NCBI GenBank assembly: GCA_964495685.1
Contig: CAZBVQ010000001.1
Coordinates: 233,521-297,520, forward strand
Origin: an uncultured Candidatus Saccharibacteria bacterium
GTDB lineage: Bacteria; Patescibacteriota; Minisyncoccia; Phycocordibacterales; PALSA-1337
Reading direction: 5' to 3'
DNA length: 64,000 nucleotides
Below, one piece after another: positions 1 through 64,000 of this stretch. Every line of letters starts with the position of its first letter. Positions within the stretch are counted from its first letter, which is position 1. The notes under the pieces are model-generated. The model did no database searches. It saw only the letters and a program-made list of their open reading frames with translations, and was not told the DNA's origin. Made by a program: the position numbers and the translations under genes.

Positions 1-102
1 TGTTGAGAATTTGATTAGTATTCTTATGGAAAAGGGAAGTAGTGGCTTCTGGGGCTTAAAAGATGTTATAAAAAGCTAGTTGGTAACTCGACTACACAAA
101 CC

Positions 103-141
103 CTGTGAACCAAGCTAAGCTGGTTCACAGAGTCCTTTTTT
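103..141 (+). terminator. Rho-independent terminator
   Basis: Perfect 10-bp stem CTGTGAACCA/TGGTTCACAG with an 8-nt loop, followed by a T6 run. Likely ends a gene lying upstream of the window. Confidence 0.55.
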
Positions 142-197
142 CGTGATATTGTTAATTCACAATTAAATATGTTGCCTAAACTCTTTGCAAAAAGGGC

Positions 198-342
198 ATG
201 GCATTAAGTCCTATCAAGCGCAGAAACCCCGTCGTGGGGTCGCTTGATAGGCCATATCGGGAAACCGGTATGAGAGACTTCGGTCTCTACCCGCGGCGGG
301 ATTTCTGCGTCCTGCTCGGGATTAAAAGCCCTATCAAGCAAT
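198..342 (+). promoter_or_regulatory. Structured 5' leader (possible cis-regulatory RNA or attenuator) upstream of CDS 343
   Basis: Several strong hairpins with GAAA and UUCG tetraloops. CCTATCAAGC occurs twice (212-222 and 322-332) and both copies can pair with GCTTGATAGG (243-253), giving mutually exclusive structures. ORFs 198-431 and 204-527 lie inside and look spurious. Confidence 0.3.
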
Positions 343-1017
343 ATGGAATCAAAAAAATCTACCGTAAGTATCTTCAGGAATCTGTATTTCTGGGGAATTG
401 TGCTGTCTGTGCTTATGTTTCTAACGGTTAATAAGGTCGTCGGGTTGTCGTTAGATCTTTTGACGCTGATTCTTTGGCATAAGAAAAATCTTAAGACAAA
501 GCACATGATCGATAGTGAGGCGATCAAAAAAGAGGCACGCGATTACCTTGAGAAAGCAAAACAAGAGGGAAGGCTTCCTGTAACTCAGAGTTCAGCTCTT
601 CTCGATCCAGGAGAAAACGCATACTTAACTGAAAATACAGTACTCAGTGAGACCAGAGCTGTTCGTCAAACCACCGGAAGGTTTGCCAGTACGCGTATAT
701 TCGGAAGTATGAGGTACGGCGCTGTCGCGAGTCGATCGGAAAGTCATCAAGAGTGGAGAGTAATCGATAGCGGGAAATTAATCTTGACTAACAAGAGCTT
801 TATATTTCTAGGCAACAAGGAAAAAAGAAATCTTCCGCTTAAAAAGATATTGGCAGTTGAGACTTATGCCAATGCGATAGAAGTAAGCTCTGATACAAGA
901 AGCAAGAGTTTGAGACTCCCTGTCCGTAATCCATATATCTGGACGTCTGCGATACAAATTTTGAGATCAACAGATGGTAATGGTTCCATGTCCAATGCTT
1001 CTATTCGCATTGAATGA
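343..1017 (+). CDS. Hypothetical membrane-anchored protein (N-terminal TM helix, possible bacterial PH-like C-terminal domain)
   Basis: 224-aa ORF with a hydrophobic N-terminus. No recognised catalytic motif. Confidence 0.45.
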   Translation: MESKKSTVSIFRNLYFWGIVLSVLMFLTVNKVVGLSLDLLTLILWHKKNLKTKHMIDSEAIKKEARDYLEKAKQEGRLPVTQSSALLDPGENAYLTENTVLSETRAVRQTTGRFASTRIFGSMRYGAVASRSESHQEWRVIDSGKLILTNKSFIFLGNKEKRNLPLKKILAVETYANAIEVSSDTRSKSLRLPVRNPYIWTSAIQILRSTDGNGSMSNASIRIE

Positions 1018-1119
1018 TTCCATTTAACTCCAGACGTGTGGAAGGTGGATTTGTTCAATTTGAACCATAGCAATTTAAGAGTCTGTCTTAATTCTAAGTG
1101 ATTTCAATTAAATTCCTGA

Positions 1120-1659
1120 TTATTTTTGTCCCTTCACCTTTTTCCATATCCCATCTCTTTCTTTCATAGAATCTTCCATTGCTTGAAGGACTCTATTTAA
1201 TCTAGCCTCCTTTTCTTCCTTGCTCTCTGTTTTAGTTTGATCTTTTGGTCTCGTATCGAGCAAGCCTGACGAACGTAACTCATCAAGCTTATCAATATCG
1301 TCCTCAATATTATTGCTCATATTGCCAACATAGTCATGTATGAACTTTTCAAATCGCAATTCAGCCAGTACTTTTGAAAGAGGTTTATATCTATCATGAT
1401 TGTTTGATAGATAGTATTTTGCAGCTCCCATATCACCCTCATGTATCTTCTTTATGACTACAGATTCAGCAAGGTCCCCAAGGCTTTCACGTCCAATAGA
1501 CAGGGCCTTGTTTACCTCAACTCTGAACTCATAGTTATCTTTTCTCCAACGGTTGAAAGTCGCACGACCTAAACCGATTTTTCTACAGGCCAGCCGCATA
1601 TTCGGAGTTTCTCTAAGAAATTCTATGAGCTTCTGTTTGTCATAATTACTTCGAGTCAT
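1120..1659 (-). CDS. Phage terminase small subunit-like HTH DNA-binding protein
   Basis: N-terminal HTH (ACRKIGLGRATFNRWRKDNYEFR) followed by a region typical of TerS/Nu1-like proteins. Sits next to the ParB-methylase gene, as in phage packaging modules. Confidence 0.5.
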   Translation of the reverse strand: MTRSNYDKQKLIEFLRETPNMRLACRKIGLGRATFNRWRKDNYEFRVEVNKALSIGRESLGDLAESVVIKKIHEGDMGAAKYYLSNNHDRYKPLSKVLAELRFEKFIHDYVGNMSNNIEDDIDKLDELRSSGLLDTRPKDQTKTESKEEKEARLNRVLQAMEDSMKERDGIWKKVKGQK

Positions 1660-2983
1660 TTATTTTCTGGCGCTTTTTGCCTGTGAATTTCTCCCAGCGG
1701 TTCAAAATTACTTCCGCATATACTGGAGATTTTTCCATCAGGAAACACCTTCGACCCAAGGTAATTGATGCGATCAAAGTAGATCCACTCCCGCCAAACA
1801 CTTCTAATACCAATTGGCCGCGTTTGGTTAACACTTTTATGTAAGGTATGAGTATTGGTAGTGGTTTGACCCCGAAGATGATGCCTTGGCCTGATGATTT
1901 CTCATCTGCTGCATTGTAGTCAATGAAATCTGTAGGGCAGTATTTCTTACCTTTTTCATATGACTCCCATTGTGGCTTGCCAGAGATGGCAAACAAGGCA
2001 GTACGGTATTCGTTTTCAATCAGTTCTTCCTCCTCCTCAAGTCTTATCTCCGCTTGTGGTTCGCTCGTTCCAACCATGGCGATATCGTATTTAGAGAATA
2101 GCTTATGTTTGCCGGCATACCCCTGATTGCGATTGGGGAGATGCCAGACGATCATATTCCTGACTTTCCAACGTTTTTCCATTTCATTCCAGATTGTTCT
2201 TATATTCTTCCAGTTTTCATAGACAATGATAGAGAAATCCTTGGCTTGCACTTTGCTTACATTGTTCATCCATAATTGGGTGAAGTTATCTGGCAAAGAT
2301 TCTGTTTCAAGATAGCGTCTATTTTTCTTTGTACCGAAACCGACAGTAGCCTCGCCATGACGTGTTTTACCTTTTAAATAGTCGAGAATATATGGAGGAT
2401 CCGTCATAACCATATCTGCCTTATGGTCGCCCATGAGCCTTAGCATGTCCGCTTCAATAGTTGAATCTCCGCACATTAACCGCGAACCATCGAGATCATA
2501 CAGATCACCTTTTTTGACTGTTATCTCAGTAATATCCAACTTATCAAGTTCATGTTGAAGATCGAATTGTTCCTCAGCTTTTTCTTCTTTGAAAATGTTG
2601 TCTAATTCTTCAGAATCAAACCCAACTGATGCTAGGAAAGACTCGTCGAATTCCGCCAATAGTTCAAGATCAAACTCACCCTGGTTTTTATTTAATCGCA
2701 AGTTCAACTCTTTTTCTTTTTCAATATCGGGTATATTTATGTATACGATAGGGACTTCGGTATAGCCCAGCTCCTTTAGAGTTTCTAATCGAAAGTTGCC
2801 ACCGATAACTATATTTTTTCGATTTTCGGCCCCGTTCAAAATTATTGGATCGACTACTCCAAATTTTTTAATACTTTCTTTAAGGTGCTTTCTTGCTTCC
2901 TCATCCCATACTCTAGGGTTATATGGAGCAGGGATGAGGCTGGTAATAGGAACATACTCAACACGCAGATTTTTGTCTTGCAT
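1646..2983 (-). CDS. ParB-like nuclease domain fused to N6/N4 DNA methyltransferase (phage-type)
   Basis: N-terminal ParB/Srx motif (VPITSLIPAPYNPR ... GGNFRLETLKELGY). C-terminal MTase with DPPY (motif IV) followed later by FGGSGST (motif I), i.e. beta-class order. Confidence 0.85.
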   Translation of the reverse strand: MQDKNLRVEYVPITSLIPAPYNPRVWDEEARKHLKESIKKFGVVDPIILNGAENRKNIVIGGNFRLETLKELGYTEVPIVYINIPDIEKEKELNLRLNKNQGEFDLELLAEFDESFLASVGFDSEELDNIFKEEKAEEQFDLQHELDKLDITEITVKKGDLYDLDGSRLMCGDSTIEADMLRLMGDHKADMVMTDPPYILDYLKGKTRHGEATVGFGTKKNRRYLETESLPDNFTQLWMNNVSKVQAKDFSIIVYENWKNIRTIWNEMEKRWKVRNMIVWHLPNRNQGYAGKHKLFSKYDIAMVGTSEPQAEIRLEEEEELIENEYRTALFAISGKPQWESYEKGKKYCPTDFIDYNAADEKSSGQGIIFGVKPLPILIPYIKVLTKRGQLVLEVFGGSGSTLIASITLGRRCFLMEKSPVYAEVILNRWEKFTGKKRQKINDSK

Positions 2984-3248
2984 GATAATTATTGCCAGAC
3001 ACCCACCTATAGATTAAAAGCACCGTGGCGATTTCGAGGCATCTGGCAAAAAGAAAACGCCCAATGCTGTTTTTGTTTTTGTGTGGCGTGTTTGTGTTAT
3101 AGCTCGTGTAAAGAAGTGCTGGCTATTTCAGCAGTGTTTGTTTTTGTGTTACTTACATATTATACCTCCCAATTTATCTGTCAAAGACAAAGATGATTAA
3201 CAGGCATGATTTCTTGATACTGTAAAAATAAAGTGATAGATTTCCATC

Positions 3249-3824
3249 ATGAATAACATATTGCTAAAGTTTTTTCTTATTTTGGAGAGGTTGGGAGTAG
3301 ACCGTAAACACTTGAAGCAATATGTTGTGTTCTTGATCGTGGTCTCAATCGTAACATTCTCTCTTATCTACTCTGGAGTTTTCTCTACGGTTGGTCCTAT
3401 TATATTTATTGTAATCTTCGGGATATTTTTCACTATTTTATGGTTTATCGCTGGTTATAATGTCTTTCGTTCGTTATTGGTCGCAAGTATTGGTTTGAGC
3501 TTTATCATCTTTATAGGTCAATCATATTGCTCTCTACCTGTAGTACAACGCACGGCAAATGATTCGCTTATGACTCTGGTTGGCTTTGGCTTTATTTACG
3601 TCGTCGCTCAATTCATATGGTCATTGTATAAGGAATTATTTGGTGACAAACACGCAAGAGAGGAATGGAGACAAAAGGGTATAGTACCTCTTTTTAAGGA
3701 GATAAATGGTGGTAAACATAATTGGCTCGTTCTTGTAATTTACGGTGGTTTGGTAATTCTCTTTGTTTGGCAAGTCTATAATGTTATCAATCCGATCATC
3801 CGTGGACTTTGTGTATATCAATAA
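3249..3824 (+). CDS. Integral membrane protein, unknown function
   Basis: About 5 predicted hydrophobic helices. Confidence 0.45.
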   Translation: MNNILLKFFLILERLGVDRKHLKQYVVFLIVVSIVTFSLIYSGVFSTVGPIIFIVIFGIFFTILWFIAGYNVFRSLLVASIGLSFIIFIGQSYCSLPVVQRTANDSLMTLVGFGFIYVVAQFIWSLYKELFGDKHAREEWRQKGIVPLFKEINGGKHNWLVLVIYGGLVILFVWQVYNVINPIIRGLCVYQ

Positions 3825-3858
3825 TTATGAATCAAGAAAAGATAATTATGGTAGGATT

Positions 3859-4263
3859 ATGCTTATGATTGAAACAATTTATCCTACTGATTGGCAGAAG
3901 ACACGAGGTATTTATTCGCCAGCAAAAAAGATCGATCTTGGCGGAGCTTATTTAATTTTCGTATCAGGTCAGCAGGTTGATAAAAATGCAGATAATGAAG
4001 CTATAACATCTGATGTTGAAGAACAAACAGAACTGGTCTTTCGGGCCATTGAGAAGATTCTAAAGGCAGCTGGTGCATCCGTAGATGATGTTGTAAAAGC
4101 TCAAATATTTCTGACAGATATAAATGATTTTCCAAAGGTGTCAGTTATAAGAGATAAGTGGTTTGCAAAAAGTAGGCCGGTAAGTACTCTGGTTGAAGTA
4201 AATGCCATGACACGCAAAGGGGCGAAAGTTGAGATTGAAGTAACAGCGGTTATCGAGAAATAA
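3859..4263 (+). CDS. ridA: RidA/YjgF family reactive-intermediate deaminase
   Basis: C-terminal signature AQIFLTDINDF...PVSTLVEVNAM..GAKVEIEV. Start moved to the internal ATG to avoid overlapping the upstream membrane gene. Confidence 0.8.
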   Translation: MLMIETIYPTDWQKTRGIYSPAKKIDLGGAYLIFVSGQQVDKNADNEAITSDVEEQTELVFRAIEKILKAAGASVDDVVKAQIFLTDINDFPKVSVIRDKWFAKSRPVSTLVEVNAMTRKGAKVEIEVTAVIEK

Positions 4264-4273
4264 TCGAAAATAT

Positions 4274-4735
4274 ATGGATGACAAACTTTTTTTAAGTGAA
4301 GCAATTAAGAAAGCAAAAGAATCGGTAACTAAAGGTGGATTTCCTGCTGGTGCGGTGGTAGTTAAAGATGGCAAGATTATTGGGTCGGGTATAAGTATCG
4401 GTAATACATTATTTGATCCAACAAGTCATGGGGAAATAGCAGCAATTAGAAATGCCTGTGCAAATATCAAAACGCATGAACTGTTCAATGCGGTAATCTA
4501 TACTTCAATGGAGCCATGTTCGATGTGTTTTAGTGCAACTATGTGGGCAGGAATTGGAAAGATTGTTTATGCTTGTTCCAGAGAAAAAGTAGCCGAAGAA
4601 TATTACGGTGGTCATTATCACATTATGACAATAAATGGTCAGCTAATTCATCCTATACAATTGGTGCATGTTCCCGATCTCGAACAGGAGTCTTTGGATG
4701 TTGTTAAAGAATGGGAAAAGGCGATCGGTATATAA
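4274..4735 (+). CDS. Nucleoside/tRNA-specific deaminase (CMP/dCMP deaminase zinc-binding family, TadA/guanine deaminase-like)
   Basis: HGE...PCSMC zinc-binding motifs (HGEIAAIRNA, MEPCSMCFSA). Confidence 0.8.
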   Translation: MDDKLFLSEAIKKAKESVTKGGFPAGAVVVKDGKIIGSGISIGNTLFDPTSHGEIAAIRNACANIKTHELFNAVIYTSMEPCSMCFSATMWAGIGKIVYACSREKVAEEYYGGHYHIMTINGQLIHPIQLVHVPDLEQESLDVVKEWEKAIGI

Positions 4736-4782
4736 AAACCCGCCTACGGTTAGAACGTAGTGCGGGTTGCTGTGCGTATTTC

Positions 4783-5403
4783 TTACTTCTCTCGCAATAC
4801 AAGCCTGAATGATTTGTTTTCAAGACCGCCACTACCGCGATTACACGGTTCGACAGCCTTGAGGGCAAATTTCAGGCCAGCCTTCTTAAGGACTTGATTG
4901 GCTCCTTGAATCCGCATGACGACACCTCGTGTCAGTTCCCAGCATCTAATCGGCTTATTGCCGTTGTCTCTCAACTTTCTGAACATGGTTTTGTAAATGT
5001 CCGAACAGTCGATTGAGAGGATGGTTTCCCATGTTTGCTGAGTGATATCATTTCCACCATCGGCCAACAGCAGTTTCTCAAGGTATGCCATTAGCTTTTC
5101 TCTGGCGATTTTGACAGGATCATCAGATGGCTCAATAATGTGATGCTCAACTTCAAGGGTGAAGACGAGCACAACCTCAGTGGCGACCAACACGATCGGA
5201 CCGTTGTCATTCTGAGTCTTGCAACTTAAGATTGCACGACCGCCAAATAACAAACAAATCTGATGCTCAGTCAGTTCAAGGTTCCGGAGGGCTTTTTCTG
5301 GAACCCTGAACTCTTCCGCAATGAGTGTGTGTCTGTAGATCATGCTTCCTTTATGCAAAGGTGATTCCCGAAGACATACATATCCGATTTCAGTAATTTT
5401 CAT
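4783..5403 (-). CDS. Hypothetical protein, no recognisable family
   Basis: 206-aa ORF, tightly coupled (15-nt gap) to the upstream gene on the same strand. Confidence 0.45.
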   Translation of the reverse strand: MKITEIGYVCLRESPLHKGSMIYRHTLIAEEFRVPEKALRNLELTEHQICLLFGGRAILSCKTQNDNGPIVLVATEVVLVFTLEVEHHIIEPSDDPVKIAREKLMAYLEKLLLADGGNDITQQTWETILSIDCSDIYKTMFRKLRDNGNKPIRCWELTRGVVMRIQGANQVLKKAGLKFALKAVEPCNRGSGGLENKSFRLVLREK

Positions 5404-5418
5404 AGGCCACCTTTTTGG

Positions 5419-5943
5419 TTAACGTCCAGGGCCATTGATTGTCCAGACAACTTGGTCGTGATTGCTGCCAAGGATTGGACGTCCGTAAGGCCTGAAGGCC
5501 TTGAACTGCCGATCGAACTCATCAGTCTTGTTGTAGAGACCAAGCTCAAATAATGCTCCGCTGGTCACGGGTGGTACCTCGGCATTCTCAATGGTGCCTT
5601 TGACCTCTTTGGTTTCCCAACAGAGAACGTCTCCATTATCGGCGCGGAAACGAATTTCCAACATGACTTTGGGAGGAATTGGTGCTTCACCCTCACGACC
5701 GTAGCATTTCTCCATATTTTCGCAATAGAAGAAGGCTTCGATCATGACATCGCAATGAACACCCGCGGCGTCTCCTTCAACAGGGGTAACGGCGATGTCT
5801 ACCTGCGTGATGGTGGCTGGAGCATTGAAGGTATGTTCGAGATAAATCTTGAGCACACCTAGCGCTTGCATCCGAACCACACTGATTGGTTGAGTGTTCT
5901 TACGGGTGGCACGACCACGGAACAGATCAAGTAGATTTTTCAT
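5419..5943 (-). CDS. Hypothetical protein, no recognisable family
   Basis: Start trimmed to MKNLLDLF. Forms a two-gene operon with 4783-5403. Confidence 0.45.
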   Translation of the reverse strand: MKNLLDLFRGRATRKNTQPISVVRMQALGVLKIYLEHTFNAPATITQVDIAVTPVEGDAAGVHCDVMIEAFFYCENMEKCYGREGEAPIPPKVMLEIRFRADNGDVLCWETKEVKGTIENAEVPPVTSGALFELGLYNKTDEFDRQFKAFRPYGRPILGSNHDQVVWTINGPGR

Positions 5944-6160
5944 AGAACTATTCTTTCTCAGAACATGTCTGCAACATGCAGACACGGCTACTGTCTCAGC
6001 AGCCTCTTTTTCGCAAGAAATATTGTGAAGAAAAGGCTACTGGGACAATGTTTTTATCTAGTATATCAAGATGTTTCTGGTTGCAATTATACACCATAAT
6101 ATAGCCATCTGTCAATAAATCCTTTAAACCTAACCTTCATATCTAAAGGGTCAGAAGACT

Positions 6161-6253
6161 GTCTCATTTGTCTCATTTTAAAAATTGACTGTGACCAGGG
6201 AGGGTAGAACATATGACAGATTTAGTGCTAAGATAGCCTTACAAGGTCTCACC
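6161..6253 (+). repeat. Promoter-like repeated module, copy A (GTCTCATTT x2 / TTGACTG ... ATAGCCTTACAAGGTCTCACC)
   Basis: Tandem GTCTCATTT GTCTCATTT then TTGACTG (6185-6191), then a 21-bp core ATAGCCTTACAAGGTCTCACC (6233-6253). It sits about 65 bp upstream of the ATG at 6317. Copy B at 10307-10403 is near-identical (21/22 in the core). Confidence 0.55.
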
Positions 6254-6316
6254 TCATGTGGTTCTAGACCGGAGAACACAGCAAATAAGTTGCCGTCAAC
6301 GGCAAGAATTATCAAA

Positions 6317-7201
6317 ATGAAAGATCGAATAGAAGTTAAAGATGTTCTACCTGAAGTACCAAAAATTACAGACGAACAATTAGAAGCAGCACGTAAGTCA
6401 GGAAGATATGAGTCGATTGCCTTTGAACAGTATAAGTTTGTAGCACAGTTGATAGCTATCGTTGCGAGAATTGATAAGACGTCGGAGGGATTCAAGAAAA
6501 TTCCTTCTCAGCAGTACCACATTTTGATGGGATTGATGAATCGTTGCGCTCGGTTAATTTTGAGCACAATGGAGCTTTCTCATGAAGGTAAATTTGGCGA
6601 AACTTCGTCGATAATATTTCGATGTATCTTCGAATCCGGGGTTAAAATTATATGGTTTTGTTCTGATGGTTTACAAAGTAAGTTCGATCTTTATATAAAT
6701 GACGGCCTCAAGCCTGAAATTGAACTTCTGGATACGATTAAGAAAAATGTAACAGAACGAAATGGTGCTATCTTAGGTATAGAAGAGCGGATGATGGATT
6801 CTGTCTATTATCATATTAAGACAGGTGAGACCACGGAGTCGGCGGTCCGACTCTCAAAAAAGATGCCTGATATGGCTACAATTGTTAGAGATATTGGCTT
6901 TGATCGAATTATGTATGTAGCCAATCATAGAATTGGATCACATCATGTTCATGGCACGTGGCCTAGCCTGCTATTTTCTTATTTGGAAAAAGAAGGTGAT
7001 GGTCTGATTGCCAGAGGAAATAATGTGTCAACCAGGGCGAATGAATATATAGCAACATCTATAATAATGACTCGAACAATGAGTGCATATTGCGATTTTA
7101 TGCTAGAAACACCCATGAAAGAAATTTTAATAAACCTTTGTCTTGAAGAAGAAAATGATTTGATTAGGATATTTGAAGATATGACAAAGCATGGTTGGTA
7201 A
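6317..7201 (+). CDS. Hypothetical protein with HEPN-like R-x4-H motif (ANHRIGSHHVH)
   Basis: Start placed at the internal ATG (MKDRIEVKD) downstream of the repeat and of a hairpin at 6290-6306. No other family signature. Confidence 0.45.
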   Translation: MKDRIEVKDVLPEVPKITDEQLEAARKSGRYESIAFEQYKFVAQLIAIVARIDKTSEGFKKIPSQQYHILMGLMNRCARLILSTMELSHEGKFGETSSIIFRCIFESGVKIIWFCSDGLQSKFDLYINDGLKPEIELLDTIKKNVTERNGAILGIEERMMDSVYYHIKTGETTESAVRLSKKMPDMATIVRDIGFDRIMYVANHRIGSHHVHGTWPSLLFSYLEKEGDGLIARGNNVSTRANEYIATSIIMTRTMSAYCDFMLETPMKEILINLCLEEENDLIRIFEDMTKHGW

Positions 7202-7418
7202 TTTATTATTTTGAGCAAACCTTGCCCCTTCTTTCAATTCTTCCAATCATCCACACTGTCTCCATAAAACAATAAAATCCAATCTGCCATAGTGAATGAA
7301 GGAGACATACAGATGCTTCGAAAGAAGTGGTATACTTTTCGTACAAGGATTTTATGTTTTGGACCAAAAGCTCAACATCGTACACGTCCCCCAGCAAAAT
7401 TTGTCCGTACACCATAAA

Positions 7419-8414
7419 ATGGACACTCTCCTCAAAAAAATAAATGATCCAGGGCTTCAAGCTATTATTGGTTGTATTACCATAGATATGGGTAAAGAGA
7501 TAATAACGGAAAGGTTCAAGGACATTGAGAAAATGTATCCTCATTACGACAGGGATTTTTTATGGCTGCTAGCTTACTCGCAGGAACGTTCGCTTGTAGT
7601 TCGAAGTTATATTGAAGCAAATTATAAAAAATTTCACCAAAGTCTAGACTCGGGATTTCCTAGGAAACTGTCGAATACAAATAGATTTGAATCTCACATG
7701 TGGGAGATGATTCTTTGTGATGTACTTTCCTCTTCTGGGGAATTGATTCCGAAGTCTTCTGCGGGCGCGGATTTAATTCTTAAAGTGCCAAATGGACAGA
7801 GTATTCAGGTTGAAGCAATCGCCCCAGATGAGGCTGATGATGCGAGCCTTCGTGCTGAAAGGCCCGACTATTCTAAAAGTAATACGTTTACTTCAGGTGG
7901 AAATATAGAAGACATCGAGAATCCAGTATTACTTAGGTGTATTCATGCCTTTGATAAAAAGGCCAAAAAAGGATACAGAAAAGATCAGCCACTTATTATC
8001 GCAATTAATACAAGTAAGGTTGTGGGTATTGTATCTTTGGATGACTTTATTATCAGGCGTGTCCTGTTAGGGTTAGGATGCGTGACAATTACACGTAGGA
8101 CTGATGGTTCCTATCAAACTGGCCTACAACAAAAAAGCGATCTATCGAAACCTAATGAGACGAGTTTCTCAGTCGGTCGTTTTAGAGATCCTGAATATAG
8201 TCATGTAAGTGGGGTCATCTATACGTCTCAAAAATCTCTAAGCCTTATTCCGGGTGGATATGGTTGGTCTAATAGTGGTATATATTATGTCCCTAATCCT
8301 ATGGCGATAAATAAAGTTAATGCCAATTTTGACTTTTTTAAGACGATCATTTGTGATGAGGAAGCTTATAGGGACATTCTGCCAAAAAGAGATTTCGTAA
8401 GTAATGTTGTGTAG
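7419..8414 (+). CDS. Hypothetical protein, no recognisable family
   Basis: Start placed at MDTLLKKIND. About 331 aa. Confidence 0.45.
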   Translation: MDTLLKKINDPGLQAIIGCITIDMGKEIITERFKDIEKMYPHYDRDFLWLLAYSQERSLVVRSYIEANYKKFHQSLDSGFPRKLSNTNRFESHMWEMILCDVLSSSGELIPKSSAGADLILKVPNGQSIQVEAIAPDEADDASLRAERPDYSKSNTFTSGGNIEDIENPVLLRCIHAFDKKAKKGYRKDQPLIIAINTSKVVGIVSLDDFIIRRVLLGLGCVTITRRTDGSYQTGLQQKSDLSKPNETSFSVGRFRDPEYSHVSGVIYTSQKSLSLIPGGYGWSNSGIYYVPNPMAINKVNANFDFFKTIICDEEAYRDILPKRDFVSNVV

Positions 8415-8506
8415 GCTACATGCTTTTTAGTATTAGTAGAAGCATAGTTGAAACTCTCAGTGGTACAGGTATTTCTTAAAAGAATAAAATGGATTAAGAT
8501 ATCTAC

Positions 8507-8743
8507 ATGCCTGACACAGAAGTATGCCCAATATGTTTACGCCCATACGGTCTGACAAACAAAAAAGTCAGATATCATCTCGGATACCAACCCCCAAGAT
8601 ATATTTATGCGTGTCAGTCATGTAATTTTGCCGAGTATCTTTCTAGACATTGGAGAAAACATTTAACACGATGGCAGTGGTATAAAATAAATGTGGTCAG
8701 AAAATTTACAGGCAAGAAGTATGACCATGAAGTCGTGCAGTAG
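8507..8743 (+). CDS. Small zinc-ribbon protein (CPxC...CxxC)
   Basis: CPICLRPYG ... YACQSCNFAEY. Basic and Trp-rich C-terminus. Confidence 0.4.
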   Translation: MPDTEVCPICLRPYGLTNKKVRYHLGYQPPRYIYACQSCNFAEYLSRHWRKHLTRWQWYKINVVRKFTGKKYDHEVVQ

Positions 8744-8778
8744 TTGTCAGTAAAGTCCCAACCCCCCCACACCCACCC

Positions 8779-9309
8779 ATGAAAATTCTCATTACAGGCA
8801 TAGCGGGAAGTGGTAAGACGACGATAGCGACCGAATTGAATAGGTTGGGTTATAGTGCAACTGATCTAGATACAAACGGAACGTGTGCCTGGGTAAATAA
8901 AAAGAGTGGTCTTGAAACTGAATATTCAGAAGCCTCTGGTCCACAGTGGATCGATGAACATCGCTGGCAGGTGATTGTGCCAAAACTTACTGCATTACTT
9001 TCACGTTTCCCGACCGATAGGAAGCTATTTGTAACGGGAAAGATAGCGCGCATGCAGGTGAAAGAAATGAGTACACTATTCGATATCATCTTCTTACTCA
9101 GGCCTGATGATCTGATTATCGATGAACGTTTGGCACAGCGCACCAGTAATCACAAAAACTTCGCAAAAACGACACAAGAAAGGGAGGTCATTCTACGCAA
9201 CAGGCATGAATTTGAAAAAGCGTGTCTCGATAGTGGGGCGCTCGTTATTAGTAATAATGGTAGTCTGCAGAGTGTGATTGGGGAGATACTGGGGAAGATT
9301 AAGGGGTAA
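8779..9309 (+). CDS. P-loop NTPase / small nucleotide-kinase-like protein (AAA_33 / zeta-toxin-like fold)
   Basis: Walker A GIAGSGKTT at the N-terminus, 176 aa, RLAQR-type lid region. Confidence 0.65.
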   Translation: MKILITGIAGSGKTTIATELNRLGYSATDLDTNGTCAWVNKKSGLETEYSEASGPQWIDEHRWQVIVPKLTALLSRFPTDRKLFVTGKIARMQVKEMSTLFDIIFLLRPDDLIIDERLAQRTSNHKNFAKTTQEREVILRNRHEFEKACLDSGALVISNNGSLQSVIGEILGKIKG

Positions 9310-9461
9310 TGGGCGCTTGAGATGTGATGGTGTGATATCAGGCTGATTGTTCACGAGAGAACCTCTAGAGAAAAGGCTTTGGAGCAAGCCGCTAATTTTG
9401 TACCTTAAATGAAAAACCACCACCGCTTGCTATGCGATGGTGGTCGTGACCATTTTTCAGT

Positions 9462-10163
9462 TTATGGATTCTTTAGGAACGGTTCTGGGTTAACTTCGGC
9501 GTCTTCGCCAAAAAAATTCCCAGTGTTAACGTCGACGAGACTAAACTCGTAGCACGATATGCCGGTGCGTACGCTCAGTGCGAAGGTGTTCGCAATGAAC
9601 GCATGGAGCGCATGGCGACAGAATCCATCCACATCCGGCTCCCGAGGCGTTCCCAATTGTTGGCGGAGCGATTTGACTGAAATAAATACCTCGGCAGTGT
9701 TCACTTCAATATTACACTGTTTGAGGGTAAACGTGGTGAGATGAACGCGGTCGGGGCAATAAGCTCTGATCGTGATATCGTATACGGACTTTCTTGCTTC
9801 CACGTCTTCAATCTTGGCAGTCCATATGGTTGCCTCAGTCATGGGCACAGGCTCGATATTCTCGACATCAAAGCGGACTTGATCACTGATCTGGGGACGA
9901 CCCCCCTTGTTCGCTGACCCTTTAGCAATCCTCAGTTGAATTTTTCGCTCCTCTGCGCCGCAATCCAAGACAACTTTGCGGCCATGGAACAAGTTGGAAA
10001 CCATTCGCTTAATGGTCTGCAGGTGATTCCTTTTAAACTTGTCGATTGTCTCAGTTGTCTGTCCTGAAAAGACGGGGGACAGGAGTTTTACCAGTTCTAC
10101 CACGAGGGAGAGCACGCTCCCGCTCGAGGGTCCATTTTCGGCAGTTTCGGATGATTGAGGCAT
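9462..10163 (-). CDS. Hypothetical protein, no recognisable family
   Basis: Start trimmed to MPQSSETAENG. Convergent with the plus-strand genes of the island. Confidence 0.45.
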   Translation of the reverse strand: MPQSSETAENGPSSGSVLSLVVELVKLLSPVFSGQTTETIDKFKRNHLQTIKRMVSNLFHGRKVVLDCGAEERKIQLRIAKGSANKGGRPQISDQVRFDVENIEPVPMTEATIWTAKIEDVEARKSVYDITIRAYCPDRVHLTTFTLKQCNIEVNTAEVFISVKSLRQQLGTPREPDVDGFCRHALHAFIANTFALSVRTGISCYEFSLVDVNTGNFFGEDAEVNPEPFLKNP

Positions 10164-10306
10164 AAGCCTTGTATCCTTTTGGTTGTGTGTTGTTGTCAAA
10201 TAACGGTATATCGGCACATTGCCGATTGCGTTACTTTCACACCATAACATAAAATATTTACTGGGTCAAATACCTAAACTGACTTACAAAATATGATCAT
10301 CTGAGT

Positions 10307-10403
10307 GTCTCATTTTGACTGCGTTGAGCCCTAAAATAGAGCGACCGAGACGCGTAGGAAAGAATCAGAAAGAAATGTTAGAATAGCCTTACAAGGTTTC
10401 ACC
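10307..10403 (+). repeat. Promoter-like repeated module, copy B (TGTCTCATTTTGACTG ... ATAGCCTTACAAGGTTTCACC)
   Basis: Same motifs as copy A but with a different internal spacer (69 vs 48 nt). About 80 bp upstream of the small ORF at 10486. Confidence 0.55.
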
Positions 10404-10485
10404 ACTTAATTCTACCAATCTGGGCCTGACCAACTGTGGTCGTAGAATGGGACGGTTAGTAATTAAAAATAATTAATTCATCACT

Positions 10486-10659
10486 ATGTCACGAAGAAAA
10501 ATATTGCTTGTCGTATGGGCTCTTTCAATAATCATTTCAGGTGTGTTGGTTTGTTCTGCGTCTGGTAATGCGGAATACGGCTGGGCAGTCAGTCTCGGGC
10601 TTCTCGCAGTTTCGCTCGGGGTTCCGCTTATGCGAGCGCTCACGGAGTTTTCGAAGTAG
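10486..10659 (+). CDS. Small membrane protein (57 aa, two hydrophobic helices), not in the ORF track
   Basis: ATG MSRRKILLVVWALSIIISGVLVCSA... to TAG. Downstream of repeat copy B. Confidence 0.3.
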   Translation: MSRRKILLVVWALSIIISGVLVCSASGNAEYGWAVSLGLLAVSLGVPLMRALTEFSK

Positions 10660-10718
10660 GCTTCAACTTCGTCACATACATCCCACGCCCAAGCTTTTTC
10701 CTATATAATACCCCCATC

Positions 10719-11204
10719 ATGAATAACACCCCAAAAAATACAATTTGCTTATGGTTCGAGAAGGACGCCGAGGGCGCAGCACAGTTTTATGCCAAGACAT
10801 TTCCCGACAGCAAGGTCATCGATGTGTCCGGTGCACCGAGCGATTTTCCAGATGGTAAAAAGGGTGATGTTCTTGCGGTAACATTCGAAGTCTGTGGAAT
10901 CCCGTGTATGGGCATTAATGGTGGACCCATGTTCAAACAAAGTGAAGCCTTTTCTTTCCAGATCGCAACGGATGATCAAGAAGAGACAGACAGATATTGG
11001 AATGCAATTGTGGGGAATGGTGGCAAAGAGAGTGAGTGTGGTTGGTGCAAAGATAAGTGGGGAGTATCGTGGCAAATTACGCCGCGCACATTGACCGAAG
11101 CTCTCTCTGCCGGAGGTGCCGAGGCAAAAAGCGCCTTTGACGCCATGATGACCATGCAAAAGATAGACGTGGCGGCCATAGATGCGGCACGAAAAAATGG
11201 GTAA
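10719..11204 (+). CDS. VOC/glyoxalase-superfamily protein, PhnB-like (3-demethylubiquinone-9 3-methyltransferase domain family)
   Basis: ICLWF...AQFYAKTF and CGWCKDKWGVSWQI motifs characteristic of this domain. Confidence 0.75.
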   Translation: MNNTPKNTICLWFEKDAEGAAQFYAKTFPDSKVIDVSGAPSDFPDGKKGDVLAVTFEVCGIPCMGINGGPMFKQSEAFSFQIATDDQEETDRYWNAIVGNGGKESECGWCKDKWGVSWQITPRTLTEALSAGGAEAKSAFDAMMTMQKIDVAAIDAARKNG

Positions 11205-11277
11205 GATGGTCGAGAGAGGAACGGTGTATAGAAGAATTATCGGGACTTATGCATTGTAATGGCATAGAATTACCCAC

Positions 11278-11535
11278 ATGAACCCCAGTCACAAAAAAGC
11301 ATCACTCATCACCCTAGGCCTCACATCCCTCACCCTTTCTCGCGCCTGGTTCGCTCTCATCAATGATCCTGAAGGCCCCAACCTTCTCATTGTCATCGTG
11401 TTGGCGGCTATTTTGTTCGTTATTGCTCGGGCCACATTCAAGCCTCTCTCAGTCAAATGGGGAAGTCTCAAAGGAGTTGCGACGGCGATCGGCGTTCAGA
11501 TTGTGGTGGGGGTGCTGTTGTATATGGTGTTGTAG
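11278..11535 (+). CDS. Small membrane protein
   Basis: 85 aa, two hydrophobic segments. Confidence 0.3.
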   Translation: MNPSHKKASLITLGLTSLTLSRAWFALINDPEGPNLLIVIVLAAILFVIARATFKPLSVKWGSLKGVATAIGVQIVVGVLLYMVL

Positions 11536-11686
11536 TACAATTGACGCATGTTCACCCACACTACCTTCATTGTCCGTTGTCGCGCCATTATCCTCCATGC
11601 GGGCAAGATACTTCTGGTCAAACATGCACCAGTGAGCAACTTCTACGCTTTATCACAGCGTAGGTATTTCTTGCTATAATCACCCT

Positions 11687-12400
11687 ATGAATCTCACTCA
11701 GAAAGTCGTCGTCATCACCGGTGCCAGCAAGGGTCTCGGAGCGGTCATGGCTGATATGTTCAGAGGTCGTGGCGCTCAGGTGATCATCTCTGCTCGAGAT
11801 AAAGCTGCACTCGACGAAGTCGCCAAGAAAACAGGTGCTGTCGCGTGTGTTGCCGATGTGACCAAGCCTGCTCATATGGAAAAGGTGGCGGATTTCGCAG
11901 TGCAAAAATTCGGGACCATCGATATTTGGATTAACAATGCGGGTATTTGGTTGCCACGTGGACTTTTCGAACAAGTAGACATGAAGAGCGCGCATGATCT
12001 GTTCGAGGTCAATCTGTTCGGTATGATGTATGGTTGTCGTGCCGCGCTGGCTCATATGAAGAAGCACACGAATGGTACTATAGTTAATATTATTTCTACT
12101 GCCGCACTGGCACCTCGTCCCTACACAGCAGTGTACGCTGCGAGTAAAGCGGCTGAGAAAAATTTCACCGATTCATTACGGGAAGAGCTCATACAGGAAG
12201 GTACAAACATTACCCTGATTGGCGTGTATCCTGGTGGCATCAAGACGCACCTTTTCGATGTTGAATCACAGGCACCCAAGGATTTCGACTTATTCTTGGC
12301 ACCAGAGACAGTTGCAGAGAAGATCATTACTAATCTTGAGCAAGACCAGCCAGAATTGGAGCAGGTCATCAAAAGGCCGGGGCAGGAGATACAGAAATAA
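11687..12400 (+). CDS. Short-chain dehydrogenase/reductase (SDR)
   Basis: TGASKGLG, NNAG, YAASKAA catalytic motifs. Confidence 0.9.
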   Translation: MNLTQKVVVITGASKGLGAVMADMFRGRGAQVIISARDKAALDEVAKKTGAVACVADVTKPAHMEKVADFAVQKFGTIDIWINNAGIWLPRGLFEQVDMKSAHDLFEVNLFGMMYGCRAALAHMKKHTNGTIVNIISTAALAPRPYTAVYAASKAAEKNFTDSLREELIQEGTNITLIGVYPGGIKTHLFDVESQAPKDFDLFLAPETVAEKIITNLEQDQPELEQVIKRPGQEIQK

Positions 12401-12404
12401 TGCC

Positions 12405-13283
12405 ATGAAGATTTCCACACAGAGAATATGTACCGATGACGGACTTGAGTTATTCGGACTCTTGTACGAACCTGATGCGAAGTCAGCAAAAATACTTGTA
12501 CATGTTCACGGTATGGCAGGAAATTTTTACGAAAATCCATTTCTTGATTTCATTGCAAAAACTCTCACAGATCAGGGAATAGCCTTTTTCACCTTTAATA
12601 ATAGAGGATGCGAGTCTTTTAAGGATTTGACGCAGAAGGTTGGCGGTAAGAAAAAGTTTGTAAGAATAGGTAACGCCTATGAAAAATTTGAGGAATCAGT
12701 GCTGGATATCAAAGCTACTATAGATGCCGTTTCCACATTAGGTTTTTCTGAAATACACCTTTCAGGTCATAGCCTCGGGAGTCCCAAAGTTGTTTATTAT
12801 GTGTCAGAAACAAAGGACCCACGGATTAATTCAGTGCTACTCCTCTCTCCTTCCGATATGCTTGGTTTAGTGCGAGCTGATAGGGAGAGATTCGAGCGAG
12901 ATATTCAAGAAGCCACAACAATGTCCCAAAATGGGAAAGGAGGGGATCTTATTTCATTGAAAGTTTGGGATGAGTGCCCAGTAAGCGCGGACACCTATAT
13001 AAGTTTATTTGGCGATAATTCCAAGGCGGGCATTTTCAACTTCTATAATTCGTCCGACCGTCTAGAAGTTTTAGGGAAGATCACTCAACCTCTATTTGCG
13101 GTGATGGGTAGAAAAGATGATGCGTTAACTGTTTCGATAGAAGAGACCATGGAACGTATAACAAAGGCTACAAAAAATAGCCCCCATGTTGAGACACAGA
13201 TTCTCGGCGATGCTAATCATGGATATTTTGGAGATGAACAGGGGCTGGCTGATGCCATACTTGGATGGCTATGTCGTAAGTAG
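12405..13283 (+). CDS. Alpha/beta hydrolase
   Basis: HVHGMAGN and GHSLG nucleophile elbow. Start moved to the ATG just after the SDR stop, because the track ORF overlaps the SDR in another frame. Confidence 0.8.
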   Translation: MKISTQRICTDDGLELFGLLYEPDAKSAKILVHVHGMAGNFYENPFLDFIAKTLTDQGIAFFTFNNRGCESFKDLTQKVGGKKKFVRIGNAYEKFEESVLDIKATIDAVSTLGFSEIHLSGHSLGSPKVVYYVSETKDPRINSVLLLSPSDMLGLVRADRERFERDIQEATTMSQNGKGGDLISLKVWDECPVSADTYISLFGDNSKAGIFNFYNSSDRLEVLGKITQPLFAVMGRKDDALTVSIEETMERITKATKNSPHVETQILGDANHGYFGDEQGLADAILGWLCRK

Positions 13284-13296
13284 ATAGGGTCCACAC

Positions 13297-14595
13297 CTAT
13301 TCCTTCGGCAACACCACTGACACCTTCGTACCTTTGCTGAGCTGAGAAGACAGACTCACCGTACCACCGTGGAGAGTGATGATTTTCTTGGCCGTATAGA
13401 GACCGATACCACTCTGATCTGGTTCGAGCTGGAGTGCATTCTTGCCACGATACATGCGCTCGAAAATGTACTTCATATCAGCCGGTGATATACCGATGCC
13501 GGTATCGTTGACCGCGAGTGTCGCCGATGATCCGTCATCGGTTAGTGTTACCGTGACTCGTGCGTGAGGTGAATATTTGATCGCATTATCAATAATGTTA
13601 TTGAGTGCCGCTTTGAGTAATTTTGCATCTGCGGAGATGGTCAGTTCGCGGGGAATAGACACAGACAATTCGACTTCTTTGCGTTGTGCCAAGAATTCGA
13701 GCTCCGTTAGTATATCGCGCACCATTCCAGCCAAATCAGTTGATTCCTTCTTGAGGTTGAGTGCATGTTCGTCGCCTTCACCAGTCTTGAGCATATCATT
13801 GACGATGTGGATGGCATCAGTGAGACGCTCGATACCGGTGGCGAGAATGTCGCGAGATTCTGGGGCTGCCGGGTTGGCTGCGGCTGATTCCATAGCCCAT
13901 TTGGCACCCGTGAGCGGCGTACGCAATTGATGCTGGGCAATACTGAGGAAATCATTCTTGAGCGTATCGACCTGGATGAGTTCGATGAGGCGCTTGCTCG
14001 TCTGTTCCCGTTCATTCTTCTGGTGGAGGGACTCGATCACGATATGATGCATGAAATAACACACCATACCCATGAGTACGGTTTGGATGATGTGCTGGGT
14101 GATGAGTGCAGGGGTGATTTCTGCTACTGGATAGGTGATGATCAGTGCGGCAAAGAGGATGGTCGTGAATATGCCCACATCACGCGTGGTGGTACGGTCG
14201 AGATAAACGGCCGAAGTGAGGAGGGGGAAGATGAGTAGGAATATGAAAGGGCTCGATATATTCCCAGTAATGAAGATGAAGTAAATGAAGAATGCTGAAT
14301 ATGCGTACTGAGTGATGTTGTAGTAGATATTCTTCTTGGTGTGTTGGTGGAGACTGAATAGGGTGGCATGAATGATGCCGATGACGAACAGGGATATGCA
14401 CCCTTCGGTGGGCTTGAGCATCCAGGTGAACCAGGTGGGCAATGTGTAGATCAGGGCCGAAATGATGAGGGGGACGACCACCCCGATGACCTCAATGGCG
14501 ATGAAATAGATATGGAGACGTGAGTGTCCGGGTCTGGGCGCTGCTGCAGGAGCTGGTGTCATGGGAGTATTGTAGCATGGGTGGGGACGACTCAA
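13297..14595 (-). CDS. Sensor histidine kinase (membrane-bound)
   Basis: Multi-TM N-terminus. H-box HQLRTPLT. HATPase_c motifs NNIIDNAIKY and DTGIGIS. No response regulator adjacent. Confidence 0.85.
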   Translation of the reverse strand: MSRPHPCYNTPMTPAPAAAPRPGHSRLHIYFIAIEVIGVVVPLIISALIYTLPTWFTWMLKPTEGCISLFVIGIIHATLFSLHQHTKKNIYYNITQYAYSAFFIYFIFITGNISSPFIFLLIFPLLTSAVYLDRTTTRDVGIFTTILFAALIITYPVAEITPALITQHIIQTVLMGMVCYFMHHIVIESLHQKNEREQTSKRLIELIQVDTLKNDFLSIAQHQLRTPLTGAKWAMESAAANPAAPESRDILATGIERLTDAIHIVNDMLKTGEGDEHALNLKKESTDLAGMVRDILTELEFLAQRKEVELSVSIPRELTISADAKLLKAALNNIIDNAIKYSPHARVTVTLTDDGSSATLAVNDTGIGISPADMKYIFERMYRGKNALQLEPDQSGIGLYTAKKIITLHGGTVSLSSQLSKGTKVSVVLPKE

Positions 14596-14735
14596 TCCGG
14601 GGGTGTTCCTAGTAAGTCTTTATAGCTAAATAATATTCAGGACATGTCAATGCTTTGCTGCTAGTTTCCCTCTTGGAAGGGAAGTGCTATGATACACCCA
14701 TTCGTTATTAGTCATTATTCAGCTAACCAACATTT

Positions 14736-14990
14736 ATGGCAAAAGAAAACTCCGCATTTATGAAGCCGTTGAACGTCAGTGAAGATCTCGCTGCAGTTGT
14801 CGGCAAGGGCCCTATGGCCCGCTCAGAAGTGGTCAAGAAGCTCTGGGTCTACATCAAGGGCAAGAACCTCCAGGATCCCAAGAACAAGCGCAACATCAAC
14901 GCTGACGCAGCCCTCAAGAAGGTCTTCGGTGGTAAGGATGTTGTCAACATGTTCGAAATGACCAAGTTGGTCTCCAAGCATCTTTCATAA
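14736..14990 (+). CDS. SWIB/MDM2 domain protein
   Basis: 84 aa with the characteristic LAAVVGKGPMARSEVVKKLWVYIK...LQDP motif. Confidence 0.75.
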   Translation: MAKENSAFMKPLNVSEDLAAVVGKGPMARSEVVKKLWVYIKGKNLQDPKNKRNINADAALKKVFGGKDVVNMFEMTKLVSKHLS

Positions 14991-15012
14991 TCATCCGCTC
15001 GGATGGTACAAA

Positions 15013-15041
15013 AAGGCCGGTATCGACACGGCTTTTTTTGT
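15013..15041. terminator. Bidirectional rho-independent terminator
   Basis: AAAAAGGCCGgtatcgacaCGGCTTTTTTT hairpin between convergent genes. Confidence 0.55.
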
Positions 15042-15055
15042 TTGTACGTTTTCTG

Positions 15056-15967
15056 TTACTCGAAGAAATTGACCAAATACTCATCTATCTTCCTTTGGTC
15101 CATGTCGTAGAAATTCAAGTTCTGGTTGTGGAGGTAGGTCGCCAATTTCACGCCGACATAGCGCCAGTGCCATGGTTCGAAGACGTAGAATTTGTTGTCT
15201 GCAGGATATGAGAGGGTGAAGCCATACTTGTATGCGTTGGCACGGAGCCAGGTATATGCCTTGGTGGTATCGAATCCGTCGAGTTGACCATTGAGGCCCG
15301 TGGTGATGAGGTCGGTGGCTGTGCCGAGCTGATGCTCTGAATAACCCTGGTCAGCTGAGAATGTATTGGCGGTGCCAGCACCGTAGGTGATCGCATATGT
15401 ACTCTTGAGCGCACGCTGTTCGTCGAATGAACGGTAGGCAGAGAAGACATAGATACGGATACCATCTCGTGCGGCGTCACTCAGCATGTTCTGGAGATGT
15501 TCGAGTGTGTCAGCAAGGAAAAGGGGACGTTTGGTGTCAGAATATACATACGCAGAGGGTACTTCGGTGAGACGGGCAGGGATATAATTTTCATTCAAGA
15601 AAAAAACTTTGGAGTACTTGGCGAGAAGCTGAGGATCGGTCTTGCTCAATTTCTGGAGATTGGTCACAGTCGTCGAGTACGAGCCGACTTGTTCCTGGTA
15701 GGTGCCGACTTGCTGCTGGAGACTGTTCACATTCTGACGTTCTCGGGCGAGTTCGTCAGTGAGGGCTGAATGCGTAGCATCGATAGCGAGGGCAAGCTTG
15801 GCTGTTGTTGATGCGAGGGACGATGAGAGCTCCTGATTCTTCGCTGCGAGATCGTTGAGACGGTTATTGGTCAGATGAATACCGATGACTGTATAGAGTG
15901 CCGTCGCTACGAGGAGTACACCGACACCACCATAGACGAAGGTGATCGTTTTTTGTTTGATAGCCAT
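15056..15967 (-). CDS. D-alanyl-D-alanine carboxypeptidase, VanY/peptidase M15B family
   Basis: N-terminal TM plus coiled coil. SAYRS...EHQLGTA..D...PWHWRY zinc-peptidase motifs. Confidence 0.85.
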   Translation of the reverse strand: MAIKQKTITFVYGGVGVLLVATALYTVIGIHLTNNRLNDLAAKNQELSSSLASTTAKLALAIDATHSALTDELARERQNVNSLQQQVGTYQEQVGSYSTTVTNLQKLSKTDPQLLAKYSKVFFLNENYIPARLTEVPSAYVYSDTKRPLFLADTLEHLQNMLSDAARDGIRIYVFSAYRSFDEQRALKSTYAITYGAGTANTFSADQGYSEHQLGTATDLITTGLNGQLDGFDTTKAYTWLRANAYKYGFTLSYPADNKFYVFEPWHWRYVGVKLATYLHNQNLNFYDMDQRKIDEYLVNFFE

Positions 15968-16044
15968 GCGCGCATTATATGTTATTTGTAGGAGAAAGGG
16001 TACTGCACAGTATGTTGTTGTTTGTGTTAGTATGACGAATACGT

Positions 16045-17838
16045 ATGGAAACAGATACCAAACAAACAAAAGAGCAGATAGGTGCAGGTCTCCGTGCTAT
16101 CTGGCGCCATGTACGGCCATTCCGTGGCAAAGTGATCACTATGGTTATCCTAGGTCTCGTCTCGGCCCTAGCCAACGGTGTCGTGCCGTACGTCACCGGT
16201 CGTTTCTTCGATACGCTCATTGGCGTGTCGCAACATCAGGTGGCCATGTTTTCAAACTCCCTCTCACTATGGGCGGCCCTGCTCGTGGTGTGGGCAGTAG
16301 TCCAACTTGTCGCCAATAATATCGACTGGGTGATGGATCGTATACGTCGCCGTCTCGACACTAATGTCCATTTCAAGATGCAGGTAGAAGGATTCATACA
16401 CTTATTTAGATTACCTCTCAACTACCACAAGAATGCTCATAGCAATGCTGACTTGCAGAAAATAAGCCAAGCTGCCTGGAGGGTTTCAAGTATTATCGCA
16501 AGTATTTCACAGATAGCCCCACAACTCTTGAGTATCCTTATTGGTGTTACACTCGCAGCAACTATCAATAGTACTTTAGCCGGTGTATTACTCATCGGTG
16601 TAGTCATTTATGTCATACTTCTTTTCCGCATCCTGTTACCAGTTGCCTCTATCGATGCGCAGGCACACAAGAGCTGGAATGAACACTGGGACGATGCTTC
16701 TGCTTCTGTACAACAGATCGAGAGTGTCAAACAGGCATCAGCAGAGGAATATGAGATCAAGAAAGTCACCGACAATCTTGCAGTGAAGACTGCTGGTTTG
16801 TGGATGAGACTTGAGCGTAATTGGAGTAATGTTGAATTTTTCCAGCGCACTATCGTATTCCTTACCCAGTTGACCGTGTTTGTACTGTCAGTTGGCTTTG
16901 TGGCCAGAGGTATCATATCGGTCGGTGAACTCGTTGCTCTGAATGGATATTCATTGATGTTTTTTGGTCCGTTCGTCGCTCTTGGTCATAGTTGGCAAAC
17001 TATCCAAAATGGTATCACTGCCGCCGCTCGTGCTGAGAAAATTTTCGACGAGAAACAGGAAGTATATATGCCGACTGATGCCGTATCTCCGACCGCCATT
17101 GCGGGGAACATTACCTTTGACCACGTCTCATTCAAGTATGGAGCAGGTCAACCTGAGGTGCTCTCGGACATCAATGTCACCATCAAGGCCGGCCAAGTCG
17201 TTGCTCTTGTCGGTGAATCGGGAGTAGGTAAGAGTACCAGCATCTCACTTATTTCTGGCTATTATTTTCCGACTACAGGCGCTGTATTTATCGATGGTAT
17301 CGACACGCGACGATATGATCTCAAGAAATTACGTGAGCATATAGGTGTTGTTCCGCAAGAAGTCGCCTTGTTCAACGATACACTCATGGCCAATATTCGT
17401 TACGGTACATTCGGTGCCTCAGACGAAGATGTCATTCGTGCCGCTCGTGAAGCGCATATGGAAGAATTCATTTCCGCACTTCCGTTGAAATTCCAGACCA
17501 TCGTAGGTGAGCGCGGCATCAAGCTTTCTGTTGGTCAGAAGCAACGTGTCGCTATTGCCCGTGCTATATTGCGCAATCCCTCGATACTTATTCTTGACGA
17601 GCCGACGAGTGCACTCGATGCTCAGACCGAGAAAATAATTACAGGTACATTGGAGAAACTCATGCAGGGCAAGACCACGTTCATCATCGCCCACCGTCTT
17701 TCGACAGTGCGTAAGGCAGATAATGTCCTAGTGTTCCAGAAAGGTACAATCGTCGAGCAGGGTACTCATCACGAGCTTGTTGCGCGAGAAAATGGCGTCT
17801 ACCGTCGTCTCTACGAATATCAGATTGGTCTCCACTAG
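16045..17838 (+). CDS. ABC exporter, fused permease/ATP-binding (MsbA-like)
   Basis: 6-TM domain. Walker A GESGVGKST, signature LSVGQKQRVAIARA, Walker B ILILDEPTSALD. Confidence 0.9.
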   Translation: METDTKQTKEQIGAGLRAIWRHVRPFRGKVITMVILGLVSALANGVVPYVTGRFFDTLIGVSQHQVAMFSNSLSLWAALLVVWAVVQLVANNIDWVMDRIRRRLDTNVHFKMQVEGFIHLFRLPLNYHKNAHSNADLQKISQAAWRVSSIIASISQIAPQLLSILIGVTLAATINSTLAGVLLIGVVIYVILLFRILLPVASIDAQAHKSWNEHWDDASASVQQIESVKQASAEEYEIKKVTDNLAVKTAGLWMRLERNWSNVEFFQRTIVFLTQLTVFVLSVGFVARGIISVGELVALNGYSLMFFGPFVALGHSWQTIQNGITAAARAEKIFDEKQEVYMPTDAVSPTAIAGNITFDHVSFKYGAGQPEVLSDINVTIKAGQVVALVGESGVGKSTSISLISGYYFPTTGAVFIDGIDTRRYDLKKLREHIGVVPQEVALFNDTLMANIRYGTFGASDEDVIRAAREAHMEEFISALPLKFQTIVGERGIKLSVGQKQRVAIARAILRNPSILILDEPTSALDAQTEKIITGTLEKLMQGKTTFIIAHRLSTVRKADNVLVFQKGTIVEQGTHHELVARENGVYRRLYEYQIGLH

Positions 17839-17844
17839 AGAGGG

Positions 17845-19186
17845 TTACTTGTCCTTACGTCCACTGTGCGGAGCTGAACGTTTTTCTGGTGTGCGCTCGA
17901 GCCGTTCGAGTGTCTTTTTGTTGGTGATAATCTTCCAAATAGTCTTTATATGTCGTGCAATATGGTGTCCGTAGAAATAGTGTATGACGCCGAGTATGAG
18001 TATGAGTAAGAGGAGCAGCACCAAGAGCACAACAGCATGGTCCTTGATGAATTTTGCTGGCAGGAATGGTAAACTCACGTCGATTGAGGCATCCTGCACG
18101 TTGCCTGCACGATCGAAGGCGCGGACAATCACCCGTGCATTCTGGATAGAATCGAAGGGTATTTGATAGGGACTATCGCTACGCACGAAAGCGGGCGACT
18201 CGGTAGCCGACTTCGCCTTGTCGATGGTACCGACTTCGTAGTGATCGATCCCTGAGAGGGCATCGGTCGTGAAGTAGGTGACCAGCGCGCGATTGATGAC
18301 GGCCGCGGTTATATAATTGATCGTTGGCTCAAATTGTGCCGGGGGAGCCGTATCGATTTTGACTTCATAATGTGTCGGGGCACTCCACATGCCATTCTTG
18401 AGTGCTTTGACGTGGAAATAGGAGATACCGTCTGGAATACTCTCGAATGATTGTGATGTGCCAGTCGTATCTGGTGTGTTATCGGGAACAGTATTCGGCT
18501 TGTCATCGAGTGTTGTGCTATATCCTGTGGTGCCGGTGTCCTGTGCCCAGGAGAATACAGGATTGTTGTTGTTGTACCAACGATCGTGGAATGGATGCGT
18601 CTCCGAAGAAACCACGACACTGCCTGGTGGTCGTGCTGATACGGTATAGCGCGGAGTGTTCGCTTCGAAATCAGCAGGTGAGCCACTACCATCTAAAAGT
18701 AAAACACGAGAGGTGTTCCGTATGCGCAGATCAGATCGACCAGTACCTTTGGCCTGGAAGGTGATGAGTGCTACAAGTCCGGAACTGGTCTTGATACCTT
18801 TGGGGATGCCGCCGATGAATGTGATGGTACCGGCAGTATTATCGTACGTCGGTGCTTCTATCCAGAGCCCAATGACCGATGAGCCACCAGAGGGTTTGAC
18901 GACACTCAGAACTGTCGGGTCGAATGAGATGTGAAGCTCGAGAGCGCCAATGGTACTACCTTTGGTGTCGAGATAAAGAGGTACATCGAATGTCGATCCT
19001 TGAGCGAATGTGCCTGAACTCGGCGAGAATGAGAGTTCTGTTTTCGGTATCAGATCGGCTGCGTTTACGTTGATGGTTTGCTGGGCTCCAACATGTGATG
19101 GTGTACCAATAAACACACTTGCCACCAACACCATGGCGGCGATACTGATGTGGCCGAGGATGCGGAGGGGCGGAGTGCGCTTCATG
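17845..19186 (-). CDS. Secreted cohesin-like/FN3-like cell-surface protein with C-terminal TM anchor
   Basis: Signal peptide starts at MKRTPPLRILGHISIAAMVLVASVF. Cohesin-like beta-rich domain, then a T/N/D-rich linker, then C-terminal LLVLLLLLILILGVI. The track ORF extends to 19656 only by reading through the upstream gene in another frame. Confidence 0.6.
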
Positions 19187-19640
19187 ATTTCTGGTGATGC
19201 TTCTTCATCGGATGGACGTGTGCGGCGATACCGATGGCGGCGGCAATGATCACTACGTTCTTGATAATATACTGACCTTCGAGCGTCGGCGTCATGAATC
19301 CGGACCATGTCACAGAAGGCAGGAACATGAGGGGCATTAGTGTAGTCACCATATGTACGATGAGAAGAGGGATGACTATACGTTCGGCACCGCGAATGAG
19401 GAAGAGGATACCTATCAAGCACTCGAAAAGACCAAAGAGTACCATGAATGTCGTGAATGACATGTCGATGGGGAAGGTGGCGTTGAAGAGTTGTTCGACG
19501 AGAGGTGATGCGGGGGAAAGCCCGATGACCTTGAGGAAACCAAACCAGAAGAAGACAATGAAGAGGCCAATGCGAGCCACTGGCACGCTCAGACGACGGA
19601 AAGCATGGATGATTTCTATATCCAAGGTGCGAAACAGCAT
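19182..19640 (-). CDS. DoxX/YkgB-like small membrane protein
   Basis: Four hydrophobic helices. Its stop overlaps the start of the downstream surface protein (ATGA). Confidence 0.5.
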   Translation of the reverse strand: MLFRTLDIEIIHAFRRLSVPVARIGLFIVFFWFGFLKVIGLSPASPLVEQLFNATFPIDMSFTTFMVLFGLFECLIGILFLIRGAERIVIPLLIVHMVTTLMPLMFLPSVTWSGFMTPTLEGQYIIKNVVIIAAAIGIAAHVHPMKKHHQKS

Positions 19641-19673
19641 AGATATAGTATACCACAGCGTTCCTGGTCCCAT

Positions 19674-19713
19674 CCCAGGCCCGGCCTAGAACTAGTTCTA
19701 GGCCGGGCCTGGG
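19674..19713. repeat. 40-bp perfect palindrome, extended double copy of the REP-like element
   Basis: CCCAGGCCCGGCCTAGAACTAGTTCTAGGCCGGGCCTGGG. Lies in the divergent promoter region between the DoxX-like operon and the ZIP transporter. Confidence 0.8.
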
Positions 19714-19768
19714 AAATTGCCAAGCATGAGGTAATACAGTAGACTGGTCATACGTATAAACCTCTCAT

Positions 19769-20497
19769 ATGAACTCAATTCTCATTGCTGTCGTGGCCTC
19801 TATTGCTGCCTTCGTGGGTGGTCTCATAGCGCTTCGATTCAAAGACAAACTTCACATTATTCTCGGCCTTTCGGCCGGTGCCGTGATCGGTGCAGCCCTG
19901 TTCGATCTTATCCCAGAAAGTATCGAGCTGGGGGGTGTTTCCCATAGTCCCGCAGAGATGCTGGTATACACAGCTGTCGGATTCTTGGCGTATTTGGTCC
20001 TTGATCGAGCATTTTCTTTTCACTCTCATGACCACAATCATCTCGATGAACATCATGAGGAATCGGCACACATTCGGGGTTCATTCGGTGCGGCAAGTTT
20101 CTGTCTCCATAGTCTCATCGATGGTATTGCCATTGGTCTCGCATTCCAGGCGTCATCGGCTATCGGCGCCGTCGTCGCTATTGCCGTTGTAGCCCACCGT
20201 TTCTCTGATGGTATCAATACGGTCGGCGTCATTCTCAAACATCGTGGTCAGAACAAGCAAGCATATATGTGGCTCATTCTCGTGGCATTGGCTCCGATAG
20301 TCGGCGCCCTAGTGACACTGTTCATAACAGTTTCAGACAGTGTGCTGGCCATCATTTTGGCTGTATTCGCCGGCTTCTTCCTGTATATTGGTGCGAGTGA
20401 CCTTATCCCTGAAGGCCACCATAGCCACTCCAAGGCACTTACCACATTCATGACCCTTGTAGGAGCGGCCATTCTCTACACTATCGTTCAGATCTAG
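19769..20497 (+). CDS. ZIP family metal (zinc) transporter
   Basis: His-rich loop HSHDHNHLDEHHEES, plus HSLIDGIAIG and HRFSDG motifs. Confidence 0.85.
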   Translation: MNSILIAVVASIAAFVGGLIALRFKDKLHIILGLSAGAVIGAALFDLIPESIELGGVSHSPAEMLVYTAVGFLAYLVLDRAFSFHSHDHNHLDEHHEESAHIRGSFGAASFCLHSLIDGIAIGLAFQASSAIGAVVAIAVVAHRFSDGINTVGVILKHRGQNKQAYMWLILVALAPIVGALVTLFITVSDSVLAIILAVFAGFFLYIGASDLIPEGHHSHSKALTTFMTLVGAAILYTIVQI

Positions 20498-20526
20498 TAT
20501 GTTCGTTGTGGTACAATATACCCAAC

Positions 20527-21837
20527 ATGCTCAAGCCTCATATTGTGATACTTGGCTCGGGATTCGGTGGCACCTATGTCGCCAAACGACTTGCGCCTTA
20601 TGTGCGTAAAGGTGCGATAGATGTCACCATCGTCAACAAGACCAATTATTTTCTCTTCACACCACTTCTGCACGAAGTGGCTACCGGCTCATTGAGCCCT
20701 GTCAGTGTCGCTGAGCCGCTCCGTGAAATTTTTGCTGGTACTGGTATTCGTATTGCTCAAGGTTCAGTTGAATCCATCGATCGTGCCGCTCACAAAGTGA
20801 CACTCGGTGCCGGTGCATCATCATGTCCTATTTCCTATGATTATCTGGTCATCGCCACGGGTGCTGAGACCAACTACTACAACATTCCTGGTGCAGAAAA
20901 ATTCACGTACGCACTCAAAAATCTCGCAGATGCCACGCGGATCCGCACACAGATCATCGATTCGTTCGAGCGTGCCATCCTCATTCAAGACCGTGAAGAA
21001 CGTGCACGATTGCTCACGTTCGTGGTCGTCGGTGGCGGTGCGACAGGTGTCGAGACAGCTGCCGAACTCGCCGAATTCGTTAGGGCTATGGCGCGTCGGT
21101 ATTATTCGGGTGTAGGTAGCTGCGACCCTGCTGATTATCGTATATGTAGCCCTGAAGAACCCAAAGTCATCCTCATTCATACAGGTCCAGAACTTCTGCA
21201 AATGTTCAAACCGTCTTTGCGTCTAGCGGCCGAGGGACGTCTGGCTGACAGCGGAGTGGATGTGCGTCTCAATACCTCAGTGGTCGAAGTGACGGCTCAG
21301 GGTCTTAGACTTTCTGTGGGTATGCCGATCCCATCCAATACCATCATCTGGGCGGCCGGCGTCAAACCAATCATTCCACATTTCGAAGGCATCATGCCGG
21401 CGTTGCTCATGGGACGTCTGGCAGTCGATCATTATTTCCGCGTCAATGGCGATGAGCATATCTTCGCACTTGGTGATACGGCGGGGTACGTCGACGCAGA
21501 TTCTCTTGGCACTGATCCGACCAAGACCAAGACCTTGCCCATGCTGGCACAAGTGGCTGAAGCCCAAGCGACGACGGTGGCCAACAACATCATTGCGACG
21601 ATGCGGAGTAAGAAATTGGTTAATTTTCATTTCCATTCCAAGGGAAGTATGGTCTCGGTGGGACAGTGGTTCGCGCTCGGAGAAATCTTTTCTATGGCCA
21701 TTTCTGGCCGTCTGACGTGGTGGATCTGGCGTACAGTGTATCTGTTCAAGTTCGCTTCATGGAAGAAGCGCACGCGTATCGCATTCGAGTGGACACTGGA
21801 TATGTTCTATCCGAGAGATATAACGAAGTTGACGTAA
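20527..21837 (+). CDS. ndh: Type II NADH dehydrogenase (NDH-2) / FAD-dependent pyridine nucleotide-disulfide oxidoreductase
   Basis: Two Rossmann GxGxxG motifs (ILGSGFGG, VVGGGATG). Confidence 0.8.
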   Translation: MLKPHIVILGSGFGGTYVAKRLAPYVRKGAIDVTIVNKTNYFLFTPLLHEVATGSLSPVSVAEPLREIFAGTGIRIAQGSVESIDRAAHKVTLGAGASSCPISYDYLVIATGAETNYYNIPGAEKFTYALKNLADATRIRTQIIDSFERAILIQDREERARLLTFVVVGGGATGVETAAELAEFVRAMARRYYSGVGSCDPADYRICSPEEPKVILIHTGPELLQMFKPSLRLAAEGRLADSGVDVRLNTSVVEVTAQGLRLSVGMPIPSNTIIWAAGVKPIIPHFEGIMPALLMGRLAVDHYFRVNGDEHIFALGDTAGYVDADSLGTDPTKTKTLPMLAQVAEAQATTVANNIIATMRSKKLVNFHFHSKGSMVSVGQWFALGEIFSMAISGRLTWWIWRTVYLFKFASWKKRTRIAFEWTLDMFYPRDITKLT

Positions 21838-21842
21838 AAGTG

Positions 21843-21877
21843 CAAAAAAGCGCGGCTGTCCCAGAGGGCAGCCACGC
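21843..21877 (-). terminator. Rho-independent terminator for minus-strand gene 21894-22805
   Basis: GCGTGGCTGCCCtctGGGACAGCCGCGC hairpin followed by a T-run on the minus strand. Confidence 0.5.
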
Positions 21878-21893
21878 ATTACTCGAAGAGAGC

Positions 21894-22805
21894 TCACTTT
21901 TTCCAGAGGATCCGATTCAACGTAATACCAACCAAATAGAAGGACTCTTTTTCCTCCACTTGTGCCGATGCATAGAGCACGTTGCCATTGATGACATTGT
22001 GCTCCAGTTGGTGGGTGAATTTCACCGTCACCGAAGGTTTCCATCCGAGGTCATCAAAAGCGGTTGGATACATTCTGGTGCCCACTGAGAACTGTGTCCC
22101 CCATGTCATGGGGAAGAGTAGCTCTTCTTCTAGTCGAGGCTGGTCGAAGTTGAGCTGGGTGACCATGACTCGGACGCGCGTGGTCGAAATGACCAATGGT
22201 AGCCCGTTCTTCTTGCGCAAGAAGGCGATCGAATAGTATCCGTACGGGTTGCCGTTGAGCAGATTGAACCCATACTTCGTACTATCCTCGACCACGAAGG
22301 AGCCGACCCATTCATGCAGAGATGCTGCGTCTTCAGGATCGATCTGTGTCGGACGCATACGTCCCTCGACTGTGTTGAGTGTTCCTTCAACCAATTTGGC
22401 ACCAAATGTCAGTCCTGGATTCTCTGCGTGTTTGAAACGAGAGAAGTTGAACCAGTTGCCGAAGGCGTCTACGGCCGCGTCACTCACCGTGTCGCCGAAG
22501 AAGGATTCACCTTGTGATTCGGCTCGTTCTGGGCCACGTGCTTCATGGTTGAAGTACGCCTTGGTCCAGGCGAAGGAGCTCAGTGGTCCGAAACGTCGGT
22601 AGCTATTCTCTCGGCCATCTTTGGCCAGGTGGTATTCGAACCAGGTGCTCCACGATGAGGTGTGGTCGGGCCGTTCAGTCAAGACGCGCTGGATTTCCCT
22701 GAGTTCTGGCGTATCAGCCAGTGCGTTGGTGTCGGATGCTCCGACACTATGAATGGTGGCCTGTGTGAGCCACCATGTGAGTAGAATCATCCGTATAATC
22801 TTCAC
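21894..22805 (-). CDS. Secreted hypothetical protein (signal peptide)
   Basis: N-terminal MKIIRMILLTWWLTQATIHSVGA. Trp/Gly/Asn-rich mature part. Confidence 0.55.
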   Translation of the reverse strand: MKIIRMILLTWWLTQATIHSVGASDTNALADTPELREIQRVLTERPDHTSSWSTWFEYHLAKDGRENSYRRFGPLSSFAWTKAYFNHEARGPERAESQGESFFGDTVSDAAVDAFGNWFNFSRFKHAENPGLTFGAKLVEGTLNTVEGRMRPTQIDPEDAASLHEWVGSFVVEDSTKYGFNLLNGNPYGYYSIAFLRKKNGLPLVISTTRVRVMVTQLNFDQPRLEEELLFPMTWGTQFSVGTRMYPTAFDDLGWKPSVTVKFTHQLEHNVINGNVLYASAQVEEKESFYLVGITLNRILWKK

Positions 22806-22991
22806 GAATTCCTCCGTGTCTAAAGGTTGGTATTATGCTTTGATTGTGCCAAAGCTGGACACATACTAGCTCGCCTAGGGGTTTGTGCAATCTTGACTGA
22901 GTGGGGTAGTGGTGTCATGAAAAAGTGTGATTTTGGCCATGGACAAAAAGTTCGTCGGACGCAGAGGCCCGGCGAACGGTGAGGGGGACGT

Positions 22992-23282
22992 TCAAGGTAA
23001 GGCGTGAACCGATGGCGAGTAGTCACTGTGTGCCCATTGGTCACCGATGTGTTTGATGTGCCCGGACCATGCGAGTGCATGTAGTACGATCCAGAGGCAC
23101 GGGTACTGAATATTGAATGTGCGTCGTCGGAAGTCTGCTCGGATTGTGTAGATTGACACAGTACCATTCCGTGGTAGTGCCTCGAATATGGTCTGGCGTA
23201 CGAGGTCGCTATGGTAACGGTAGATGATACGGCCGATCAGCAAGACAAGCAGGAATGTCAGGATCAGGATGTATGTGAGCAT
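22992..23282 (-). CDS. Small membrane protein (uncertain)
   Basis: Start trimmed to MLTYILILTFLLVLLIG. Confidence 0.25.
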   Translation of the reverse strand: MLTYILILTFLLVLLIGRIIYRYHSDLVRQTIFEALPRNGTVSIYTIRADFRRRTFNIQYPCLWIVLHALAWSGHIKHIGDQWAHSDYSPSVHALP

Positions 23283-23406
23283 AGGAAACCTTTCACGGTA
23301 TATTGTACCAATGAGAGAGATGTTTGGTAGAGGCTGCTGTGTATAACAAAATGCCGAACCGTGCTTGCGCAACGGTCCGGGTGGAAAAGGGACGAGGGAA
23401 TAAAGA

Positions 23407-23741
23407 TCAATTGGTTGCACCCATCAATTGTGCGCGGCGATGTACGAGACGAAATTGTGCGCGACGGATTTCGTTCATAGGCTTGCGCACCGGCTTGCGG
23501 CGCATGCTGGCAGTATCGCTGACCCGGGTCATGTTGCGGACGGCGGCGTCTGCCGCGATCTCAAGCAAACATTTCTCAGTCATGGTCTGTTCTTCGGGTG
23601 GCTTCCGGTTTTTCCAGGGGCCAGGACCGTCCATGAATTGTCTGACGATCCACTCACCGGGTGTGGTGCTCTTTCGTACGAGGTAAATGCTCACCTTTCG
23701 GTTTCTTACTGTGTCCCCAGGTTTGAAGGATGATTCTGCCA
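23407..23741 (-). CDS. Hypothetical small basic protein
   Basis: Start trimmed to MAESSFKPGD. Confidence 0.35.
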
Positions 23742-23879
23742 TAATGTTCAGTATGGAAGTATGGTTGAATTGTTGAAACTGTTCGTGGATTATATTAAAA
23801 CACATAGCTATTCATGTCAACTGCTCATTGGGGAGATATTTCCCATTTCAGCAAAAATAAGGTACTCTGAATCTTCGCT

Positions 23880-25415
23880 ATGGCCAAGAAATCCGTACAA
23901 TCTACCTCGCCATCCAAGGCGTTCGCTGGAGATACCGTCATCCGTTTCGATGAGGTCTCTTTCGAATGGGGACACAACAAGCCTATTCTCGATGAGGTTT
24001 CTTTCAATGTCCGTCGTGGCACCAAGGTTACTATCATGGGTCAGAATGGGGCAGGCAAGACGACGCTTTTCGGACTCATTCTAGGAGATTACAAGCCAGA
24101 ATCTGGTGAGATCCATATTACTCATGGAGCGACAGTCGCAACGGCTCGCCAGGTCATCCCTCGCGATCAGCTCGAGCTCACCGTACGTGAATTTTTTGCC
24201 ACCTGTTTCGCAGAGAAAGTCTATGATCTCGATCCGCGTATTGATGCGGTTCTCGAGGTGGTCAATTTGAGTACGCCAAAAGTAGGAACAAAAGGGGTTA
24301 CCGATACCAAGGATCGCATTGTCAAAACATTTTCTGGAGGTCAGCAGGCACGTCTCCTCCTGGCATCAGCACTTATTCAAGACCCTGATATTTTGCTCCT
24401 CGACGAGCCGACGAATAATTTGGACAAAGCGGGCATCGAACACCTCACACAGTTCCTGATTGATTACAAGAAGACCTGTCTAGTCATTTCTCACGATGCT
24501 GACTTTCTGAACGCCTTCACTCATGGCGTCTTGTATTTAGACGTTCATACCAAGAAGATTGAGCAATATGTCGGTGACTATCATGATGTGGTCGAACAGA
24601 TCTCAGCGCGTATCGAAAAAGAAAACATGGACAATGCGCGTCGTGAAAAAGAGATCGCAGAAAAGAAATATCAGGCCGGACTCTTCGCACAGAAGGGAGG
24701 TCAGATGCGTCTGGTGGCCAAGCGTATGCGTGAGAAGGCGGAAGAGCTCGAAGAGGAAATTGTTGAAGTGCGCAAAGAAGATCGCACGATCAAGCCGTTC
24801 ACCATCCCAGCGCAACCAGAACTCATCGGTGACATCGTGAATATTTCGTCATATTCGATCTTGAATCCAAAAACGCACAAGCCGGTCAAGCGTACATGCA
24901 GTGTCCGTCTGCGTCGCAAAAATCATCTTTTGTTGGCTGGTCCCAATGGGATCGGCAAGAGTACGCTTCTCGAGAGGATCGTCAATGGTGTCGAAGGCAT
25001 CACCATCCTCCCTGGTACTCGTGTCGGTTATTATCGTCAAGATTTCTCTATGATGGATTTCAACGACACGGTCTATCAATCACTCGAAAAAATTATCCGC
25101 GCTGTCGAAGGTCGTTTGGTAGAGACCGAAGTGCGGGCCGTCGCTGCATCATTTCTTATTGGTGCCGATGCTATCCATACCAAGATCGGTTCACTGTCAG
25201 AAGGGCAGAAAGGTCTGGTGGCTTTTGCACGTCTCGTCCTCCAGCGTCCCGGACTTCTCATTCTCGATGAGCCGACAAACCATATCAATTTCCGCCATAT
25301 TCCGGTGATTGCCAAGGCGCTCGATGAATACGAAGGTGCCATGATCCTGGTGTCGCACGTCCCAGAATTCGTGAAGCAGATCAGGATCGATGAGGTGCTG
25401 GATTTGGGGAAATAA
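23880..25415 (+). CDS. ABC-F family ATPase (tandem ABC domains, EttA/Uup-like)
   Basis: Two Walker A sites (GQNGAGKTT, GPNGIGKST), two signature motifs, a linker with a Lys/Glu-rich coiled coil, and no TM domain. Confidence 0.9.
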   Translation: MAKKSVQSTSPSKAFAGDTVIRFDEVSFEWGHNKPILDEVSFNVRRGTKVTIMGQNGAGKTTLFGLILGDYKPESGEIHITHGATVATARQVIPRDQLELTVREFFATCFAEKVYDLDPRIDAVLEVVNLSTPKVGTKGVTDTKDRIVKTFSGGQQARLLLASALIQDPDILLLDEPTNNLDKAGIEHLTQFLIDYKKTCLVISHDADFLNAFTHGVLYLDVHTKKIEQYVGDYHDVVEQISARIEKENMDNARREKEIAEKKYQAGLFAQKGGQMRLVAKRMREKAEELEEEIVEVRKEDRTIKPFTIPAQPELIGDIVNISSYSILNPKTHKPVKRTCSVRLRRKNHLLLAGPNGIGKSTLLERIVNGVEGITILPGTRVGYYRQDFSMMDFNDTVYQSLEKIIRAVEGRLVETEVRAVAASFLIGADAIHTKIGSLSEGQKGLVAFARLVLQRPGLLILDEPTNHINFRHIPVIAKALDEYEGAMILVSHVPEFVKQIRIDEVLDLGK

Positions 25416-25504
25416 TAGAGGGAAAGAGTAAGGAAGACGTTTGTCCCCACGAAATCCGCACTTTTTCAATCGAGCACCCTATCCTTTCTGCTATACTCAC
25501 ATTC

Positions 25505-27361
25505 ATGACCCAATCTCAGGCACTCGATATTCTCAAGATGGGGAGGAATGTCTTCATTACTGGACCAGCTGGTTCGGGCAAGACATACGTCATCAACCAA
25601 TACATCAAGTATCTCAAAGGTCATGATGTCTCTTTGGGCATCACCGCCTCGACTGGTATTGCAGCCACGCACATGGGTGGCGTGACGATACATTCATGGT
25701 CAGGTATGGGCATCAAGAATGACCTCTCCGATCATGAGCTCGCCAAGCTCGCGGATGACCCCAAGGTAGCTCGTCGTATCAAGGAGGCCGCCACACTCAT
25801 CATCGACGAGGTGTCCATGTTGCACCATTTCCGTCTCGACGTACTCAACGATATTACTCAGCACATTCGCAAGAATGAGGAGCCATTCGGAGGATTGCAG
25901 ATCGTCTTGTGTGGAGATTTCTTCCAGCTGCCGCCAGTGTCCAAATTCGGCGAACCAGATACGCACTTCATTTATCGCTCCGAAGCGTGGCGTGACGGCA
26001 AGTTTACCGTCTGTTATTTGCACGAAAATTTCCGCCAAGGCAACGACCCCATTCTTGCCATCTTGAATGAAATACGGAGCGGGGAAGTCTCAGATGATTC
26101 GCGGGAGAGACTTGCAAGCAGGCACAAGAATGTCATACGAAATGAAATTTCCGAACCCCCTTCGGAGGCGACGCGAAATAAGACTCATAATCAATCGTTG
26201 GGTGAAGAAATTTCCATTTCGTACGATATTATTGATACTGTCGAACCCACTAAGCTCTACACTCACAATACTGACGTCGACACTATCAATGATCAAGAAA
26301 TCAGGAAAATTGATGGCGTAGAGGTCACCTATGAGATGACGATGCGAGGCAAGAAACCACTCATCGAGGCGTTGAAAAAGTCATGCTTGGCGCCCGAGAA
26401 GCTACGCCTCAAGAAAGGTGCGCGCGTGATGTGTGTCAAAAATAATTTCGACAAGGGCTATGTTAACGGAACACTTGGTGTCGTCGTCTCTTGTGGTCAT
26501 GATGTCGATCCCGTCATCCGCACCGCCAGTACACCCGAATATCCCGATGGACGTCTCGTTACTATTGAGCTTGCTGATTGGTCTATCGATGATGATGGCA
26601 AAGTACTCGCCGAAATCACTCAATATCCCTTGCGTCTGGCGTGGGCTATCACCGTCCACAAGAGTCAGGGTATGTCACTCGATGCGGTCGAGGTCGATCT
26701 GCGCAGGGCATTCGAGCCAGGAATGGGGTACGTAGCTCTGTCACGTGTACGTACCTTGGCAGGGCTTTCTATCGTTGGCATGAATGAGGGTGCGCTCCAG
26801 GTGCACCCAGAGGTGCTCGAATATGATCGTCATCTCCGTGAGTTGTCGACCAAGGCCGAACGAGTCATGGAAGCTACCGACCAATCTGAGATCGTCAGAG
26901 TCCAGGAAGAATTCCTGGCCAAGGTTGCGCCACTTCATGGCATACGTCGCAAAGCGAAAAAACAAAAAACAAAAAAACTGAATACGTTCGAACAGACGGC
27001 GATGCTCGTGAAGAATCAGCTGTCACTTGCTGATATGGCCAAGGAGCGGGGAATGGTGGCGGAGACGATCATCAGTCATCTGGAAGAGTTGGTGCAACGC
27101 GGTCCCGAAGGTGGTGGTATCGCACTGTCAGACATCGCCTATCTCAAGAAAGAAGTCTCACCGATTCATTTCCTGAAAATAGAAAAAGTTCTAGAGACTA
27201 TATCGGTCGCAGATGAGGAGCGTCGTGAGCGATCTGGTGAGGAGTACAAGCCGCCCCTGCTTTCGCCGGTCAAGCGATTGGTCGGGGCAAATATCTCGTT
27301 CAAGGAAATACGGCTGGTGAGGTTGTTCTTGGGGTATGTGAAGGGGGAGGTGAGTGAATAG
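25505..27361 (+). CDS. PIF1/RecD-like ATP-dependent DNA helicase with C-terminal HTH domain
   Basis: GPAGSGKTY, LIIDEVSM, QIVLCGDFFQLPPV motifs. Confidence 0.85.
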   Translation: MTQSQALDILKMGRNVFITGPAGSGKTYVINQYIKYLKGHDVSLGITASTGIAATHMGGVTIHSWSGMGIKNDLSDHELAKLADDPKVARRIKEAATLIIDEVSMLHHFRLDVLNDITQHIRKNEEPFGGLQIVLCGDFFQLPPVSKFGEPDTHFIYRSEAWRDGKFTVCYLHENFRQGNDPILAILNEIRSGEVSDDSRERLASRHKNVIRNEISEPPSEATRNKTHNQSLGEEISISYDIIDTVEPTKLYTHNTDVDTINDQEIRKIDGVEVTYEMTMRGKKPLIEALKKSCLAPEKLRLKKGARVMCVKNNFDKGYVNGTLGVVVSCGHDVDPVIRTASTPEYPDGRLVTIELADWSIDDDGKVLAEITQYPLRLAWAITVHKSQGMSLDAVEVDLRRAFEPGMGYVALSRVRTLAGLSIVGMNEGALQVHPEVLEYDRHLRELSTKAERVMEATDQSEIVRVQEEFLAKVAPLHGIRRKAKKQKTKKLNTFEQTAMLVKNQLSLADMAKERGMVAETIISHLEELVQRGPEGGGIALSDIAYLKKEVSPIHFLKIEKVLETISVADEERRERSGEEYKPPLLSPVKRLVGANISFKEIRLVRLFLGYVKGEVSE

Positions 27362-27911
27362 GTTGATAGTGATGGAATATATTTTCACACGAAGCGCACG
27401 CGCACGGTGCATACGAATCACGGTCTATCAGACTGGTAGGGTCAAAGTGACTGCGCCGAGACTGGTTCCTGAATTTGTGGTTCGGCGTTTTGTCGCGAGT
27501 AAGGAGGAATGGATTTCAAAAAAAGTTGTCGAATTCAAGTCACGACTGATTGCCCCAAAAAGAATTCAATGGGGTACAGGCAAGCGGTCCGAATATACTG
27601 CGCATAAGAAAGAAGCGTACGAATTGGCTGTCCGGAAAGTTCGTCACGTTGCGGAAAAATATGGAGTAACATACGGCACTGTTACTATCAGAAACCAAAA
27701 GACTCGTTGGGGAAGTTGTACGAAAGAGGGTAACCTAAGCTTCAGTTATCGAATCGTATTTTTGCCTCCGGAATTACAGGATTATCTCGTGGTACATGAA
27801 ATCTGTCACATCAGGGAGCTCAATCATTCCAAAGCGTTTTGGGATCTGGTCAAAAAAGAAGTGCCGGATTATGTACATGTGAGAAAGAGACTGAGGGGAA
27901 TCGAGTCGTAA
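27354..27911 (+). CDS. YgjP-like (DUF45) M48-family zinc metallopeptidase
   Basis: N-terminal YxxxRSxRA...RITV and HEICHIRELNHS (HExxH). Confidence 0.8.
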   Translation: MNRLIVMEYIFTRSARARCIRITVYQTGRVKVTAPRLVPEFVVRRFVASKEEWISKKVVEFKSRLIAPKRIQWGTGKRSEYTAHKKEAYELAVRKVRHVAEKYGVTYGTVTIRNQKTRWGSCTKEGNLSFSYRIVFLPPELQDYLVVHEICHIRELNHSKAFWDLVKKEVPDYVHVRKRLRGIES

Positions 27912-27974
27912 GGGTCTTTATAAAAAATCGCCAACCCTGTCAGGAGGCCGGCGAAATTGTTGGGGGCGGGTGGG

Positions 27975-28517
27975 CTATTGGTCGAGGGTTATCAAACCCT
28001 TCCTGAGCGCGTATCTGGTGAGTCCTGCAGCGTCATGGATGCCGAGCTTCTTCATGATACGTTCGCGATGAGTTTCCACGGTACGTACACCGATGTTGAG
28101 TGCCGTGGCGATCTCCTTGTTCGTGTGACTCGTGGCGATGCTGATGAGAACCTCACGCTCACGATCGGTTATTTGCTCGGCAACCTCTTTGTCGATAGGT
28201 TGATCTCTTGTTTTCTTTAAGATTGCCAAAACACGTTGAAGTATTTCGAGTTTTGATAGCTCTTGCATCGTGCAGATTGTCCGTAATGCAGCCAAGACCA
28301 CACGCTCTTCGTCGGTAAGCCTGACTTTATCCGACGTTGTATTTACGGCTTCTGTCAAAGCCCGTAAGATTGCGACGGCAAGTTTCGGTTGCAAGGGGTC
28401 ATTGTCCGGGGTTGCCTCTACAACAAGCTTGCACAGCTTGGTCGCGAGGGATATGTCAAGAGAATCGTTCATAAGGATTTGTCGGGTTGTGCTGTTGTCG
28501 TTACATCTGACCGTCAT
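27975..28517 (-). CDS. LuxR-family transcriptional regulator
   Basis: C-terminal LuxR HTH (EREVLISIATSHTNKEIATALNIGVRTVETHRERIMKKLG). Start trimmed to avoid overlapping the upstream gene. Confidence 0.7.
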   Translation of the reverse strand: MTVRCNDNSTTRQILMNDSLDISLATKLCKLVVEATPDNDPLQPKLAVAILRALTEAVNTTSDKVRLTDEERVVLAALRTICTMQELSKLEILQRVLAILKKTRDQPIDKEVAEQITDREREVLISIATSHTNKEIATALNIGVRTVETHRERIMKKLGIHDAAGLTRYALRKGLITLDQ

Positions 28518-28539
28518 CCTACTCTCTTGTGGGTCGCTG

Positions 28540-29832
28540 TCAATTGGCCGTTTGTGCCCCCACACTATTGCCCGCCACATACCCAGTCGTCCAGCAGAGC
28601 TGCAGACTGTAGCCACCTGATGGTCGATCGATATTGAGTACATCGCCGACGATATGCAGATTGGGCACCAGCTTCGACTGCATCGTCTTGAAGTCGACTT
28701 CAGTAAGTACTACACCACCCGAAGTCACAATAGCTTTTTCTATACCAAGAAGACCTGTCGGTTGCATGTGTAAATCCTTCAAGAGTTTGACCAGATTCAG
28801 TCGTTCATCACGCGTCACGCTGTGGCAGAATGTATCTGGATTAATTCCTGAATTTTCAATAATAATTGGTACGAGCGAAGACGGGACGAGCGCATCGAGT
28901 GCGTTCTTGAACTTTTTGTTGCTTTCTTTTTTGAAGAGATCCTGGAGTGCGTCATTCAGTGTCGAATAGTCATGCTTCGGTAGTATGTCGAGCGATATCG
29001 TCACTGGGCCATATTTCAAGAGTTCACGAATATCTTTACTCATATTGAGGATAGTTGGGCCACTGACACCGAAATGGGTAAAAAGAATCTTACCTTTTTT
29101 CATGGCCTGTTTGGTTTCATTCTGGAACAGGGTAATTTTCACTTCCTTCAGTGTTACGCCTTGGAGCCGTTTCACCCAGTCATCGTGTATTTTCACCGGC
29201 ACCAACGCCGCATCGGCGTCGATGATGGTGTGACCGAGCTTTTTGAGCCACTCGAATCCTTCACCTGTCGAACCAGTCTCTGGTCGTGATTTGCCGCCAG
29301 TCGCTAGGATGAAAGATCGTGCATGAATACGCTCGCCGTTTTTGAGTTTGATGGATTCCAATTCTAGGCCCGGCCTGGAATGCGTGACTAGCTCTACCAC
29401 TTCTGCATTCGAGCGCACAGTGACATTCCCGTGCTTCATATATTCAACTAACACATCCCAGACAGACTGCGCCTTGTCGCTCACCGGAAATACGCGCTGC
29501 TCGGCTTCCACCTTGGTGGACATGCCACGCGAATTGAAAAATTCTAGTGTCTGCGTGACGTTGAATTGCGAAAACGCCGAGAACAGGAATTTGTCATTCT
29601 CCTTGAATTTGGAAAGGAGCGTACGAGTGTCGAATTCGGCATTGGTGACATTGCAGCGACCACCGCCGGTAATCAATAACTTTTTACCAAGAGACTTGTT
29701 CTTTTCGAGAAGAATCACTTTGAGTCCACGTTCGGCTGCACGTCCTGCGGCCATCATGCCAGCTGGTCCGCCACCGATCACGGCGACGTCGTATGTTTCC
29801 TGCAAATGGTGCGGGGAGGTGACTGTGGGCAT
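28540..29832 (-). CDS. HI0933/BaiN-like FAD-dependent flavoprotein
   Basis: YDVAVIGGGPAGMMAA...GGGRCNVTN. Confidence 0.85.
   Translation of the reverse strand: MPTVTSPHHLQETYDVAVIGGGPAGMMAAGRAAERGLKVILLEKNKSLGKKLLITGGGRCNVTNAEFDTRTLLSKFKENDKFLFSAFSQFNVTQTLEFFNSRGMSTKVEAEQRVFPVSDKAQSVWDVLVEYMKHGNVTVRSNAEVVELVTHSRPGLELESIKLKNGERIHARSFILATGGKSRPETGSTGEGFEWLKKLGHTIIDADAALVPVKIHDDWVKRLQGVTLKEVKITLFQNETKQAMKKGKILFTHFGVSGPTILNMSKDIRELLKYGPVTISLDILPKHDYSTLNDALQDLFKKESNKKFKNALDALVPSSLVPIIIENSGINPDTFCHSVTRDERLNLVKLLKDLHMQPTGLLGIEKAIVTSGGVVLTEVDFKTMQSKLVPNLHIVGDVLNIDRPSGGYSLQLCWTTGYVAGNSVGAQTAN
29363..29381. repeat. REP-like palindrome copy (variant TTCTAGGCCCGGCCTGGAA) inside the CDS
   Basis: Encodes SRPGLEL in frame within the HI0933-like gene. 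Confidence 0.6.
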
Positions 29833-29850
29833 AAAAAAAAGGGGGGGGGG
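29833..29850. repeat. Homopolymeric tract A8-G10 (C10-T8 on the coding strand), directly upstream of the start codon of 28540-29832
   Basis: ataAAAAAAAAGGGGGGGGGGaag between the pilin gene stop and the oxidoreductase ATG. Confidence 0.7.
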
Positions 29851-29868
29851 AAGTAGTTTCGTAGTTCG

Positions 29869-30465
29869 TTATGGATTCCTGAAACAGCCGAGAGGTGCCG
29901 ATGCACTATATTGGACAGATGAGCCATGTTCATATGATGTTGCTGTATCGGATTGACCATGACTACCTATACAGAGATAGGTTTTCTTGGAGGGGAGATA
30001 TGCGGCGATCGAATAATTCGATTTCATGCCACCAGGGACATTATTGGCAACGCCCATGATGAATGTGGGTGAGCTGCCAATCTCAGAGCCACCAGCCAAC
30101 GAGAGTATGTTGTCACAGATTCGAGCCGCTTCGCTGTTGGGTGTTCGTATGGCGCCAGAGAATATGCCAGAACAAGTCGTGCCACTGGTCCCTGTGAAGC
30201 AGTAATAACTTGTTCCAATGTCACCACCACATCCTCCGAAGGGAGCCATGTCGAATTGCATGTCGGAATAGTCACCTTTGTTGGAGAATGCCTGTTCATG
30301 GATAAGTTGCAATTGGCGCATTGCCGATCGGACAGCGGCATCTTTTGCCTTGAGTCGGGCACTGCCGAGGGATACGAGGACGACACTCGAAAGTAGGCCT
30401 ATGATAGAAATTACCACGAGAAGCTCGATTAATGTGAAGCCCTTGTGAGTCAGACCTCCTTTCAT
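29869..30465 (-). CDS. Type IV pilin-like protein (prepilin N-terminal methylation motif)
   Basis: MKGGLTHKG/FTLIELLVVISIIGLLSSVVL leader. Confidence 0.8.
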   Translation of the reverse strand: MKGGLTHKGFTLIELLVVISIIGLLSSVVLVSLGSARLKAKDAAVRSAMRQLQLIHEQAFSNKGDYSDMQFDMAPFGGCGGDIGTSYYCFTGTSGTTCSGIFSGAIRTPNSEAARICDNILSLAGGSEIGSSPTFIMGVANNVPGGMKSNYSIAAYLPSKKTYLCIGSHGQSDTATSYEHGSSVQYSASAPLGCFRNP

Positions 30466-30623
30466 ACATGTATCATAGCACATGTGGGTGTTATTGACTT
30501 TCTCACCCAAATAGTATATAGTAATGGCCTATTCATCTCTCATTGTTCGCCTTTCGACTTATAGGCTTTTGATGGGATACGGCCTTACTGGCACCCATCA
30601 CTGGGCGAATAGTAATCAAATAT

Positions 30624-31886
30624 ATGTATCAAAAACACTTCAGAGGTGGTGGCCACCGTTCTGCGCATGCAGGAGGTCCCGCCAAACAGTTTAGTTATCG
30701 CAAACCCGCAAGTCGCGGAGGTTTTCGTGGTGGTCATGGAGGCGGCAGGGGACGCGGTGGTCGTGGTCCTGGTGGCGGATTTTCCAAATTCATCGATCCA
30801 TCCAAGTTCATCAACAAGGCCGTCATTACCGAGAAGGTCGAGCACTTCGTGCCTGATCATCAGTTCACTGACTTTGCTGTCGATGCTCGTCTCAAGCAAA
30901 ACATCGTCACCAAAGGATATGTGACCCCGACACCCATTCAAGACAAATCAATCCCTCATATTTTGCGTGGGGCAGATCTTGTCGGTATCGCCAACACAGG
31001 TACTGGTAAGACTGCAGCTTTCCTCATTCCTCTTATCGACAAAATACTCAAGAACCCTCGCGAGAAAATCATGATTGTCGTACCGACACGTGAGCTTGCT
31101 CAGCAGATTGAGGAAGAGTTCAAAGGATTCGTGCGTGGTCTGCCTCTTTGGGCAGTCTGTTGCGTCGGTGGTGCGAGTATTGTGCCACAGCTCAAGGCGC
31201 TCTCTCGTCAGTACAATGTCGTCATTGGTACACCTGGTCGTCTCAAGGACTTGATCGAGCGCGGCAAGATTCGCCTCGCTGAATACAGTACTGTCGTCCT
31301 CGATGAGGCAGATCGCATGCTTGATATGGGATTCATTGGTGATATCAAATTCATGTTGGCTGGTATGCCTGAGAAGCGTCATACGTTGTTCTTCTCAGCG
31401 ACTATGTCTCCGGAGATCAAGGCACTCATTTCTCATTTCTTGAAAGATCCAGTCAGCATCTCAGTAAAGACTGCCGATACTGCTCAGTCTGTCGATCAGG
31501 ATGTGGTCCGTGTGCCAGTGGGCAAGAATAAGCTCGACGTGCTCGCTGATTTGCTCAGTCAGCCTGGATTCACCAAGGTTATTATTTTCGGTAAGACCAA
31601 GCATGGTGTACAGCGTCTTGCTGGCGATCTCATGAAGCGTGGTTTCAAAGCTGAAGCGATCCACGGCAACAAGAGTCAGAGTCAGCGTATGCGCGCACTC
31701 AAACTCTTCAAGGATCATCATGTGCAGATCCTCACGGCTACTGACGTGGCTGCTCGTGGTCTCGATATTTCTGGCGTGACTCACGTCATCAACTTCGACA
31801 TTCCTGCTACCTATGAAGATTACGTGCACCGCATCGGTCGTACTGGTCGTGCGGGCAGTAAGGGCAAGGCGTTGACGTTTGTGTAA
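30624..31886 (+). CDS. DEAD-box ATP-dependent RNA helicase with N-terminal Gly/Arg-rich tail
   Basis: Q-motif, ANTGTGKTAAF, DEAD, SAT, HRIGRTGRAG. Confidence 0.9.
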   Translation: MYQKHFRGGGHRSAHAGGPAKQFSYRKPASRGGFRGGHGGGRGRGGRGPGGGFSKFIDPSKFINKAVITEKVEHFVPDHQFTDFAVDARLKQNIVTKGYVTPTPIQDKSIPHILRGADLVGIANTGTGKTAAFLIPLIDKILKNPREKIMIVVPTRELAQQIEEEFKGFVRGLPLWAVCCVGGASIVPQLKALSRQYNVVIGTPGRLKDLIERGKIRLAEYSTVVLDEADRMLDMGFIGDIKFMLAGMPEKRHTLFFSATMSPEIKALISHFLKDPVSISVKTADTAQSVDQDVVRVPVGKNKLDVLADLLSQPGFTKVIIFGKTKHGVQRLAGDLMKRGFKAEAIHGNKSQSQRMRALKLFKDHHVQILTATDVAARGLDISGVTHVINFDIPATYEDYVHRIGRTGRAGSKGKALTFV

Positions 31887-32051
31887 AAAAGCTTGCGCGA
31901 TAAATACAGTTTAGGAGCAACTATGGGCACTATTGACATAGTTGCTTTATAGATGTATACTGCAGTAAATTCTTTGAATAACCTGTCTGCTTCTGGTGCC
32001 GCTTTGGAGCGGAGCTTTAGGTGGACTCAACACAAGAAAGTGAGGAAAGTT

Positions 32052-32702
32052 ATGAGCAAAAAAATGCTTGTTACTTCAAATCAGACGGATGCAGTTCGTG
32101 ACATGGCCAATGCCAAGGGTGTGACCCGGGCAGAGTTTCAGGCGGCTCAGGATGATGGCAGGATTGCCCGATTCTTGAATAGCCTCAAGGGTTGTGCGAA
32201 TAGCACTGACCTTACGGGGCTCACCCCACCTCCCGGTGCCCGTCTCCACATCGTACGCATCCACTTCAAACCGGACTATGAATGGCAGGAAGCGGTGAAT
32301 GCTGCCGGTCCCAACACTCCGAGTGATTACAATGTTCGGAAAGTCGGGGATCAGTATCCACCGGCGGGTACGGAAGAAATCGAGGAGGATCTCATTCTCC
32401 TCAACTTCCCGAATGGTGATGGCTTTGATGCAGCGCTTGCCTGGGCGGCTTCCAAGCAATTGGAAAAAACTGTCCCGCGTGAAGTGTTTGCCATCGGAGA
32501 GCAACATCCTAAACTGCATGAGGTACTCGGACAAAATCCGATGTATGTCGCTGCAACAAAGGAATGTACCTTTGGGGGCTTTCGCCACGCGTGTTGTGTC
32601 TGGTGGTATGGCTCGGGGCGCGAGGCGCGCTTGCCCTGGGTCAAGCGCTTCGCTTACAGCCGCGCTTGGTTTGCCTTCCGCAAGTCAGCTCTCAAAACTT
32701 AG
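32052..32702 (+). CDS. Hypothetical protein
   Basis: Start placed at the ATG preceded by GAGGAAAG (an RBS-like sequence). Confidence 0.4.
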   Translation: MSKKMLVTSNQTDAVRDMANAKGVTRAEFQAAQDDGRIARFLNSLKGCANSTDLTGLTPPPGARLHIVRIHFKPDYEWQEAVNAAGPNTPSDYNVRKVGDQYPPAGTEEIEEDLILLNFPNGDGFDAALAWAASKQLEKTVPREVFAIGEQHPKLHEVLGQNPMYVAATKECTFGGFRHACCVWWYGSGREARLPWVKRFAYSRAWFAFRKSALKT

Positions 32703-32917
32703 GACCTCGGTTCTTTTGGATCCTTAGTCCTTTGTTCTTCGATTACAAAACGCTGGAGAGCGTTCGACAAATACTTCACCCCTTCAGCAATCTGGCTAGA
32801 GGGGTTTGTTGTTTTTTTGTTTTATCTATTAAATAACGTCCCGAATTTCGAACTTCAAATTTCTCTGCTATAATCAACCCATTATCAACGGTTGATATAA
32901 CATTACAACGTACCGCA

Positions 32918-33301
32918 ATGGCAATTGCATTTCTTATTGGTCGCATCATTTTCGGAGGATATTTCTTGCTGAATTCGTACAACCACCTGGTCCATTCTGG
33001 TCACATGGTGGGATATGCACAGTCCAAGGGTGTCCCATCAGCGCGTCTCGCCATCGTCGCCTCAGGGATCCTGCTCCTCATCGGAGGTCTCTCAGTCGTC
33101 CTCGGCTATTGTCCGCTCATCGGTGCTATCGCACTCATTGTGTTCTTGGTCCCGGTGACATTCAAGATGCATGATTTCTGGAAAATTCAGGACCCCATGG
33201 CGCGCATGGGTGAGCGTATCGCATTTGAGAAAAATTTGGCGCTCATCGGTGCTGCACTCATGATGTTGGCAGTATCGGTCCCGTGGCCGTATTCTATCTA
33301 G
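32918..33301 (+). CDS. DoxX family membrane protein
   Basis: IGRIIFGGYFLLNSYNHL... four TM helices. Confidence 0.75.
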   Translation: MAIAFLIGRIIFGGYFLLNSYNHLVHSGHMVGYAQSKGVPSARLAIVASGILLLIGGLSVVLGYCPLIGAIALIVFLVPVTFKMHDFWKIQDPMARMGERIAFEKNLALIGAALMMLAVSVPWPYSI

Positions 33302-33307
33302 TGTAAT

Positions 33308-33326
33308 CCTAGGCCCGGCCTAGAAA
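33308..33326. repeat. REP-like palindrome copy (CCTAGGCCCGGCCTAGAA)
   Basis: Immediately after the DoxX stop codon, between convergent genes. Followed by a second hairpin CCCGGCCTCCtgggGGAGACCGG at 33333-33355. Confidence 0.75.
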
Positions 33327-33373
33327 TAAAAACCCGGCCTCCTGGGGGAGACCGGTGAAATCGGACTAGGAAC

Positions 33374-33790
33374 TCACGTCACTGCGGGTTCAGGTGATAG
33401 TCCCCTCACTAGGGCTGGTACCAGATTGACATGAGCCTGCGTGAAGTATCCTTTGGGCAAAACAGTAGTGGGCATAATTTGCTTTTTGTCTCGAGGATGC
33501 GGAAGATTGAAGTGCAGTCGGCCAGCATCTTGAACGCGCGGCAGACCGGCGACGGTCGTGTCGAAGGTCACCGACTGTTTGTCAACCTCAGTGCAAAAAT
33601 CCCACATGTGGTCGCCAGATGCGGGATTTACCGCCTTTTTGGCACACCATTCACGTACGAAGGTAAATGTACTGTCGTCGTCGGACAGTTTCATTTGCTG
33701 GATCGGTCCGCAGTAACGCATTCCGTCGAGAACTATTTCAATGTCCCCGCCGATATATTTCGGATTTTCGAGAACTTCTTTCCATTTCAT
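33374..33790 (-). CDS. Hypothetical protein
   Basis: 138-aa ORF with no recognised motif. Confidence 0.45.
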   Translation of the reverse strand: MKWKEVLENPKYIGGDIEIVLDGMRYCGPIQQMKLSDDDSTFTFVREWCAKKAVNPASGDHMWDFCTEVDKQSVTFDTTVAGLPRVQDAGRLHFNLPHPRDKKQIMPTTVLPKGYFTQAHVNLVPALVRGLSPEPAVT

Positions 33791-33872
33791 AGGTCAACTT
33801 TCGTTCAAAGGTTCATATCGATACTACATCACACTCCACAGTCTAGTCAATAAGTCATGGTATACTTCTTCC

Positions 33873-35498
33873 ATGCTCAATCAGCGTGACATTGCAAACC
33901 TTATCGATGGTGATATCGACACCTCCTCGTCGACATTACGTACCGCAAGTCACGACGCTAGTATTTTCGAAGTCATGCCTGAGGCTGTCGTACGTCCACG
34001 GACTGTGGCTGATATCCAGAAGCTGGTTCGTTATGTATCAGGCCAGAAAGGGATCAGTCTGACCGCGCGCTCGGCGGGTACTGACATGTCCGGTGGGCCA
34101 CTATCGTCATCCATTGTTGTTGATTTCTTGAAATATTTCAATCGTATTATCAAGGTCGTCGACGGATATGCCGTGACACAGCCGGGCGTGTATTATCGCG
34201 ACTTCGATCGAGTCACACAGAAGACAGGTCAGATACTGCCAAGTTACCCAGCGTCCCGTGAGATCTGTACAGTAGGTGGCATGGTTGCCAACAACTCTGG
34301 CGGCGAAAAGACGCTCCAGTATGGCAAAACAGAACGCTACGTTCGTCGGCTCAAAATGGTCTGCGCTGATGGAGTCGAGCACGAATTCACGCCACTTACA
34401 TTCCACCAACTCGAGCAGGCCAAGAAATTTCCTACATTCGAGAGTAATGTCTATGTACAGATGCACGAGCTCATCACCGAGAATTGGGATCTGATCCAGC
34501 GTGCTCGTCCACGTGTCAGCAAGAATTCCTGTGGATACTATCTCTGGAATGTTATGGACAAAGAAAAGGGAATATTTGATCTGACCAAACTCATTGTCGG
34601 TTCACAAGGTACACTTGGCCTTATTACCGAGATTGAGTTTGCATTGGTAAAGCCCAAGAAACATTCACGCCTACTGGTAGTATTCCTCAAAGATATGGCT
34701 CTCTTGGCACCGACAGCGGCGCACATCATGACATTCAAGCCAGAAAGTTTCGAGTCATATGACGATCATACCTTCAAAGTGGCCTTCAGATTCTTACCAC
34801 GACTGATCAGGCAGATGGGTGGCAATATATTCAAGCTGGGCCTCAAATTTATTCCTGAAGTCTGGGCGGTCCTGACTGGTGGTGTACCCAAGATGGTGCT
34901 CATGGCTGAGTTTACCGCTGACACACCAGAAGAGGCGTTGCGCATGGCCACTGAGGCACAGCAGTCGCTACGTGAATTGCATGAGAAGACGACGTTGACC
35001 AAGACAGCTGAAGATGCGCACAAGTACTGGGTGATTCGCCGTGAAAGTTTCAATATGCTCCGTCACTCGGTCCACAATGTGCGCACGGCTCCGTTCATCG
35101 ATGATTTCGCCGTGCCGCCCGAGACGCTCAATGAATTCCTGCCACGACTGTATGCTATTCTCGATCAGTACAAACTGACCTATACGATCGCTGGTCATAT
35201 CGGGGATGGCAATTTCCACATTATTCCGCTCATGAATTTGCATGAAGCTCACTCGCATGAGGTGATCAAAGAACTCTCGGTCAAAGTCTATGAGCTTATT
35301 CACCAATTCAAGGGCACCATCACGGCTGAGCATAATGATGGACTGATCCGCACACCATTCGTGAAGATGCAGTATGGGGATGAGATGTATGCCTTGTTCG
35401 AGAAGGTCAAGAAGATCTGGGATCCTAAGGGTATTTTCAATCCAGGCAAGAAAGTGGGGATGACCTGGGAACAGGCGGTGGGGAAGATTGTGAAGTAA
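33873..35498 (+). CDS. FAD-linked oxidase (GlcD/D-lactate dehydrogenase family)
   Basis: FAD_binding_4 N-terminus (RSAGTDMSGGPL) and a FAD-oxidase C-terminal domain. Start trimmed to MLNQRDIANL to avoid the convergent gene. Confidence 0.85.
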   Translation: MLNQRDIANLIDGDIDTSSSTLRTASHDASIFEVMPEAVVRPRTVADIQKLVRYVSGQKGISLTARSAGTDMSGGPLSSSIVVDFLKYFNRIIKVVDGYAVTQPGVYYRDFDRVTQKTGQILPSYPASREICTVGGMVANNSGGEKTLQYGKTERYVRRLKMVCADGVEHEFTPLTFHQLEQAKKFPTFESNVYVQMHELITENWDLIQRARPRVSKNSCGYYLWNVMDKEKGIFDLTKLIVGSQGTLGLITEIEFALVKPKKHSRLLVVFLKDMALLAPTAAHIMTFKPESFESYDDHTFKVAFRFLPRLIRQMGGNIFKLGLKFIPEVWAVLTGGVPKMVLMAEFTADTPEEALRMATEAQQSLRELHEKTTLTKTAEDAHKYWVIRRESFNMLRHSVHNVRTAPFIDDFAVPPETLNEFLPRLYAILDQYKLTYTIAGHIGDGNFHIIPLMNLHEAHSHEVIKELSVKVYELIHQFKGTITAEHNDGLIRTPFVKMQYGDEMYALFEKVKKIWDPKGIFNPGKKVGMTWEQAVGKIVK

Positions 35499-35499
35499 T

Positions 35500-36054
35500 A
35501 TGAAACTCATTAACAGAATTCCAACTATTGAAGTTAAGCGTACCTTTGTTATTTCTGATTACGCGAAGAAGGTGTCTGTTGACCAAGCGAAGAAAAAAGT
35601 ATTGGCAATGTCGGAGAAACAGCTCAATGCAATTATCAAAAAAGGGTATGCAAAAAGATTGGCAGCGTACAATAGAAGCGTGTGGTATTTAGCTCAAGTA
35701 CCTGTGGCTGAAGCTGGTGTATGGAAACGCGCTGGCGGACTACCACTGAATTGGACGAATGATTCATTGCTGAGAACTGCGACGTTGATCCGTGAACGTG
35801 GTTTTTCTCGATTTAGAGTTCATGCGCAGCGTGCAAAAAAGGTTATTCCGCTTGTGTTGAACAATTCAATTCTGTTGGAGCAGCAAGAAAAATATTTATT
35901 ACCAATAGGATTCAAACATGGTACAGGTACACCGGCTCGATCACGTCTCAAAAGAAAAGTCGCTGTAGATATCGATGACGGCTGTATGAGATCTATTGCG
36001 ATGGCCGTATCTGGGAAGAGGTTGATGCGGATGTATGTGGGGATGCCAGAATAA
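35500..36054 (+). CDS. Hypothetical basic protein
   Basis: 184 aa. Followed by a GCAATTG palindrome hairpin and a T-run at 36080-36105. Confidence 0.45.
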   Translation: MKLINRIPTIEVKRTFVISDYAKKVSVDQAKKKVLAMSEKQLNAIIKKGYAKRLAAYNRSVWYLAQVPVAEAGVWKRAGGLPLNWTNDSLLRTATLIRERGFSRFRVHAQRAKKVIPLVLNNSILLEQQEKYLLPIGFKHGTGTPARSRLKRKVAVDIDDGCMRSIAMAVSGKRLMRMYVGMPE

Positions 36055-36130
36055 AAAGTGATTTGGTAGTCTCTAGATCCAATTGCAATAGACAATTGCT
36101 TTTTCCTCAGTTGGAGTATATAAATGACCC

Positions 36131-36850
36131 ATGGCGCCGATCACTTCTCAGATACAAAATCAGATCATCAGCAAACTCAAGAACGCAAAACAGTTGCGCT
36201 ATAGCGAGATCCAGCCCAAGGGTGTGCCCAATGATCTGTATAACTACCACCTCCAATTTCTGGTCAAAAAGGACTACGTCATCAAATCAGATGATGGCTA
36301 TTCGTTGTCGCCGCTCGGTGTGAAGCACGTAGCAGACTTCAATCCGCCCACAGAAGATAATGCGCCGGTCAATGTATTCAAGGTCAATGTTCTCACGGTG
36401 CTTTCGCGCATCAATAAAGGCAAAATAGAAATTCTCAATCAGGTGCGAAAGTCCAATCCTTCATATGGCAAGGTTGGTGTTATGGGTGGTGTGGTCCGCA
36501 AAGGTGAATCAACAGAAGATGCAGCCACCCGCAAACTGCTCGTCGAGACGGGTCTCGAGGCAGTTTTCAAAGTCGTCGGTATCCAACGTCGCACCATGTA
36601 CATCAAAGACGAGCTTTTCTCTGATGTGCTATTTCCGATTGCATATAGCGATGAATGTTTTGGTGATCTGATCGAAGATACCGAGTATGGTCACAACATG
36701 TGGGTGCCCATAGATGATGCTATCGAGAATGATTCTGCTGAGTTCGATTCTATCAAGAAATTACCCGATGTTCTTCGTGCCATCAAGGACGGTTCTGTTT
36801 GGAAGTTGCCATTTTTCTACGACGAGGATATTCAGAGTGGAGAGTTCTAG
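36131..36850 (+). CDS. Winged-HTH plus Nudix hydrolase fusion protein
   Basis: N-terminal wHTH-like segment. Nudix box GGVVRKGESTEDAATRKLLVETGL. Confidence 0.7.
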   Translation: MAPITSQIQNQIISKLKNAKQLRYSEIQPKGVPNDLYNYHLQFLVKKDYVIKSDDGYSLSPLGVKHVADFNPPTEDNAPVNVFKVNVLTVLSRINKGKIEILNQVRKSNPSYGKVGVMGGVVRKGESTEDAATRKLLVETGLEAVFKVVGIQRRTMYIKDELFSDVLFPIAYSDECFGDLIEDTEYGHNMWVPIDDAIENDSAEFDSIKKLPDVLRAIKDGSVWKLPFFYDEDIQSGEF

Positions 36851-36868
36851 TTCTAGGCCGGGCCTAGG
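36850..36868. repeat. REP-like palindrome copy (TTCTAGGCCGGGCCTAGGA)
   Basis: Starts on the last base of the stop codon of 36131-36850. Confidence 0.75.
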
Positions 36869-36923
36869 AAGTTACCGAAGAGTCTTCGCTAGTTTATCTG
36901 TATGGTAATAGTAGTATGAACCC

Positions 36924-37334
36924 ATGATTCTTGCCGTTGGTGTCAAAGTGTTGCTGAAGAACAAAAAGGGTAAGTACCTTATTGTCAAAAGGGCGCCATC
37001 CAAATACAAAGGGATAAATAGTACCTGGGATATTCTCGGAGGTCGGATTCGGCCAGGAAGTTTACTTATAGATAATCTTGAACGAGAAGTTATGGAGGAA
37101 AGTGGTTTGCGATTGACGTCGCTGCCGCGGTTGATTGGGGCACAAGACATTTTATGGTATGAACGGAATACACATGTGGTGCGTCTTACCTACATTGCCG
37201 AAACAGACGGAGAACCGGTATTGAATGCTCAGGAGCATGTGGCGTATCGATGGCTAGACATTAAAGCTATAAAAAATAAAAGGAAACTCGATGTGTACCT
37301 CAAGGAGATATTAAACACGGTGGCGGATGTATAG
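36924..37334 (+). CDS. Nudix hydrolase
   Basis: Nudix box GGRIRPGSLLIDNLEREVMEESGL. Confidence 0.8.
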   Translation: MILAVGVKVLLKNKKGKYLIVKRAPSKYKGINSTWDILGGRIRPGSLLIDNLEREVMEESGLRLTSLPRLIGAQDILWYERNTHVVRLTYIAETDGEPVLNAQEHVAYRWLDIKAIKNKRKLDVYLKEILNTVADV

Positions 37335-37419
37335 CTGATGTGTTGCCGAGGGCGCCCTCGCTTACCTGTTTTACTGAGGTCTGTATTATTGTAGTGAACA
37401 TTGAACAAGTAAAATATCT

Positions 37420-37701
37420 ATGAAAGAATCTAAAGAAAAACCATCGGCTATTGTTATCAATTTTTCTCTCGCTCGCATGTGGGGCAAGGTTGGCCCCCTT
37501 AAAGACGAGAAGGAGGTGCATGAATGGTGTGTATCTTTTCGGAGGATTGCTGTAGAGCAAAAAGCAGATATGACGGCACTCCCTTTGGAAAATGTCGCAG
37601 ATATTTTTCATGGAGTGTGTTGTCATGATTACCTACCATCCAAGGATGCTTGTGCAATAATTACCAACGCACGAGCGACCGCACTGATTGGGCCAAGGTG
37701 A
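37420..37701 (+). CDS. Hypothetical protein
   Basis: 93-aa ORF. Confidence 0.35.
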   Translation: MKESKEKPSAIVINFSLARMWGKVGPLKDEKEVHEWCVSFRRIAVEQKADMTALPLENVADIFHGVCCHDYLPSKDACAIITNARATALIGPR

Positions 37702-37729
37702 TAGCGTATCGTGTGTTATAAGTAATTCC

Positions 37730-38161
37730 ATGTATTGCATCTACTGCACATCCCCCGATATCAGATCCCGCGAAATCGTCGGCGATGATAGTGCGTGGGC
37801 GTTTCCTACGAACATTCCAATCACTCCTGGCCACACTCTCGTTGCACCCCGACGGTGTGTGGCGCGCTATGAGGACTTGACCGCCGGAGAACGTGAGGCG
37901 ATCGAGCAATTGCGAATGCGTATCACTGTCGCTCTCAAGAAGTCATTCGGTGCCGTTGGGTTCAACTTCGCCTGGAATGACGGCAAGCTTGCTGGACAAT
38001 CAGTGCTACATTTCCACTTGCACGTTGTGCCTCGCCAAGAAGGGGACACTGGTGTACTGGAATATGAACCACGCAAGTTCCTGTATCGTCCTGGTGAACG
38101 TGAAGCTACGTCCGAGGCTGAGCTACTGGCAGTTTGTGCACTCATTAGACAAGCGTTGTAA
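37730..38161 (+). CDS. HIT family (histidine triad) nucleotide hydrolase
   Basis: HFHLHVVPR histidine triad. Start trimmed to MYCIYC. Confidence 0.85.
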   Translation: MYCIYCTSPDIRSREIVGDDSAWAFPTNIPITPGHTLVAPRRCVARYEDLTAGEREAIEQLRMRITVALKKSFGAVGFNFAWNDGKLAGQSVLHFHLHVVPRQEGDTGVLEYEPRKFLYRPGEREATSEAELLAVCALIRQAL

Positions 38162-38221
38162 ATCGTTTCAGGAAATTTCAGCCGCCTTCACGGGCGGCTT
38201 TTTAGTGATATTATTATCGCC

Positions 38222-38821
38222 ATGGATACGGAAACTATAGAGACATATGATTACCTGGCTGCAGAATATGACGCTGAAACAGCTGGCTTTTGGGAACTTT
38301 TCCCCCGCACTATCTTAGATGAATTCACGAAGTGTGTAGGCAAAGGAATGGTGGTGGATATTGGTAGCGGTCCAGGTAGAGGTGCGCTCCTTTTGCAAAA
38401 GAGTGGCTGTCAGGTTAGGTGTCTTGATGCTTCTCAAGCAATGGTTGATATATGCCTTCAAAAAGGACTCGACACTGTCAAAGGAGATTTGATACATACC
38501 TCGTTCAAGGATAGTGAATTTGATGGTGTATGGGCGTATACATCATTACTTCACATACCGAAATCTTCTATGCACGATGCTCTACAAGAGATGTCGCGCA
38601 TACTCAAACCTAAGGGAGTACTCCTTCTTGGACTTATTGAGGGCCAAGACGAAGCGTACCGCACAAGTTCTGGAGTGAATCGTCCCCGACTGTTTGCATA
38701 TTACATGAGGAGTGAAATCGAACAATTGCTGACCGCGGCTGGATTTGATATCGAATATTTCGAATCATTCAAACCGGCTTCCAAAGTTTATCTCAATTAC
38801 ATACTACGAAAACGGGCATGA
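38222..38821 (+). CDS. Class I SAM-dependent methyltransferase
   Basis: VVDIGSGPGRG motif I plus an acidic motif II (VRCLDAS). Confidence 0.85.
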   Translation: MDTETIETYDYLAAEYDAETAGFWELFPRTILDEFTKCVGKGMVVDIGSGPGRGALLLQKSGCQVRCLDASQAMVDICLQKGLDTVKGDLIHTSFKDSEFDGVWAYTSLLHIPKSSMHDALQEMSRILKPKGVLLLGLIEGQDEAYRTSSGVNRPRLFAYYMRSEIEQLLTAAGFDIEYFESFKPASKVYLNYILRKRA

Positions 38822-39345
38822 AAACCATCACTGTTCACGATCGTATGCAGTCCGGATACACCTACGCACTGACCGAGCCTATAGGCAAGAACTTCAACTC
38901 TGAATTCAAACCACACCTGACACCACGGGAGATGCTCGAGATCGGTGTGTTCGGCGGCAAATACATGACCGATTGTCGAGATGAATTTCCTGCGGAATGG
39001 TTCACGCACGCCAAGCTTGCGCAACCAGTCAAGCCCGGCACCACTTGGCCGACACGACGTGACAAGCATCTCAACTTCTTCGGGGTCAACGCGAGCCAGC
39101 CACTCTCGGTTTGGCGTGCCAAGGGTTGGATTCACCCCGATGATCCACGGGGTTGGTTCCAGTGGTATTGCCGATACTACATGGGGCGACGTCATCCGGA
39201 TGATGCGCGCCAGATCAAGCGCTGGAAAGCCATGGTCCGCCACGTTGCCCAGGTTGCGCACAAATGTCGGCCGAGAGATTATTCGTGTAATACCAAGCAA
39301 CGACAAGCGCTTCTCCACTGGGGATATGATAGTAGGAAGCTCTAG
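38818..39345 (+). CDS. Hypothetical conserved-looking protein, translationally coupled to the methyltransferase
   Basis: ATGA overlap with the MTase stop. Trp/Arg-rich (GWFQWYCRYY, RQIKRWK). No recognised family. Confidence 0.5.
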   Translation: MKTITVHDRMQSGYTYALTEPIGKNFNSEFKPHLTPREMLEIGVFGGKYMTDCRDEFPAEWFTHAKLAQPVKPGTTWPTRRDKHLNFFGVNASQPLSVWRAKGWIHPDDPRGWFQWYCRYYMGRRHPDDARQIKRWKAMVRHVAQVAHKCRPRDYSCNTKQRQALLHWGYDSRKL

Positions 39346-39374
39346 GGGAAATATAGTATACTAAAGCCACTACC

Positions 39375-39725
39375 ATGTCCGATCAATATGAACTCATCTT
39401 TATTTTCGTCTCGGTTATCGTGGGTGTGGTCGCGGCCGCTTACTTTTATCTTTCCACTGAGGCATTCAAACATCTCCACCTTTTGCAGCGACCCATCCGA
39501 TGGATTGCTGTGGGCATCTTCTTTATTGCGATAGGTGTGTTACTTGCCGCTTTCATCTCTTATGAAGAGCAACAGGGACTTATTCTGTACTTCTACAATC
39601 TGCCACTTCAGGCACTGTTCTACGTCATTTACATTATTGGATCACTCATGATTATGGTCGGCGCACGCAAATTTACGTATCGTCCGCATGCCGATGTAGT
39701 CGATGTCTCATTACAGGGGAGATAG
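39375..39725 (+). CDS. Small membrane protein
   Basis: Three hydrophobic helices. Confidence 0.4.
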   Translation: MSDQYELIFIFVSVIVGVVAAAYFYLSTEAFKHLHLLQRPIRWIAVGIFFIAIGVLLAAFISYEEQQGLILYFYNLPLQALFYVIYIIGSLMIMVGARKFTYRPHADVVDVSLQGR

Positions 39726-39727
39726 GG

Positions 39728-40957
39728 CTACTCATACCGGAGCGCCTCTATTGGATTGAGCTTGGAAGCGCGTCGAGCAGGGTAGTATCCGAAGACGATA
39801 CCGATGAGCGCCGATACACCGAAGGCGAGAATGACTGACGTGGGCGATACTTGAGTTTGCAAAATGCCTAGCGATGTCACCCCATATGATGCCAGCCAGC
39901 CGAGTATGACGCCGATGGTGCCGCCGATCAGGGTGAGGGCGACTGCTTCGGTTAGGAATTGGACGTTGATATCACGCCCTGTGGCGCCAATAGCTTTGCG
40001 GAGACCGATCTCGCGAGTGCGTTCGGTCACGGTCGTGAGCATCATATTCATGATACCGATACCGCCGACGAGGAGAGAAATACCCGCGACTGCGCCGAGG
40101 AGTATGGTGAATGTTCCGGTCACGCTCGAAGCGGCGGAGACGATGTCTGCCTGATTGAGTACGTTGAAATCAGCGTTTGCTGGGTTGGTTATTTTGTGGC
40201 GAGCGAGTAGAAGTGAGGTGATGTCTGTCTGTACCTGTGTCATCACGTCTGCGTCAGTGGCAGAGATGCTGAGTGACGTGACGTAGGTCGAGTCACCAAC
40301 AAGGAAAAGTTGTGCGGTGGTGAGGGGAATATACACGGTATCATCTTGATTGCCGAAGCCGCCACTACCTTTTGATGCGGTAAGTCCGATGACCTTGAAT
40401 TCCATGCCATTGATACGGATGCTCTGGCCGATCGGATCAGCGTTCGCTCCGAATAAGTCGTCACGCGTGGTCGGCCCGATCACGGCCACTTTGGAGCGGC
40501 TCGAGAGATCTTGCGCCGAAATGAATGAACCATTGTCTAGGGTGACATTGTGAACTGTTGTATATGCTTGCCCTGACCCTATGACTGAGGTGTTGGTATT
40601 GGTTCCTTTGGCGGTGATTTGGTATCGACCCTGGATCTCTGGTGAGATGGCTTGAATGTTGCCGACCTCGGAAGCGATAGCGTCGACATCTTTCATGGTC
40701 AATGTCTTGGCGGCACCACGACCGCTCGATGCGCTGTAGCCGAAGCTTCGTGTAGCACCTGGTGAGACAATGATGAGATTTGATCCGATTGATTGGATGC
40801 TGGACTGGATCGAAGCCTGGGCACCTTGGCCGATTGAGACCATGGTGATGACCGAGCTGATACCGATGATAATACCGAGCATGGTGAGGGAGGTGCGGAC
40901 TTTGTTTGCCGTCAACGCTGAGAATGTCTCGTGGAGTAGATCTGATGTGGTCATAGT
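39728..40957 (-). CDS. ABC transporter permease, MacB/FtsX family
   Basis: N-terminal TM, large periplasmic MacB_PCD domain, C-terminal FtsX 3-TM bundle. ATG start at MTTSDLL preferred over the track's upstream TTG. Confidence 0.85.
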   Translation of the reverse strand, partial: TMTTSDLLHETFSALTANKVRTSLTMLGIIIGISSVITMVSIGQGAQASIQSSIQSIGSNLIIVSPGATRSFGYSASSGRGAAKTLTMKDVDAIASEVGNIQAISPEIQGRYQITAKGTNTNTSVIGSGQAYTTVHNVTLDNGSFISAQDLSSRSKVAVIGPTTRDDLFGANADPIGQSIRINGMEFKVIGLTASKGSGGFGNQDDTVYIPLTTAQLFLVGDSTYVTSLSISATDADVMTQVQTDITSLLLARHKITNPANADFNVLNQADIVSAASSVTGTFTILLGAVAGISLLVGGIGIMNMMLTTVTERTREIGLRKAIGATGRDINVQFLTEAVALTLIGGTIGVILGWLASYGVTSLGILQTQVSPTSVILAFGVSALIGIVFGYYPARRASKLNPIEALRYE

Positions 40958-40958
40958 G

Positions 40959-41663
40959 TTAGTTTTTGATGACGCGTTTCGTATGCTTGCCGCTGTCCTC
41001 GACAATCTCTCCGTCTCGAATATGAATAATACGGTCCGCGTGCTCAGCGACGTCTCTTTCGTGGGTGATCAAGACGATGGTACGGCCGAGCTCTTTGTTG
41101 AGTCGCTGGAATGTGCCGAGCACAATGTTGCCTGTGGCCGTGTCGAGGTTGCCTGTCGGTTCATCGGCAAGAATGAGGGAAGGGTTATTGACGAGTGCAC
41201 GAGCGATGGCTACACGCTGGATTTGTCCACCAGAAAGTTGGTTCGACTTGTGCATGAACCGGTCTTCGGTCATACCAGCACTCATCAATGCTTTGTGGGC
41301 TTGGGATTCACGTTCGTGGTGAGGTATATCTGCGTAGACGAGAGGGAGCATGACATTACGCATGACGGTGGCGCGAGGAAGGAGGTTGAATGATTGGAAG
41401 ACGAAACCGATCTGTTCGCGGCGAATCTGTGCCAGCTCATCCTGAGAGAGTTTGGATACATCATGACCATCGAGTTTGTACGTACCGGATGTTGGTGTGT
41501 CGAGTGCACCGAGGATATGCATCAGTGTCGACTTGCCTGAACCAGAAGGTCCCATGATGGCCACGAATTCTCCATCCTTGATGGTGAAGGTGACGCCACG
41601 GAGTGCGTGCGTGGCATTATCACCCGACATATAGGTTTTGGTGATATGTTTGACTTCTATCAT
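40959..41663 (-). CDS. ABC transporter ATP-binding protein (MacB/LolD-like)
   Basis: Walker A GPSGSGKST, signature LSGGQIQRVAIARA, Walker B LILADEPTGNLD. ATG start at MIEVKHITKTY. Confidence 0.9.
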   Translation of the reverse strand: MIEVKHITKTYMSGDNATHALRGVTFTIKDGEFVAIMGPSGSGKSTLMHILGALDTPTSGTYKLDGHDVSKLSQDELAQIRREQIGFVFQSFNLLPRATVMRNVMLPLVYADIPHHERESQAHKALMSAGMTEDRFMHKSNQLSGGQIQRVAIARALVNNPSLILADEPTGNLDTATGNIVLGTFQRLNKELGRTIVLITHERDVAEHADRIIHIRDGEIVEDSGKHTKRVIKN

Positions 41664-41664
41664 A

Positions 41665-43467
41665 TTAGTTGCCTGGTCGGGCGACTGCGCGTGTGGCTCC
41701 ACCGCCAGCTCTGTTGCCGCCGATGCTCGTCAAGATGTTGGGAGTCGCGGTCGTGGCTGTGCCTGAAGCGATCGTCCGAGTGATGACCCATTGACCGCGC
41801 TCGAGGCCGCTTACGATCTGCGTATTTGTATCATCCGTATCACCAGTCGTTACAGATACTTGAATCGGAGTTACCGCCGTCGTCACATTGACGGTGCGTG
41901 CTGGTCGTGTTGATCCGGTATTTTGGCCTGAACGGAATGCATAACCGCCTGTCGATGACGCGTCCTGGCCGTACATCATAGGTGAGCTTGATCCGGTTCC
42001 GTTCGTGCGATTGAGGTTGCCGGAATTGCGGGACATAGCTGTCGTCGAGGCAGGTAGAGCGCTCTCAGGTAGGATCTCGACATATTTCTTGCCATTTTGA
42101 GTCTTGATAGCGGTCGAGGGTACGATCAATACGTCCGGAGTCACCTTGGTTGCAATGCTGACATTCATGCTCATGCCGGGCTTGATGCGGTCGTCCTGAG
42201 TGTCGATTGCTACGCGCACCGTGTACGACACGACTCCTTGGGATACGGTCCCTACGAGATCGACACGTTCCACGGTACCGGTGGCGTTCAGTCCATCGAT
42301 AGCGTCGAAGGTGATCGTGACTGGTTGGCCGACGTTGACTTTGGCGGCGTCGACTTCATTCAGGGAAATATTTGCGATTTTGCGATCACCGATAATGGTC
42401 GCCACGATAGTGCTGGCACCTGCTTGGCCATAGACAGATACGGGGATGCGGCCGACGATGCCGTCGAATGGGGCACGAATGAAATAGTTGGCGTAGGTCT
42501 CTTGTGCTTGCTGAAGTGAGAGGCGTTGACTTTGGACATCGAGAGTATCAGCGCCATATATCAGTGTGCTGAGATTATTTTTTGCGCTCGCGATACCACT
42601 CTGTGCTGATACGATAGACGATAAGTCGCTATTGATCTGAGTTGACCAGGTGGTGATACTACTTGCTGCAGCAGCCGCATCGACGGCGTGATAGTCGGGT
42701 TGGTACGTCGTCACATACGTGAGTGTATTCTGGAGTGCTTGGAGGGCAGTGGCGACCATCTGGGCAGTCTGATAACTATCATCAATGAGTGTGTCGATAG
42801 TTGAGCTCGCGCTGGAGCGGCCTGACTCTTTGTATAGACGTAGTGAAGTGGCGTAGTGCTCAGCAGCCCGGTCATAGAGACGGCCAGCGGTATCGCGATA
42901 TGTGCGAGCTGTGGAGATGAGGTTTGAGGTATATTGATCGCTCAGGAATCCATCGGCATCATAGAGCATGCTCTTGATGCCAGACATGATACCTGGTAGG
43001 TCTAGATGTAGTGACGAGGCGGCATTGTATGCATCGGTATATGCCTTGGTTACAGAATTCTTGGCATTGGTGAGGTCACCATCCTTGGCAGGTTGGACGA
43101 GCTTGGCATAGGCGATACGAGCGCTCTCGAGACTGATGGCTGCGTCATGGGCATCGAGACTGACGAGTAAATCTCCTTTGTTCACGTGCTGTCCGACAGT
43201 CACGTTGATAGTCTGGACTTTGCTAGATACTTCACTGGTTACATCGAGCTGATTCTCAGCAGAAACTTGGCCGCTCCCGGTCACGGTCTGAGTGACAGAC
43301 CCTGTGCGTGCCATGGTCAGTACGTATTGCGGTGTCGAATTGGCCACTGATGATCGGTGGTAGACATAATATATGCCACTACCAATGATGATCACGATAA
43401 TGACGCTTGCCAGTTTGTGGGCCTTGGCCCAATGTCGAACGCGAGTAAACAAGGAAGGTTTTTTCAT
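41665..43467 (-). CDS. HlyD/MacA-family periplasmic adaptor with long S/T/G-rich C-terminal tail
   Basis: N-terminal TM, a biotinyl-lipoyl-like segment, a long coiled coil, and a beta-barrel. A roughly 130-aa low-complexity C-terminus. Confidence 0.8.
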   Translation of the reverse strand: MKKPSLFTRVRHWAKAHKLASVIIVIIIGSGIYYVYHRSSVANSTPQYVLTMARTGSVTQTVTGSGQVSAENQLDVTSEVSSKVQTINVTVGQHVNKGDLLVSLDAHDAAISLESARIAYAKLVQPAKDGDLTNAKNSVTKAYTDAYNAASSLHLDLPGIMSGIKSMLYDADGFLSDQYTSNLISTARTYRDTAGRLYDRAAEHYATSLRLYKESGRSSASSTIDTLIDDSYQTAQMVATALQALQNTLTYVTTYQPDYHAVDAAAAASSITTWSTQINSDLSSIVSAQSGIASAKNNLSTLIYGADTLDVQSQRLSLQQAQETYANYFIRAPFDGIVGRIPVSVYGQAGASTIVATIIGDRKIANISLNEVDAAKVNVGQPVTITFDAIDGLNATGTVERVDLVGTVSQGVVSYTVRVAIDTQDDRIKPGMSMNVSIATKVTPDVLIVPSTAIKTQNGKKYVEILPESALPASTTAMSRNSGNLNRTNGTGSSSPMMYGQDASSTGGYAFRSGQNTGSTRPARTVNVTTAVTPIQVSVTTGDTDDTNTQIVSGLERGQWVITRTIASGTATTATPNILTSIGGNRAGGGATRAVARPGN

Positions 43468-43469
43468 GG

Positions 43470-44000
43470 CTAGTAGGAGCGGTTATACATCATACCGGGT
43501 TGGTTCTGGGGATTGGTTGATGAGCCGTTCATCATGGCCGGCATGATACGGACGAGCTTGGCTTCGATCGTTCCAGTGTCATCTGGGGTGCCGATGACTA
43601 CGATGAAGTCGTCTGCTTTGACGGTCGTCGATGCGACGTTGGCACGGGCACTGCGGAGGATTGTTTCATTGGTGATACGCACAGTACGTTCGGTGCCATC
43701 ACGGTCTGAGACGATGATATGAGGTAACGAGACACTGAGTACTTTGCCGGTAGTGCCGTGCCCGCCGACGAGCTCATCAGGTCCACGTACTCCCATCATG
43801 CCACCACGCGATTGGGTGTCAGTGCGGTCGAACATGCGGAAATAGCGATCGCCGAGACGTGAGCTGAACTCAGCTTTGCGGTAGCCGACTGACATGCCTG
43901 CCCAGAAGGTGAGGGCGAGTATTAGTAATAGAGCCAGAATTCGTACGAGTACGGATGTCTTGATAGACGATGTCTTTGTTGGAGTTGATTCGGTAGTCAT
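43470..44000 (-). CDS. Membrane-anchored hypothetical protein
   Basis: A single TM after a Thr/Ser-rich N-terminus. Sits in the operon with the sigma factor and the efflux genes. Confidence 0.45.
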   Translation of the reverse strand: MTTESTPTKTSSIKTSVLVRILALLLILALTFWAGMSVGYRKAEFSSRLGDRYFRMFDRTDTQSRGGMMGVRGPDELVGGHGTTGKVLSVSLPHIIVSDRDGTERTVRITNETILRSARANVASTTVKADDFIVVIGTPDDTGTIEAKLVRIMPAMMNGSSTNPQNQPGMMYNRSY

Positions 44001-44012
44001 GATATGTAGATA

Positions 44013-44414
44013 TTAGGCGAACGCTGATAGACGAGCCATGCGCAAGAATGAACGGGCCTTCGTCGCTGTGTATGCGGCGGCGAATAGAGCCATGAGTACC
44101 AATACAGCTCCTCCCACAGGGACACTTTCCATAATAGAAAATAGGGAAGTCTTGAGATTGCTGAATACGTATGCACTATCTGATATGAAGAGCGACAGAT
44201 AATCATACAATCCAGAGCTGGTGGCTTGGCCGTGTGCGTACTGGAAAGCTGGTACGAGGGCAACGAGGGCGACGATGGCTACACTCGCGTATCCGTAGGC
44301 ACGACGTTGGGCGCGTACTATCTGTGCATGCGCGACAGCGGCCACGATCTTGTGATTGAGATCCGGTGACGGTGTGCGCGGACACATGAATGAATACGAT
44401 GCTTCTTGTCTCAT
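44013..44414 (-). CDS. Putative anti-sigma factor (membrane protein), assigned by position
   Basis: Directly downstream of the ECF sigma gene and hydrophobic. No zinc-binding anti-sigma motif seen. Confidence 0.35.
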   Translation of the reverse strand: MRQEASYSFMCPRTPSPDLNHKIVAAVAHAQIVRAQRRAYGYASVAIVALVALVPAFQYAHGQATSSGLYDYLSLFISDSAYVFSNLKTSLFSIMESVPVGGAVLVLMALFAAAYTATKARSFLRMARLSAFA

Positions 44415-44441
44415 GGTGTATTGATACTACGTCGGCCAAGG

Positions 44442-45011
44442 TTATTTTGGTGCAAGAGATTTGAGTAGCACACGTAGCTCTCGGAGAGCGCGGCGATGCC
44501 AGCTTTTGGCTGTATTCATAGGTATACCGAGGATGCCAGCTATCTCTTCGAAGGTGAGTTCTTGGTGATAGTGGAGCATGATAACGGAATAATATTCGGG
44601 TCGTAATGATGAGGTCGCCTTGGTCAGGGAAGCGGCATACTGTGCATTGTCGAATAATTCGTGAGCCAGCGGTTCGGTGTCGACGATTGATTCACTGAAT
44701 GATGTTTCCTGCTCTTCATTCTCGAGGTACGAAAAGGGAACCCCTTTTTTCTTACGCAGATGATCGAATGCGACGTTCTTGGCGATGGTGAACAGCCACG
44801 GTTTCCATTTCTTGCCAGAGGTGAATCGCCCGAGATGTTTCCAGGCACGCAGGAATGTTTCTTGGGTCGCATCTTCGGTGTCAGCATCGTCATGAAGATA
44901 GCTATATACGAAGTTGTATACAGGTGTTAGTGATCGGCGTACCAATTCTTGGAATGCGTCCGGATCTCCAGACTGATGTGAGGTGATGAGTTCCTCGTCG
45001 GCTATAGACAT
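44442..45011 (-). CDS. RNA polymerase ECF sigma factor (sigma-70 family)
   Basis: Region 2 (FQELVRR...YSYLHDDADTEDATQETFLRAWKHLGRF) and region 4 HTH. Confidence 0.85.
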   Translation of the reverse strand: MSIADEELITSHQSGDPDAFQELVRRSLTPVYNFVYSYLHDDADTEDATQETFLRAWKHLGRFTSGKKWKPWLFTIAKNVAFDHLRKKKGVPFSYLENEEQETSFSESIVDTEPLAHELFDNAQYAASLTKATSSLRPEYYSVIMLHYHQELTFEEIAGILGIPMNTAKSWHRRALRELRVLLKSLAPK

Positions 45012-45040
45012 GACGATATCATACTATATAATTCTATCTG

Positions 45041-46786
45041 ATGGTTTTTCTCATCATCTCGTTTGTGGCAGGTATTCTCACGGTGCTCGCGCCGTGCATT
45101 TTGCCACTGCTGCCTGTCATCCTAGCGGGATCAGTGACAGAGACAGTCAATCGCCGCCGCCCGTTTGTTATTATTGGCGCACTTTCAGTATCGGTATTTG
45201 TATTCACCTTACTTCTCAAGGGGACGACGGCGCTCATCATGGTGTCGCCGACAGTATGGTCATATGTGTCAGCAGTCATCTTGTGTATCTTCGGTCTGAC
45301 ATTGACCTTGCCTGAGGTGTGGGCGCGGATCGTGCTCAAGATACCAGGACACAACAAGCCGGACCGCTGGATATCTCGCGGCTACGGGTCAGCCCATTCA
45401 TTCTGGACAGATGTGGTGGTCGGCGCTGCACTAGGACCTGTCTTTACTACCTGCAGCCCAACATTTTTCGTCATCTTGGCGACTGTATTGCCGCAAAGCT
45501 TCTCGGTGGGTATTGTGGATCTTATCGCGTATATTCTTGGGCTGGCCTTGGCATTACTTGTTATCGCATGGGTCGGGCAGCGCGTTATCGACAAGCTTGA
45601 GTGGGCCACCAATCCTTATGGTTGGTTCAGGAAAGTGTTGGGCATCCTCTTCATTCTGGTGGCAATTTCTATCGCTACGGGATATGACAAGAAAATAGAG
45701 ATGCATATCCTCGCCTCAGGTTTTTTCGATGTTACCAAGGTGGAACAGTCTATCAAGCAGCGTTTGGAGGGAGGTGTCCAGAAACAGGGCGCGGTATCAT
45801 CTGAAGATGGCAAGCCAGTTCTTTCGGTCAAGGATATCCCTGGTGTCCCGTATACAGAGTTCACGGGTATTGCTGGATATATAAATACTGATCCCATCAG
45901 ATTGGCCGATGTGGTGGGCAAGAAAGTCATCCTCGTCGATTTCATTGATTACACGTGCATCAATTGTCAGCGTACATTCCCGTACCTGAATGATTGGTAT
46001 ACGAAATACAAAGATCAAGGATTAGAAATTGTCGCTATTCATACACCAGAATTTTCTTTTGAGAAAGACAAGCAAAATGTCGAGAAGGGTATTGCTCAGT
46101 TTGGTCTGAAGTTCCCGATCGTGCTCGATAATGATTATATGACATGGAATGCTTATCGTAATCAGTATTGGCCACACAAATATCTCATTGATATTCATGG
46201 TAAGGTTGTCTATGACCACATCGGTGAAGGTGGCTATGATGAAACAGAGCGACATATCGTCGAGTTGTTGAACGAACGCAAGCAGGTCCTCAATGAATCT
46301 GGGTCAGTACGCGGAGGAGTCACTGCTCCAGCTCCCGTGATACAGGCACGTAGTCCAGAGACCTATTTTGGCGCGACCCGAAATGATAATTTCGCTAATG
46401 GACGTACGCACACCATAGGAGCCGGTACATTCAAGGTACCGACACTTCTTGAACCCAACTATTTTTATCTGGGTGGCGATTGGAAGATCGACCGTGAGTA
46501 TGCCGAGGCCGATTCCGAAGACGCACAGATCTCATTTGTCTTCAATGCAGCCAAGATGTATATCGTGGCGCAAGCGCCAGAAGGATCGTCGGTGACGGCC
46601 AAAGTTTTGATTGATGGTAAACCGATATCAATGACTCAGAGCGGGGCTGATGTTTCAAATGGTACACTCCTCATTGATTCTTCGCGTCTGTATCAGGTGT
46701 ATCAGAATACAACTGCTGGTCAGCACCGGATCGATATTATTTTCTCGAAGCCGGGTGCGCACGTATTCACATTTACCTTTGGCTAG
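45041..46786 (+). CDS. CcdA/DsbD-like transmembrane thiol-disulfide transporter fused to thioredoxin-like (TlpA/redoxin) domain
   Basis: TM region with LAPCILPLLPV. C-terminal redoxin domain with a CxxC (YTCINCQ). Confidence 0.8.
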   Translation: MVFLIISFVAGILTVLAPCILPLLPVILAGSVTETVNRRRPFVIIGALSVSVFVFTLLLKGTTALIMVSPTVWSYVSAVILCIFGLTLTLPEVWARIVLKIPGHNKPDRWISRGYGSAHSFWTDVVVGAALGPVFTTCSPTFFVILATVLPQSFSVGIVDLIAYILGLALALLVIAWVGQRVIDKLEWATNPYGWFRKVLGILFILVAISIATGYDKKIEMHILASGFFDVTKVEQSIKQRLEGGVQKQGAVSSEDGKPVLSVKDIPGVPYTEFTGIAGYINTDPIRLADVVGKKVILVDFIDYTCINCQRTFPYLNDWYTKYKDQGLEIVAIHTPEFSFEKDKQNVEKGIAQFGLKFPIVLDNDYMTWNAYRNQYWPHKYLIDIHGKVVYDHIGEGGYDETERHIVELLNERKQVLNESGSVRGGVTAPAPVIQARSPETYFGATRNDNFANGRTHTIGAGTFKVPTLLEPNYFYLGGDWKIDREYAEADSEDAQISFVFNAAKMYIVAQAPEGSSVTAKVLIDGKPISMTQSGADVSNGTLLIDSSRLYQVYQNTTAGQHRIDIIFSKPGAHVFTFTFG

Positions 46787-46809
46787 TTGTGTGATATTCT
46801 GTCTCCATT

Positions 46810-46914
46810 ATGGCAAAACGAGCATCAGTTCAGAAGAAGGGTTCACGTTCACGCAAGACCACCAAGCGTCTTGTGGCCAAGCGTGCCCGTCTAGCAAAAA
46901 AGCGCGGATACTAA
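46810..46914 (+). CDS. Small highly basic protein (34 aa), possibly ribosomal-like, not in the ORF track
   Basis: MAKRASVQKKGSRSRKTTKRLVAKRARLAKKRGY. Confidence 0.25.
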   Translation: MAKRASVQKKGSRSRKTTKRLVAKRARLAKKRGY

Positions 46915-46965
46915 TTCCTGCGCTAGTGCTAGGACATAAACTTCCCGATATTCGGGCAGTTTTTG

Positions 46966-47133
46966 TTACCAGCTGGCGATTTTGGCACCAACGTAGATAC
47001 CGACGAGGCCGCCGATGGTGCTACCGATGATTCCTGACATCGACAAGGTGCCCGCTCCCCAGAGCGTGGGGATCCAGCCACCGACGATACTACCGACGAG
47101 TACGCCGATCCAGATGAGATGTCTTGTGTCCAT
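46966..47133 (-). CDS. Small membrane protein, GlsB/YeaQ/YmgE-like (55 aa), not in the ORF track
   Basis: MDTRHLIWIGVLVGSIVGGWIPTLWGAGTLSMSGIIGSTIGGLVGIYVGAKIASW with Gly-zipper repeats. Confidence 0.35.
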   Translation of the reverse strand: MDTRHLIWIGVLVGSIVGGWIPTLWGAGTLSMSGIIGSTIGGLVGIYVGAKIASW

Positions 47134-47157
47134 TACTAGATAGTATACAATACATGC

Positions 47158-47715
47158 ATGTCAAGCGTGTCCACAGGTGAACGATCAGCCACTGCCGTGT
47201 TCGCCAATGGTTGTTTTTGGTGCACAGAGGCAGTCTTCTCGTCGCTCAAAGGGGTCAAGTCTGTCGTCTCCGGATATACGGGCGGCGCAACACCAGATCC
47301 GACATACGAGGTCGTTCATACAGGCAGGACAGGTCATGCTGAAGCGATCAAGATAGAGTATGACCCAGATACGATTTCGTATGAGGATCTCTTGAATGTG
47401 TTCTTCAATACACATGATCCGACGACACTCAACAGGCAGGGCAATGACATTGGTACTGAGTATCGTTCGGGTATTTTTTACTTGAATGAGGAGCAGCGCG
47501 TCGCAGCTGAGACATTGGTGAAAGAGCTCAATGATACCAAGGCATATGACAAACCTGTAGTGACGACAGTCCAGCCGCTTGAGGTCTTCTATCCAGCTGA
47601 GTCGTATCATCAGGAATTTTATAAGTATCATTCTGACGAGCCGTACTGCCAGATTGTGATTGCGCCCAAGTTGGAGAAGCTACAGAAGCGATTTGCGGAA
47701 TTATTAAAGCAGTAA
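47158..47715 (+). CDS. msrA: Peptide methionine sulfoxide reductase MsrA
   Basis: GCFWC active-site motif. Confidence 0.9.
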   Translation: MSSVSTGERSATAVFANGCFWCTEAVFSSLKGVKSVVSGYTGGATPDPTYEVVHTGRTGHAEAIKIEYDPDTISYEDLLNVFFNTHDPTTLNRQGNDIGTEYRSGIFYLNEEQRVAAETLVKELNDTKAYDKPVVTTVQPLEVFYPAESYHQEFYKYHSDEPYCQIVIAPKLEKLQKRFAELLKQ

Positions 47716-47716
47716 A

Positions 47717-47735
47717 TTCTAGGCCGGGCCTAGAA
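47717..47735. repeat. REP-like palindrome copy (TTCTAGGCCGGGCCTAGAA)
   Basis: Between the msrA stop and the msrB start. Confidence 0.8.
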
Positions 47736-47742
47736 AAATAAT

Positions 47743-48120
47743 ATGAATGAAGAAGAACTCAAAAAGAAATTAACACCTGAGGAATATCACGTGCTCCGTC
47801 AGAAGGGTACCGAGGCGCCATTTTCAGGGAAATTACTTCACGACGAACGCGATGGTATGTATACCTGCAAAGTATGTGGATCCAAGCTCTTTTCTTCAGA
47901 TGCAAAGTTTGATTCAGGTACGGGGTGGCCATCTTTTGATCAGGCGCTGCCTGGCGCGGTCAAGGAAACAGTTGATACGGAACATGGCATGATTCGTACT
48001 GAGATAACCTGTGCTACATGCGGCTCTCATCTCGGTCATGTCTTCAATGATGGTCCGACTAAAACAGGGATGAGGTATTGTCTCAATTCAGTGTGCCTGG
48101 ATCTGGAGGAGGCAAAATAA
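47743..48120 (+). CDS. msrB: Peptide methionine sulfoxide reductase MsrB
   Basis: CxxC zinc site and [13 protein letters not shown] catalytic motif. Confidence 0.9.
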
Positions 48121-48137
48121 AACCCCAGTTGTTGAAT

Positions 48138-48156
48138 TTCTAGGCCCGGCCTAGAA
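48138..48156. repeat. REP-like palindrome copy (TTCTAGGCCCGGCCTAGAA)
   Basis: Between convergent msrB and aspS. It ends 1-2 nt before the aspS stop (hand-counted). Confidence 0.8.
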
Positions 48157-48157
48157 A

Positions 48158-49486
48158 TTATTTCGACAAGAGGGTGTCAATCCTGTTGATGTCGCGTGGG
48201 AAGAGGGTGGCTTCTTTGACGTTGTCGATACCGAGCAGCTTGGCAGTGAGTCGCTCCAATCCGAGTCCGAATCCACCATGAGGAGGCAAGCCGTATTTGA
48301 AGGCCTGGAGATAGTATGAGAACTTTTCAGGATCGAGCTTCTTGTCTTTCATCGATGAAATAAGATCATCGTACGAATGGATGCGCTGTGCGCCGGTCGT
48401 GATTTCTACTCCACGGAAAAGGAGGTCGAAGCCCTTGGTGTATGTAGGATCCTTCTCGTCACGATAGGTATAGAAGGGGCGCTTGGCTGTCGGGAAGTTG
48501 GTGATGAAGATGAATTCCGAGTTGAGTTTCTCGGCAGCATGAGTGCACAGCCAGCGTTCGTGCTCTGGTTCGAGGTCGGGCTCATTGGTGCAGTCCTTGC
48601 CAGTCTCCTTGGTGATGAGGGCTTGAGCTTCGCGGAGCGTCATACGTGGTATTTCAGTAGGGACCTTCGGAATCGTAGCTCCGAGCAATTTGAACTCAGC
48701 ACTACATTCATGCTCAAGTGCTTGAGTGAGGTGCTGCAAGAAACCGGTCTCGGCCGCCATGATATCGGTATAGTCTTTGATGAAGCCCATTTCGATATCC
48801 ATAGAAGTGTATTCGTTGAGGTGGCGGGTGGTCGAGTGTTTCTCGGCGCGATAGACGTTGCCGATGGCGTAGACGCGCTCGAAGATGCCGACCATGATCT
48901 GCTTATAGAGCTGAGGACTCTGGGCGAGGTGGGCGACATGTTTGAAATATTCGACGTTGAATGAGTTGGCGCCACCTTCAGCGTCGTCACCGATGAGTTT
49001 GGGTGCTTGGAACTCGGTGAATCCCTGGCTCTCGAAATAGGTACGGAATGCCTTGGTGATGACTGCTTGTATCTTGAAAATGGCACGATGTTTGGTGGTA
49101 CGAAGTGTGAGAGGGAGGTTGTCCAGGTGTGTGTCTATGTTGATGTCGGCATTGAGCTCAAACGGCAACTCCTTGGCACTCGCGAGTACCTCAATACCGA
49201 AGACTTCGAATTCGATAGTACCATTGGCTTCGTTGGCATTGACCATCTTGTCAGGACGCTTGTTGACCTTGCCAGTCATGGTGACCACCCACTCACTGCG
49301 GAGCTGTTTGGCGACTTCTTGTGCTTCTGTGTGGTTGGGGAGGATGACGGTCTGGACCTTGCCACTGACGTCACGGAGGTCGATGAAAATAAGTTTGCCG
49401 TGGTCGCGACGGATATCGACCCAGCCAGAGATAGAGACTTCTGCGCCAATATGGTTGGTAAGCTCGCGGATGAAGGTGCGTTTCAT
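48158..49486 (-). CDS. aspS: Aspartyl-tRNA synthetase (archaeal/eukaryotic-type, short form)
   Basis: N-terminal OB fold (FIDLRDVSGKVQ) and class II motifs including GGFGLGLERL. Start trimmed to MKRTFIRELT. Confidence 0.9.
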   Translation of the reverse strand: MKRTFIRELTNHIGAEVSISGWVDIRRDHGKLIFIDLRDVSGKVQTVILPNHTEAQEVAKQLRSEWVVTMTGKVNKRPDKMVNANEANGTIEFEVFGIEVLASAKELPFELNADINIDTHLDNLPLTLRTTKHRAIFKIQAVITKAFRTYFESQGFTEFQAPKLIGDDAEGGANSFNVEYFKHVAHLAQSPQLYKQIMVGIFERVYAIGNVYRAEKHSTTRHLNEYTSMDIEMGFIKDYTDIMAAETGFLQHLTQALEHECSAEFKLLGATIPKVPTEIPRMTLREAQALITKETGKDCTNEPDLEPEHERWLCTHAAEKLNSEFIFITNFPTAKRPFYTYRDEKDPTYTKGFDLLFRGVEITTGAQRIHSYDDLISSMKDKKLDPEKFSYYLQAFKYGLPPHGGFGLGLERLTAKLLGIDNVKEATLFPRDINRIDTLLSK

Positions 49487-49553
49487 AGTGAGTAGACTAT
49501 ACCATATTTGCGTTATTTCGCTATCAATATAGAGACGTGTGGCATGATATAGT

Positions 49554-50279
49554 GTGCCCATGAATATGTCGGCAACTTCAGTTATCGCTATGTTGAAACA
49601 GTCCGCCAATGCTGAGAAAGCGTCGCTGCTGTCTCGATTTTTCAAGACAGGGCCTGGTCAGTACGGAGAAGGCGATGTGTTTCTTGGTGTAATGGTTCCT
49701 GAACAGCGCACAATTGCACGTGAATGTGTAGACATGTCACTCGATGAGGTTGATGAACTGTTGCAAAACAAATATCACGAAGTGCGCCTTACCGCTCTAC
49801 TTATTTTGGTCTACAAGGTCAAGCGTGCTGATGAGAAGACTCGACGCGAGATATTTAATTTTTATCTATCCCATACTGGGTACATCAATAATTGGGATCT
49901 GGTCGACGTCACGGTCAAAGATATTATCGGTGCCTATGTGTTCGATTTCGAGAAAAATAGAAATGTATTATATCGGTTGGTACGATCGCGCAACATGTGG
50001 GAGCGTCGTATCGCTATAGTTGCTACGTCATACTTCATTGGCAAGAATGATTTCGGGGACACCATAGCTCTCGCGGAAATACTTCTTGAGGATGAACACG
50101 ATCTCATTCACAAGGCGACAGGTTGGATGCTCCGCGAAGTGGGGAAGCGAGATGAGCGGGCGCTGTGTGCATTTCTGGAACGACATGCACAGCACATGCC
50201 GAGGACTATGTTACGTTACGCACTCGAGAAGTTTCCCGAGAAGGTCCGTCAACGATATATGAAGATGCCTCGGGTATGA
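49554..50279 (+). CDS. DNA alkylation repair protein (AlkD/AlkC-like HEAT-repeat glycosylase family)
   Basis: Characteristic ...RFFKTGPGQYGEGDVFLGV... WDLVD ... GWMLRE. Confidence 0.75.
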   Translation: MPMNMSATSVIAMLKQSANAEKASLLSRFFKTGPGQYGEGDVFLGVMVPEQRTIARECVDMSLDEVDELLQNKYHEVRLTALLILVYKVKRADEKTRREIFNFYLSHTGYINNWDLVDVTVKDIIGAYVFDFEKNRNVLYRLVRSRNMWERRIAIVATSYFIGKNDFGDTIALAEILLEDEHDLIHKATGWMLREVGKRDERALCAFLERHAQHMPRTMLRYALEKFPEKVRQRYMKMPRV

Positions 50280-50292
50280 TATAGTTTCACCT

Positions 50293-51309
50293 ATGAATAA
50301 CGATATTTCACCAATTGTTCGAGAGAAGGCGCCACTCATTCTTGCCGAGATCAAGAAGGCCACGAATATATTGCTGCACTGTCACCCATCACCTGATCCA
50401 GACAGTGTTGGCTCTGCGTTGGCTATGAAATTTGCATTGGAGCAGATGGGCAAGAAAGCCACGGTTATAAAAGGCGACTCGGATATTCCACAAGCTTTCA
50501 TGCATTTTCCTGGGGCTACTGAGATTATGATGAAAGGTTTCGGCGATATCAATCTACATGAATATGATTTATTTATATCACTAGATTCTGGATCTATAGA
50601 CCGTATATCTCGCCAGCCGATCGTCTTTCCGGACACTATGAAGGTGATTAATATTGATCATCATAATACCAATTCTAATTTCGGTAGTATCAACTTGGTG
50701 GAAGTCACTTACCCAGCAACCTGTGCCATTTTGTCTGATTTGTTTATTGCATGGTCAATAAAAATGGATAGTAATATTGCGTCAAATATTTTTATCGGTA
50801 TTTATACTGACACAGGAGCATTCAAATACCGGGGAGTAACCAAACGGATTTTTGAAATGGCTGCCAGCCTCTCTTCTTTCATCCCTGATATTCCAGAATT
50901 GGTGACCCGAATGGAGAATTCGAACACACCTGCATTTATGAGGTTTGAGGGTGCGGCTCTCGATGCGATAGAGACTTCTTCAAGTGGCAGGTATGCAATT
51001 TCATCGATTACGTATAAGACTCTTGTCGAAAAGAAGATTCCCATAAACGAGATACGGGGGAGTGAGCTTTCCTCGTTTATGCTTAGTGTTATTGATTGGG
51101 ACATTGTGGCTTCTGCGGTTGAGTTTGAACCTGGTAAAGTCAAACTTAGTTTCCGGTCACGTGACTTTTCGAAATTTGATATATCTAAATTAGCAGTCAT
51201 GCTGGGCGGGGGTGGACATAAAATGGCGGCCGGAGCGATCGTTTCAGGATCAATTGCTGAGGTGAAAAAAATAGTTGCCGAAAAAGTTAAAGAACTCTAT
51301 AATCTCTAA
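50293..51309 (+). CDS. DHH-family phosphoesterase (NrnA-like)
   Basis: DHH motifs (HCHPSPDPDSVGSA, DHHNTN) and DHHA1 (GGGHKMAAGA). Confidence 0.85.
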   Translation: MNNDISPIVREKAPLILAEIKKATNILLHCHPSPDPDSVGSALAMKFALEQMGKKATVIKGDSDIPQAFMHFPGATEIMMKGFGDINLHEYDLFISLDSGSIDRISRQPIVFPDTMKVINIDHHNTNSNFGSINLVEVTYPATCAILSDLFIAWSIKMDSNIASNIFIGIYTDTGAFKYRGVTKRIFEMAASLSSFIPDIPELVTRMENSNTPAFMRFEGAALDAIETSSSGRYAISSITYKTLVEKKIPINEIRGSELSSFMLSVIDWDIVASAVEFEPGKVKLSFRSRDFSKFDISKLAVMLGGGGHKMAAGAIVSGSIAEVKKIVAEKVKELYNL

Positions 51310-51338
51310 ATTATTTATTCGATAATCACGCTCATCGT

Positions 51339-52040
51339 ATGCAACCAGAAGAACCGAAGAAATCTTTTCCGTGGATCATTGTTATCATTATTGTCATTGT
51401 TATCTTAGTGCTCGCACAGTGGCTGACGACGCGCTCTTCGGATAAAGAGACAGTCGAACAATACAGCGACAAGGCGACAGACGTCTCGGTCACTGTTCCA
51501 CCGACTACGACGACTGAGCCAGCAACAGCTTCGACTACTACCACTAATACACCTACAAAAAATTTCATGCACACTATCACGCTTGAGACCAACAAGGGCA
51601 CGATCGTATTCGAGACATATGACGCCGATGCACCAAAGACTGTCGAGAACTTTATCACTTTAGCTACCAAAGGTTTCTATAACAATCTGATCTTCCATCG
51701 TGTTATCAAGGGATTCATGATCCAGGGAGGTGATCCGACAGGTACTGGTATGGGTGGTCCAGGATACAAGTTTGCAGACGAGCTCAATCCAGCCACGCCA
51801 TCATACAAAGCAGGATACGTTCGCGGTACTGTGGCTATGGCGAATTCGGGTCCAAATACCAACGGGAGCCAATTCTTCATCATGCATCAGGATTATCCGC
51901 TCCCCAACAACTACACGATCTTCGGTCGCGTCATCAAGGGTATCGAGGTTGTCGATGCGATTGCCAACTCGGCGACAGGTCAAGGTGATCGTCCAGTCAC
52001 TGACATGGTCATCAAGAAGGCGACAGTTGCAACAAAATAA
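51339..52040 (+). CDS. Cyclophilin-type peptidyl-prolyl cis-trans isomerase, membrane-anchored
   Basis: N-terminal TM plus a Thr-rich linker. FHRVIKGFMIQGGDP and a GPNTNGSQFFI core. Confidence 0.9.
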   Translation: MQPEEPKKSFPWIIVIIIVIVILVLAQWLTTRSSDKETVEQYSDKATDVSVTVPPTTTTEPATASTTTTNTPTKNFMHTITLETNKGTIVFETYDADAPKTVENFITLATKGFYNNLIFHRVIKGFMIQGGDPTGTGMGGPGYKFADELNPATPSYKAGYVRGTVAMANSGPNTNGSQFFIMHQDYPLPNNYTIFGRVIKGIEVVDAIANSATGQGDRPVTDMVIKKATVATK

Positions 52041-52076
52041 TTTCCTCGTTCGTTCATTCGTGAGTATGATTAGGTC

Positions 52077-52328
52077 ATGACTCTATTCAAAGAAAAAGTA
52101 TTTTCAATTGTGCGGACGATCCCAAAAGGGGAGGTGTTGACCTACAAACAAGTTGCATGCGAAGCGGGGCGACCTCGTGCATTCCGTGCAGTGGGGAACA
52201 TATTGAATACAAATTATGACCCGAAGATTCCCTGCCATCGTGTCATTCGCAGTGACGGGAAGACTGGCGGATACAATCGCGGAGCAGAGAAAAAAGCTCG
52301 ATTGCTAAAAAGGGAGAAAGCGCGGTAG
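52077..52328 (+). CDS. MGMT-family DNA-binding protein (methylated-DNA-protein-cysteine methyltransferase C-terminal domain only)
   Basis: IPCHRVI active-site motif. Only 83 aa. Confidence 0.75.
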   Translation: MTLFKEKVFSIVRTIPKGEVLTYKQVACEAGRPRAFRAVGNILNTNYDPKIPCHRVIRSDGKTGGYNRGAEKKARLLKREKAR

Positions 52329-52338
52329 ACTTCACTAT

Positions 52339-53103
52339 ATGTCTGACTTCTACACAGCAAAGCGTACACGCAACCTCTTCGATCCCTCGAGCACCGAACC
52401 ATTCAAGGTCAGTCGTTCCAAAATCGATCTTTTCCTCAATTGTCCGTTGTGCTTCTATCTCGACTGTCGACTTGGTGTCGGTCGTCCACCTGGATTTCCA
52501 TTCAACCTCAACACCGCTGTCGATACCTTGCTCAAGAAAGAGTTCGATACGCATCGTGCCAAGAAGCGTGCACATCCACTTATGCATTCGTATGGACTCA
52601 AGGATGTCATACCATTCCAGCACGAAGACCTCGATGTGTGGCGAAGCAACTTCAAAGGCATCAGGCACGTTCATGGGCCGAGCAATCTACTGGTCACCGG
52701 TGCAGTCGATGATGTGTGGGTCAATGACTCAGGTGAAGTGATTATTGTCGACTACAAGTCGACGAGCAAAGAAGAGAAAGTAACCCTCGACAAGGAATGG
52801 CAGATCGGCTATAAGCGCCAGATGGAAGTCTATCAGTGGTTGTTCCGTCGCAATGGGTTCAGCGTCTCGAGTACCGGCTATTTCGTCTACTGTAATGGCA
52901 AGACGGATCGCGTCGCATTCGATGCAAAATTGGAGTTCGACATAGACCTTATTCCATATACAGGCGATGATTCTTGGATTGAGAAGGCGCTCAAGGACAT
53001 CCGTGTCTGTCTCGATCAGAATACCGTCCCTACTCCTGCTGCGTCATGTGATTATTGCTCATACCGCAAGGCGGCGCGAGATGTCCAAACGAAGAAGAAA
53101 TAG
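52339..53103 (+). CDS. PD-(D/E)xK nuclease family protein, Cas4/RecB-like with four-Cys cluster
   Basis: N-terminal CPLCFYL and C-terminal CDYCSY cysteines. Central VDYKS...K nuclease core. No CRISPR array or other cas genes nearby. Confidence 0.6.
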   Translation: MSDFYTAKRTRNLFDPSSTEPFKVSRSKIDLFLNCPLCFYLDCRLGVGRPPGFPFNLNTAVDTLLKKEFDTHRAKKRAHPLMHSYGLKDVIPFQHEDLDVWRSNFKGIRHVHGPSNLLVTGAVDDVWVNDSGEVIIVDYKSTSKEEKVTLDKEWQIGYKRQMEVYQWLFRRNGFSVSSTGYFVYCNGKTDRVAFDAKLEFDIDLIPYTGDDSWIEKALKDIRVCLDQNTVPTPAASCDYCSYRKAARDVQTKKK

Positions 53104-53130
53104 AGCCGTTATATGACTACGCACGCAACA

Positions 53131-53157
53131 AAAAACTCCACAACAGGGAGTTTTTTG
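53131..53157. terminator. Bidirectional rho-independent terminator
   Basis: AAAAAACTCCacaacagGGAGTTTTTTG. Confidence 0.55.
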
Positions 53158-53189
53158 TATATCTATATAGTGTATAGATAGGATGGCGT

Positions 53190-53597
53190 TTACCACGCAC
53201 CGATGATGGCTCCACCGATAACCATAGTGAGGAGTCCGCAGACAGCGTTGATGAGGACGAGCTTGGCTGGGCGACGATCCCACATGTAGTTACCTACATA
53301 AAGCGGTACACTGAAACCGAGCCATGCGATGATACCTACGAATGCACCGTCACTCGTGCCCTGGATGCCTGCCACATTCATGGCGAAACCAAGTACACAG
53401 AATGATATCAGTGTCATGATGAGCTGTATGATGTAGTATTTCGTTACACCCTTACTCTTTGCCTCGGCTATGTCCTTCTCGTCGCAACCAGCGAGAGCCA
53501 TCCATTCTTTGCCGAAGAGGATAGGTGAGTACCACACTGCGCTTATCACGAATGCCACGACTGCGGCCACGAGCACTGACCAGAAATTGATTTCCAT
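53190..53597 (-). CDS. DUF1761-like small membrane protein
   Basis: Start trimmed to MEINFWSVLVAAVVAF. Four hydrophobic helices. Confidence 0.5.
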   Translation of the reverse strand: MEINFWSVLVAAVVAFVISAVWYSPILFGKEWMALAGCDEKDIAEAKSKGVTKYYIIQLIMTLISFCVLGFAMNVAGIQGTSDGAFVGIIAWLGFSVPLYVGNYMWDRRPAKLVLINAVCGLLTMVIGGAIIGAW

Positions 53598-53638
53598 AAA
53601 AGTCGTATGATTATGCTTGTATGTTAGAATGCTAGCAC

Positions 53639-54325
53639 ATGAAAGCGGTACGGACAATTTTTTTCATAGGCGTGGGTTGTGTAGCATTCGGTGTGCTTGT
53701 ATATTTGGGACATGCGGGTATTTCAATGCACGCAGTACCATCACTCAGTGAATATGTCGCATCGAACACCCGTCCCGATGATCAGTCGGCATCATCGACG
53801 GCATCGGCGTGGATGGCGTCATCGACCATTGTGCGGATGTTACTTTCGACTACGGCTACGAGTACTCCTTCTGCATTCACTGCTACTTCGTCGGGTCAGA
53901 CTATTCCTTCTGCCATAGGTGTTCCTCGTGTACCCAAGATTGCTAGCACACTTTCGGTACGTTCGACATTACCTGAAGGATATATCAAGGCGCCCAAAGG
54001 TAAGATTCGTCTGCTTATTGCCAAGACGCCGAACACTCGTGAGCGTGGCCTCGGTGGATATGCCTCACTCGATACTGATCAAGGCATGCTGTTTATATTT
54101 CCGCGCCCTACCTCGGTTAATTTTTGGATGGAGGACATGAAATTTTCTCTTGACTTCGTGTGGATGAGTAGTGATCACACAATCGTAGGGATTACCAGTA
54201 ATATATCCCCCGATACATATCCCGCATCATTTCCTTCGCCAGGCAAAGTCCAATTTGTCCTCGAGCTCAATGCCGGTGCCGCTACACAATTTGGTCTCAA
54301 AGTCGGTGACCGACTGGCGTTTTAG
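53639..54325 (+). CDS. DUF192 (COG1430) domain protein with N-terminal TM and Ser/Thr-rich linker
   Basis: C-terminal DUF192 motifs (GLGGYASLDTDQGMLFIF..., LDFVWM, VLELNAG). Confidence 0.75.
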   Translation: MKAVRTIFFIGVGCVAFGVLVYLGHAGISMHAVPSLSEYVASNTRPDDQSASSTASAWMASSTIVRMLLSTTATSTPSAFTATSSGQTIPSAIGVPRVPKIASTLSVRSTLPEGYIKAPKGKIRLLIAKTPNTRERGLGGYASLDTDQGMLFIFPRPTSVNFWMEDMKFSLDFVWMSSDHTIVGITSNISPDTYPASFPSPGKVQFVLELNAGAATQFGLKVGDRLAF

Positions 54326-54370
54326 TTCTTCACCATCTACCTCAGTATCTTATGTGGCAACGGGCGACGT

Positions 54371-54465
54371 ATCCCGCCCATCATAATTCCTCCCCTCCAA
54401 GCCTCAAAGCGCTGTCGCTGGCTACATTTTCGGCTTGTCAGGGAGGAATTATGACGGGCGGGGAT
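54371..54465 (+). other. Long imperfect inverted repeat (24/25-bp arms, about 46-nt spacer) in the nrdJ upstream region
   Basis: ATCCCGCCCATCATAATTCCTCCC ... GGGAGGAATTATGACGGGCGGGGAT. Followed by an AT-rich segment of about 200 bp at 54541-54740 and a TACAAT -10-like box near 54732. Confidence 0.6.
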
Positions 54466-54842
54466 ATGCCTTGAAGATCCGTGGGCGAATCAGGTGGAGC
54501 CGTCCACGTATGTGGATAACTTGCATGTGTGTAGACATTTTCCAGTAAAGAATGCAAAACTTTTTTGTGCGCCAAAATATTTTTTTAAAAATAATCTCCA
54601 TAAAAGCACTCATTTTAGTCATTTTCTGAAATCGATCTTTTACAGATCATCTTTTTTATTTTTCAGTTTATGTGCATCGATTTATGTATCCAAAAAATAT
54701 TTTTTCTCTTCCCTGTGAACGTCGATAGCGGTACAATGGATACAAATATTACTTTCTTGATCGGACTCTGTGACGAGTTGCGATAAAGAACACCAGCACA
54801 TCGGTCCGATTATTAAAAACATTTAGATTTGTTCACACACGT

Positions 54843-57170
54843 ATGCCGAAAAACAAAAAGGCCGCCACCAAAGTGGTAGGCAAAGCAGTTTCTGTCCCTA
54901 CAATTATTAAACGAGATGGTCGTATTGTGCCGTTCGATCTTACCAAGATCGCCAATGCGGTCTGGAAGGGCATGAATACTGTCAAAGAAGGTTCCACAGC
55001 TGATGCGCAGCTTATTGCTCAGCAGGTGTTCGCTGAGCTGCTACGCATCAAGCGCAAGTTTTCGAATTTCATCCCGACAGTTGAGGGTGTCCAAGACATT
55101 GTCGAGGCAGAATTGATGCGCTCTGATTACGTCAAGACCGCCAAGCATTACGTGCTGTATCGTGAGGAGCATGCCAAGAAGCGTGCACAGGGTATCGAGG
55201 TGCCCCCGCATGTCCGCAAGCTCGCCGCTGAGTCCAAGAAATATTTCCGCAACGCCCTCGGCGAGTTCGTGTACTATCGTACCTACTCGCGTTGGATGGA
55301 CAAGGAGGGTCGTCGTGAATCATGGATCGAGACAGTTGAGCGTTACATGAGTTTCATGCGCGAGAATCTCGGAGGCAAACTCAAAGATGCTGAATACAAG
55401 GAAGTTCGTGAAGCCATACTCAGTCAGGCAGCTATACCCTCGATGCGTCTTATTCAGTTTTCTGGAGAAGCTGCACGCAAAACCAATGTGTGTGCCTACA
55501 ACTGTTCATATATTGCACCCGAATCATTCCAAGATCTTTCTGAGATTATGTATATCTCGATGTGTGGTACGGGCGTGGGCTTCTCAGCTGAGAGCGCCAA
55601 CGTGCAGAAGTTTCCGCAACTCATGATTCAGACCGGCGAAAGTGTCGGTGTGCATGTGGTTGCAGATTCCAAGGAAGGTTGGTGCAATGCGTTCGTGCTC
55701 GGTGCGACTACCTGGGCTGCAGGCAAGGATATCACCTTCGATTTCTCACAAGTCCGTCCTCTCGGTGCACGTCTCAAGGTCATGGGTGGCAAAGCATCTG
55801 GTCCGGAGCCACTGCGTCGTCTCCTCGAATTCACTCGCAATACTATTTTTGCCCGCCAAGGCAAGCGCCTGCGCAATATCGATGTGCACGACATCGCGTG
55901 TATGATCGGTGAATGTATCGTCGCGGGAGGTGTTCGTCGTAGTGCTCTCATTTCACTCTCTGACCTCGATGATGTCGAGATTCGCGATGCCAAGAAAGGA
56001 GCATTCTACAACACTCACCCCCATCGTATGCTGGCCAACAACTCGGCCGTATATGTGAACAAGCCGACCACAGAGGAGTTCCTCAAGGAGTGGATGGCTC
56101 TCATCGAGAGCCGTTCGGGTGAACGTGGTATTTTCAATCGCGGCTCATTGGCCACCATGTTGCCAGAGCGCCGTATCAAAGTTTTGAGGCAGTACAAAGG
56201 CTACTTCGATGCCTCGGGTCAGCATGTCGTCGGTCCGATCGGTGTCAACCCGTGCGGCGAGATCATTCTCCAGTCCAAGCAGTTTTGTAATTTGTCAGAG
56301 GTTGTTGCTCGTGCCGAAGATACTGAGAAGACACTCATGAAGAAGATTCGCGTAGCTGCTATCCTCGGTACCTACCAGTCGATGCTCACCAATTTCCCGT
56401 ATCTTTCCAAGGAATGGAAAGAACATTGTGAGAAGGAGCGTCTACTCGGTGTGTCCATCACTGGTCAGTGGGATTGTCCGGTGGTCAGGAAGCCAGAAGT
56501 CATGAGGAAATTGCGTGACGAGGCCGTCAGGGTCAACAAGGAGTTCGCCAAGCGTTTCGGTATCAACGAATCAACCGCAGTGACCTGTGTCAAACCCTCA
56601 GGCAATGGATCGCAGACATTTGATTGTTCATCAGGCATGCACCCACGTCACGCCAAGTACTATATCCGCCGTGCCCGCATCGCTTCTACCGATGCACTCT
56701 TCCAGATGCTCAAAGATCAGGGTGTACCGTATTATCCAGAAGTCGGTCAGACCATGGAGAATGCTACGACCTTCGTACTCGAATTCCCGGTCAAAGCTCC
56801 GACTGGCACCACGGTTTTCAAGAACGATCTCAGTGCCATTGAACAGCTCGAATATTGGAAAATGGTCAAGCTCAATTTCACTGAGCACAATCCTTCAGTG
56901 ACAGTTTCGATCGGCAATGATGAGTGGCTCGAAGTCGGCAACTGGGTCTACAAGAATTGGGATATCGTTGGTGGCCTTTCATTCTTGCCACGTGAGGACC
57001 ATGTCTACAAACTTGCTCCGTATGAAGAGATTGATGAGAAGCGCTACAAAGAATTATCCAAGAGACTCGAGCATGTTGATTACTCCAAGATTCTTACCTA
57101 TGAGAAGCAGAATGAGACAGATCTCAAGAAGGAGTTGGCGTGTGTGAGTGGCGTGTGTGAGATTGTGTAG
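54843..57170 (+). CDS. nrdJ: Class II (adenosylcobalamin-dependent) ribonucleotide reductase with N-terminal ATP-cone
   Basis: ATP-cone (KRDGRIVPFDLTKIANAV). NPCGEI active-site cysteine loop. C-terminal CVSGVCEIV. A single polypeptide of 775 aa. Confidence 0.85.
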   Translation: MPKNKKAATKVVGKAVSVPTIIKRDGRIVPFDLTKIANAVWKGMNTVKEGSTADAQLIAQQVFAELLRIKRKFSNFIPTVEGVQDIVEAELMRSDYVKTAKHYVLYREEHAKKRAQGIEVPPHVRKLAAESKKYFRNALGEFVYYRTYSRWMDKEGRRESWIETVERYMSFMRENLGGKLKDAEYKEVREAILSQAAIPSMRLIQFSGEAARKTNVCAYNCSYIAPESFQDLSEIMYISMCGTGVGFSAESANVQKFPQLMIQTGESVGVHVVADSKEGWCNAFVLGATTWAAGKDITFDFSQVRPLGARLKVMGGKASGPEPLRRLLEFTRNTIFARQGKRLRNIDVHDIACMIGECIVAGGVRRSALISLSDLDDVEIRDAKKGAFYNTHPHRMLANNSAVYVNKPTTEEFLKEWMALIESRSGERGIFNRGSLATMLPERRIKVLRQYKGYFDASGQHVVGPIGVNPCGEIILQSKQFCNLSEVVARAEDTEKTLMKKIRVAAILGTYQSMLTNFPYLSKEWKEHCEKERLLGVSITGQWDCPVVRKPEVMRKLRDEAVRVNKEFAKRFGINESTAVTCVKPSGNGSQTFDCSSGMHPRHAKYYIRRARIASTDALFQMLKDQGVPYYPEVGQTMENATTFVLEFPVKAPTGTTVFKNDLSAIEQLEYWKMVKLNFTEHNPSVTVSIGNDEWLEVGNWVYKNWDIVGGLSFLPREDHVYKLAPYEEIDEKRYKELSKRLEHVDYSKILTYEKQNETDLKKELACVSGVCEIV

Positions 57171-57210
57171 GGCAGTTGTCGTTTTGGATAAAACGTGGTA
57201 TACTAATATG

Positions 57211-57606
57211 AGCAGTACCAGACAACCACTCTTCATCTTTCGGGATGAGGGGAGGAAAGTCCGAACACTGGCATGGTGAGCGAGCGATCGTTCTCATCAT
57301 GCAGACAAGTAGCAGGTAACGCCTGTCAGGGTAATACCCAGAGGTGCGAACAGAGACGCTCGAGCCGAAAGGCGGAAGCTCCTCGCAAGAGGATGAACTC
57401 TTTGGCAACAAGGAGGTGCAACGGCAAAATCCTTACTTCAGTGCAAGACCGTGTCCTACGAAGCTCGCGATTTGCGAGTGTAGTAGGAAGAGTCGCTCGA
57501 GGTACACAGTGATGTGTATCCCAGATAAATGGTTGTCATCGGTCGCCTACGCTTGCTCCGCAAGCTACGGCGTACTGAAACATAATTCGGCTTATGGTAC
57601 AGCACA
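57211..57606 (+). ncRNA. rnpB: RNase P RNA (bacterial type A)
   Basis: Conserved GGGAGGAAAGTCCG (P4), CAGGTAACGCCTG, GTGCGAACAGAGA, CCGAAAGGCGG, CCAGATAAATGGTTGTCATCGG and ACATAATTCGGCTTATGGT (P4 3' strand). A P1-like 5'/3' pairing is present. ORFs 57273-57512 and 57344-57658 inside look spurious. Confidence 0.85.
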
Positions 57607-57608
57607 AC

Positions 57609-57636
57609 AAACCCCCGAGAAATCGGGGGTTTGTGT
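57609..57636 (+). terminator. Rho-independent terminator after rnpB
   Basis: AAACCCCCGAgaaaTCGGGGGTTTGTG. Confidence 0.6.
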
Positions 57637-57761
57637 ATCTAGGTATGAGTCCGATTAGTCGATGAGTTATCCGTGCACAATAATGGCGATGAGTGTTGGC
57701 ATTTATCAAATCGTTGATATAATGTTATGACACTATCAATTAATAGGGCACTACATTATTT

Positions 57762-60185
57762 ATGAATCAATCTCCAGTTCCTCCTCGTGCGGGGTCATCA
57801 TCTGACTCCGTGGTCACCAAGAAGTCATCTCGTCTCGAACGAGCTGCCTTCGCCTTGTTCATGTGCGCCATCATCGTGGCACCGATTGCAACCTCATTTA
57901 CTCCTTATGTGACGCCTGATGCATCGAAGAGCCTTGTTATTTCCCTTGGAGTTTTGTTGTCCGCCATATTGTATCTTATCGTCGCATTCAAGGAGCGTTC
58001 AGTAGTACTGCCGCCGAAGGGTATTTCGTGGTCTGCAGCACTCGTCGCTGTCTCATTGATTATATCTTCGCTCACAAGTACCCATGCCGCCAAGTCTCTT
58101 TTTGGTCAGGGATTTGAGTTGACGACAGTGAGTTTCGTACTAACGCTCATGGCTGCTCTCTGGGTGGGATATACAGCCGTACACCGTAGACCCGAACGTG
58201 CCTCTCTTATATTCCTAGGGATCATGGCGCCGTTCATTGTACTTGTCATATTGCACATTTCACGCTTCATCATCGGACCCTCTTTTATGTCACTCGGTGT
58301 TTTGTCGACACTCACTACGACGCTCGTCGGTAGTTGGTATGATCTGGCGGTATATGCGGGCATCGTCACGCTTCTTGCGATATCTGCTCGTGCGTGGCTT
58401 CCGCTCGGCAAGAGAGTCAGTTTATTGTATTGGGCTGTGGCGATCGTTGGTCTTATTGTTACATTTATCATAAATAGCTCACTCGTATGGGTTGCGATCT
58501 GTGTCGTGTTTGCTCTTATGTCACTTGGTTCGGTTATGTGGAATTATTCCTCATTTCGATCTCGATGCGCCGCTCTCATTAGATGGCCAGTGAACTTGTT
58601 TGTCGTTATGTTTCTTCTGTCAGGGGCTATGGCGGTGTGGGGCACTTCGTTGGCCGATCCATTCATCAAATCACTTAATGCGTCATACGGTACTATATCT
58701 CTACCCTGGCAGTTGACCTTGGATGTCGATGCTGATGTCATCAAACAGGCACCAGTGTTCGGTATAGGACCCAATCATTTTAGTCAGGCATATATTGCTT
58801 ACAAACCGACAGTTATCAACCAGACATATGCGTGGAACGCTGAGTTTAGTCACGCCTGGAGTTTGTTGACTACCTTCGTCGCTACTCAAGGATTATTCGG
58901 TACTCTTGCGTGGATATTGTTCCTCATTGCGGTCATCCGCGTATCTGTTCGTGGGACACGTCACGTCTCGACTTCGACTGATGCGTATGCACGATTTGTC
59001 ACCTACGCAGGGGCATCAGTGGTCGTGTTTACGTGGATTATACACGCCTGTTCAGTTTCTTCGCACACGATATTGTTGTATACATTCGTGGTCACTGGAT
59101 TGGCAGTCGCTGCATGTAGTCATTCGGGATCATGTTCGGCACTCGAGATATCGCCATCTTCCTCTACACGATCGAAGATCATGTCGGCATTATTGGTAGG
59201 GTGTACTGTTATCGGTATCGTGTGGGCGGTTATTGTTGTCAAGAATACCGTCGCGCTACATTACTTCGGATCTGGCATCAAATCGCTTACTATCGCCAAT
59301 AACTCTGTGGCCGCTGACGAAGCGTTTGCACGTGCGTACTGGCTCAATACATCGGATGTATATTTGCAGGCACGTGCCGAAGCGGGTATAGCGCGGGCGA
59401 CAGCTCTCATGGGTACGATCAGCTCCACTATGTCGGCGAGCTCATCGCAGGATGTGATCAATCAGGTATTCCAGACGATCAATACATCAGTCAAATATGC
59501 ACAAGCGGCGATCGCATATGATCCAAGTAATTATTACAACTACCTCTCTGAAGCTCGCGTGTCAGAACTGGCTACGAGTGTACGTATGGACAAAGCATAT
59601 GACAATACTATTGCTTCGTATGTAGCGGCTATTCAGCGTAATCCGTACAACCCGTCACTGTATCTCACCATGGCTCAGTTCCAGATTTCTCAGAATAAGT
59701 TGGATGACGCAGTACGCACTCTCGGCGCCGCACTCCAGGTCAAGAGTGATTATCTTGATGCAATCTTCATACTATCACAGGTCGCTGCTGCTCGTGGCAA
59801 CCTACGTGATGCTATCACTGCCGCTCAAGTCGCCGTACAGCTCAATCCGCAAAACCCACTTTATTTCTTCCAATTGGGACTCTTGCGGTATAATAACAAG
59901 GAGTATGCAGCTGCAGCCGAGGCATTGCAGATGGCTGTTCAGTTGCGAGCCGATTATGCCAACGCACGCTATTTCTTGGGCCTTTCGTATGCTCGGCTCA
60001 ATGAGACGGCACGTGCCACAGAACAATTCGAGTATTTGGCGACGACCAATCCTGACAATCAAGAAGTCCTCTTCATTCTGACGAACTTACAATCGGGCAG
60101 GTCACCATTTGCTGATGCCAAACCACCAGTGACGCCGACGCCAGAAAAACGCAAAACATTGCCTATTAAAGAAAAGAAGAAATAA
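57762..60185 (+). CDS. O-antigen ligase (Wzy_C)-like polytopic membrane protein with C-terminal TPR repeats
   Basis: At least 10 TM helices followed by about 250 aa of TPR-like repeats (AIAYDPSNYYNY..., NPQNPLYFFQLGLLRY...). Confidence 0.75.
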   Translation: MNQSPVPPRAGSSSDSVVTKKSSRLERAAFALFMCAIIVAPIATSFTPYVTPDASKSLVISLGVLLSAILYLIVAFKERSVVLPPKGISWSAALVAVSLIISSLTSTHAAKSLFGQGFELTTVSFVLTLMAALWVGYTAVHRRPERASLIFLGIMAPFIVLVILHISRFIIGPSFMSLGVLSTLTTTLVGSWYDLAVYAGIVTLLAISARAWLPLGKRVSLLYWAVAIVGLIVTFIINSSLVWVAICVVFALMSLGSVMWNYSSFRSRCAALIRWPVNLFVVMFLLSGAMAVWGTSLADPFIKSLNASYGTISLPWQLTLDVDADVIKQAPVFGIGPNHFSQAYIAYKPTVINQTYAWNAEFSHAWSLLTTFVATQGLFGTLAWILFLIAVIRVSVRGTRHVSTSTDAYARFVTYAGASVVVFTWIIHACSVSSHTILLYTFVVTGLAVAACSHSGSCSALEISPSSSTRSKIMSALLVGCTVIGIVWAVIVVKNTVALHYFGSGIKSLTIANNSVAADEAFARAYWLNTSDVYLQARAEAGIARATALMGTISSTMSASSSQDVINQVFQTINTSVKYAQAAIAYDPSNYYNYLSEARVSELATSVRMDKAYDNTIASYVAAIQRNPYNPSLYLTMAQFQISQNKLDDAVRTLGAALQVKSDYLDAIFILSQVAAARGNLRDAITAAQVAVQLNPQNPLYFFQLGLLRYNNKEYAAAAEALQMAVQLRADYANARYFLGLSYARLNETARATEQFEYLATTNPDNQEVLFILTNLQSGRSPFADAKPPVTPTPEKRKTLPIKEKKK

Positions 60186-60194
60186 GCATCATCA

Positions 60195-61874
60195 ATGGTC
60201 AAGAAGTGGTTCTCAGTGATTGGCAAAGAGATACGTGGTCTCCATGAGGCCGCGTATCTTCTCGCTGGATTCGCTTTCTTGTCACAGATACTGGCATTGG
60301 TTCGCGACAAACTTCTCGCCTATAGTTTCGGTGCGGGCCATGCGCTCGATGTATACTATGCCGCATTCCGTATCCCTGATCTGATTTTCGTCTCGATCGG
60401 ATCACTTGTATCGGCTTCAATTCTCTTGCCGTTCTTCATCGAACGTTTCAATAAGGGTAGGGGGGATGGCACCACGTTTTCGGATTCAATTTTCACGGTG
60501 TTCTTCGCTGCTATGGTAGTCACGAGTGTCATCGCCTATTTCTTGGTCCCCAAACTCATTCCGATACTGCTTCCTGGTTTCGCCAACGACCCATCTCTGG
60601 CCGATTTGATCCTGTCATCACGCATCATGCTCTTCTCGCCGTTCCTGTTGGGGTTGTCAAACCTGTTCTCCAGTGTCACGCAGATGCACCGCAGATTCCT
60701 TGTCTATGCAGCGAGCCCGCTCTTTTACAATGTGAGTATCATCGTCGGTATCGTGGCATTCTATCCGGTATTCGGTATTTCAGGGCTAGCTATCGGTGTC
60801 GCGCTCGGCGCATTCCTTCATATGGCTATCCAGATACCATTCATGGCGCAGACGCATCTCTTGCCACGTTTTACCTTCACGATTGATTGGCGCCATATCA
60901 AGAAGGCGGTCTTGCTATCTTTGCCACGTACGGTGACGATGTCGGCCAACCAACTCTCGACATTTTTCCTCACCGCGCTGGCGTCTCTCATGAGCAAGGG
61001 TTCGATCGCGGTATTCACACTTTCATTCAATCTTCAATCAGTGCCGCTCACTATCATCGGTTCTAGTTATTCGTCGGCTGTGTTTCCTGAACTGTCTCAA
61101 CTCTACATCGAAGGCAAAACAGCAGAATTTCTGAGCAAGATGATTGCCGCAGCACGCCATATCGTCTTTTGGTCGACCCCGATCATGGTTCTTTTTATTG
61201 TACTTCGTGCGCAGATCGTGCGTACGGTCCTCGGTGCTGGTCAGTTTGATTGGGCTGATACACGTCTCACGGCAGCATCGTTGGCACTATTCATGATATC
61301 GGTGATAGGGCAGAGCCTGATCGTCCTCTTCGTGCGTGCATTCTATGCTGAAGGCAAGACGACCAAGCCGCTCCTCATCAATATTATTTCTTCGGTATTC
61401 ATTGTGGTGTGTGGGTATGTACTCACGAAGGCCTTTTTCGCTTTTCCATTGTTTCGTATGTTCCTCGAAGAGTTACTCAAGGTCAGTGGTCAACCAGGTA
61501 CAAGTGCTATCGTGCTCGCGCTAGCGTATTCGGTTGGTGTACTCTTGAATACCGTATTGCATTGGTGGATGTTCGCCAAGAAATTCAAAGGATTTACCAA
61601 ACCCGTTCTTGAGACGTTGTATCATTCATTTTCCGCCTCGATCATCATGGGGTACGTGGCCTTCTGGGGATTGCGCCTCTTCGCTGAATTATTCCCGTTG
61701 ACCAAGGTCTGGGGTGTCTTCTTGCAAGGATTCTGTGCTGGTATCATCGGTCTTGTCGCTGGAGTCGTTGTTTTGCGTCTTCTCAAGAATCAGGAACTCA
61801 ACGAAGTATGGGTCACCTTGCATCGCAAGATCTGGAAGGCCAAAGTTCCTCCTGCGGAAGTGGAGCATATGTAG
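60195..61874 (+). CDS. murJ: Lipid II flippase MurJ/MviN
   Basis: 14-TM MOP-family protein with the characteristic N-terminus (LLAGFAFLSQILALVRDKLLAYSFGAG..DVYYAAFRIPD). Confidence 0.85.
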   Translation: MVKKWFSVIGKEIRGLHEAAYLLAGFAFLSQILALVRDKLLAYSFGAGHALDVYYAAFRIPDLIFVSIGSLVSASILLPFFIERFNKGRGDGTTFSDSIFTVFFAAMVVTSVIAYFLVPKLIPILLPGFANDPSLADLILSSRIMLFSPFLLGLSNLFSSVTQMHRRFLVYAASPLFYNVSIIVGIVAFYPVFGISGLAIGVALGAFLHMAIQIPFMAQTHLLPRFTFTIDWRHIKKAVLLSLPRTVTMSANQLSTFFLTALASLMSKGSIAVFTLSFNLQSVPLTIIGSSYSSAVFPELSQLYIEGKTAEFLSKMIAAARHIVFWSTPIMVLFIVLRAQIVRTVLGAGQFDWADTRLTAASLALFMISVIGQSLIVLFVRAFYAEGKTTKPLLINIISSVFIVVCGYVLTKAFFAFPLFRMFLEELLKVSGQPGTSAIVLALAYSVGVLLNTVLHWWMFAKKFKGFTKPVLETLYHSFSASIIMGYVAFWGLRLFAELFPLTKVWGVFLQGFCAGIIGLVAGVVVLRLLKNQELNEVWVTLHRKIWKAKVPPAEVEHM

Positions 61875-61929
61875 ATAACCTTTGTAAAAGGGCCTCTTTC
61901 TGCTATATTGCCTGTACTTCATTTACGTC

Positions 61930-63771
61930 ATGAACCCCGCCCATATCCGCAATTTCTCCATCATCGCTCACATCGACCACGGCAAGTCTACGCTTGCTGA
62001 TCGTTTGCTTGAAATTACCGGCACCATCGAAAAGCGCAAAATGCAGGATCAGGTGCTCGATAGTATGGAGCTGGAACGTGAACGTGGTATTACCATCAAG
62101 ATGCAGCCAGTGAGGATGAAGTGGCGAATTTCCGCGTTAGGCGGAAATTCGGTTACCGGCCAGCAGGACGGTAACTCTTCAGAAGAATATATTCTGAACC
62201 TCATCGACACCCCGGGTCACATCGACTTCTCGTACGAAGTCTCTCGCTCTCTCAAGGCTGTCGAGGGATCAATTTTGCTTGTTGATGCTACTCAAGGTGT
62301 ACAGGCCCAGACACTCACTACACTCAACATGGCGCGCGAAGCTGGCCTTACTATTATTCCTACCGTAAGTAAGATTGATTCACCGCTCGCGCGTACCGAT
62401 GAGGTTGTTGCCGAAGTGTGCCAACTTCTCGAATGTTCTCCCGATGATATTCTCAAAGTTTCCGGCAAAACAGGAGAGGGTGTTGAGCATCTTCTGAATG
62501 AAGTTATCAGACGTGTTCCAGCACCGACAGCACCTGACGTCACTGATGAATTCCGCTCACTTATTTTCGATTTCCAATATTCCAACCATACAGGCGTCAT
62601 CGTCTATACTCGTGTCATGAATGGTAAAGCTGGACGCCATGAGAAATTGAAATTCAAGATTGCTGACAAAGTGTTCGAGCCTATTGAGGTCGGTATTTTC
62701 GCTCCCGCCAACACACCTACGGAGAAACTGGGTGCAGGTGAGATAGGCTATATTGTTACTGGGATCAAGGAGCCGGGCATCGCCTCAGTCGGTGACACCA
62801 TCTCCTCACTCAAAGACACCTTGCCACCCCTCGAAGGGTACAAGAGCCCGCGACCGGTGGTCTGGGCTTCGATCTATCCAGAAAGTCAGGACAATCTGTC
62901 CCTGCTCAGACAAGCACTGGGCCGATTGCGCCTATCGGATTCATCATTTACCTACGAAGAAGAAGCCTCAGGCACGCTGGGCAAAGGGTATCGTTGTGGC
63001 TTCCTCGGCATGCTCCATATGGAAATTGTCACCGAACGTCTGCGTCGCGAATTCAATCTCGAGCTTGTTGTCACGCATCCGAGCATTACCTACACAATTG
63101 AGATGAAAAATGGCAAGAAGAGTACGGTCTACTCGCCATCACTTTTTCCTGACGAAAATGAGATTGCTTCCATTTCAGAGCCGATTGTGACTATGAAGAT
63201 TATTACGCCGCCAGCATATCTGAGTGGTCTGATGAAATCAATGTACGAACATGAGGCGGAAGTTATCGGTACCGAAAATTTTGGTGATAACCGTACACTC
63301 CTCACCATGCGTATGCCACTCCGTGAATTGATGCGTAATTTCTTCGATGAGGTCAAAAGTATCTCCTCGGGATATGCGTCTATTTCATATGATATTACCG
63401 AAAATCGTCCGGCTGACGTGGTCCGCATGGATGTTCTGGTGGCCGATGAGCCAGTGGTTGCCTTTGCCCGTGTCGTCTCTCGCCGTCGTGCCGAACAAGA
63501 AGCCGAAGAAACGGTTGAGAAACTCTACAAGATCATGCCGCGCGAGCTTTTCACCTACAAGATTCAATCCAAAGCCCTTGGTCGTATTATTTCGTCCCGT
63601 TCTATTTCTGGCAAGAAAAAGGACGCCGCCGGCACCCTTTCTGGTGGAGATATTACACGCAAAATGAAACTTCGTGAGAAGCAGAAAGAAGGCCGTAAGC
63701 GCCTCAAGGAACATGGTTCGGTGACGATTCCACAAGATGTGTTTGTGAAGATGATGAGGGCGGGCGAATAA
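61930..63771 (+). CDS. lepA: Elongation factor 4 (LepA)
   Basis: GTPase G1-G4 (AHIDHGKST, DTPGH), EF-G-like domains, and a LepA-specific C-terminal domain. Confidence 0.9.
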   Translation: MNPAHIRNFSIIAHIDHGKSTLADRLLEITGTIEKRKMQDQVLDSMELERERGITIKMQPVRMKWRISALGGNSVTGQQDGNSSEEYILNLIDTPGHIDFSYEVSRSLKAVEGSILLVDATQGVQAQTLTTLNMAREAGLTIIPTVSKIDSPLARTDEVVAEVCQLLECSPDDILKVSGKTGEGVEHLLNEVIRRVPAPTAPDVTDEFRSLIFDFQYSNHTGVIVYTRVMNGKAGRHEKLKFKIADKVFEPIEVGIFAPANTPTEKLGAGEIGYIVTGIKEPGIASVGDTISSLKDTLPPLEGYKSPRPVVWASIYPESQDNLSLLRQALGRLRLSDSSFTYEEEASGTLGKGYRCGFLGMLHMEIVTERLRREFNLELVVTHPSITYTIEMKNGKKSTVYSPSLFPDENEIASISEPIVTMKIITPPAYLSGLMKSMYEHEAEVIGTENFGDNRTLLTMRMPLRELMRNFFDEVKSISSGYASISYDITENRPADVVRMDVLVADEPVVAFARVVSRRRAEQEAEETVEKLYKIMPRELFTYKIQSKALGRIISSRSISGKKKDAAGTLSGGDITRKMKLREKQKEGRKRLKEHGSVTIPQDVFVKMMRAGE

Positions 63772-63872
63772 AAACTCACACAAAAACAAAGCCTCCTACG
63801 TCGCCTGCGGGCGCTAATCGCTGGCTACCCATCCTCGGCGCACTACGGAGGCTTTGTTTTTGTGTGAGTTTT
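63771..63872. repeat. Perfect 26-bp inverted repeat with about 50-nt spacer immediately after the lepA stop (terminator-like)
   Basis: AAAACTCACACAAAAACAAAGCCTCC ... GGAGGCTTTGTTTTTGTGTGAGTTTT. Confidence 0.7.
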
Positions 63873-64000
63873 TATTTTACCTCCAGAATGGAACGTAGAG
63901 CAAGATCATGCTGATGATGACCAGGATGGAGACAACGATGGTGGTAATACGTAGAAACTTCTGTGATTTTTGATGGAATAACAATGACATAGTGGATGTA

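Follow-up and report, generated by a model that had tools for sequence, protein, structure and literature searches.

Seven adjacent genes, which we call A to G, lie between 4.8 and 10.4 kb of the 64,000-nucleotide stretch of DNA analyzed here (the window). The locus raises the question of whether these genes work together as one new defense system. A preliminary description of the DNA had proposed such a seven-gene candidate system, and the seven open reading frames are all where it placed them. Our analysis favors a different answer. With a probability of roughly 0.7, the seven genes are independent cargo modules of a recombinase-borne defense island and not one system. The region they occupy probably holds the variable cargo at the right-hand end of a mobile island, which spans at least 15 kb and is integrated in a Patescibacteria (probably Saccharibacteria-like) genome.

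The island is ordered as a large serine recombinase, a LOOT RNA, a small open reading frame, a terS-like HTH protein, a ParB/DNA-methyltransferase and a cargo slot. The recombinase (L040:4747-6012) lies outside the window, some 3.6-4.9 kb to the left of its first position, has Resolvase, Recombinase and Zn_ribbon_recom domains, and matches the phrog_95 integrase (E 5e-63). Inside the window, the LOOT RNA (173-288, plus strand; Rfam RF03000, 92 bits vs. a gathering score of 46.4) is followed after 54 nt by the gene for a 224-aa protein without a family (343-1017, plus strand; GC 41.5%, z -3.5). The pair of a terS-like gene and a ParB-methyltransferase gene reported earlier is present at 1120-2983. 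Its terS-like HTH protein (1120-1659, minus strand) matches the terminase small subunit phrog_24579 (E 1.5e-5), and the ParB-N/DNA methyltransferase fusion (1646-2983, minus strand) matches Pfam N6_N4_Mtase and ParB_N as well as phrog_498 (E 5e-79). Low-GC cargo comes next: a 191-aa predicted membrane protein without a family (3249-3824, plus strand; GC 36%, z -5.7), a RidA/L-PSP family protein (3859-4263, plus strand; Pfam Ribonuc_L-PSP, E 7e-29) that also resembles PADLOC PD-T4-2_B over the C-terminal part of that model (E 3e-13), and a cytidine/dCMP-type deaminase (4274-4735, plus strand; Pfam dCMP_cyt_deam_1, E 3e-24). Profile matches gave no family for the island's 982-aa and 213-aa proteins.

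Two other islands, L017 and L043, have this backbone. Each contains the recombinase (57% and 62% identity, respectively) with an adjoining LOOT RNA, a terS-like homolog in the same position (29% and 37% identity), and a methyltransferase homolog (a ParB-methyltransferase in L017) after the terS-like gene. No LOOT RNA was found in the 15 other loci scanned. The cargo has been swapped. L017 carries a LexA-like repressor, CBASS (E 1e-59 and 3e-81), a gene with weak similarity to DUF5677, a homolog of gene D and a Ser/Thr kinase (PD-T4-6/Stk2-like), and L043 carries a KAP NTPase and the closest homolog of gene C (72% identity). Gene neighborhood is conserved in the backbone common to related islands, but not in the right-hand slot, and this slot to the right of the methyltransferase would have received shuffled, unrelated genes. 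The serine recombinase, together with the CBASS, kinase and KAP NTPase genes of the sister islands, bears out the earlier view of an accessory, horizontally acquired, defense-island-like region beside a mobile-element module. The island adjoins a tRNA, of which no repeat of at least 11 nt was found. All eight contigs with the same proteins show an identical layout. Since no island-free relative was found, we infer both the edges of the island and its mobility, present or past.

Phage satellites and PICI-like islands would be a comparable type of element, with an integrase, a terS-like gene, no capsid genes, a position next to a tRNA and defense cargo. They differ in that the present island has no recognizable genes for replication, a primase or capsid redirection, and the terS match is weak (E 1.5e-5).

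The base composition of the region was compared with that of the 29 open reading frames beyond 14 kb (49.8 ± 2.4% GC). Genes C, D and E have 37-39% GC (z -4.4 to -5.2), F has 44% (z -2.5) and A has 45.6% (z -1.7), whereas B (49.9%) and G (48.9%) are host-like (z about 0). Low GC extends from about the serine recombinase, some 10 kb to the left, to window position 8.8 kb; it spans 1-4735 and continues upstream of the window. The AT-richer region expected from 4783 onwards thus exists for C to F, but it is patchy, starts before 4783, and leaves out B and G. Because of their composition, B, G and in part A may differ in origin from the remainder of the island.

Gene D encodes 331 aa (7419-8414, plus strand); its open reading frame opens at 7296, although the start at M42 (7419) has better support. 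The protein matches PADLOC PD-T7-5 (PDLC04110) at E 5.3e-14, aligned over only the middle of the profile (181 of 346 positions), PD-T7-1 (PDLC04073) at E 1.8e-6, and phrog_8571 at E 5e-18. The region therefore contains a match to a named system, contrary to the preliminary description. PD-T7-5 and PD-T7-1 are single-gene anti-phage systems with PD-(D/E)xK nucleases, found in a functional screen of the E. coli pangenome (Vassallo et al. 2022, PMC9519451; PMC10952713). D is of similar size, and its structure model (pLDDT 83.9) shows the PD-(D/E)xK fold, with an alpha-beta-beta-beta-alpha-beta core. Residues E137, D159 and E173 are invariant across D homologs, and in some of these a Pro precedes D159, giving the canonical "PD". 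Differences from the E. coli systems are the Patescibacteria host and the Ile or Val that replaces the canonical Lys of the (D/E)xK motif in the D family. Like PD-T7-5 and PD-T7-1, D stands alone, has varying neighbors, and is carried by mobile elements, close to an integrase or recombinase. tblastn found no match to D in phage or plasmid collections. D would be a stand-alone anti-phage effector that cuts invading nucleic acid, acting directly or by abortive infection.

Gene C (6317-7201, plus strand; 294 aa), like F below, had been listed as having no recognizable family. It belongs to DUF5677 (Pfam PF18928, E 2e-14; 54 bits vs. a cut-off of 27, with the whole model covered), and 170 homologs were found. 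The string HRIGSHHVH, which had led to C being called HEPN-like, is present. C also shares with the HEPN RNase domains of AbiV, AbiU2, ApeA and others an all-helical structure (model pLDDT 88.5) and a basic residue placed four residues ahead of an invariant His (K/R205 ... H210). No evidence for HEPN identity was nevertheless found, as Lys replaces the Arg of the R-x4-H motif in 66 of 120 homologs and C matched no HEPN profile or solved fold. An invariant Asn/Arg/Glu/His cluster in the family suggests that C is an enzyme. Members of DUF5677 travel with serine recombinases: a DUF5677 gene and a resolvase gene share 4 bp in L046, protein P0145 fuses a resolvase to DUF5677, and enrichment of DUF5677 with serine recombinases is reported in a preprint (PMC12632615). 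C, on a mobile element with a serine recombinase, does not differ in kind from other PF18928 members.

The co-occurrence census bears on whether C and D are partners in a two-gene system, with a DUF5677 sensor/regulator or antitoxin-like partner and a nuclease effector co-transcribed from the promoter-like module at 6226. Three independent loci have a DUF5677-type gene and a D homolog as immediate neighbors on one strand, and both gene orders occur: the window (C upstream of D), L012 (7 bp downstream of D, with a Pfam DUF5677 match on record) and L017 (12 bp upstream; Pfam E 4e-4, below the cut-off). As DUF5677 is rare, three such adjacencies in about 19 informative loci are far above random placement and, on the simplest view, exceed what independent cargo predicts. 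We still regard a C-D system as improbable. Most D homologs have unrelated immediate neighbors or none (DnaJ, TerC/DUF475, a SEC-C protein, PPDK_N, family-less proteins), and the four other C-family loci examined are all without D. The three DUF5677 partners come from very different subfamilies; against the C profile, hhalign gave a probability of 45% for the L012 partner and 0.3% for that in L017. In the window, C and D are 217 nt apart, with promoter-like sites in the gap. Their common status as serine-recombinase cargo would by itself unite both families. Across 24 distinct D loci, the sole recurrent neighbor is a serine recombinase (seven loci), a Type I R-M system is near D in two, and D mini-islands are located at tRNA or tmRNA genes.

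Of the remaining five genes, A, B and G are near-ORFans. A (4783-5403, minus strand; 206 aa), the second gene of a B-A operon, has nine matches among 1.84 billion representative proteins, mostly over residues about 117-201 alone; no Pfam match passed the family's cut-off, and PADLOC, PHROG and PDB gave none. B (5419-5985, minus strand) is without a family and, depending on the gene caller, has 174 aa (ATG at 5943) or 188 aa (GTG at 5985). E (8507-8743, plus strand; 78 aa) is a putative CxxC...CxxC zinc ribbon without a family, called in some assemblies only. F (8779-9309, plus strand; 176 aa) is a small P-loop, nucleotide-kinase-like protein that matches Pfam AAA_18 (38.2 bits, cut-off 29.4) and, weakly, NCBIfam kinases and the dephospho-CoA kinase 1uf9. 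Its proposed AAA_33/zeta-toxin style was not upheld, with AAA_33 at 18.3 bits (cut-off 27) and no zeta-toxin family returned. G (9462-10250, minus strand; 262 aa) is an ORFan: a search of 5.8 billion clusters returned G alone, and apart from one weak PADLOC match (E 0.009) there was no family or PDB match.

The whole A-G block, or C to G between two 21-nt repeats, could in principle be one new multi-gene defense system. The genes are contiguous in an accessory region, several are without known function, and a duplicated promoter/operator-like module flanks them. The duplication, noted before, is real: 20 of 21 nt are identical between 6233-6253 and 10383-10403, the pair is unique within the window, and chance alone would give no such pair. 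Each copy is preceded by TGnTAAGAT or TGnTAGAAT, which resemble an extended -10 element. Copy 1 (6226-6253, plus strand; TGCTAAGAT then AGCCTTACAAGGTCTCACC) is 64 nt upstream of C, and copy 2 (10376-10403, plus strand; TGTTAGAAT then AGCCTTACAAGGTTTCACC) precedes by 83 nt an open reading frame for a hydrophobic 57-aa product at 10486-10659. We nonetheless consider a single system highly improbable. Using tblastn, A, B, E, F and G were all missing from the 23 other D loci and the 4 other C loci, and G has no homolog and A almost none. Transcription of the block uses both strands and a minimum of three units. A predicted sigma-70-type promoter (6086-6115, minus strand; TTGACA-18-TATAAT, a 12/12 consensus match) faces the B-A operon, and convergent terminator-like hairpins separate F from G (9375-9445; plus strand 9375-9390, minus strand 9445-9415 with a 12-bp stem). 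Composition is also mosaic, from 37% to 50% GC.

Another reading, which we find improbable, is that the cargo is not directed against phage. It would be a mixture of accessory metabolic and maintenance genes, with RidA, the deaminase and the small kinase serving the nucleotide salvage on which Patescibacteria depend and the nuclease working for the element itself (addiction, rival-element exclusion or DNA processing). The island does encode RidA, a deaminase of the cytidine/dCMP type and a kinase-like AAA_18 protein, and the one Enterococcus faecalis DUF5677 gene assayed was absent from the active defense genes (PMC12632615). However, the best profile matches of D are to experimentally selected anti-phage genes, bona fide defense systems (CBASS, KAP NTPase, a PD-T4-6-like kinase) fill the same slot in the sister islands, and another D homolog adjoins a Type I R-M system and a superinfection-immunity gene.

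The reading as recombinase-borne defense cargo resembles the recombinase-associated defense loci (RADS) of a preprint by Andersen et al. (PMC12632615), in which a serine recombinase marks a locus with defense neighbors. DUF5677 and KAP NTPase, both carried by islands of the present family, are among the recombinase-linked domains named there. In contrast to RADS, the recombinase here is a large serine integrase that is remote from the cargo, at the opposite end of an island spanning at least 15 kb, and does not share a transcript with it, the backbone of LOOT RNA, terS-like protein and ParB-methyltransferase is fixed, and the hosts are Patescibacteria. Since the modules appear to be independent and D falls in a known anti-phage nuclease family, the locus is probably a defense island of a fairly ordinary type, in the unusual setting of a tiny-genome Patescibacteria host.

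The region at 4783-10700 is best described as the cargo of a recombinase island, made up of a PD-T7-5-like nuclease, a DUF5677 gene, a small kinase, a zinc ribbon, and three near-ORFans. All seven ORFs listed in the preliminary description were found in their places and are called A to G here. On the minus strand, A (4783-5403, 206 aa) and B (5419-5943 or 5985, 174 or 188 aa) are spaced by 15 nt, and a perfect TTGACA-18-TATAAT match at 6115-6086 is oriented toward them. The plus strand carries C (6317-7201, 294 aa), D (331 aa; its ORF opens at 7296 and ends at 8414, and 7419 is the probable start), E (8507-8743, 78 aa), and F (8779-9309, 176 aa). F converges with the minus-strand gene G (9462-10250, 262 aa), and terminator-like hairpins are found between them at 9375-9445.

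Base composition was compared with 29 long ORFs beyond 14 kb, which have a GC content of 49.8 +/- 2.4% and a GC3 of 53.7 +/- 5.1%. The claim that the region is clearly AT-richer was upheld for C (37.2%, z -5.2), D (38.7%, z -4.6), E (39.2%, z -4.4), and F (43.9%, z -2.5). A is at 45.6% (z -1.7), while B (49.9%) and G (48.9%) are at background with z about 0. The low-GC zone is also not confined to these genes. Six genes at 343-4735 have 36-41.5% GC (z -3.5 to -5.7), and on contigs with the same proteins the zone runs on for ~5.6 kb left of the window start. Most of the island is at 33-43% GC, compared to 49.8% for the background. Therefore, the AT-rich zone is patchy within A-G and reaches well leftward. 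Outside the island, a DUF1749/alpha-beta hydrolase gene at 12405-13283 on the plus strand (41.5%, z -3.4) and a plus-strand ORF at 50293-51306 (GC3 0.405) are also atypically low, and these may be other acquired genes.

There are no tRNA genes within the window, so the left end was read on L040, a contig with the same proteins that reaches further left. A tRNA at L040:3787-3857, ~5.8 kb before the window start, is the probable left island edge. Beside it is a low-GC peptidase S51 gene, followed by a large serine recombinase of 421 aa on the minus strand (L040:4747-6012, ~3.6-4.9 kb before the window start). Its domains are Resolvase, Recombinase, and Zn_ribbon_recom, and the recombinase matches the integrase family phrog_95 with an E-value of 5e-63. 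After it come a 213-aa and a 982-aa protein (L040:6151-9737), neither of which matched any family. Contigs with the same proteins share the order tRNA and peptidase S51, recombinase, these two proteins, LOOT RNA, and the window genes as far as G. L003, another D-carrying island, also has a relative of the 982-aa protein, with 40% identity. Exact-protein look-ups of the flanking genes gave no island-free relative, as 8 of 8 contigs carry the island. The flanking tRNA was searched for direct repeats that could be an att site, and none of at least 11 nt was found, which is expected because serine integrases leave only ~2 bp of identity. Within the window, a RidA/L-PSP protein at 3859-4263 matches the C-terminal part of the PADLOC profile PD-T4-2_B (E 3e-13), and this may merely reflect the shared RidA domain.

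The LOOT RNA (Rfam RF03000) lies at 173-288 on the plus strand with a score of 92 bits (gathering score 46.4). It is present at full length, with 77-92 bits, in all three islands that have the backbone of recombinase, terS-like protein, and methyltransferase. The other two copies are at 1417-1544 in L017 and at 1772-1904 in L043, where the RNA directly adjoins the serine recombinase. A small same-strand ORF starts 54-72 nt after each of the three copies. Scans of 15 other loci gave no LOOT match. The RNA thereby gains a mobile-element genomic context.

The two sister islands show what else can follow this backbone. L017, a Patescibacteria metagenome contig, has the recombinase (57% identity), LOOT, the small ORF, the terS-like protein (29%), and the ParB-methyltransferase (30%). 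Its cargo begins with a LexA/S24-type repressor, which is followed by a compact CBASS system (L017:5545-6820; 1TM effector, E 1e-59; cyclase, E 3e-81), a weak DUF5677-like gene, a D homolog, and a PD-T4-6/Stk2-like Ser/Thr kinase. L043 has the recombinase (62%), LOOT, the small ORF, the terS-like protein (37%), and the methyltransferase, and its cargo is a KAP NTPase of 1096 aa and the closest C homolog (72% identity). Since the backbone is shared and the right-hand cargo differs, the region of A-G is the cargo slot of an island family, and in both sister islands this slot contains recognized defense systems. The original view of the region as accessory, mobile, and defense-like is thus broadly supported by the recombinase-led, low-GC island and by the defense systems in the sister slots.

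The statement that nothing here matches a named system was overturned by D. Residues 131-311 of D match the PADLOC PD-T7-5 profile PDLC04110 with an E-value of 5.3e-14 and 50.1 bits, and D also matches PD-T7-1 (E 1.8e-6) and phrog_8571 (E 5e-18). PD-T7-1 and PD-T7-5 are E. coli defense genes that were picked by experiment and classed as PD-(D/E)xK nucleases, and the review consulted gives no mechanism for either (PMC9519451; PMC10952713). D is like PD-T7-5 in matching the profile and in having no conserved partner. It differs in that only profile positions 54-234 of 346 are covered, leaving out the N-terminal helical and C-terminal beta-rich parts of D. We found 46 homologs of D, most of them 320-335 aa long, with a first residue that aligns to M42 of D. 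The AlphaFold model has a pLDDT of 83.9, with residues 1-39 below 50. Together, the homolog starts and the low pLDDT of this segment make 7419 the most likely start of D. In the model, N-terminal helices are followed by an alpha-beta-beta-beta-alpha-beta core and then by a C-terminal part rich in beta structure, and the core is predicted to have the restriction-endonuclease-like fold of the PD-(D/E)xK superfamily. E137, D159, and E173 are invariant in the family, with G-P-D at the D159 position in some homologs, and the residue two after E173 is Ile or Val where Lys is expected. K222 and R214 (both invariant), or K153 (nearly invariant), might stand in for the missing Lys.

The closest homologs of both D and the recombinase come from bins labeled Paceibacterota, Patescibacteria group, and Saccharibacteria, and the contigs with this locus measure 0.5-0.7 Mb. 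Neither C nor D had a tblastn match among 50,697 phage records and 72,556 plasmid records, and the D family had no confirmed match in IMG/VR viral contigs. Against PDB sequences, D gave only chance matches to Mdm2 (E about 0.5).

Whether A-G act as one system was judged from 24 distinct D loci collected in genome and metagenome scans. The neighbors of D vary over these loci, and clustering of the neighboring ORFs gave the serine recombinase as the one recurrent family (7 loci, in 4 of which it is within ~450 bp of D), which points to stand-alone behavior. Type I restriction-modification genes occur in 2 of the loci, and several compact D islands are located at tRNA or tmRNA genes. In L003, two proteins of 1083 aa and 1120 aa (1794-8419, minus strand) adjoin the recombinase-D mini-island. 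The larger of them resembles a helicase (phrog_26785, E 2e-102), and the pair may be a further defense module. A, B, E, F, and G had no tblastn matches in the other D loci or in four other C-family loci. The proposal of a novel seven-gene defense system was therefore dropped, as its components are not co-conserved, G is an ORFan, and A is a near-ORFan. A type II restriction-modification pair of D and the ParB-methyltransferase was also rejected, since D and the methyltransferase are not inherited together: the methyltransferase is kept with the backbone in L043, where D is missing, and most D loci have no such methyltransferase.

The sole hint of a partner for D comes from DUF5677, the family of C. 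Three loci have a DUF5677 member immediately next to D: the window, L012 (7 bp downstream), and, with a weak family match, L017, where the D homolog begins 12 bp after it. A pairing of C and D is a minor rival reading that we consider quite improbable. A search for hidden DUF5677 similarity among the immediate neighbors of D gave only the L012 (hhalign 45%) and L017 (Pfam, sub-threshold) genes; the other close neighbors are unrelated, and at the four further C-family loci examined D was not found near the C homologs. Serine recombinases, for their part, are linked to DUF5677. In L046, another C-family locus, there is a 4-bp overlap between the DUF5677 gene and a resolvase gene, and in the C homolog P0145 a resolvase is fused to DUF5677. 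A preprint also lists DUF5677 among the domains enriched beside serine recombinases, and the DUF5677 member assayed there fell outside the active defense set (PMC12632615). The varied neighbors of D, the recombinase ties of DUF5677, and the C loci with no D favor the reading of A-G as independent cargo modules of a serine-recombinase island, to which we assign a probability of about 0.7.

C had been described as HEPN-like because of an R-x4-H motif, and this was not supported. The string HRIGSHHVH is present in C, but the Arg of the motif is Arg in only 54 of 120 homologs and Lys in the other 66. A Pfam scan at E <= 0.1 gave no HEPN profile and only DUF5677 (54.2 bits against a gathering cut-off of 27.1, model positions 1-165 of 166). 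PADLOC, Foldseek with the C model at E <= 0.001, and a profile search of PDB sequences gave no match. With no profile or Foldseek match in its favor and the Arg not conserved, the HEPN reading has no support and was rejected. The model is all-alpha (pLDDT 88.5), with the His cluster in an inter-helix loop. Essentially invariant in the family are G207, S208, H209, H210, H212, G213, and W215, together with N75, R76, R79, E95, R102, E106, E156, and R158. This conserved polar cluster suggests a putative enzyme, perhaps a metal-dependent one.

F was assigned to AAA_18 (38.2 bits, cut-off 29.4) and not to the zeta-toxin/AAA_33 kinases first suggested, since AAA_33 scores only 18.3 bits (cut-off 27) and the zeta-toxin family is not among its matches. 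F weakly matches archaeal-type nucleotide kinases and, as its one match in the PDB sequence search, the dephospho-CoA kinase 1uf9. E has a CxxC...CxxC pattern and matched no family. A, B, and G are three near-ORFans, which show no similarity to one another as paralogs would. G has no homologs besides itself among 5.8 billion clusters, and A has 9 matches among 1.84 billion representatives, mostly sharing the last ~80 residues. None of the three matched PDB or PHROG, and the sole PADLOC match was a weak one for G (E 0.009).

The duplicated promoter-like module, with copies at 6226-6253 and 10376-10403, was confirmed. A 21-nt sequence at 6233-6253 is 20/21 identical to 10383-10403, with 0 such repeats expected by chance. 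A general genome motif was rejected, as the repeat has only these two copies in the 64-kb window and none in the related islands. Each 21-nt copy is preceded by an extended -10-like box (TGCTAAGAT or TGTTAGAAT), and a GTCTCATTT box lies ~65 nt upstream of each. Both copies sit between divergent genes, one between B and C and the other between G and a 57-aa ORF/VOC gene (VOC at 10719). From this arrangement, the copies could be two promoters with one shared operator or start region. The 57-aa ORF is hydrophobic (10486-10659, plus strand), begins 83 nt 3' of the second 21-nt copy, and is called in some assemblies. An Rfam scan of 4.5-11 kb gave only a chance, sub-threshold microRNA match. Further along the window, at 57210-57609 on the plus strand, is a bacterial class A RNase P RNA (108.5 bits), an ordinary housekeeping gene.

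A more far-reaching reading, which we hold to be rather unlikely, is that the backbone defines an undescribed family of defense-carrying Patescibacteria islands, with new anti-phage genes or partners in the B-A operon, in G, in E-F, and perhaps in C acting with D, and LOOT as a regulatory RNA of the element. The practical value of the locus is modest, as its main gene comes from a known family and the other genes are ORFans. The interest that is left lies in the LOOT-bearing island family, in the loose link between DUF5677 and the nuclease, and in the presence of ORFans where other islands have defense systems. Searches with the island backbone as bait can list further cargo genes in the phylum. 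The Patescibacteria (CPR), whose genomes are smaller than 1 Mb, live attached to other bacteria, and few details of their phage resistance are known. The PD-T7-5-like nuclease here and the CBASS, KAP NTPase, and Ser/Thr kinase in the sister islands indicate that they bear the same kind of recombinase-borne defense cargo as bacteria with large genomes.

What the first reader, a model, noticed from the sequence alone, without database searches (positions are those of the whole stretch)
6161..10403. Duplicated promoter-like module (GTCTCATTT/TTGACTG ... ATAGCCTTACAAGGTYTCACC) bracketing a 4.1-kb gene block
Two near-identical composite motifs occur 4.15 kb apart, both upstream of plus-strand genes (the ATG at 6317 and the small membrane ORF at 10486). 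The 21-bp core ATAGCCTTACAAGGT[C/T]TCACC matches 21/22. Each is preceded by TGTCTCATTTT and TTGACTG, although the spacer between the boxes differs (48 vs 69 nt). Either the two promoters belong to one regulon with a shared operator, or the repeats are the direct-repeat boundaries (att-like) of an inserted 4.1-kb cassette. Copy A is followed by a 7-bp-stem hairpin just before the RBS.
Basis: seen in the sequence. Interest (0 to 1): 0.55.

Follow-up and report, generated by a model that had tools for sequence, protein, structure and literature searches.

The report
Junction repeats of two tandem genomic islands
The two repeated "promoter modules" are most likely the attachment-site scars left where two foreign DNA islands sit head to tail in the chromosome of a small-genome (CPR) bacterium; a third copy lies just outside the window next to a serine recombinase gene, so this is an ordinary kind of mobile-element boundary in a poorly studied group.

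Summary
The repeat is real. TGYTARRATAGCCTTACAAGGTYTCACC occurs at 6226-6253 and 10376-10403, and further collinear boxes lie upstream of both copies.

It is not a generic promoter or regulon motif. A profile search of 73.7 kb finds one more copy only. That copy (C) lies 11.3 kb to the left, outside the window. It sits about 115 nt beyond the stop codon of a large serine recombinase gene and 750 nt downstream of a tRNA-Gln.

The three copies share flanks in a specific pattern. C and A share the right flank, A and B share the left flank, and the other flank pairs share nothing significant. This is the pattern attL / attP-like / attR expected for two elements integrated in tandem:
- Element 1: 11.3 kb, 40% GC, carries the recombinase.

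The host DNA is 49% GC. All three copies keep TGnTAnnnT, so they probably also act as outward-reading extended -10 promoters.

One point is unexplained. The 20-nt core is identical to half of the terminal palindrome that flanks IS200-like Y1-transposase genes in Microgenomates, but the window copies form no such hairpin.

No empty site or circular form was found. Verdict: a new member of a known kind, of moderate interest.

The parts
6226..6283 (+). Junction repeat A, the attP-like junction between element 1 and element 2. It comprises the extended -10-like TGCTAAGAT (6226-6234), the 20-nt core TAGCCTTACAAGGTCTCACC (6234-6253), and a right arm to 6283 that is shared with copy C.
   Evidence: Searches give the exact repeat. 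C vs A is ungapped over 58 nt (-8..+49) at 83% identity, E 2.5e-13; A vs B is 86% over -8..+19. One search gives the arm statistics.
10376..10403 (+). Junction repeat B, the attR-like junction between element 2 and host DNA. It comprises TGTTAGAAT (10376-10384) and the core TAGCCTTACAAGGTTTCACC (10384-10403). The right flank is unrelated to those of A and C.
   Evidence: the A-B right flanks share no 8-mers.
6061..6191 (+). Left-arm boxes of copy A (the right end of element 1): GTATATC 6061-6067, ACACCATAATATA 6091-6103, GTCTCATTT x2 at 6160-6179, TTGACTG 6185-6191.
   Evidence: 29 nt are covered by collinear 8-mers shared with copy B, reached by 0 of 2000 shuffles.
10206..10321 (+). Left-arm boxes of copy B (the right end of element 2): GTATATC 10206-10212, ACACCATAACATA 10239-10251, TGTCTCATTTT 10306-10316, TTGACTG 10315-10321.
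6086..6115 (-). Consensus sigma-70-like promoter (TTGACA-18-TATAAT, 12/12) for the leftward 174-aa gene. It overlaps the shared left-arm boxes.
10241..10269 (-). Promoter-like site (TTGACC-17-TATGGT, with TG before the -10) for the leftward 262-aa gene. It overlaps the shared left-arm boxes.
1..6247 (.). The right 6.2 kb of element 1, which is 11.3 kb in all and starts at about -5026, outside the window, with the large serine recombinase gene. The window part holds LOOT RNA (173-288), a 224-aa ORF, a terminase-small-like HTH protein (1120-1659, -), a ParB-DNA methyltransferase (1646-2983, -), a membrane protein, RidA, a deaminase, and 206-aa and 174-aa ORFs (-).
   Evidence: GC 0.403 against 0.49 for the host.
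6248..10397 (.). Element 2, the 4.15-kb block of the finding. It has no recombinase gene and shares no internal similarity with element 1.
   Evidence: GC 0.413; no protein or DNA similarity to the interior of element 1.
6317..7201 (+). DUF5677 protein (294 aa), the first gene of element 2.
   Evidence: PF18928, E 1.7e-14.
7296..8414 (+). 372-aa protein related to the candidate anti-phage defence proteins PD-T7-5 and PD-T7-1.
   Evidence: PD-T7-5 E 5.3e-14, PD-T7-1 E 1.8e-6; phrog_8571, E 5e-18.
8507..8743 (+). 78-aa Cys-rich (zinc-finger-like) ORF with no family match.
8779..9309 (+). P-loop kinase-like protein (AAA_18).
   Evidence: E 2.3e-9.
9462..10250 (-). 262-aa orphan ORF at the right end of element 2, with host-like GC (0.489). 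The true start may lie downstream of the first ATG.
   Evidence: the only hit among 5.8 billion proteins is itself..
5419..5943 (-). 174-aa ORF at the right end of element 1. It occupies the position equivalent to that of the 262-aa ORF, but no similarity between the two was detected.
10486..11204 (+). Host-side operon downstream of copy B: a 57-aa membrane ORF (10486-10659) and a VOC/3-dmu-9_3-mt family protein (10719-11204).
6290..6305 (+). Hairpin TTGCCG-TCAA-CGGCAA in the leader of the DUF5677 gene. Its function is unknown.

Best explanation
The repeats are the junction (attachment-site) sequences of two genomic islands integrated head to tail at one chromosomal site. The site lies downstream of a tRNA-Gln gene in a CPR/Patescibacteria chromosome.

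**The three junctions.**
- Copy C lies outside the window and is attL (host arm - core - element arm P').
- Copy A (6226-6283) is an attP-like hybrid (P - core - P'), where the right end of element 1 meets the left end of element 2.
- Copy B (10376-10403) is attR (P - core - host arm).

**The two elements.**
- Element 1 is 11.3 kb. It carries a large serine recombinase gene about 115 nt from the core of copy C. Inferred: this enzyme catalysed integration by recombination within or next to the common core TTACAAGGT.
- Element 2 is the 4.15-kb block of the finding. It has the same kind of ends but no recombinase. It is therefore either a non-autonomous element that depends on the recombinase of element 1, or a decayed relative. 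Its cargo looks like anti-phage defence (DUF5677 and a PD-T7-5-like protein).

**Promoter function (inferred).** The site lies in a promoter and leader region. Each copy keeps an extended -10 (TGnTAnnnT).
- Copy B would still drive the host 57-aa/VOC operon.
- Copy A would drive the cargo operon of element 2.
- The orphaned host promoter in C would read about 110-115 nt into a strong hairpin followed by a T-run. This would shield the recombinase gene from antisense transcription.

**Shown versus inferred.** Shown: the three repeats, the pattern of shared arms, the recombinase gene and its position, and the composition shift. Inferred: catalysis by this recombinase, the crossover position, promoter activity, and mobility of element 2.
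For: 1. **Only three copies, all at junctions.** A profile search of 73.7 kb finds three copies (E 1e-7 to 8e-7) and nothing else; the next hit has E 3.1.
2. **Arm-sharing pattern.** C and A share the right arm (58 nt ungapped, 83%, E 2.5e-13; 24 nt in 8-mers, reached by 1 of 2000 shuffles). A and B share the left arm (29 nt in 8-mers, 0 of 2000). C-A left and A-B right share nothing. C-B is not significant.
3. **Recombinase gene next to copy C.** Pfam gives Resolvase + Recombinase + Zn_ribbon_recom. The N-terminus reads YARKST. PDB matches are SprA/YokA (1e-10) and TP901-1 integrase (4e-9).
4. **Homologous recombinases sit at the same distance from a host junction.** Of 43 homologues in IMG/VR (41-72% identity), four loci have the 3' end of a convergent tRNA gene about 110-150 nt beyond the recombinase stop. 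This matches the roughly 115 nt from the stop to the core of C. Five loci have a tRNA-Gln downstream, as in this genome.
5. **Composition.** Element 1 is 40.3% GC, element 2 is 41.3% and the host is 48-49%.
6. **Only the ends match.** The interiors of the two elements share no similarity.
7. **The interval is a plasticity zone.** The stretch between tRNA-Gln and the histidine kinase gene varies. A strain with 98.6% identity in core genes carries different genes there. A relative whose kinase is 71% identical has a tRNA-Gln about 2 kb from the kinase, against about 19 kb here.
8. **Precedent.** SCC/ECC cassettes are moved by large serine recombinases, have roughly 50-bp direct-repeat att sites, and often carry multiple attR sites (PMC6222049).
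9. **Promoter signature.** The -10 pattern is TAGTGT / TAAGAT / TAGAAT, each preceded by TGn. The critical positions are kept and the middle positions vary.
Against: - No empty site, excised circle or island-free strain was found. All 8 contigs that carry the VOC gene carry the islands, and every public copy of the locus is 100% identical.
- The copies show no significant dyad symmetry around any centre. Serine-recombinase att sites are usually imperfect inverted repeats.
- Two polymorphic core positions (GGT[C/T]T and T[T/C]ACC) cannot both be assigned to one side of a single crossover without a later mutation.
- The left-arm similarity between A and B runs about 170 nt with indels. This is far more than a serine recombinase needs, so it reflects homologous element ends rather than the att site itself.
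- The att regions next to homologous recombinases do not resemble this one.
- The Peptidase_S51 gene left of copy C is itself low in GC (35%). The true host boundary may therefore be at the tRNA-Gln, and copy C may be an internal junction.
Confidence: 0.62

Rival explanations
1. The copies are paralogous promoter/operator modules of one regulon. A shared regulator binds the 21-mer that overlaps the -10 and the transcription start, and the GTCTCATTT boxes are further operator sites. The repeats would then have nothing to do with insertion.
For: All three copies keep TGnTAnnnT. A and B lie 64 and 83 nt upstream of + strand genes. GTCTCA recurs in the upstream boxes and in the core.
Against: Only three copies occur in 73.7 kb and about 70 genes. 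Copy C has no downstream gene. The asymmetric arm sharing and the GC shift that coincides with the copies are not expected for operators.
Confidence: 0.13
2. The copies are decayed members of a dispersed repeat family of the REP / IS200-end type, derived from the terminal palindromes of Y1-transposase cassettes and once moved by such a transposase. Their position at island borders would be incidental.
For: The 20-nt core is identical to the upstream palindrome of Y1_Tnp (PF01797) genes in a Levyibacteriota genome (L003) and in a JGI metagenome contig (L005). In those loci the element occurs three times in direct order around the gene.
Against: The window copies lack the 3' arm and do not fold into the hairpin (z -1.0 and -1.4, against -5.6 and -4.1 for L003 and L005). 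There is no Y1 transposase gene in the 74 kb. Only three copies exist. Identity is confined to 20 nt.
Confidence: 0.1
3. The copies are relics of segmental duplication or homologous recombination between similar divergent intergenic regions, with no site-specific recombinase involved. The recombinase next to copy C would belong to an unrelated prophage remnant.
For: The A-B similarity is patchy, has indels, and covers a whole divergent promoter region of about 190 bp. No dyad symmetry was found.
Against: The flanking genes are not paralogous. The chimeric structure of A (left like B, right like C) is what recombination of a circle at the core produces. The distance from the core of copy C to the recombinase stop matches the tRNA junctions of homologous recombinases.
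Confidence: 0.1

Closest known systems
SCC / ECC cassette chromosomes (SCCmec of staphylococci, ECC of Enterococcus faecium), moved by the large serine recombinases CcrAB
   Same: Variable cargo islands lie at one chromosomal site and are bounded by direct-repeat att sites of some 50 bp. Complex or composite islands carry several att copies. Sub-elements without a recombinase lie between att copies (PMC6222049; the existence of pseudo-SCC elements without ccr is from my own knowledge).
   Different: Here there is one recombinase, not a CcrA/CcrB pair. The target is a promoter/leader region downstream of tRNA-Gln, not the 3' end of rlmH. There is no TATCATAA core. The host is a CPR bacterium. 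Mobility has not been shown.
Accretion of integrative elements with cis-mobilisable elements (CIMEs) in streptococci (ICESt1/ICESt3 family)
   Same: A recombinase-bearing element and a recombinase-less element are arranged in tandem, separated by an internal att site. The short element can be moved in cis or in trans (from my own knowledge; not verified in the paper library, one search returned nothing useful).
   Different: Those elements use tyrosine integrases and the 3' end of fda. Here the only recombinase is a serine recombinase.
Temperate phages and prophage-like elements with large serine integrases (SPbeta SprA, TP901-1, phiRv1)
   Same: The recombinase has the same domain set and detectable sequence similarity. 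The gene sits at the edge of the element, close to the junction. phiRv1 uses a repeated element (REP13E12) as attB (own knowledge), which parallels the possible link to IS200-like palindromes.
   Different: Element 1 has no capsid or tail genes, only a terminase-small-like protein and a ParB-methyltransferase. No recombination directionality factor was identified.
IS200/IS605-family and REP/RAYT terminal palindromes
   Same: The core shows 20/20 identity with the outer half and loop of the palindrome that flanks Y1_Tnp genes in Microgenomates.
   Different: There is no hairpin in the window copies, no Y1 transposase nearby, and the copies sit at junctions of much larger islands.

Membership tests
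Attachment sites of elements integrated by a large serine recombinase (tandem array) | A large serine recombinase gene (Resolvase + Recombinase + zinc-ribbon domains, catalytic Ser) lies within the element, close to one junction. | tested here: met
   L019 4747-6012 (-), about 115 nt from the core of copy C. One search shows the YARKST motif. One search gives PDB matches to SprA/YokA and TP901-1 integrase. The gene lies outside the window.
Attachment sites of elements integrated by a large serine recombinase (tandem array) | The junction copies share arms as B-O-P' / P-O-P' / P-O-B'. | tested here: met
   C-A right arm: 24 nt in 8-mers (1 of 2000 shuffles). A-B left arm: 29 nt (0 of 2000). C-A left and A-B right: 0 nt.
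Attachment sites of elements integrated by a large serine recombinase (tandem array) | The DNA between the copies is foreign: its composition differs from the host, and it is absent from relatives. | tested here: inconclusive
   The GC shift is clear (0.40-0.41 against 0.49). No relative with an empty site could be retrieved.
Attachment sites of elements integrated by a large serine recombinase (tandem array) | Each att site is an imperfect inverted repeat around a central crossover dinucleotide. | tested here: not met
   In some searches, the best symmetry of A, B and C is reached by 86-290 of 300 shuffles. Only the L005 palindrome is significant. This weakens the assignment to a serine recombinase. 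It does not weaken the reading of the copies as junctions.
Attachment sites of elements integrated by a large serine recombinase (tandem array) | Excision and integration are observed (circular junction, restored attB). | not testable with these tools
   This needs the reads of SRR6747782, DRR783857 and ERZ27309394, or an experiment.
Sigma-70 extended -10 promoter | TGn followed by a -10 hexamer with T1, A2 and T6, at a suitable distance upstream of a gene. | tested here: met
   TGCTAAGAT at 6226-6234, TGTTAGAAT at 10376-10384 and TGCTAGTGT in copy C. The -35 region matches only 3/6. The consensus scan did not list these sites because it requires both hexamers.
Sigma-70 extended -10 promoter | A mapped transcription start. 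| not testable with these tools
   No transcript data are available.
Regulon operator / generic promoter motif | Several copies upstream of unrelated genes across the genome. | tested here: not met
   One search finds three copies in 73.7 kb, all at island junctions, and one of them has no downstream gene. The rest of the roughly 0.7-Mb genome could not be read.
REP / IS200-IS605 terminal palindromes | A stable imperfect hairpin on one strand. | tested here: not met
   the window copies have z -1.0 and -1.4 and do not adopt the L003/L005 fold. L003 and L005 have z -5.6 and -4.1.
REP / IS200-IS605 terminal palindromes | An associated Y1 (HUH) transposase gene. | tested here: not met
   In one search, tblastn with the two Y1_Tnp proteins gives no hit in the window, L001, L006 or L007. 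The whole genome was not available.
Tyrosine-integrase att sites at tRNA genes | A tyrosine integrase gene in the element and a duplicated tRNA 3' end. | tested here: not met
   No integrase-family Pfam hit was found on any island gene. The repeat is not a tRNA fragment.

The most novel reading that the evidence does not exclude
The core and left arm of these att sites (TAGCCTTACAAGGTCTCACC) are not merely similar to, but derived from or aimed at, the terminal palindromes of IS200-like Y1-transposase cassettes. Those cassettes are widespread in Microgenomates. On this reading, this lineage of serine-recombinase elements (probably CPR phages or their satellites) uses the palindromes as its natural attachment site, much as phiRv1 uses REP13E12. 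The elements in this window would then have arrived from such a host and integrated into a look-alike site in a promoter. This would link two unrelated mobile-element systems across CPR phyla and give a first handle on the host range of CPR mobile elements.
Probability: 0.15. Interest if true: 0.65.

Novelty: new member of a known kind. Interest (0 to 1): 0.4.

Why it matters
Mobile elements, their attachment sites and their defence cargo are poorly charted in CPR/Patescibacteria, which have tiny genomes and cannot be grown alone. This locus offers three things:
- a concrete, testable att site;
- a recombinase with 43 close relatives in viral contigs;
- a small recombinase-less island that carries defence-like genes.

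It also cautions against reading a repeated motif upstream of genes as a regulon, because integration into a promoter with promoter replacement gives the same picture. The exact 20-nt match to the ends of IS200-like cassettes in another CPR lineage is a lead on exchange between mobile elements.

Tried and rejected
**Searches for further copies or relatives of the motif**
- Rfam on the window (gathering threshold), and on the copy C region, L003 and L005 (E-value mode). No family covers the repeat or the palindromes.
- Exact-motif scans of genome, metagenome and viral collections. These gave only two chance hits inside coding sequence (L002, L004) and the two Y1_Tnp loci. The source genome itself is not in the genome collection.
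- A profile search for the att repeat next to 43 homologous recombinases found nothing below E = 2.5.
- Repeats downstream of paired recombinase genes on the same viral contig: none.

**Search for an empty site**
- Homologues of the neighbouring histidine kinase. Synteny is lost beyond the kinase, or the contigs end.
- Exact look-ups of the 57-aa and VOC proteins. All contigs carry the islands.

**Tests on the flanking genes and elements**
- Paralogy of the genes left of copies A and B (174-aa and 206-aa against 262-aa): none.
- Homology between the interiors of the two elements: none.
- The 262-aa protein has no homologue in 5.8 billion proteins.
- The 213-aa and 982-aa proteins of element 1 have no PHROG or PADLOC match.

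**Readings of the repeat itself that were rejected**
- Dyad symmetry of the copies: not significant.
- A coding reading of the repeat (IALQGLT...): rejected. Copy B has a stop three codons later, and 3 of the 4 C/A differences from +17 onwards (CTC/CTT, TCA/CCA, TGT/TTT, GAG/AAG) change the amino acid (my reading of the sequences).
- A tRNA-fragment origin of the repeat: rejected.

**Other**
- Literature on LOOT RNA and on CIMEs gave nothing usable.
- Structure prediction of the orphan proteins was not attempted.

Full report
**1. The observation**

The 21-mer ATAGCCTTACAAGGTYTCACC occurs at 6233-6253 and 10383-10403 on the + strand and nowhere else in the window. This holds even with three mismatches allowed, and no shuffle gave a match. 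The repeat extends to 28 nt: TGYTARRATAGCCTTACAAGGTYTCACC at 6226-6253 and 10376-10403.

TGTCTCATTTT and TTGACTG precede both copies. The spacers are 41 and 61 nt measured from TTGACTG, not 48 and 69. An alignment of the two intergenic regions shows two further collinear boxes, ACACCATAAYATA and GTATATC. The collinear left-flank similarity is reached by 0 of 2000 shuffles.

**2. Context**

The window is a bacterial chromosome. It carries RNase P RNA, LepA, MurJ and a class II ribonucleotide reductase. It belongs to a small-genome CPR/Patescibacteria organism:
- The same locus lies on a 521-kb ENA contig and a 700,686-bp NCBI contig.
- Named relatives of its histidine kinase are Sungbacteria, Azambacteria and "Patescibacteria group".

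Both copies sit in divergent intergenic regions.

| | Gene on the left (- strand) | Gene on the right (+ strand) |
|---|---|---|
| Copy A | 174-aa ORF, with a perfect TTGACA-18-TATAAT promoter | DUF5677 gene |
| Copy B | 262-aa ORF with no homologue among 5.8 billion proteins | 57-aa membrane ORF and a VOC-family gene |

The block between the copies also encodes a protein related to the defence candidates PD-T7-5 and PD-T7-1 (E 5e-14), a small Cys-rich protein, and an AAA_18 kinase-like protein.

**3. A third copy outside the window**

I fetched 9.7 kb to the left of the window (L019). It contains a third copy, C, at L019 4610-4675, about -5048 in window coordinates:

TGCTAGTGTACTTTTACAAGGTCTTACCCCATTTGGTTCTAGACCGAAGAACACAGCA

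Its neighbours are as follows:
- On the left is a Peptidase_S51 gene, which is itself preceded by tRNA-Gln(CTG).
- On the right is the 3' end of a convergent large serine recombinase gene, with Resolvase, Recombinase and Zn_ribbon_recom domains, a YARKST motif, and similarity to SprA/YokA and TP901-1 integrase.
- Between the repeat and the recombinase stop lies a strong hairpin followed by a T-run.

A profile built from the three copies finds only these three in 73.7 kb (E 1e-7 to 8e-7). The next hit has E 3.1. The motif is therefore not a generic promoter, and copy C has no gene to drive.

**4. The pattern of shared arms**

| Pair | Left flank | Right flank |
|---|---|---|
| C and A | no shared 8-mers | 58 nt ungapped at 83%, E 2.5e-13; 24 nt in 8-mers, 1 of 2000 shuffles |
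| A and B | core plus about 170 nt in patches; 29 nt in 8-mers, 0 of 2000 shuffles | no shared 8-mers |
| C and B | not significant | not significant |

This is what two elements integrated in tandem at one site produce: C = B-O-P', A = P-O-P', B = P-O-B'. The part common to all three is TTACAAGGT, and the crossover should lie in or just right of it.

- Element 1 (C to A) is 11.3 kb with 40.3% GC. It holds the recombinase, LOOT RNA, a terminase-small-like protein and a ParB-methyltransferase.
- The host DNA on both sides has 48-49% GC.

The interiors of the two elements share no protein or DNA similarity. Only their ends are alike. Element 2 has no recombinase.

**5. Support from relatives of the recombinase**

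IMG/VR holds 43 homologues with 41-72% identity. In four loci (L031, L049 = L023, L051, L066), the 3' end of a convergent tRNA gene lies about 110-150 nt beyond the recombinase stop. This equals the distance from the recombinase stop to the core of copy C, about 115 nt.

The family thus sits at the very edge of integrated elements, and the junction with host DNA falls where copy C is. Five loci have a tRNA-Gln downstream, as this genome does. The sequences at those junctions are not like the present repeat, so this is an argument from architecture, not from sequence.

**6. Support from the neighbourhood**

The interval between the tRNA-Gln and the histidine kinase gene is variable:
- A strain with 98.6% identity in core genes has other genes next to the kinase. 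Its SDR gene is only 80% identical.
- A relative whose kinase is 71% identical has a tRNA-Gln about 2 kb from the kinase, against about 19 kb here.
- More distant relatives lose synteny.

**7. What is missing**

- No empty site or excised form was found. Every public copy of the locus is 100% identical, and all eight contigs with the VOC gene carry the islands.
- The copies have no significant dyad symmetry. This is unusual for serine-recombinase sites.
- Two polymorphic positions in the core cannot both be placed on one side of a single crossover.
- The Peptidase_S51 gene left of copy C has 35% GC. The outermost boundary may therefore be the tRNA-Gln, with C as an internal junction.

For these reasons I rate "junction repeats of tandem islands" at about 0.6-0.7, and catalysis by this recombinase somewhat lower.

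**8. Promoter features**

All three copies read TGn + TAnnnT: TGCTAGTGT, TGCTAAGAT and TGTTAGAAT. The positions that matter for an extended -10 are fixed and the middle ones are free. The ungapped similarity between A and B continues through the -35 zone (GnGTAGnA).

My inference is that the site lies in a promoter and leader region, and that the elements carry a copy of the promoter:
- Copy B still drives the host operon.
- Copy A drives the cargo operon of element 2.
- The orphaned promoter in C is stopped by the hairpin before it can run antisense into the recombinase gene.

TTGACTG is too far from the -10 to be the -35. The shared upstream boxes overlap the leftward promoters of the terminal genes.

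**9. An unexpected link**

Exact scans with the core returned two loci, apart from two chance hits in coding sequence. They are L003 (a Levyibacteriota genome) and L005 (a JGI metagenome contig). In both, the 20-mer lies about 25 nt upstream of a Y1_Tnp (PF01797) gene, on the opposite strand.

There it is the first 20 nt of a stable palindrome, TAGCCT-TAC-AAGGT-CTC-ACCTT-GCG-AGGCTA (z -5.6 and -4.1). The element occurs three times in direct order:
- upstream of the gene;
- inside the coding sequence, where it encodes ALAS[KQ]GE[T][LF]Q;
- at the stop codon.

Other members of this large family (6374 proteins with E < 1e-20) show the same arrangement with their own sequence variant. In L008 the variant is TTAGCCTCAAAAGGGGACGCCTTG, present three times. 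This indicates concerted evolution within the locus. The arrangement is like that of an IS200-type element (left-end palindrome - tnpA - right-end palindrome).

The window copies keep only the 5' arm, the loop and 3-4 nt of the 3' arm. They do not fold. There is no Y1 gene in the 74 kb. They are therefore not members of that family.

A 20/20 match to two loci of the same family in two collections is not chance. By my estimate, about 9 random hits are expected for the 19-mer in 1.2e12 nt, and these would fall at unrelated places. I cannot explain the match. The most interesting reading is that this recombinase lineage uses such palindromes as its natural target and that the islands came from such a host. 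I give that reading about 15%.

**10. Comparison with known systems**

The closest described systems are the SCC/ECC cassette chromosomes. In those, large serine recombinases move variable cargo bounded by roughly 50-bp direct-repeat att sites, and multiple attR sites are common (PMC6222049). Tandem ICE-CIME accretions in streptococci are also close (own knowledge).

The present case differs in several ways:
- the host is a CPR bacterium;
- there is a single recombinase;
- the target is a promoter region near tRNA-Gln;
- mobility is unproven.

It is a new member of a known kind.

**11. Verdict**

- Interest is moderate (0.4). The value lies in a testable att site and recombinase for CPR mobile elements, and in the unexplained identity with the ends of IS200-like cassettes.

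Noticed in passing
L003 1013-1776; L005 2268-3035; L008 9915-10710; L010 10682-10720: Y1_Tnp (PF01797) genes of Microgenomates carry three direct copies of a 25-33-nt element: one upstream, one inside the coding sequence (encoding ALAS[KQ]G..Q.Q), and one at the stop codon (the TAG of the motif is the stop codon in L003, L008 and L010). The sequence differs between genomes but is nearly the same within a locus, which indicates concerted evolution. In L009 and L010 the gene sits in the dcw cluster between murG and ftsW.
   Followed up: partly
window 173-288 (+): A LOOT RNA (RF03000, 92 bits against a gathering score of 46.4) lies inside element 1, between the 982-aa and 224-aa genes. It therefore sits on a mobile island next to a serine recombinase and phage-like genes.
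   Followed up: no
window 19673-19714, 29362-29380, 33307-33325, 36851-36869, 47717-47735, 48138-48156: A family of seven GC-rich perfect or near-perfect palindromes, TTCTAGGCCSGGCCTAGAA, lies in intergenic positions, often right after stop codons. All are in the host part and none in the islands. They resemble REP elements or terminators. The right arm shared by copies A and C contains TTCTAGACCGG, which resembles half of this palindrome.
   Followed up: partly
window 7296-8414 (+) with 6317-7201 (+): A protein related to the defence candidates PD-T7-5 and PD-T7-1 (E 5e-14 and 2e-6), also matching phrog_8571, follows a DUF5677 gene in one operon-like block. This may be a two-gene defence module in a CPR genome.
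   Followed up: partly
L028-L070 (IMG/VR loci); L031 4406-4483, L049 4371-4444, L051 4376-4448, L066 4382-4454: The recombinase has 43 close homologues in viral contigs. In many loci a convergent tRNA gene (Gln x5, Ser x4, Asp, Glu, Trp) lies downstream of the recombinase stop; in four loci it lies only about 110-150 nt away. Three contigs carry two such recombinase genes.
   Followed up: partly
L019 3787-4570 (window about -5871 to -5088): The Peptidase_S51 gene between tRNA-Gln(CTG) and copy C has only 35% GC and starts 19 nt after the tRNA. In a relative (L026) a GDSL lipase gene starts about 20 nt after a tRNA-Gln(TTG). This suggests gene replacement directly downstream of the tRNA.
   Followed up: partly
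window 11222-13283 compared with L011 5579-7229: A strain with 98.6% identity in core genes has a GDSL lipase in place of the DUF1749 hydrolase, an SDR gene only 80% identical, and lacks the 85-aa membrane ORF. Recombination is therefore frequent in this interval even to the right of copy B.
   Followed up: partly
window 6185-7201 (+): Gene callers of the ENA and NCBI records start the DUF5677 gene at TTG 6185 (336 aa), reading through repeat A. The Logan call starts at ATG 6317 (294 aa). The Pfam domain starts at residue 67 of the short form, and the short form is the more plausible.
   Followed up: partly
window 57210-57609 (+): The RNase P RNA (bacterial class A) scores only 108.5 bits against a gathering score of 100, so it is a divergent RNA, as is common in CPR bacteria.
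   Followed up: no
window 4783-5943 (-) and 9462-10250 (-): The leftward genes at the right end of each element have host-like GC (0.476 and 0.489), unlike the rest of the elements (0.37-0.40). They have no family matches. Their role is unknown (for example directionality factor or regulator).
   Followed up: no

Follow-up and report, generated by a model that had tools for sequence, protein, structure and literature searches.

Rickettsia palindromic elements (RPEs) are selfish DNA found in frame in protein-coding genes, where they add a surface loop; they are about 100-150 bp long and contribute tens of residues. Repeats of the small dispersed repeat (SDR) and Volvox type measure some 20-30 nt, can form hairpins, are non-coding and spread within a genome; the ends of SDRs are conserved, and these elements lie nested within other repeats. 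In some E. coli operons, repetitive extragenic palindromes (REPs) have an RNA role, as a block to exonucleases at 3' ends or as a kind of terminator, and the head tetranucleotide recognised by the REP-associated tyrosine transposases (RAYTs) is of the GTAG type. The uptake sequences of Neisseria and Pasteurellaceae form inverted pairs that double as terminators, and their coding copies lie in tolerant frames; known uptake sequences occur about once per kb. REP and REPIN elements, known from gamma-proteobacteria and other groups, are mobilised by RAYTs; REPINs are organised mostly as inverted doublets, the RAYT gene of REP genomes is flanked by REPs, and the small dispersed repeats of cyanobacteria are mentioned in the same paper (PMC3116915). 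For Volvox organelle genomes, short palindromic repeats are reported in a further paper (PMC2670323). Full-text searching of the literature gave no account of such dispersed repeats in the Patescibacteria or the Candidate Phyla Radiation (CPR).

We describe here a repeated 19-bp palindrome in an uncultured member of the Patescibacteria (Paceibacteria-type). It is best explained, with a probability that we put at roughly 60%, as a lineage-specific, hairpin-forming miniature repeat, non-autonomous and mobile or otherwise propagated by copying, that recently multiplied in one species of this group.

The window, that is, the whole stretch of 64,000 nucleotides that was analysed, contains the palindrome TTCTAGGCC(C/G)GGCCTAGAA at all six places at which a sequence-only reading had reported it, although the coordinates of four of them (copies 1 to 4) were shifted by one and are given in corrected form in Table 1. 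Only copies 5 and 6 match TTCTAGGCCSGGCCTAGAA exactly, the other units of the window being one or two transitions away from it; the pattern used for counting can also be written TYCYAGGCCSGGCCTRGRA. The repeat is indeed commoner than chance: seven units at six loci were counted in the window, compared to 0.00 expected from 100 dinucleotide shuffles of it. The 11-nt core AGGCCSGGCCT occurs seven times, compared to 0.29 expected, and the number of lone half-sites is zero. Two further copies were found within 10 kb past the right end of the window (contig L080), which brings the total to nine units at eight loci in 73.8 kb, or about 0.12 per kb; these counts cover some 14% of the genome (the window plus 10 kb, about 74 kb of the 521,699-bp contig ERZ27309394 k141_127337), so that any genome-wide copy number is an extrapolation. 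The eight loci are grouped in about 53 kb, and the first 19.6 kb of the window has none. Seven loci are singlets and one is a doublet. Since the same copies recur in contigs of several samples, they are not an assembly artefact, and the suspicion raised on this point is refuted.

Table 1. Copies of the 19-bp palindrome in the window and in the 10 kb beyond its right end
Feature	Sequence	Position	Setting
Doublet, unit 1a	TCCCAGGCCCGGCCTAGAA	19673-19691	head to head with unit 1b around CTAG
Doublet, unit 1b	TTCTAGGCCGGGCCTGGGA	19696-19714	head to head with unit 1a around CTAG
Doublet, whole (copy 1)		19673..19714	perfect 42-bp palindrome; divergent neighbours, gene 19182..19673(-) and ZIP gene 19769..20497(+)
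Copy 2, coding	TTCTAGGCCCGGCCTGGAA	29362..29380	inside HI0933-like flavoprotein gene 28540..29832(-)
Copy 3	TCCTAGGCCCGGCCTAGAA	33307..33325	5 nt past DoxX stop (TAG 33299-33301), between convergent genes; just before canonical terminator 33334-33355 of the minus-strand gene
Copy 4	TTCTAGGCCGGGCCTAGGA	36851..36869	immediately after TAG stop of NUDIX gene 36131..36850(+); duplicate TTCTAG on 5' side, older hairpin 36876-36888 on 3' side
Copy 5	exact, centre G	47717..47735	fills the 27-nt msrA-msrB spacer, 1 nt after msrA stop and 7 nt before msrB ATG
Copy 6	exact, centre C	48138-48156	flanks extend palindrome to 25 bp (48135..48159); between convergent msrB and class II aminoacyl-tRNA synthetase genes, 1 nt from synthetase stop
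Copy at dnaE stop		L080 17856-17874	abuts dnaE stop codon; beyond right end of window
Copy inside dnaE		L080 20674-20692	in frame, encodes SRPGLE; beyond right end of window

On the plus strand, the central base is C in units 1a, 2, 3 and 6, and G in units 1b, 4 and 5: there is one single 19-bp element, present in either orientation, and its centre reads C or G accordingly. The idea that the centre defines an orientation holds as a description, but it has no significant relation to gene direction (six units sense and three antisense to the nearest gene, with the G-centre strand as reference) or to the strand given by GC skew (5:4). A pattern in which all unambiguous copies would be sense was considered and is broken by the two dnaE copies.

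Each unit is predicted to form a hairpin with an 8-bp stem and a 3-nt loop. The calculation of stem-loop stability that had been proposed gave -47 kcal/mol for the doublet and values between -8 and -14 kcal/mol for singlets, copy 6 folding at -13 to -13.6 kcal/mol on either strand. The pairs U-A, U-G and C-G are found at stem positions 2/18 and 4/16. These are the two stem pairs that vary among 15 units from three genomes, and a covariation score as high as the observed one was obtained in 124 of 500 shuffles. An attempt to infer the RNA strand from G-U versus C-A mismatches was abandoned, there being too few independent events and coding copy 2 pointing the opposite way. Outside the palindrome, the nine units have no conserved flanking base in common beyond an A or T at one end, and likeness is limited to one pair, units 1b and 4, which match at 27 of 30 nt. 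This shared flank is not part of the element because it is partly ancestral at the NUDIX locus; a longer element was therefore rejected, the other flanks being unrelated. A restriction or methylation footprint was likewise dismissed, as the counts of CTAG, GGCC, CCSGG and CCWGG are near Markov expectation.

Placement of the copies is far from random. Six of the eight loci are intergenic, although intergenic DNA makes up 11.8% of the window plus 10 kb (P = 6e-5), in agreement with the intergenic enrichment that had been anticipated. Five of these loci are in the window, as reported earlier, copy 2 being the exception. Also borne out was the close packing of copies next to stop codons or in the gaps of convergent gene pairs, all five 3'-end copies lying within 0-5 nt of a stop. 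Extragenic copies survive almost only where they do little harm, in short non-coding stretches by stop codons. Intragenic copies survive only in the stop-free frame, where they lengthen a length-variable loop by S-R-P-G-L-E: the palindrome has a single open frame, which is the one used by both coding copies, and in dnaE the result, compared to relatives, is 18 additional nt and six additional residues at a permissive site, as is seen for RPEs. Copy 2 translates to the same six residues, also in a length-variable loop, and is unchanged in a lineage whose flavoprotein gene is 86.6% identical at the nucleotide level. In-frame entry into coding sequence is a feature that the sequence-only reading did not contain.

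The first locus is a perfect palindrome of head-to-head units, as had been stated, but it is 42 bp long rather than 40 bp, the latter figure corresponding to its inner part. Logan contigs built on short k-mers break off within it; the doublet accounts for contig breaks in short-k-mer assemblies. The ZIP gene adjoins the palindrome in five contigs of 0.2-1 Mb; the palindrome is seen spanned in one of these, and the other four are known by their matching neighbour genes only.

The history of the loci was assessed by comparison with relatives. No copy is present in the syntenic loci, about 20 kb, of sister species (L072-L078), for which blastn pieces are 66-83% identical (mostly 70-76%) and MsrB is 88-94% identical at the amino-acid level; nor do the syntenic sister loci that keep the same genes have any other shared palindrome. 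In dnaE, a sister species reads ATA TTC GGC GAC CGT where the genome studied here reads GTA TT[T TCT AGG CCC GGC CTA GAA] ACA GAC CGT, so that the motif is extra DNA with a net gain of 18 nt; the protein relatives read FYKKVFG-DRLY. The 3' end of the NUDIX gene is followed by 26 nt here and 9 nt in sister species L073 (net +17 nt), where the downstream flank GTTACCGAAGAGTCTTC is conserved. The msrA-msrB spacer, of 27 nt here, is of 13 nt in sister species or is replaced by a padR gene, and the msrB/tRNA-synthetase junction of sister species L077 holds an ordinary bidirectional terminator with flanking A and T runs. Judged from these alignments, the motif is present as extra DNA at sites where it is missing from sister species. 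The insertion junctions are not clean, since the species compared are too diverged for the empty sites to be rebuilt exactly, and neither the dnaE nor the NUDIX junction shows a target-site duplication.

The three copies that could be checked in a lineage at 90-96% nucleotide identity (copies 2, 5 and 6; SRR12487013 and SRR12487045) are unchanged, and among close strains no presence/absence polymorphism of copies was seen. One strain contig (L086) agrees with the window across DoxX as far as copy 3, but synteny is lost 1 nt past the motif, and the contig runs on into a different gene, for an ABC transporter; this breakpoint, observed on one 918-bp contig (ERZ27248706 k141_1059905), suggests that copies may serve as short homology for rearrangement.

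Searches were extended to more distant genomes. Scanning the 185,579 GTDB species genomes yielded 53 matches, compared to about 70 by chance according to our own estimate; none of the 53 is the host organism, and they are at chance level apart from two Paceibacterota MAGs. Seven matches, in unrelated stretches, came from a scan of JGI metagenomes, and none from viral contigs; Rfam has no family at the motif copies. A variant, TCCCAGGCCSGGCCTGGGA, has four exact copies in one Paceibacterota genome of 37% GC and two in another (the variant-bearing genomes are Gw_Eff_bin_515, JAGOUR01, and bin.45, JBEBAY01). These copies are intergenic or in frame, and in the latter case three enzymes have PRPGLG in a loop. 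At L012, L028 and L036 the variant has A and T runs on its flanks, like true bidirectional terminators. In the variant family, as in unit 7 of our set, the palindrome arms change symmetrically. A wider proposal, which we consider doubtful, is that of an ultra-small (19-23 bp) palindromic family, YYCYAGGCCSGGCCTRGRR, specific to the Paceibacteria (CPR). Its spread would be RAYT-free, by hairpin-templated or microhomology-mediated copying or by an unrecognised enzyme; it would enter essential genes like dnaE in frame, always adding an x-R-P-G-L-x loop, and provide rearrangement breakpoints at the strain level.

Other explanations can be confronted with the same observations. The motif could be an RNA hairpin selected for its function after stop codons, as a U-tract-independent terminator, an insulator or a 3'-exonuclease block. 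Such a function would fit the five of six intergenic loci that lie 0-5 nt from stops, the stability of the stems on both strands with the base pairs found at 2/18 and 4/16, the position of copy 6 where L077 has its bidirectional terminator, and the terminator-like flanks of the variant. We nevertheless regard it as unlikely. The terminator-like character proposed in the sequence-only reading does not hold, as T-tracts are absent from all copies and copies 3 and 4 stand before older terminator hairpins, having been inserted between these and the stop codon; a terminator scan called none of the window copies while it called neighbouring canonical terminators. Moreover, copy 5 is inside the msrA-msrB operon, copy 1 is in a 5' region and two copies are coding, sister species manage without the motif, and the covariation is not significant. 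A selected RNA role and a mobile origin are compatible, not exclusive.

Recognition by a dimeric DNA-binding protein appears still less probable, be it at an operator, the 42-bp palindrome lying upstream of a ZIP zinc transporter gene, or at a chromosome-organising site of the parS/matS/Noc type, a class of sites that are grouped along the chromosome and can be intragenic. The two-fold symmetry of a 19-mer with an odd centre, the symmetrical variation of its arms and the grouping of the loci would be expected of such a site; copy 1 ends 2 nt ahead of a weak -35-like hexamer of the ZIP gene, and a ParB_N-methyltransferase fusion is encoded at 1646..2983. But the copies are mostly at gene 3' ends and not at promoters, copy 1 alone being in a 5' region, and the same sequence follows stop codons and occurs in two coding regions. 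Three sister species that keep this synteny and these genes have neither a copy nor another shared palindrome at the loci, and the neighbours (dnaE, tRNA synthetase, NUDIX, DoxX, msrAB, flavoprotein) make no coherent regulon. To our knowledge the motif is also unlike canonical parS, and a binding site leaves the 18-nt in-frame insertion in dnaE and the closeness to stops unexplained. The operator idea is not supported, and the motif is most probably not a regulatory site. A PadR-like operator was considered separately, as the sister padR locus has TTCTTAC-N4-GTAAGAA upstream of msrB; only the outer TTCT/AGAA is common to both, which was judged coincidental. Least probable of all, in our estimation very much so, is a DNA uptake sequence that would bias natural transformation, as in Neisseria or Pasteurellaceae. 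In its favour, members of the Patescibacteria are believed to rely on taking up DNA, and the window has a gene for a prepilin-type N_methyl protein (29869..30483); both coding copies are in the stop-free frame and in length-variable loops, the intergenic ones are at terminator positions, and one copy is in the genome-maintenance gene dnaE. Uptake sequences have a dense, short, non-palindromic core shared by relatives, though, and the motif has a density of about 0.12 per kb and is absent in sister species. Its unit is the whole palindrome, as single half-sites are entirely lacking, and the dnaE copy arose as inserted DNA, not by point substitution.

Under the preferred reading, that of a miniature mobile repeat, single-stranded DNA or RNA of either strand would fold into a GC-rich 8-bp stem with a 3-nt loop, and the copying machinery probably recognises this hairpin. 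In transcripts the hairpin may secondarily be a barrier at 3' ends; termination would not need it. Such a repeat would mean that even the tiny, gene-dense genomes of Patescibacteria host proliferating selfish DNA, here a 19-bp element, close to the smallest size possible for a mobile sequence, which has made its way into the ends of genes and into a polymerase gene that is essential. Strains could be typed, and splits between lineages dated, with the repeat as a natural marker. Should copying depend on an enzyme other than a RAYT, the mechanism of mobilisation would be an undescribed one.

How far the REP reading can be taken is best seen by comparison with known systems. Much of it stands: the motif is REP-like in behaviour, being a short, repetitive, stem-loop-forming palindrome that is lineage-specific, mainly extragenic (with two in-frame coding exceptions), present in both orientations and often found by stops at gene 3' ends, with one inverted doublet folding into a long hairpin. 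Membership in the REP/RAYT system is unproven. The motif is nearly perfect and only 19 bp long, its singlets outnumber doublets by 7:1 where REPINs are mostly doublets, it has no conserved flanking or head tetranucleotide, some copies are coding and in frame, and its host belongs to the Patescibacteria. The RAYT that had been suggested as a partner did not appear, no PF01797 (Y1/RAYT) or transposase of any other kind being found among the precomputed Pfam matches of called genes in the 74 kb. MITEs, of 50-500 bp with terminal inverted repeats and target duplication, are also unlike this 19-bp unit with flanks that are unrelated bar one pair. With Rho-independent terminators the motif shares a GC-rich stem-loop just past stops, usable on both strands, but the window copies have no U-tract, and the recurrence of an identical sequence at every site is foreign to ordinary terminators. 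Like RPEs, it is a palindrome that survives in frame in essential genes as well as in intergenic DNA of a reduced genome; it differs in size, with 19 bp and six residues (SRPGLE) compared to about 100-150 bp and tens of residues. Like the SDR and Volvox repeats, it is a very small hairpin-capable repeat that spreads without coding capacity, although sequences and hosts are others and no relation of descent is implied. On present evidence it is no new kind of system; it extends the REP/SDR theme to a modest degree.

The 19-bp palindrome TTCTAGGCCSGGCCTAGAA, with C or G at its centre, is matched exactly only twice in the window (47717-47735 and 48138-48156). When up to three mismatches were allowed, seven units were found at six places, each with zero to two mismatches, compared to 0.00 expected from shuffled sequences; AGGCCSGGCCT, the 11-nt core of the motif, occurred seven times against 0.29 expected. 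The observation is therefore real, and all six places named in the sequence-only reading carry the motif, with the centre bases it gave; four of its coordinates were one base off, however, and the first site is a perfect palindrome of 42 bp. Departures from the consensus were transitions only, at positions 2/18 and 4/16, and no isolated half-sites were present in the window. The odd centre of the palindrome implies that all copies are one element in either orientation.

The window is part of a metagenomic contig of 521,699 bp (ENA ERZ27309394 k141_127337), whose records supplied gene calls and Pfam hits covering the whole window; the best protein relatives of its genes bear the names Parcubacteria, Taylorbacteria, Paceibacterota or Patescibacteria. 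The 10 kb past the right end contain two further copies, giving nine units at eight loci in 73.8 kb. Six of the eight loci are intergenic, whereas intergenic DNA makes up 11.8% of this length (binomial P = 6e-5).

Copies of the element and other features (window coordinates; start only for single positions)
Feature	Position	Context
Copy 1 (two units, head to head)	19673-19714	Between divergent genes
Copy 2	29362	Within HI0933-like flavoprotein gene
Copy 3	33307	5 nt past DoxX stop; flanking genes convergent
Copy 4	36851	Directly past NUDIX gene stop; next gene 54 nt on
Copy 5	47717-47735	Fills msrA-msrB spacer (27 nt, 47716-47742)
Copy 6	48138-48156	Between convergent msrB and class II tRNA synthetase gene; synthetase stop 1 nt away
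Copy beyond window	right-hand 10 kb	Directly adjoins dnaE stop codon
Exact copy beyond window	right-hand 10 kb	Within dnaE
LOOT RNA (RF03000)	173-288 (+)	Near left end; 92 bits (gathering score 46.4)
Low-GC region	1-10000	GC 0.38-0.44 (against about 0.49); no motif copy
ParB_N + N6_N4 DNA-methyltransferase fusion	1646..2983 (-)	In low-GC region
Cohesin-domain protein and preceding ORF	17845-19673 (-)	446 aa as called; 163-aa ORF, start codon adjoining the 42-bp palindrome
AhpC-TSA/thioredoxin-domain gene segment	45029-46805	1.78 kb, 581-aa product
RNase P RNA class A	57210-57634	108.5 bits (gathering score 100)
Palindrome ACAAACCCCCGAGAAATCGGGGGTTTGT	57607-57634	12-bp arms; starts at last three bases of RNase P RNA

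Among the other features, the low-GC region probably represents an acquired island; besides the fusion gene it contains a DUF5677 gene, and many of its genes lack Pfam hits. The RNase P RNA, whose score barely exceeds the Rfam threshold, fits a divergent Patescibacteria RNA, and the palindrome at its end looks like a terminator. The gene model next to copy 1 is uncertain, because a further ORF, of 603 aa and in another frame, overlaps these two ORFs.

The history of the loci was assessed on syntenic loci of about 20 kb each from three sister species (MsrB identity 88 to 94%; blastn pieces 66 to 83%, mostly 70 to 76%). Neither a motif copy nor any other shared palindrome was found in them. At the NUDIX 3' end, the window has 26 nt (TTCTAG, the motif and A) where a sister has 9 nt, the downstream flank GTTACCGAAGAGTCTTC being conserved. 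In the sisters, msrA and msrB are separated either by a spacer of 13 nt or by a padR gene. Copies 2, 5 and 6, in contrast, are unchanged in a closer lineage (90 to 96% nucleotide identity). We conclude that the element is extra DNA relative to the sister species and is conserved within the species, and that it expanded after the split from the sisters and before that from the closer lineage.

The comparison yielded several side observations. padR lies between msrA and msrB in three sister-species loci (including L072, 9384-9779, and L074, 9397-9714); two TTCTTA-N6-TAAGAA palindromes lie upstream of msrB in L074, and related, though imperfect, sequences in L072. The window species has no padR and its spacer is taken up by the motif, so that msrAB looks like one operon there. 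The 45029-46805 segment is cleanly missing in contigs of the closer lineage (L056, L058), with no motif copy at its boundaries. On a sister contig with a nanopore-style name (L084, 10001-13082), dnaE and several other genes are in fragments, probably frameshift errors of that assembly.

Two copies lie inside genes. The palindrome reads TAG in two of three frames per strand, and both coding copies use the sole open frame, S-R-P-G-L-E. In dnaE, the sister sequence ATA TTC GGC GAC CGT corresponds to GTA TT[T TCT AGG CCC GGC CTA GAA] ACA GAC CGT, which adds a net 18 nt, and the protein changes from FYKKVFG-DRLY in relatives to FYKKVF-SRPGLET-DRLY. Copy 2 occupies a flavoprotein loop that differs in length between relatives and from solved structures.

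When 185,579 species genomes were scanned with a degenerate pattern, 53 matches were returned, none from the window organism, against about 70 expected by chance (our own information-content estimate); a JGI metagenome scan gave seven unrelated stretches and a viral scan no match. The genome scan did reveal a variant, TCCCAGGCCSGGCCTGGGA, with four exact copies in one Paceibacterota MAG (37% GC) and two in a Parcubacteria MAG. Three of the six lie between A and T runs, as bidirectional terminators do; the remaining three are coding, all read P-R-P-G-L-G in the same frame as SRPGLE, and lie in loop regions of phosphosugar mutase, RsmE and MnmA. As the outer arms of copy 1 are of the same TCCCAGG type, the element type extends beyond a single species, its sequence variants being specific to lineages.

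Could the copies be terminators or operators? Single units fold on either strand into a stem of 8 bp capped by a 3-nt loop (-8 to -14 kcal/mol), and the doublet reaches -47 kcal/mol. Stem positions 2/18 and 4/16 are U-A, U-G or C-G across the family, without significant covariation. At the msrB/synthetase junction the element takes the place of an ordinary terminator that one sister species has there, with A and T runs on its flanks. No copy is followed by a T-tract, however, and a terminator consensus scan called none of them while calling canonical terminators nearby, which rules out a canonical terminator. A canonical terminator stands immediately beside copy 3 and a small conserved hairpin immediately after copy 4, so that at two loci the element lies between the stop codon and an older terminator. 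As to the operator proposed for copy 1, it found no support, and the element does not qualify as a conserved operator.

A possible effect on rearrangement and an effect on assembly were also seen. A 918-bp strain contig from another sample (L086) matches the window at 99.8% across DoxX and copy 3, but from 1 nt past the motif it carries a different gene, an ABC-membrane paralogue (583-918) whose start is 7 nt from the motif, the spacing that msrB has from copy 5. Such a junction, seen in one short contig, would be expected if two copies had recombined. In two samples, all Logan short-k-mer assemblies break off within the 42-bp palindrome (L070 at 1-30; L088 and L089, with a gene at 85 from the end), indicating that the repeat fragments such assemblies.

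The element occurs in both orientations, either in non-coding DNA close to stop codons or, within genes, in frame in loops of variable length. It is probably a hairpin-forming unit propagated by some activity, with purifying selection sparing only harmless insertions; any role at RNA 3' ends would be secondary. Like REPs (PMC3116915), it is repetitive, extragenic, palindromic and lineage-specific, with one doublet, and the earlier REP-like interpretation was broadly right. Unlike REPs, it is not mostly doublets and has no conserved head sequence. Neither Y1/RAYT nor any other transposase was among the Pfam hits in the 74 kb covered, about 14% of the contig. It does not resemble known uptake sequences. 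Its in-frame coding copies bring to mind the Rickettsia palindromic elements, and cyanobacterial small dispersed repeats are similar in size. The element is a small new form of a known genomic repeat type in a little-studied phylum, and its importance would rise if the full genome showed it moving without a RAYT.
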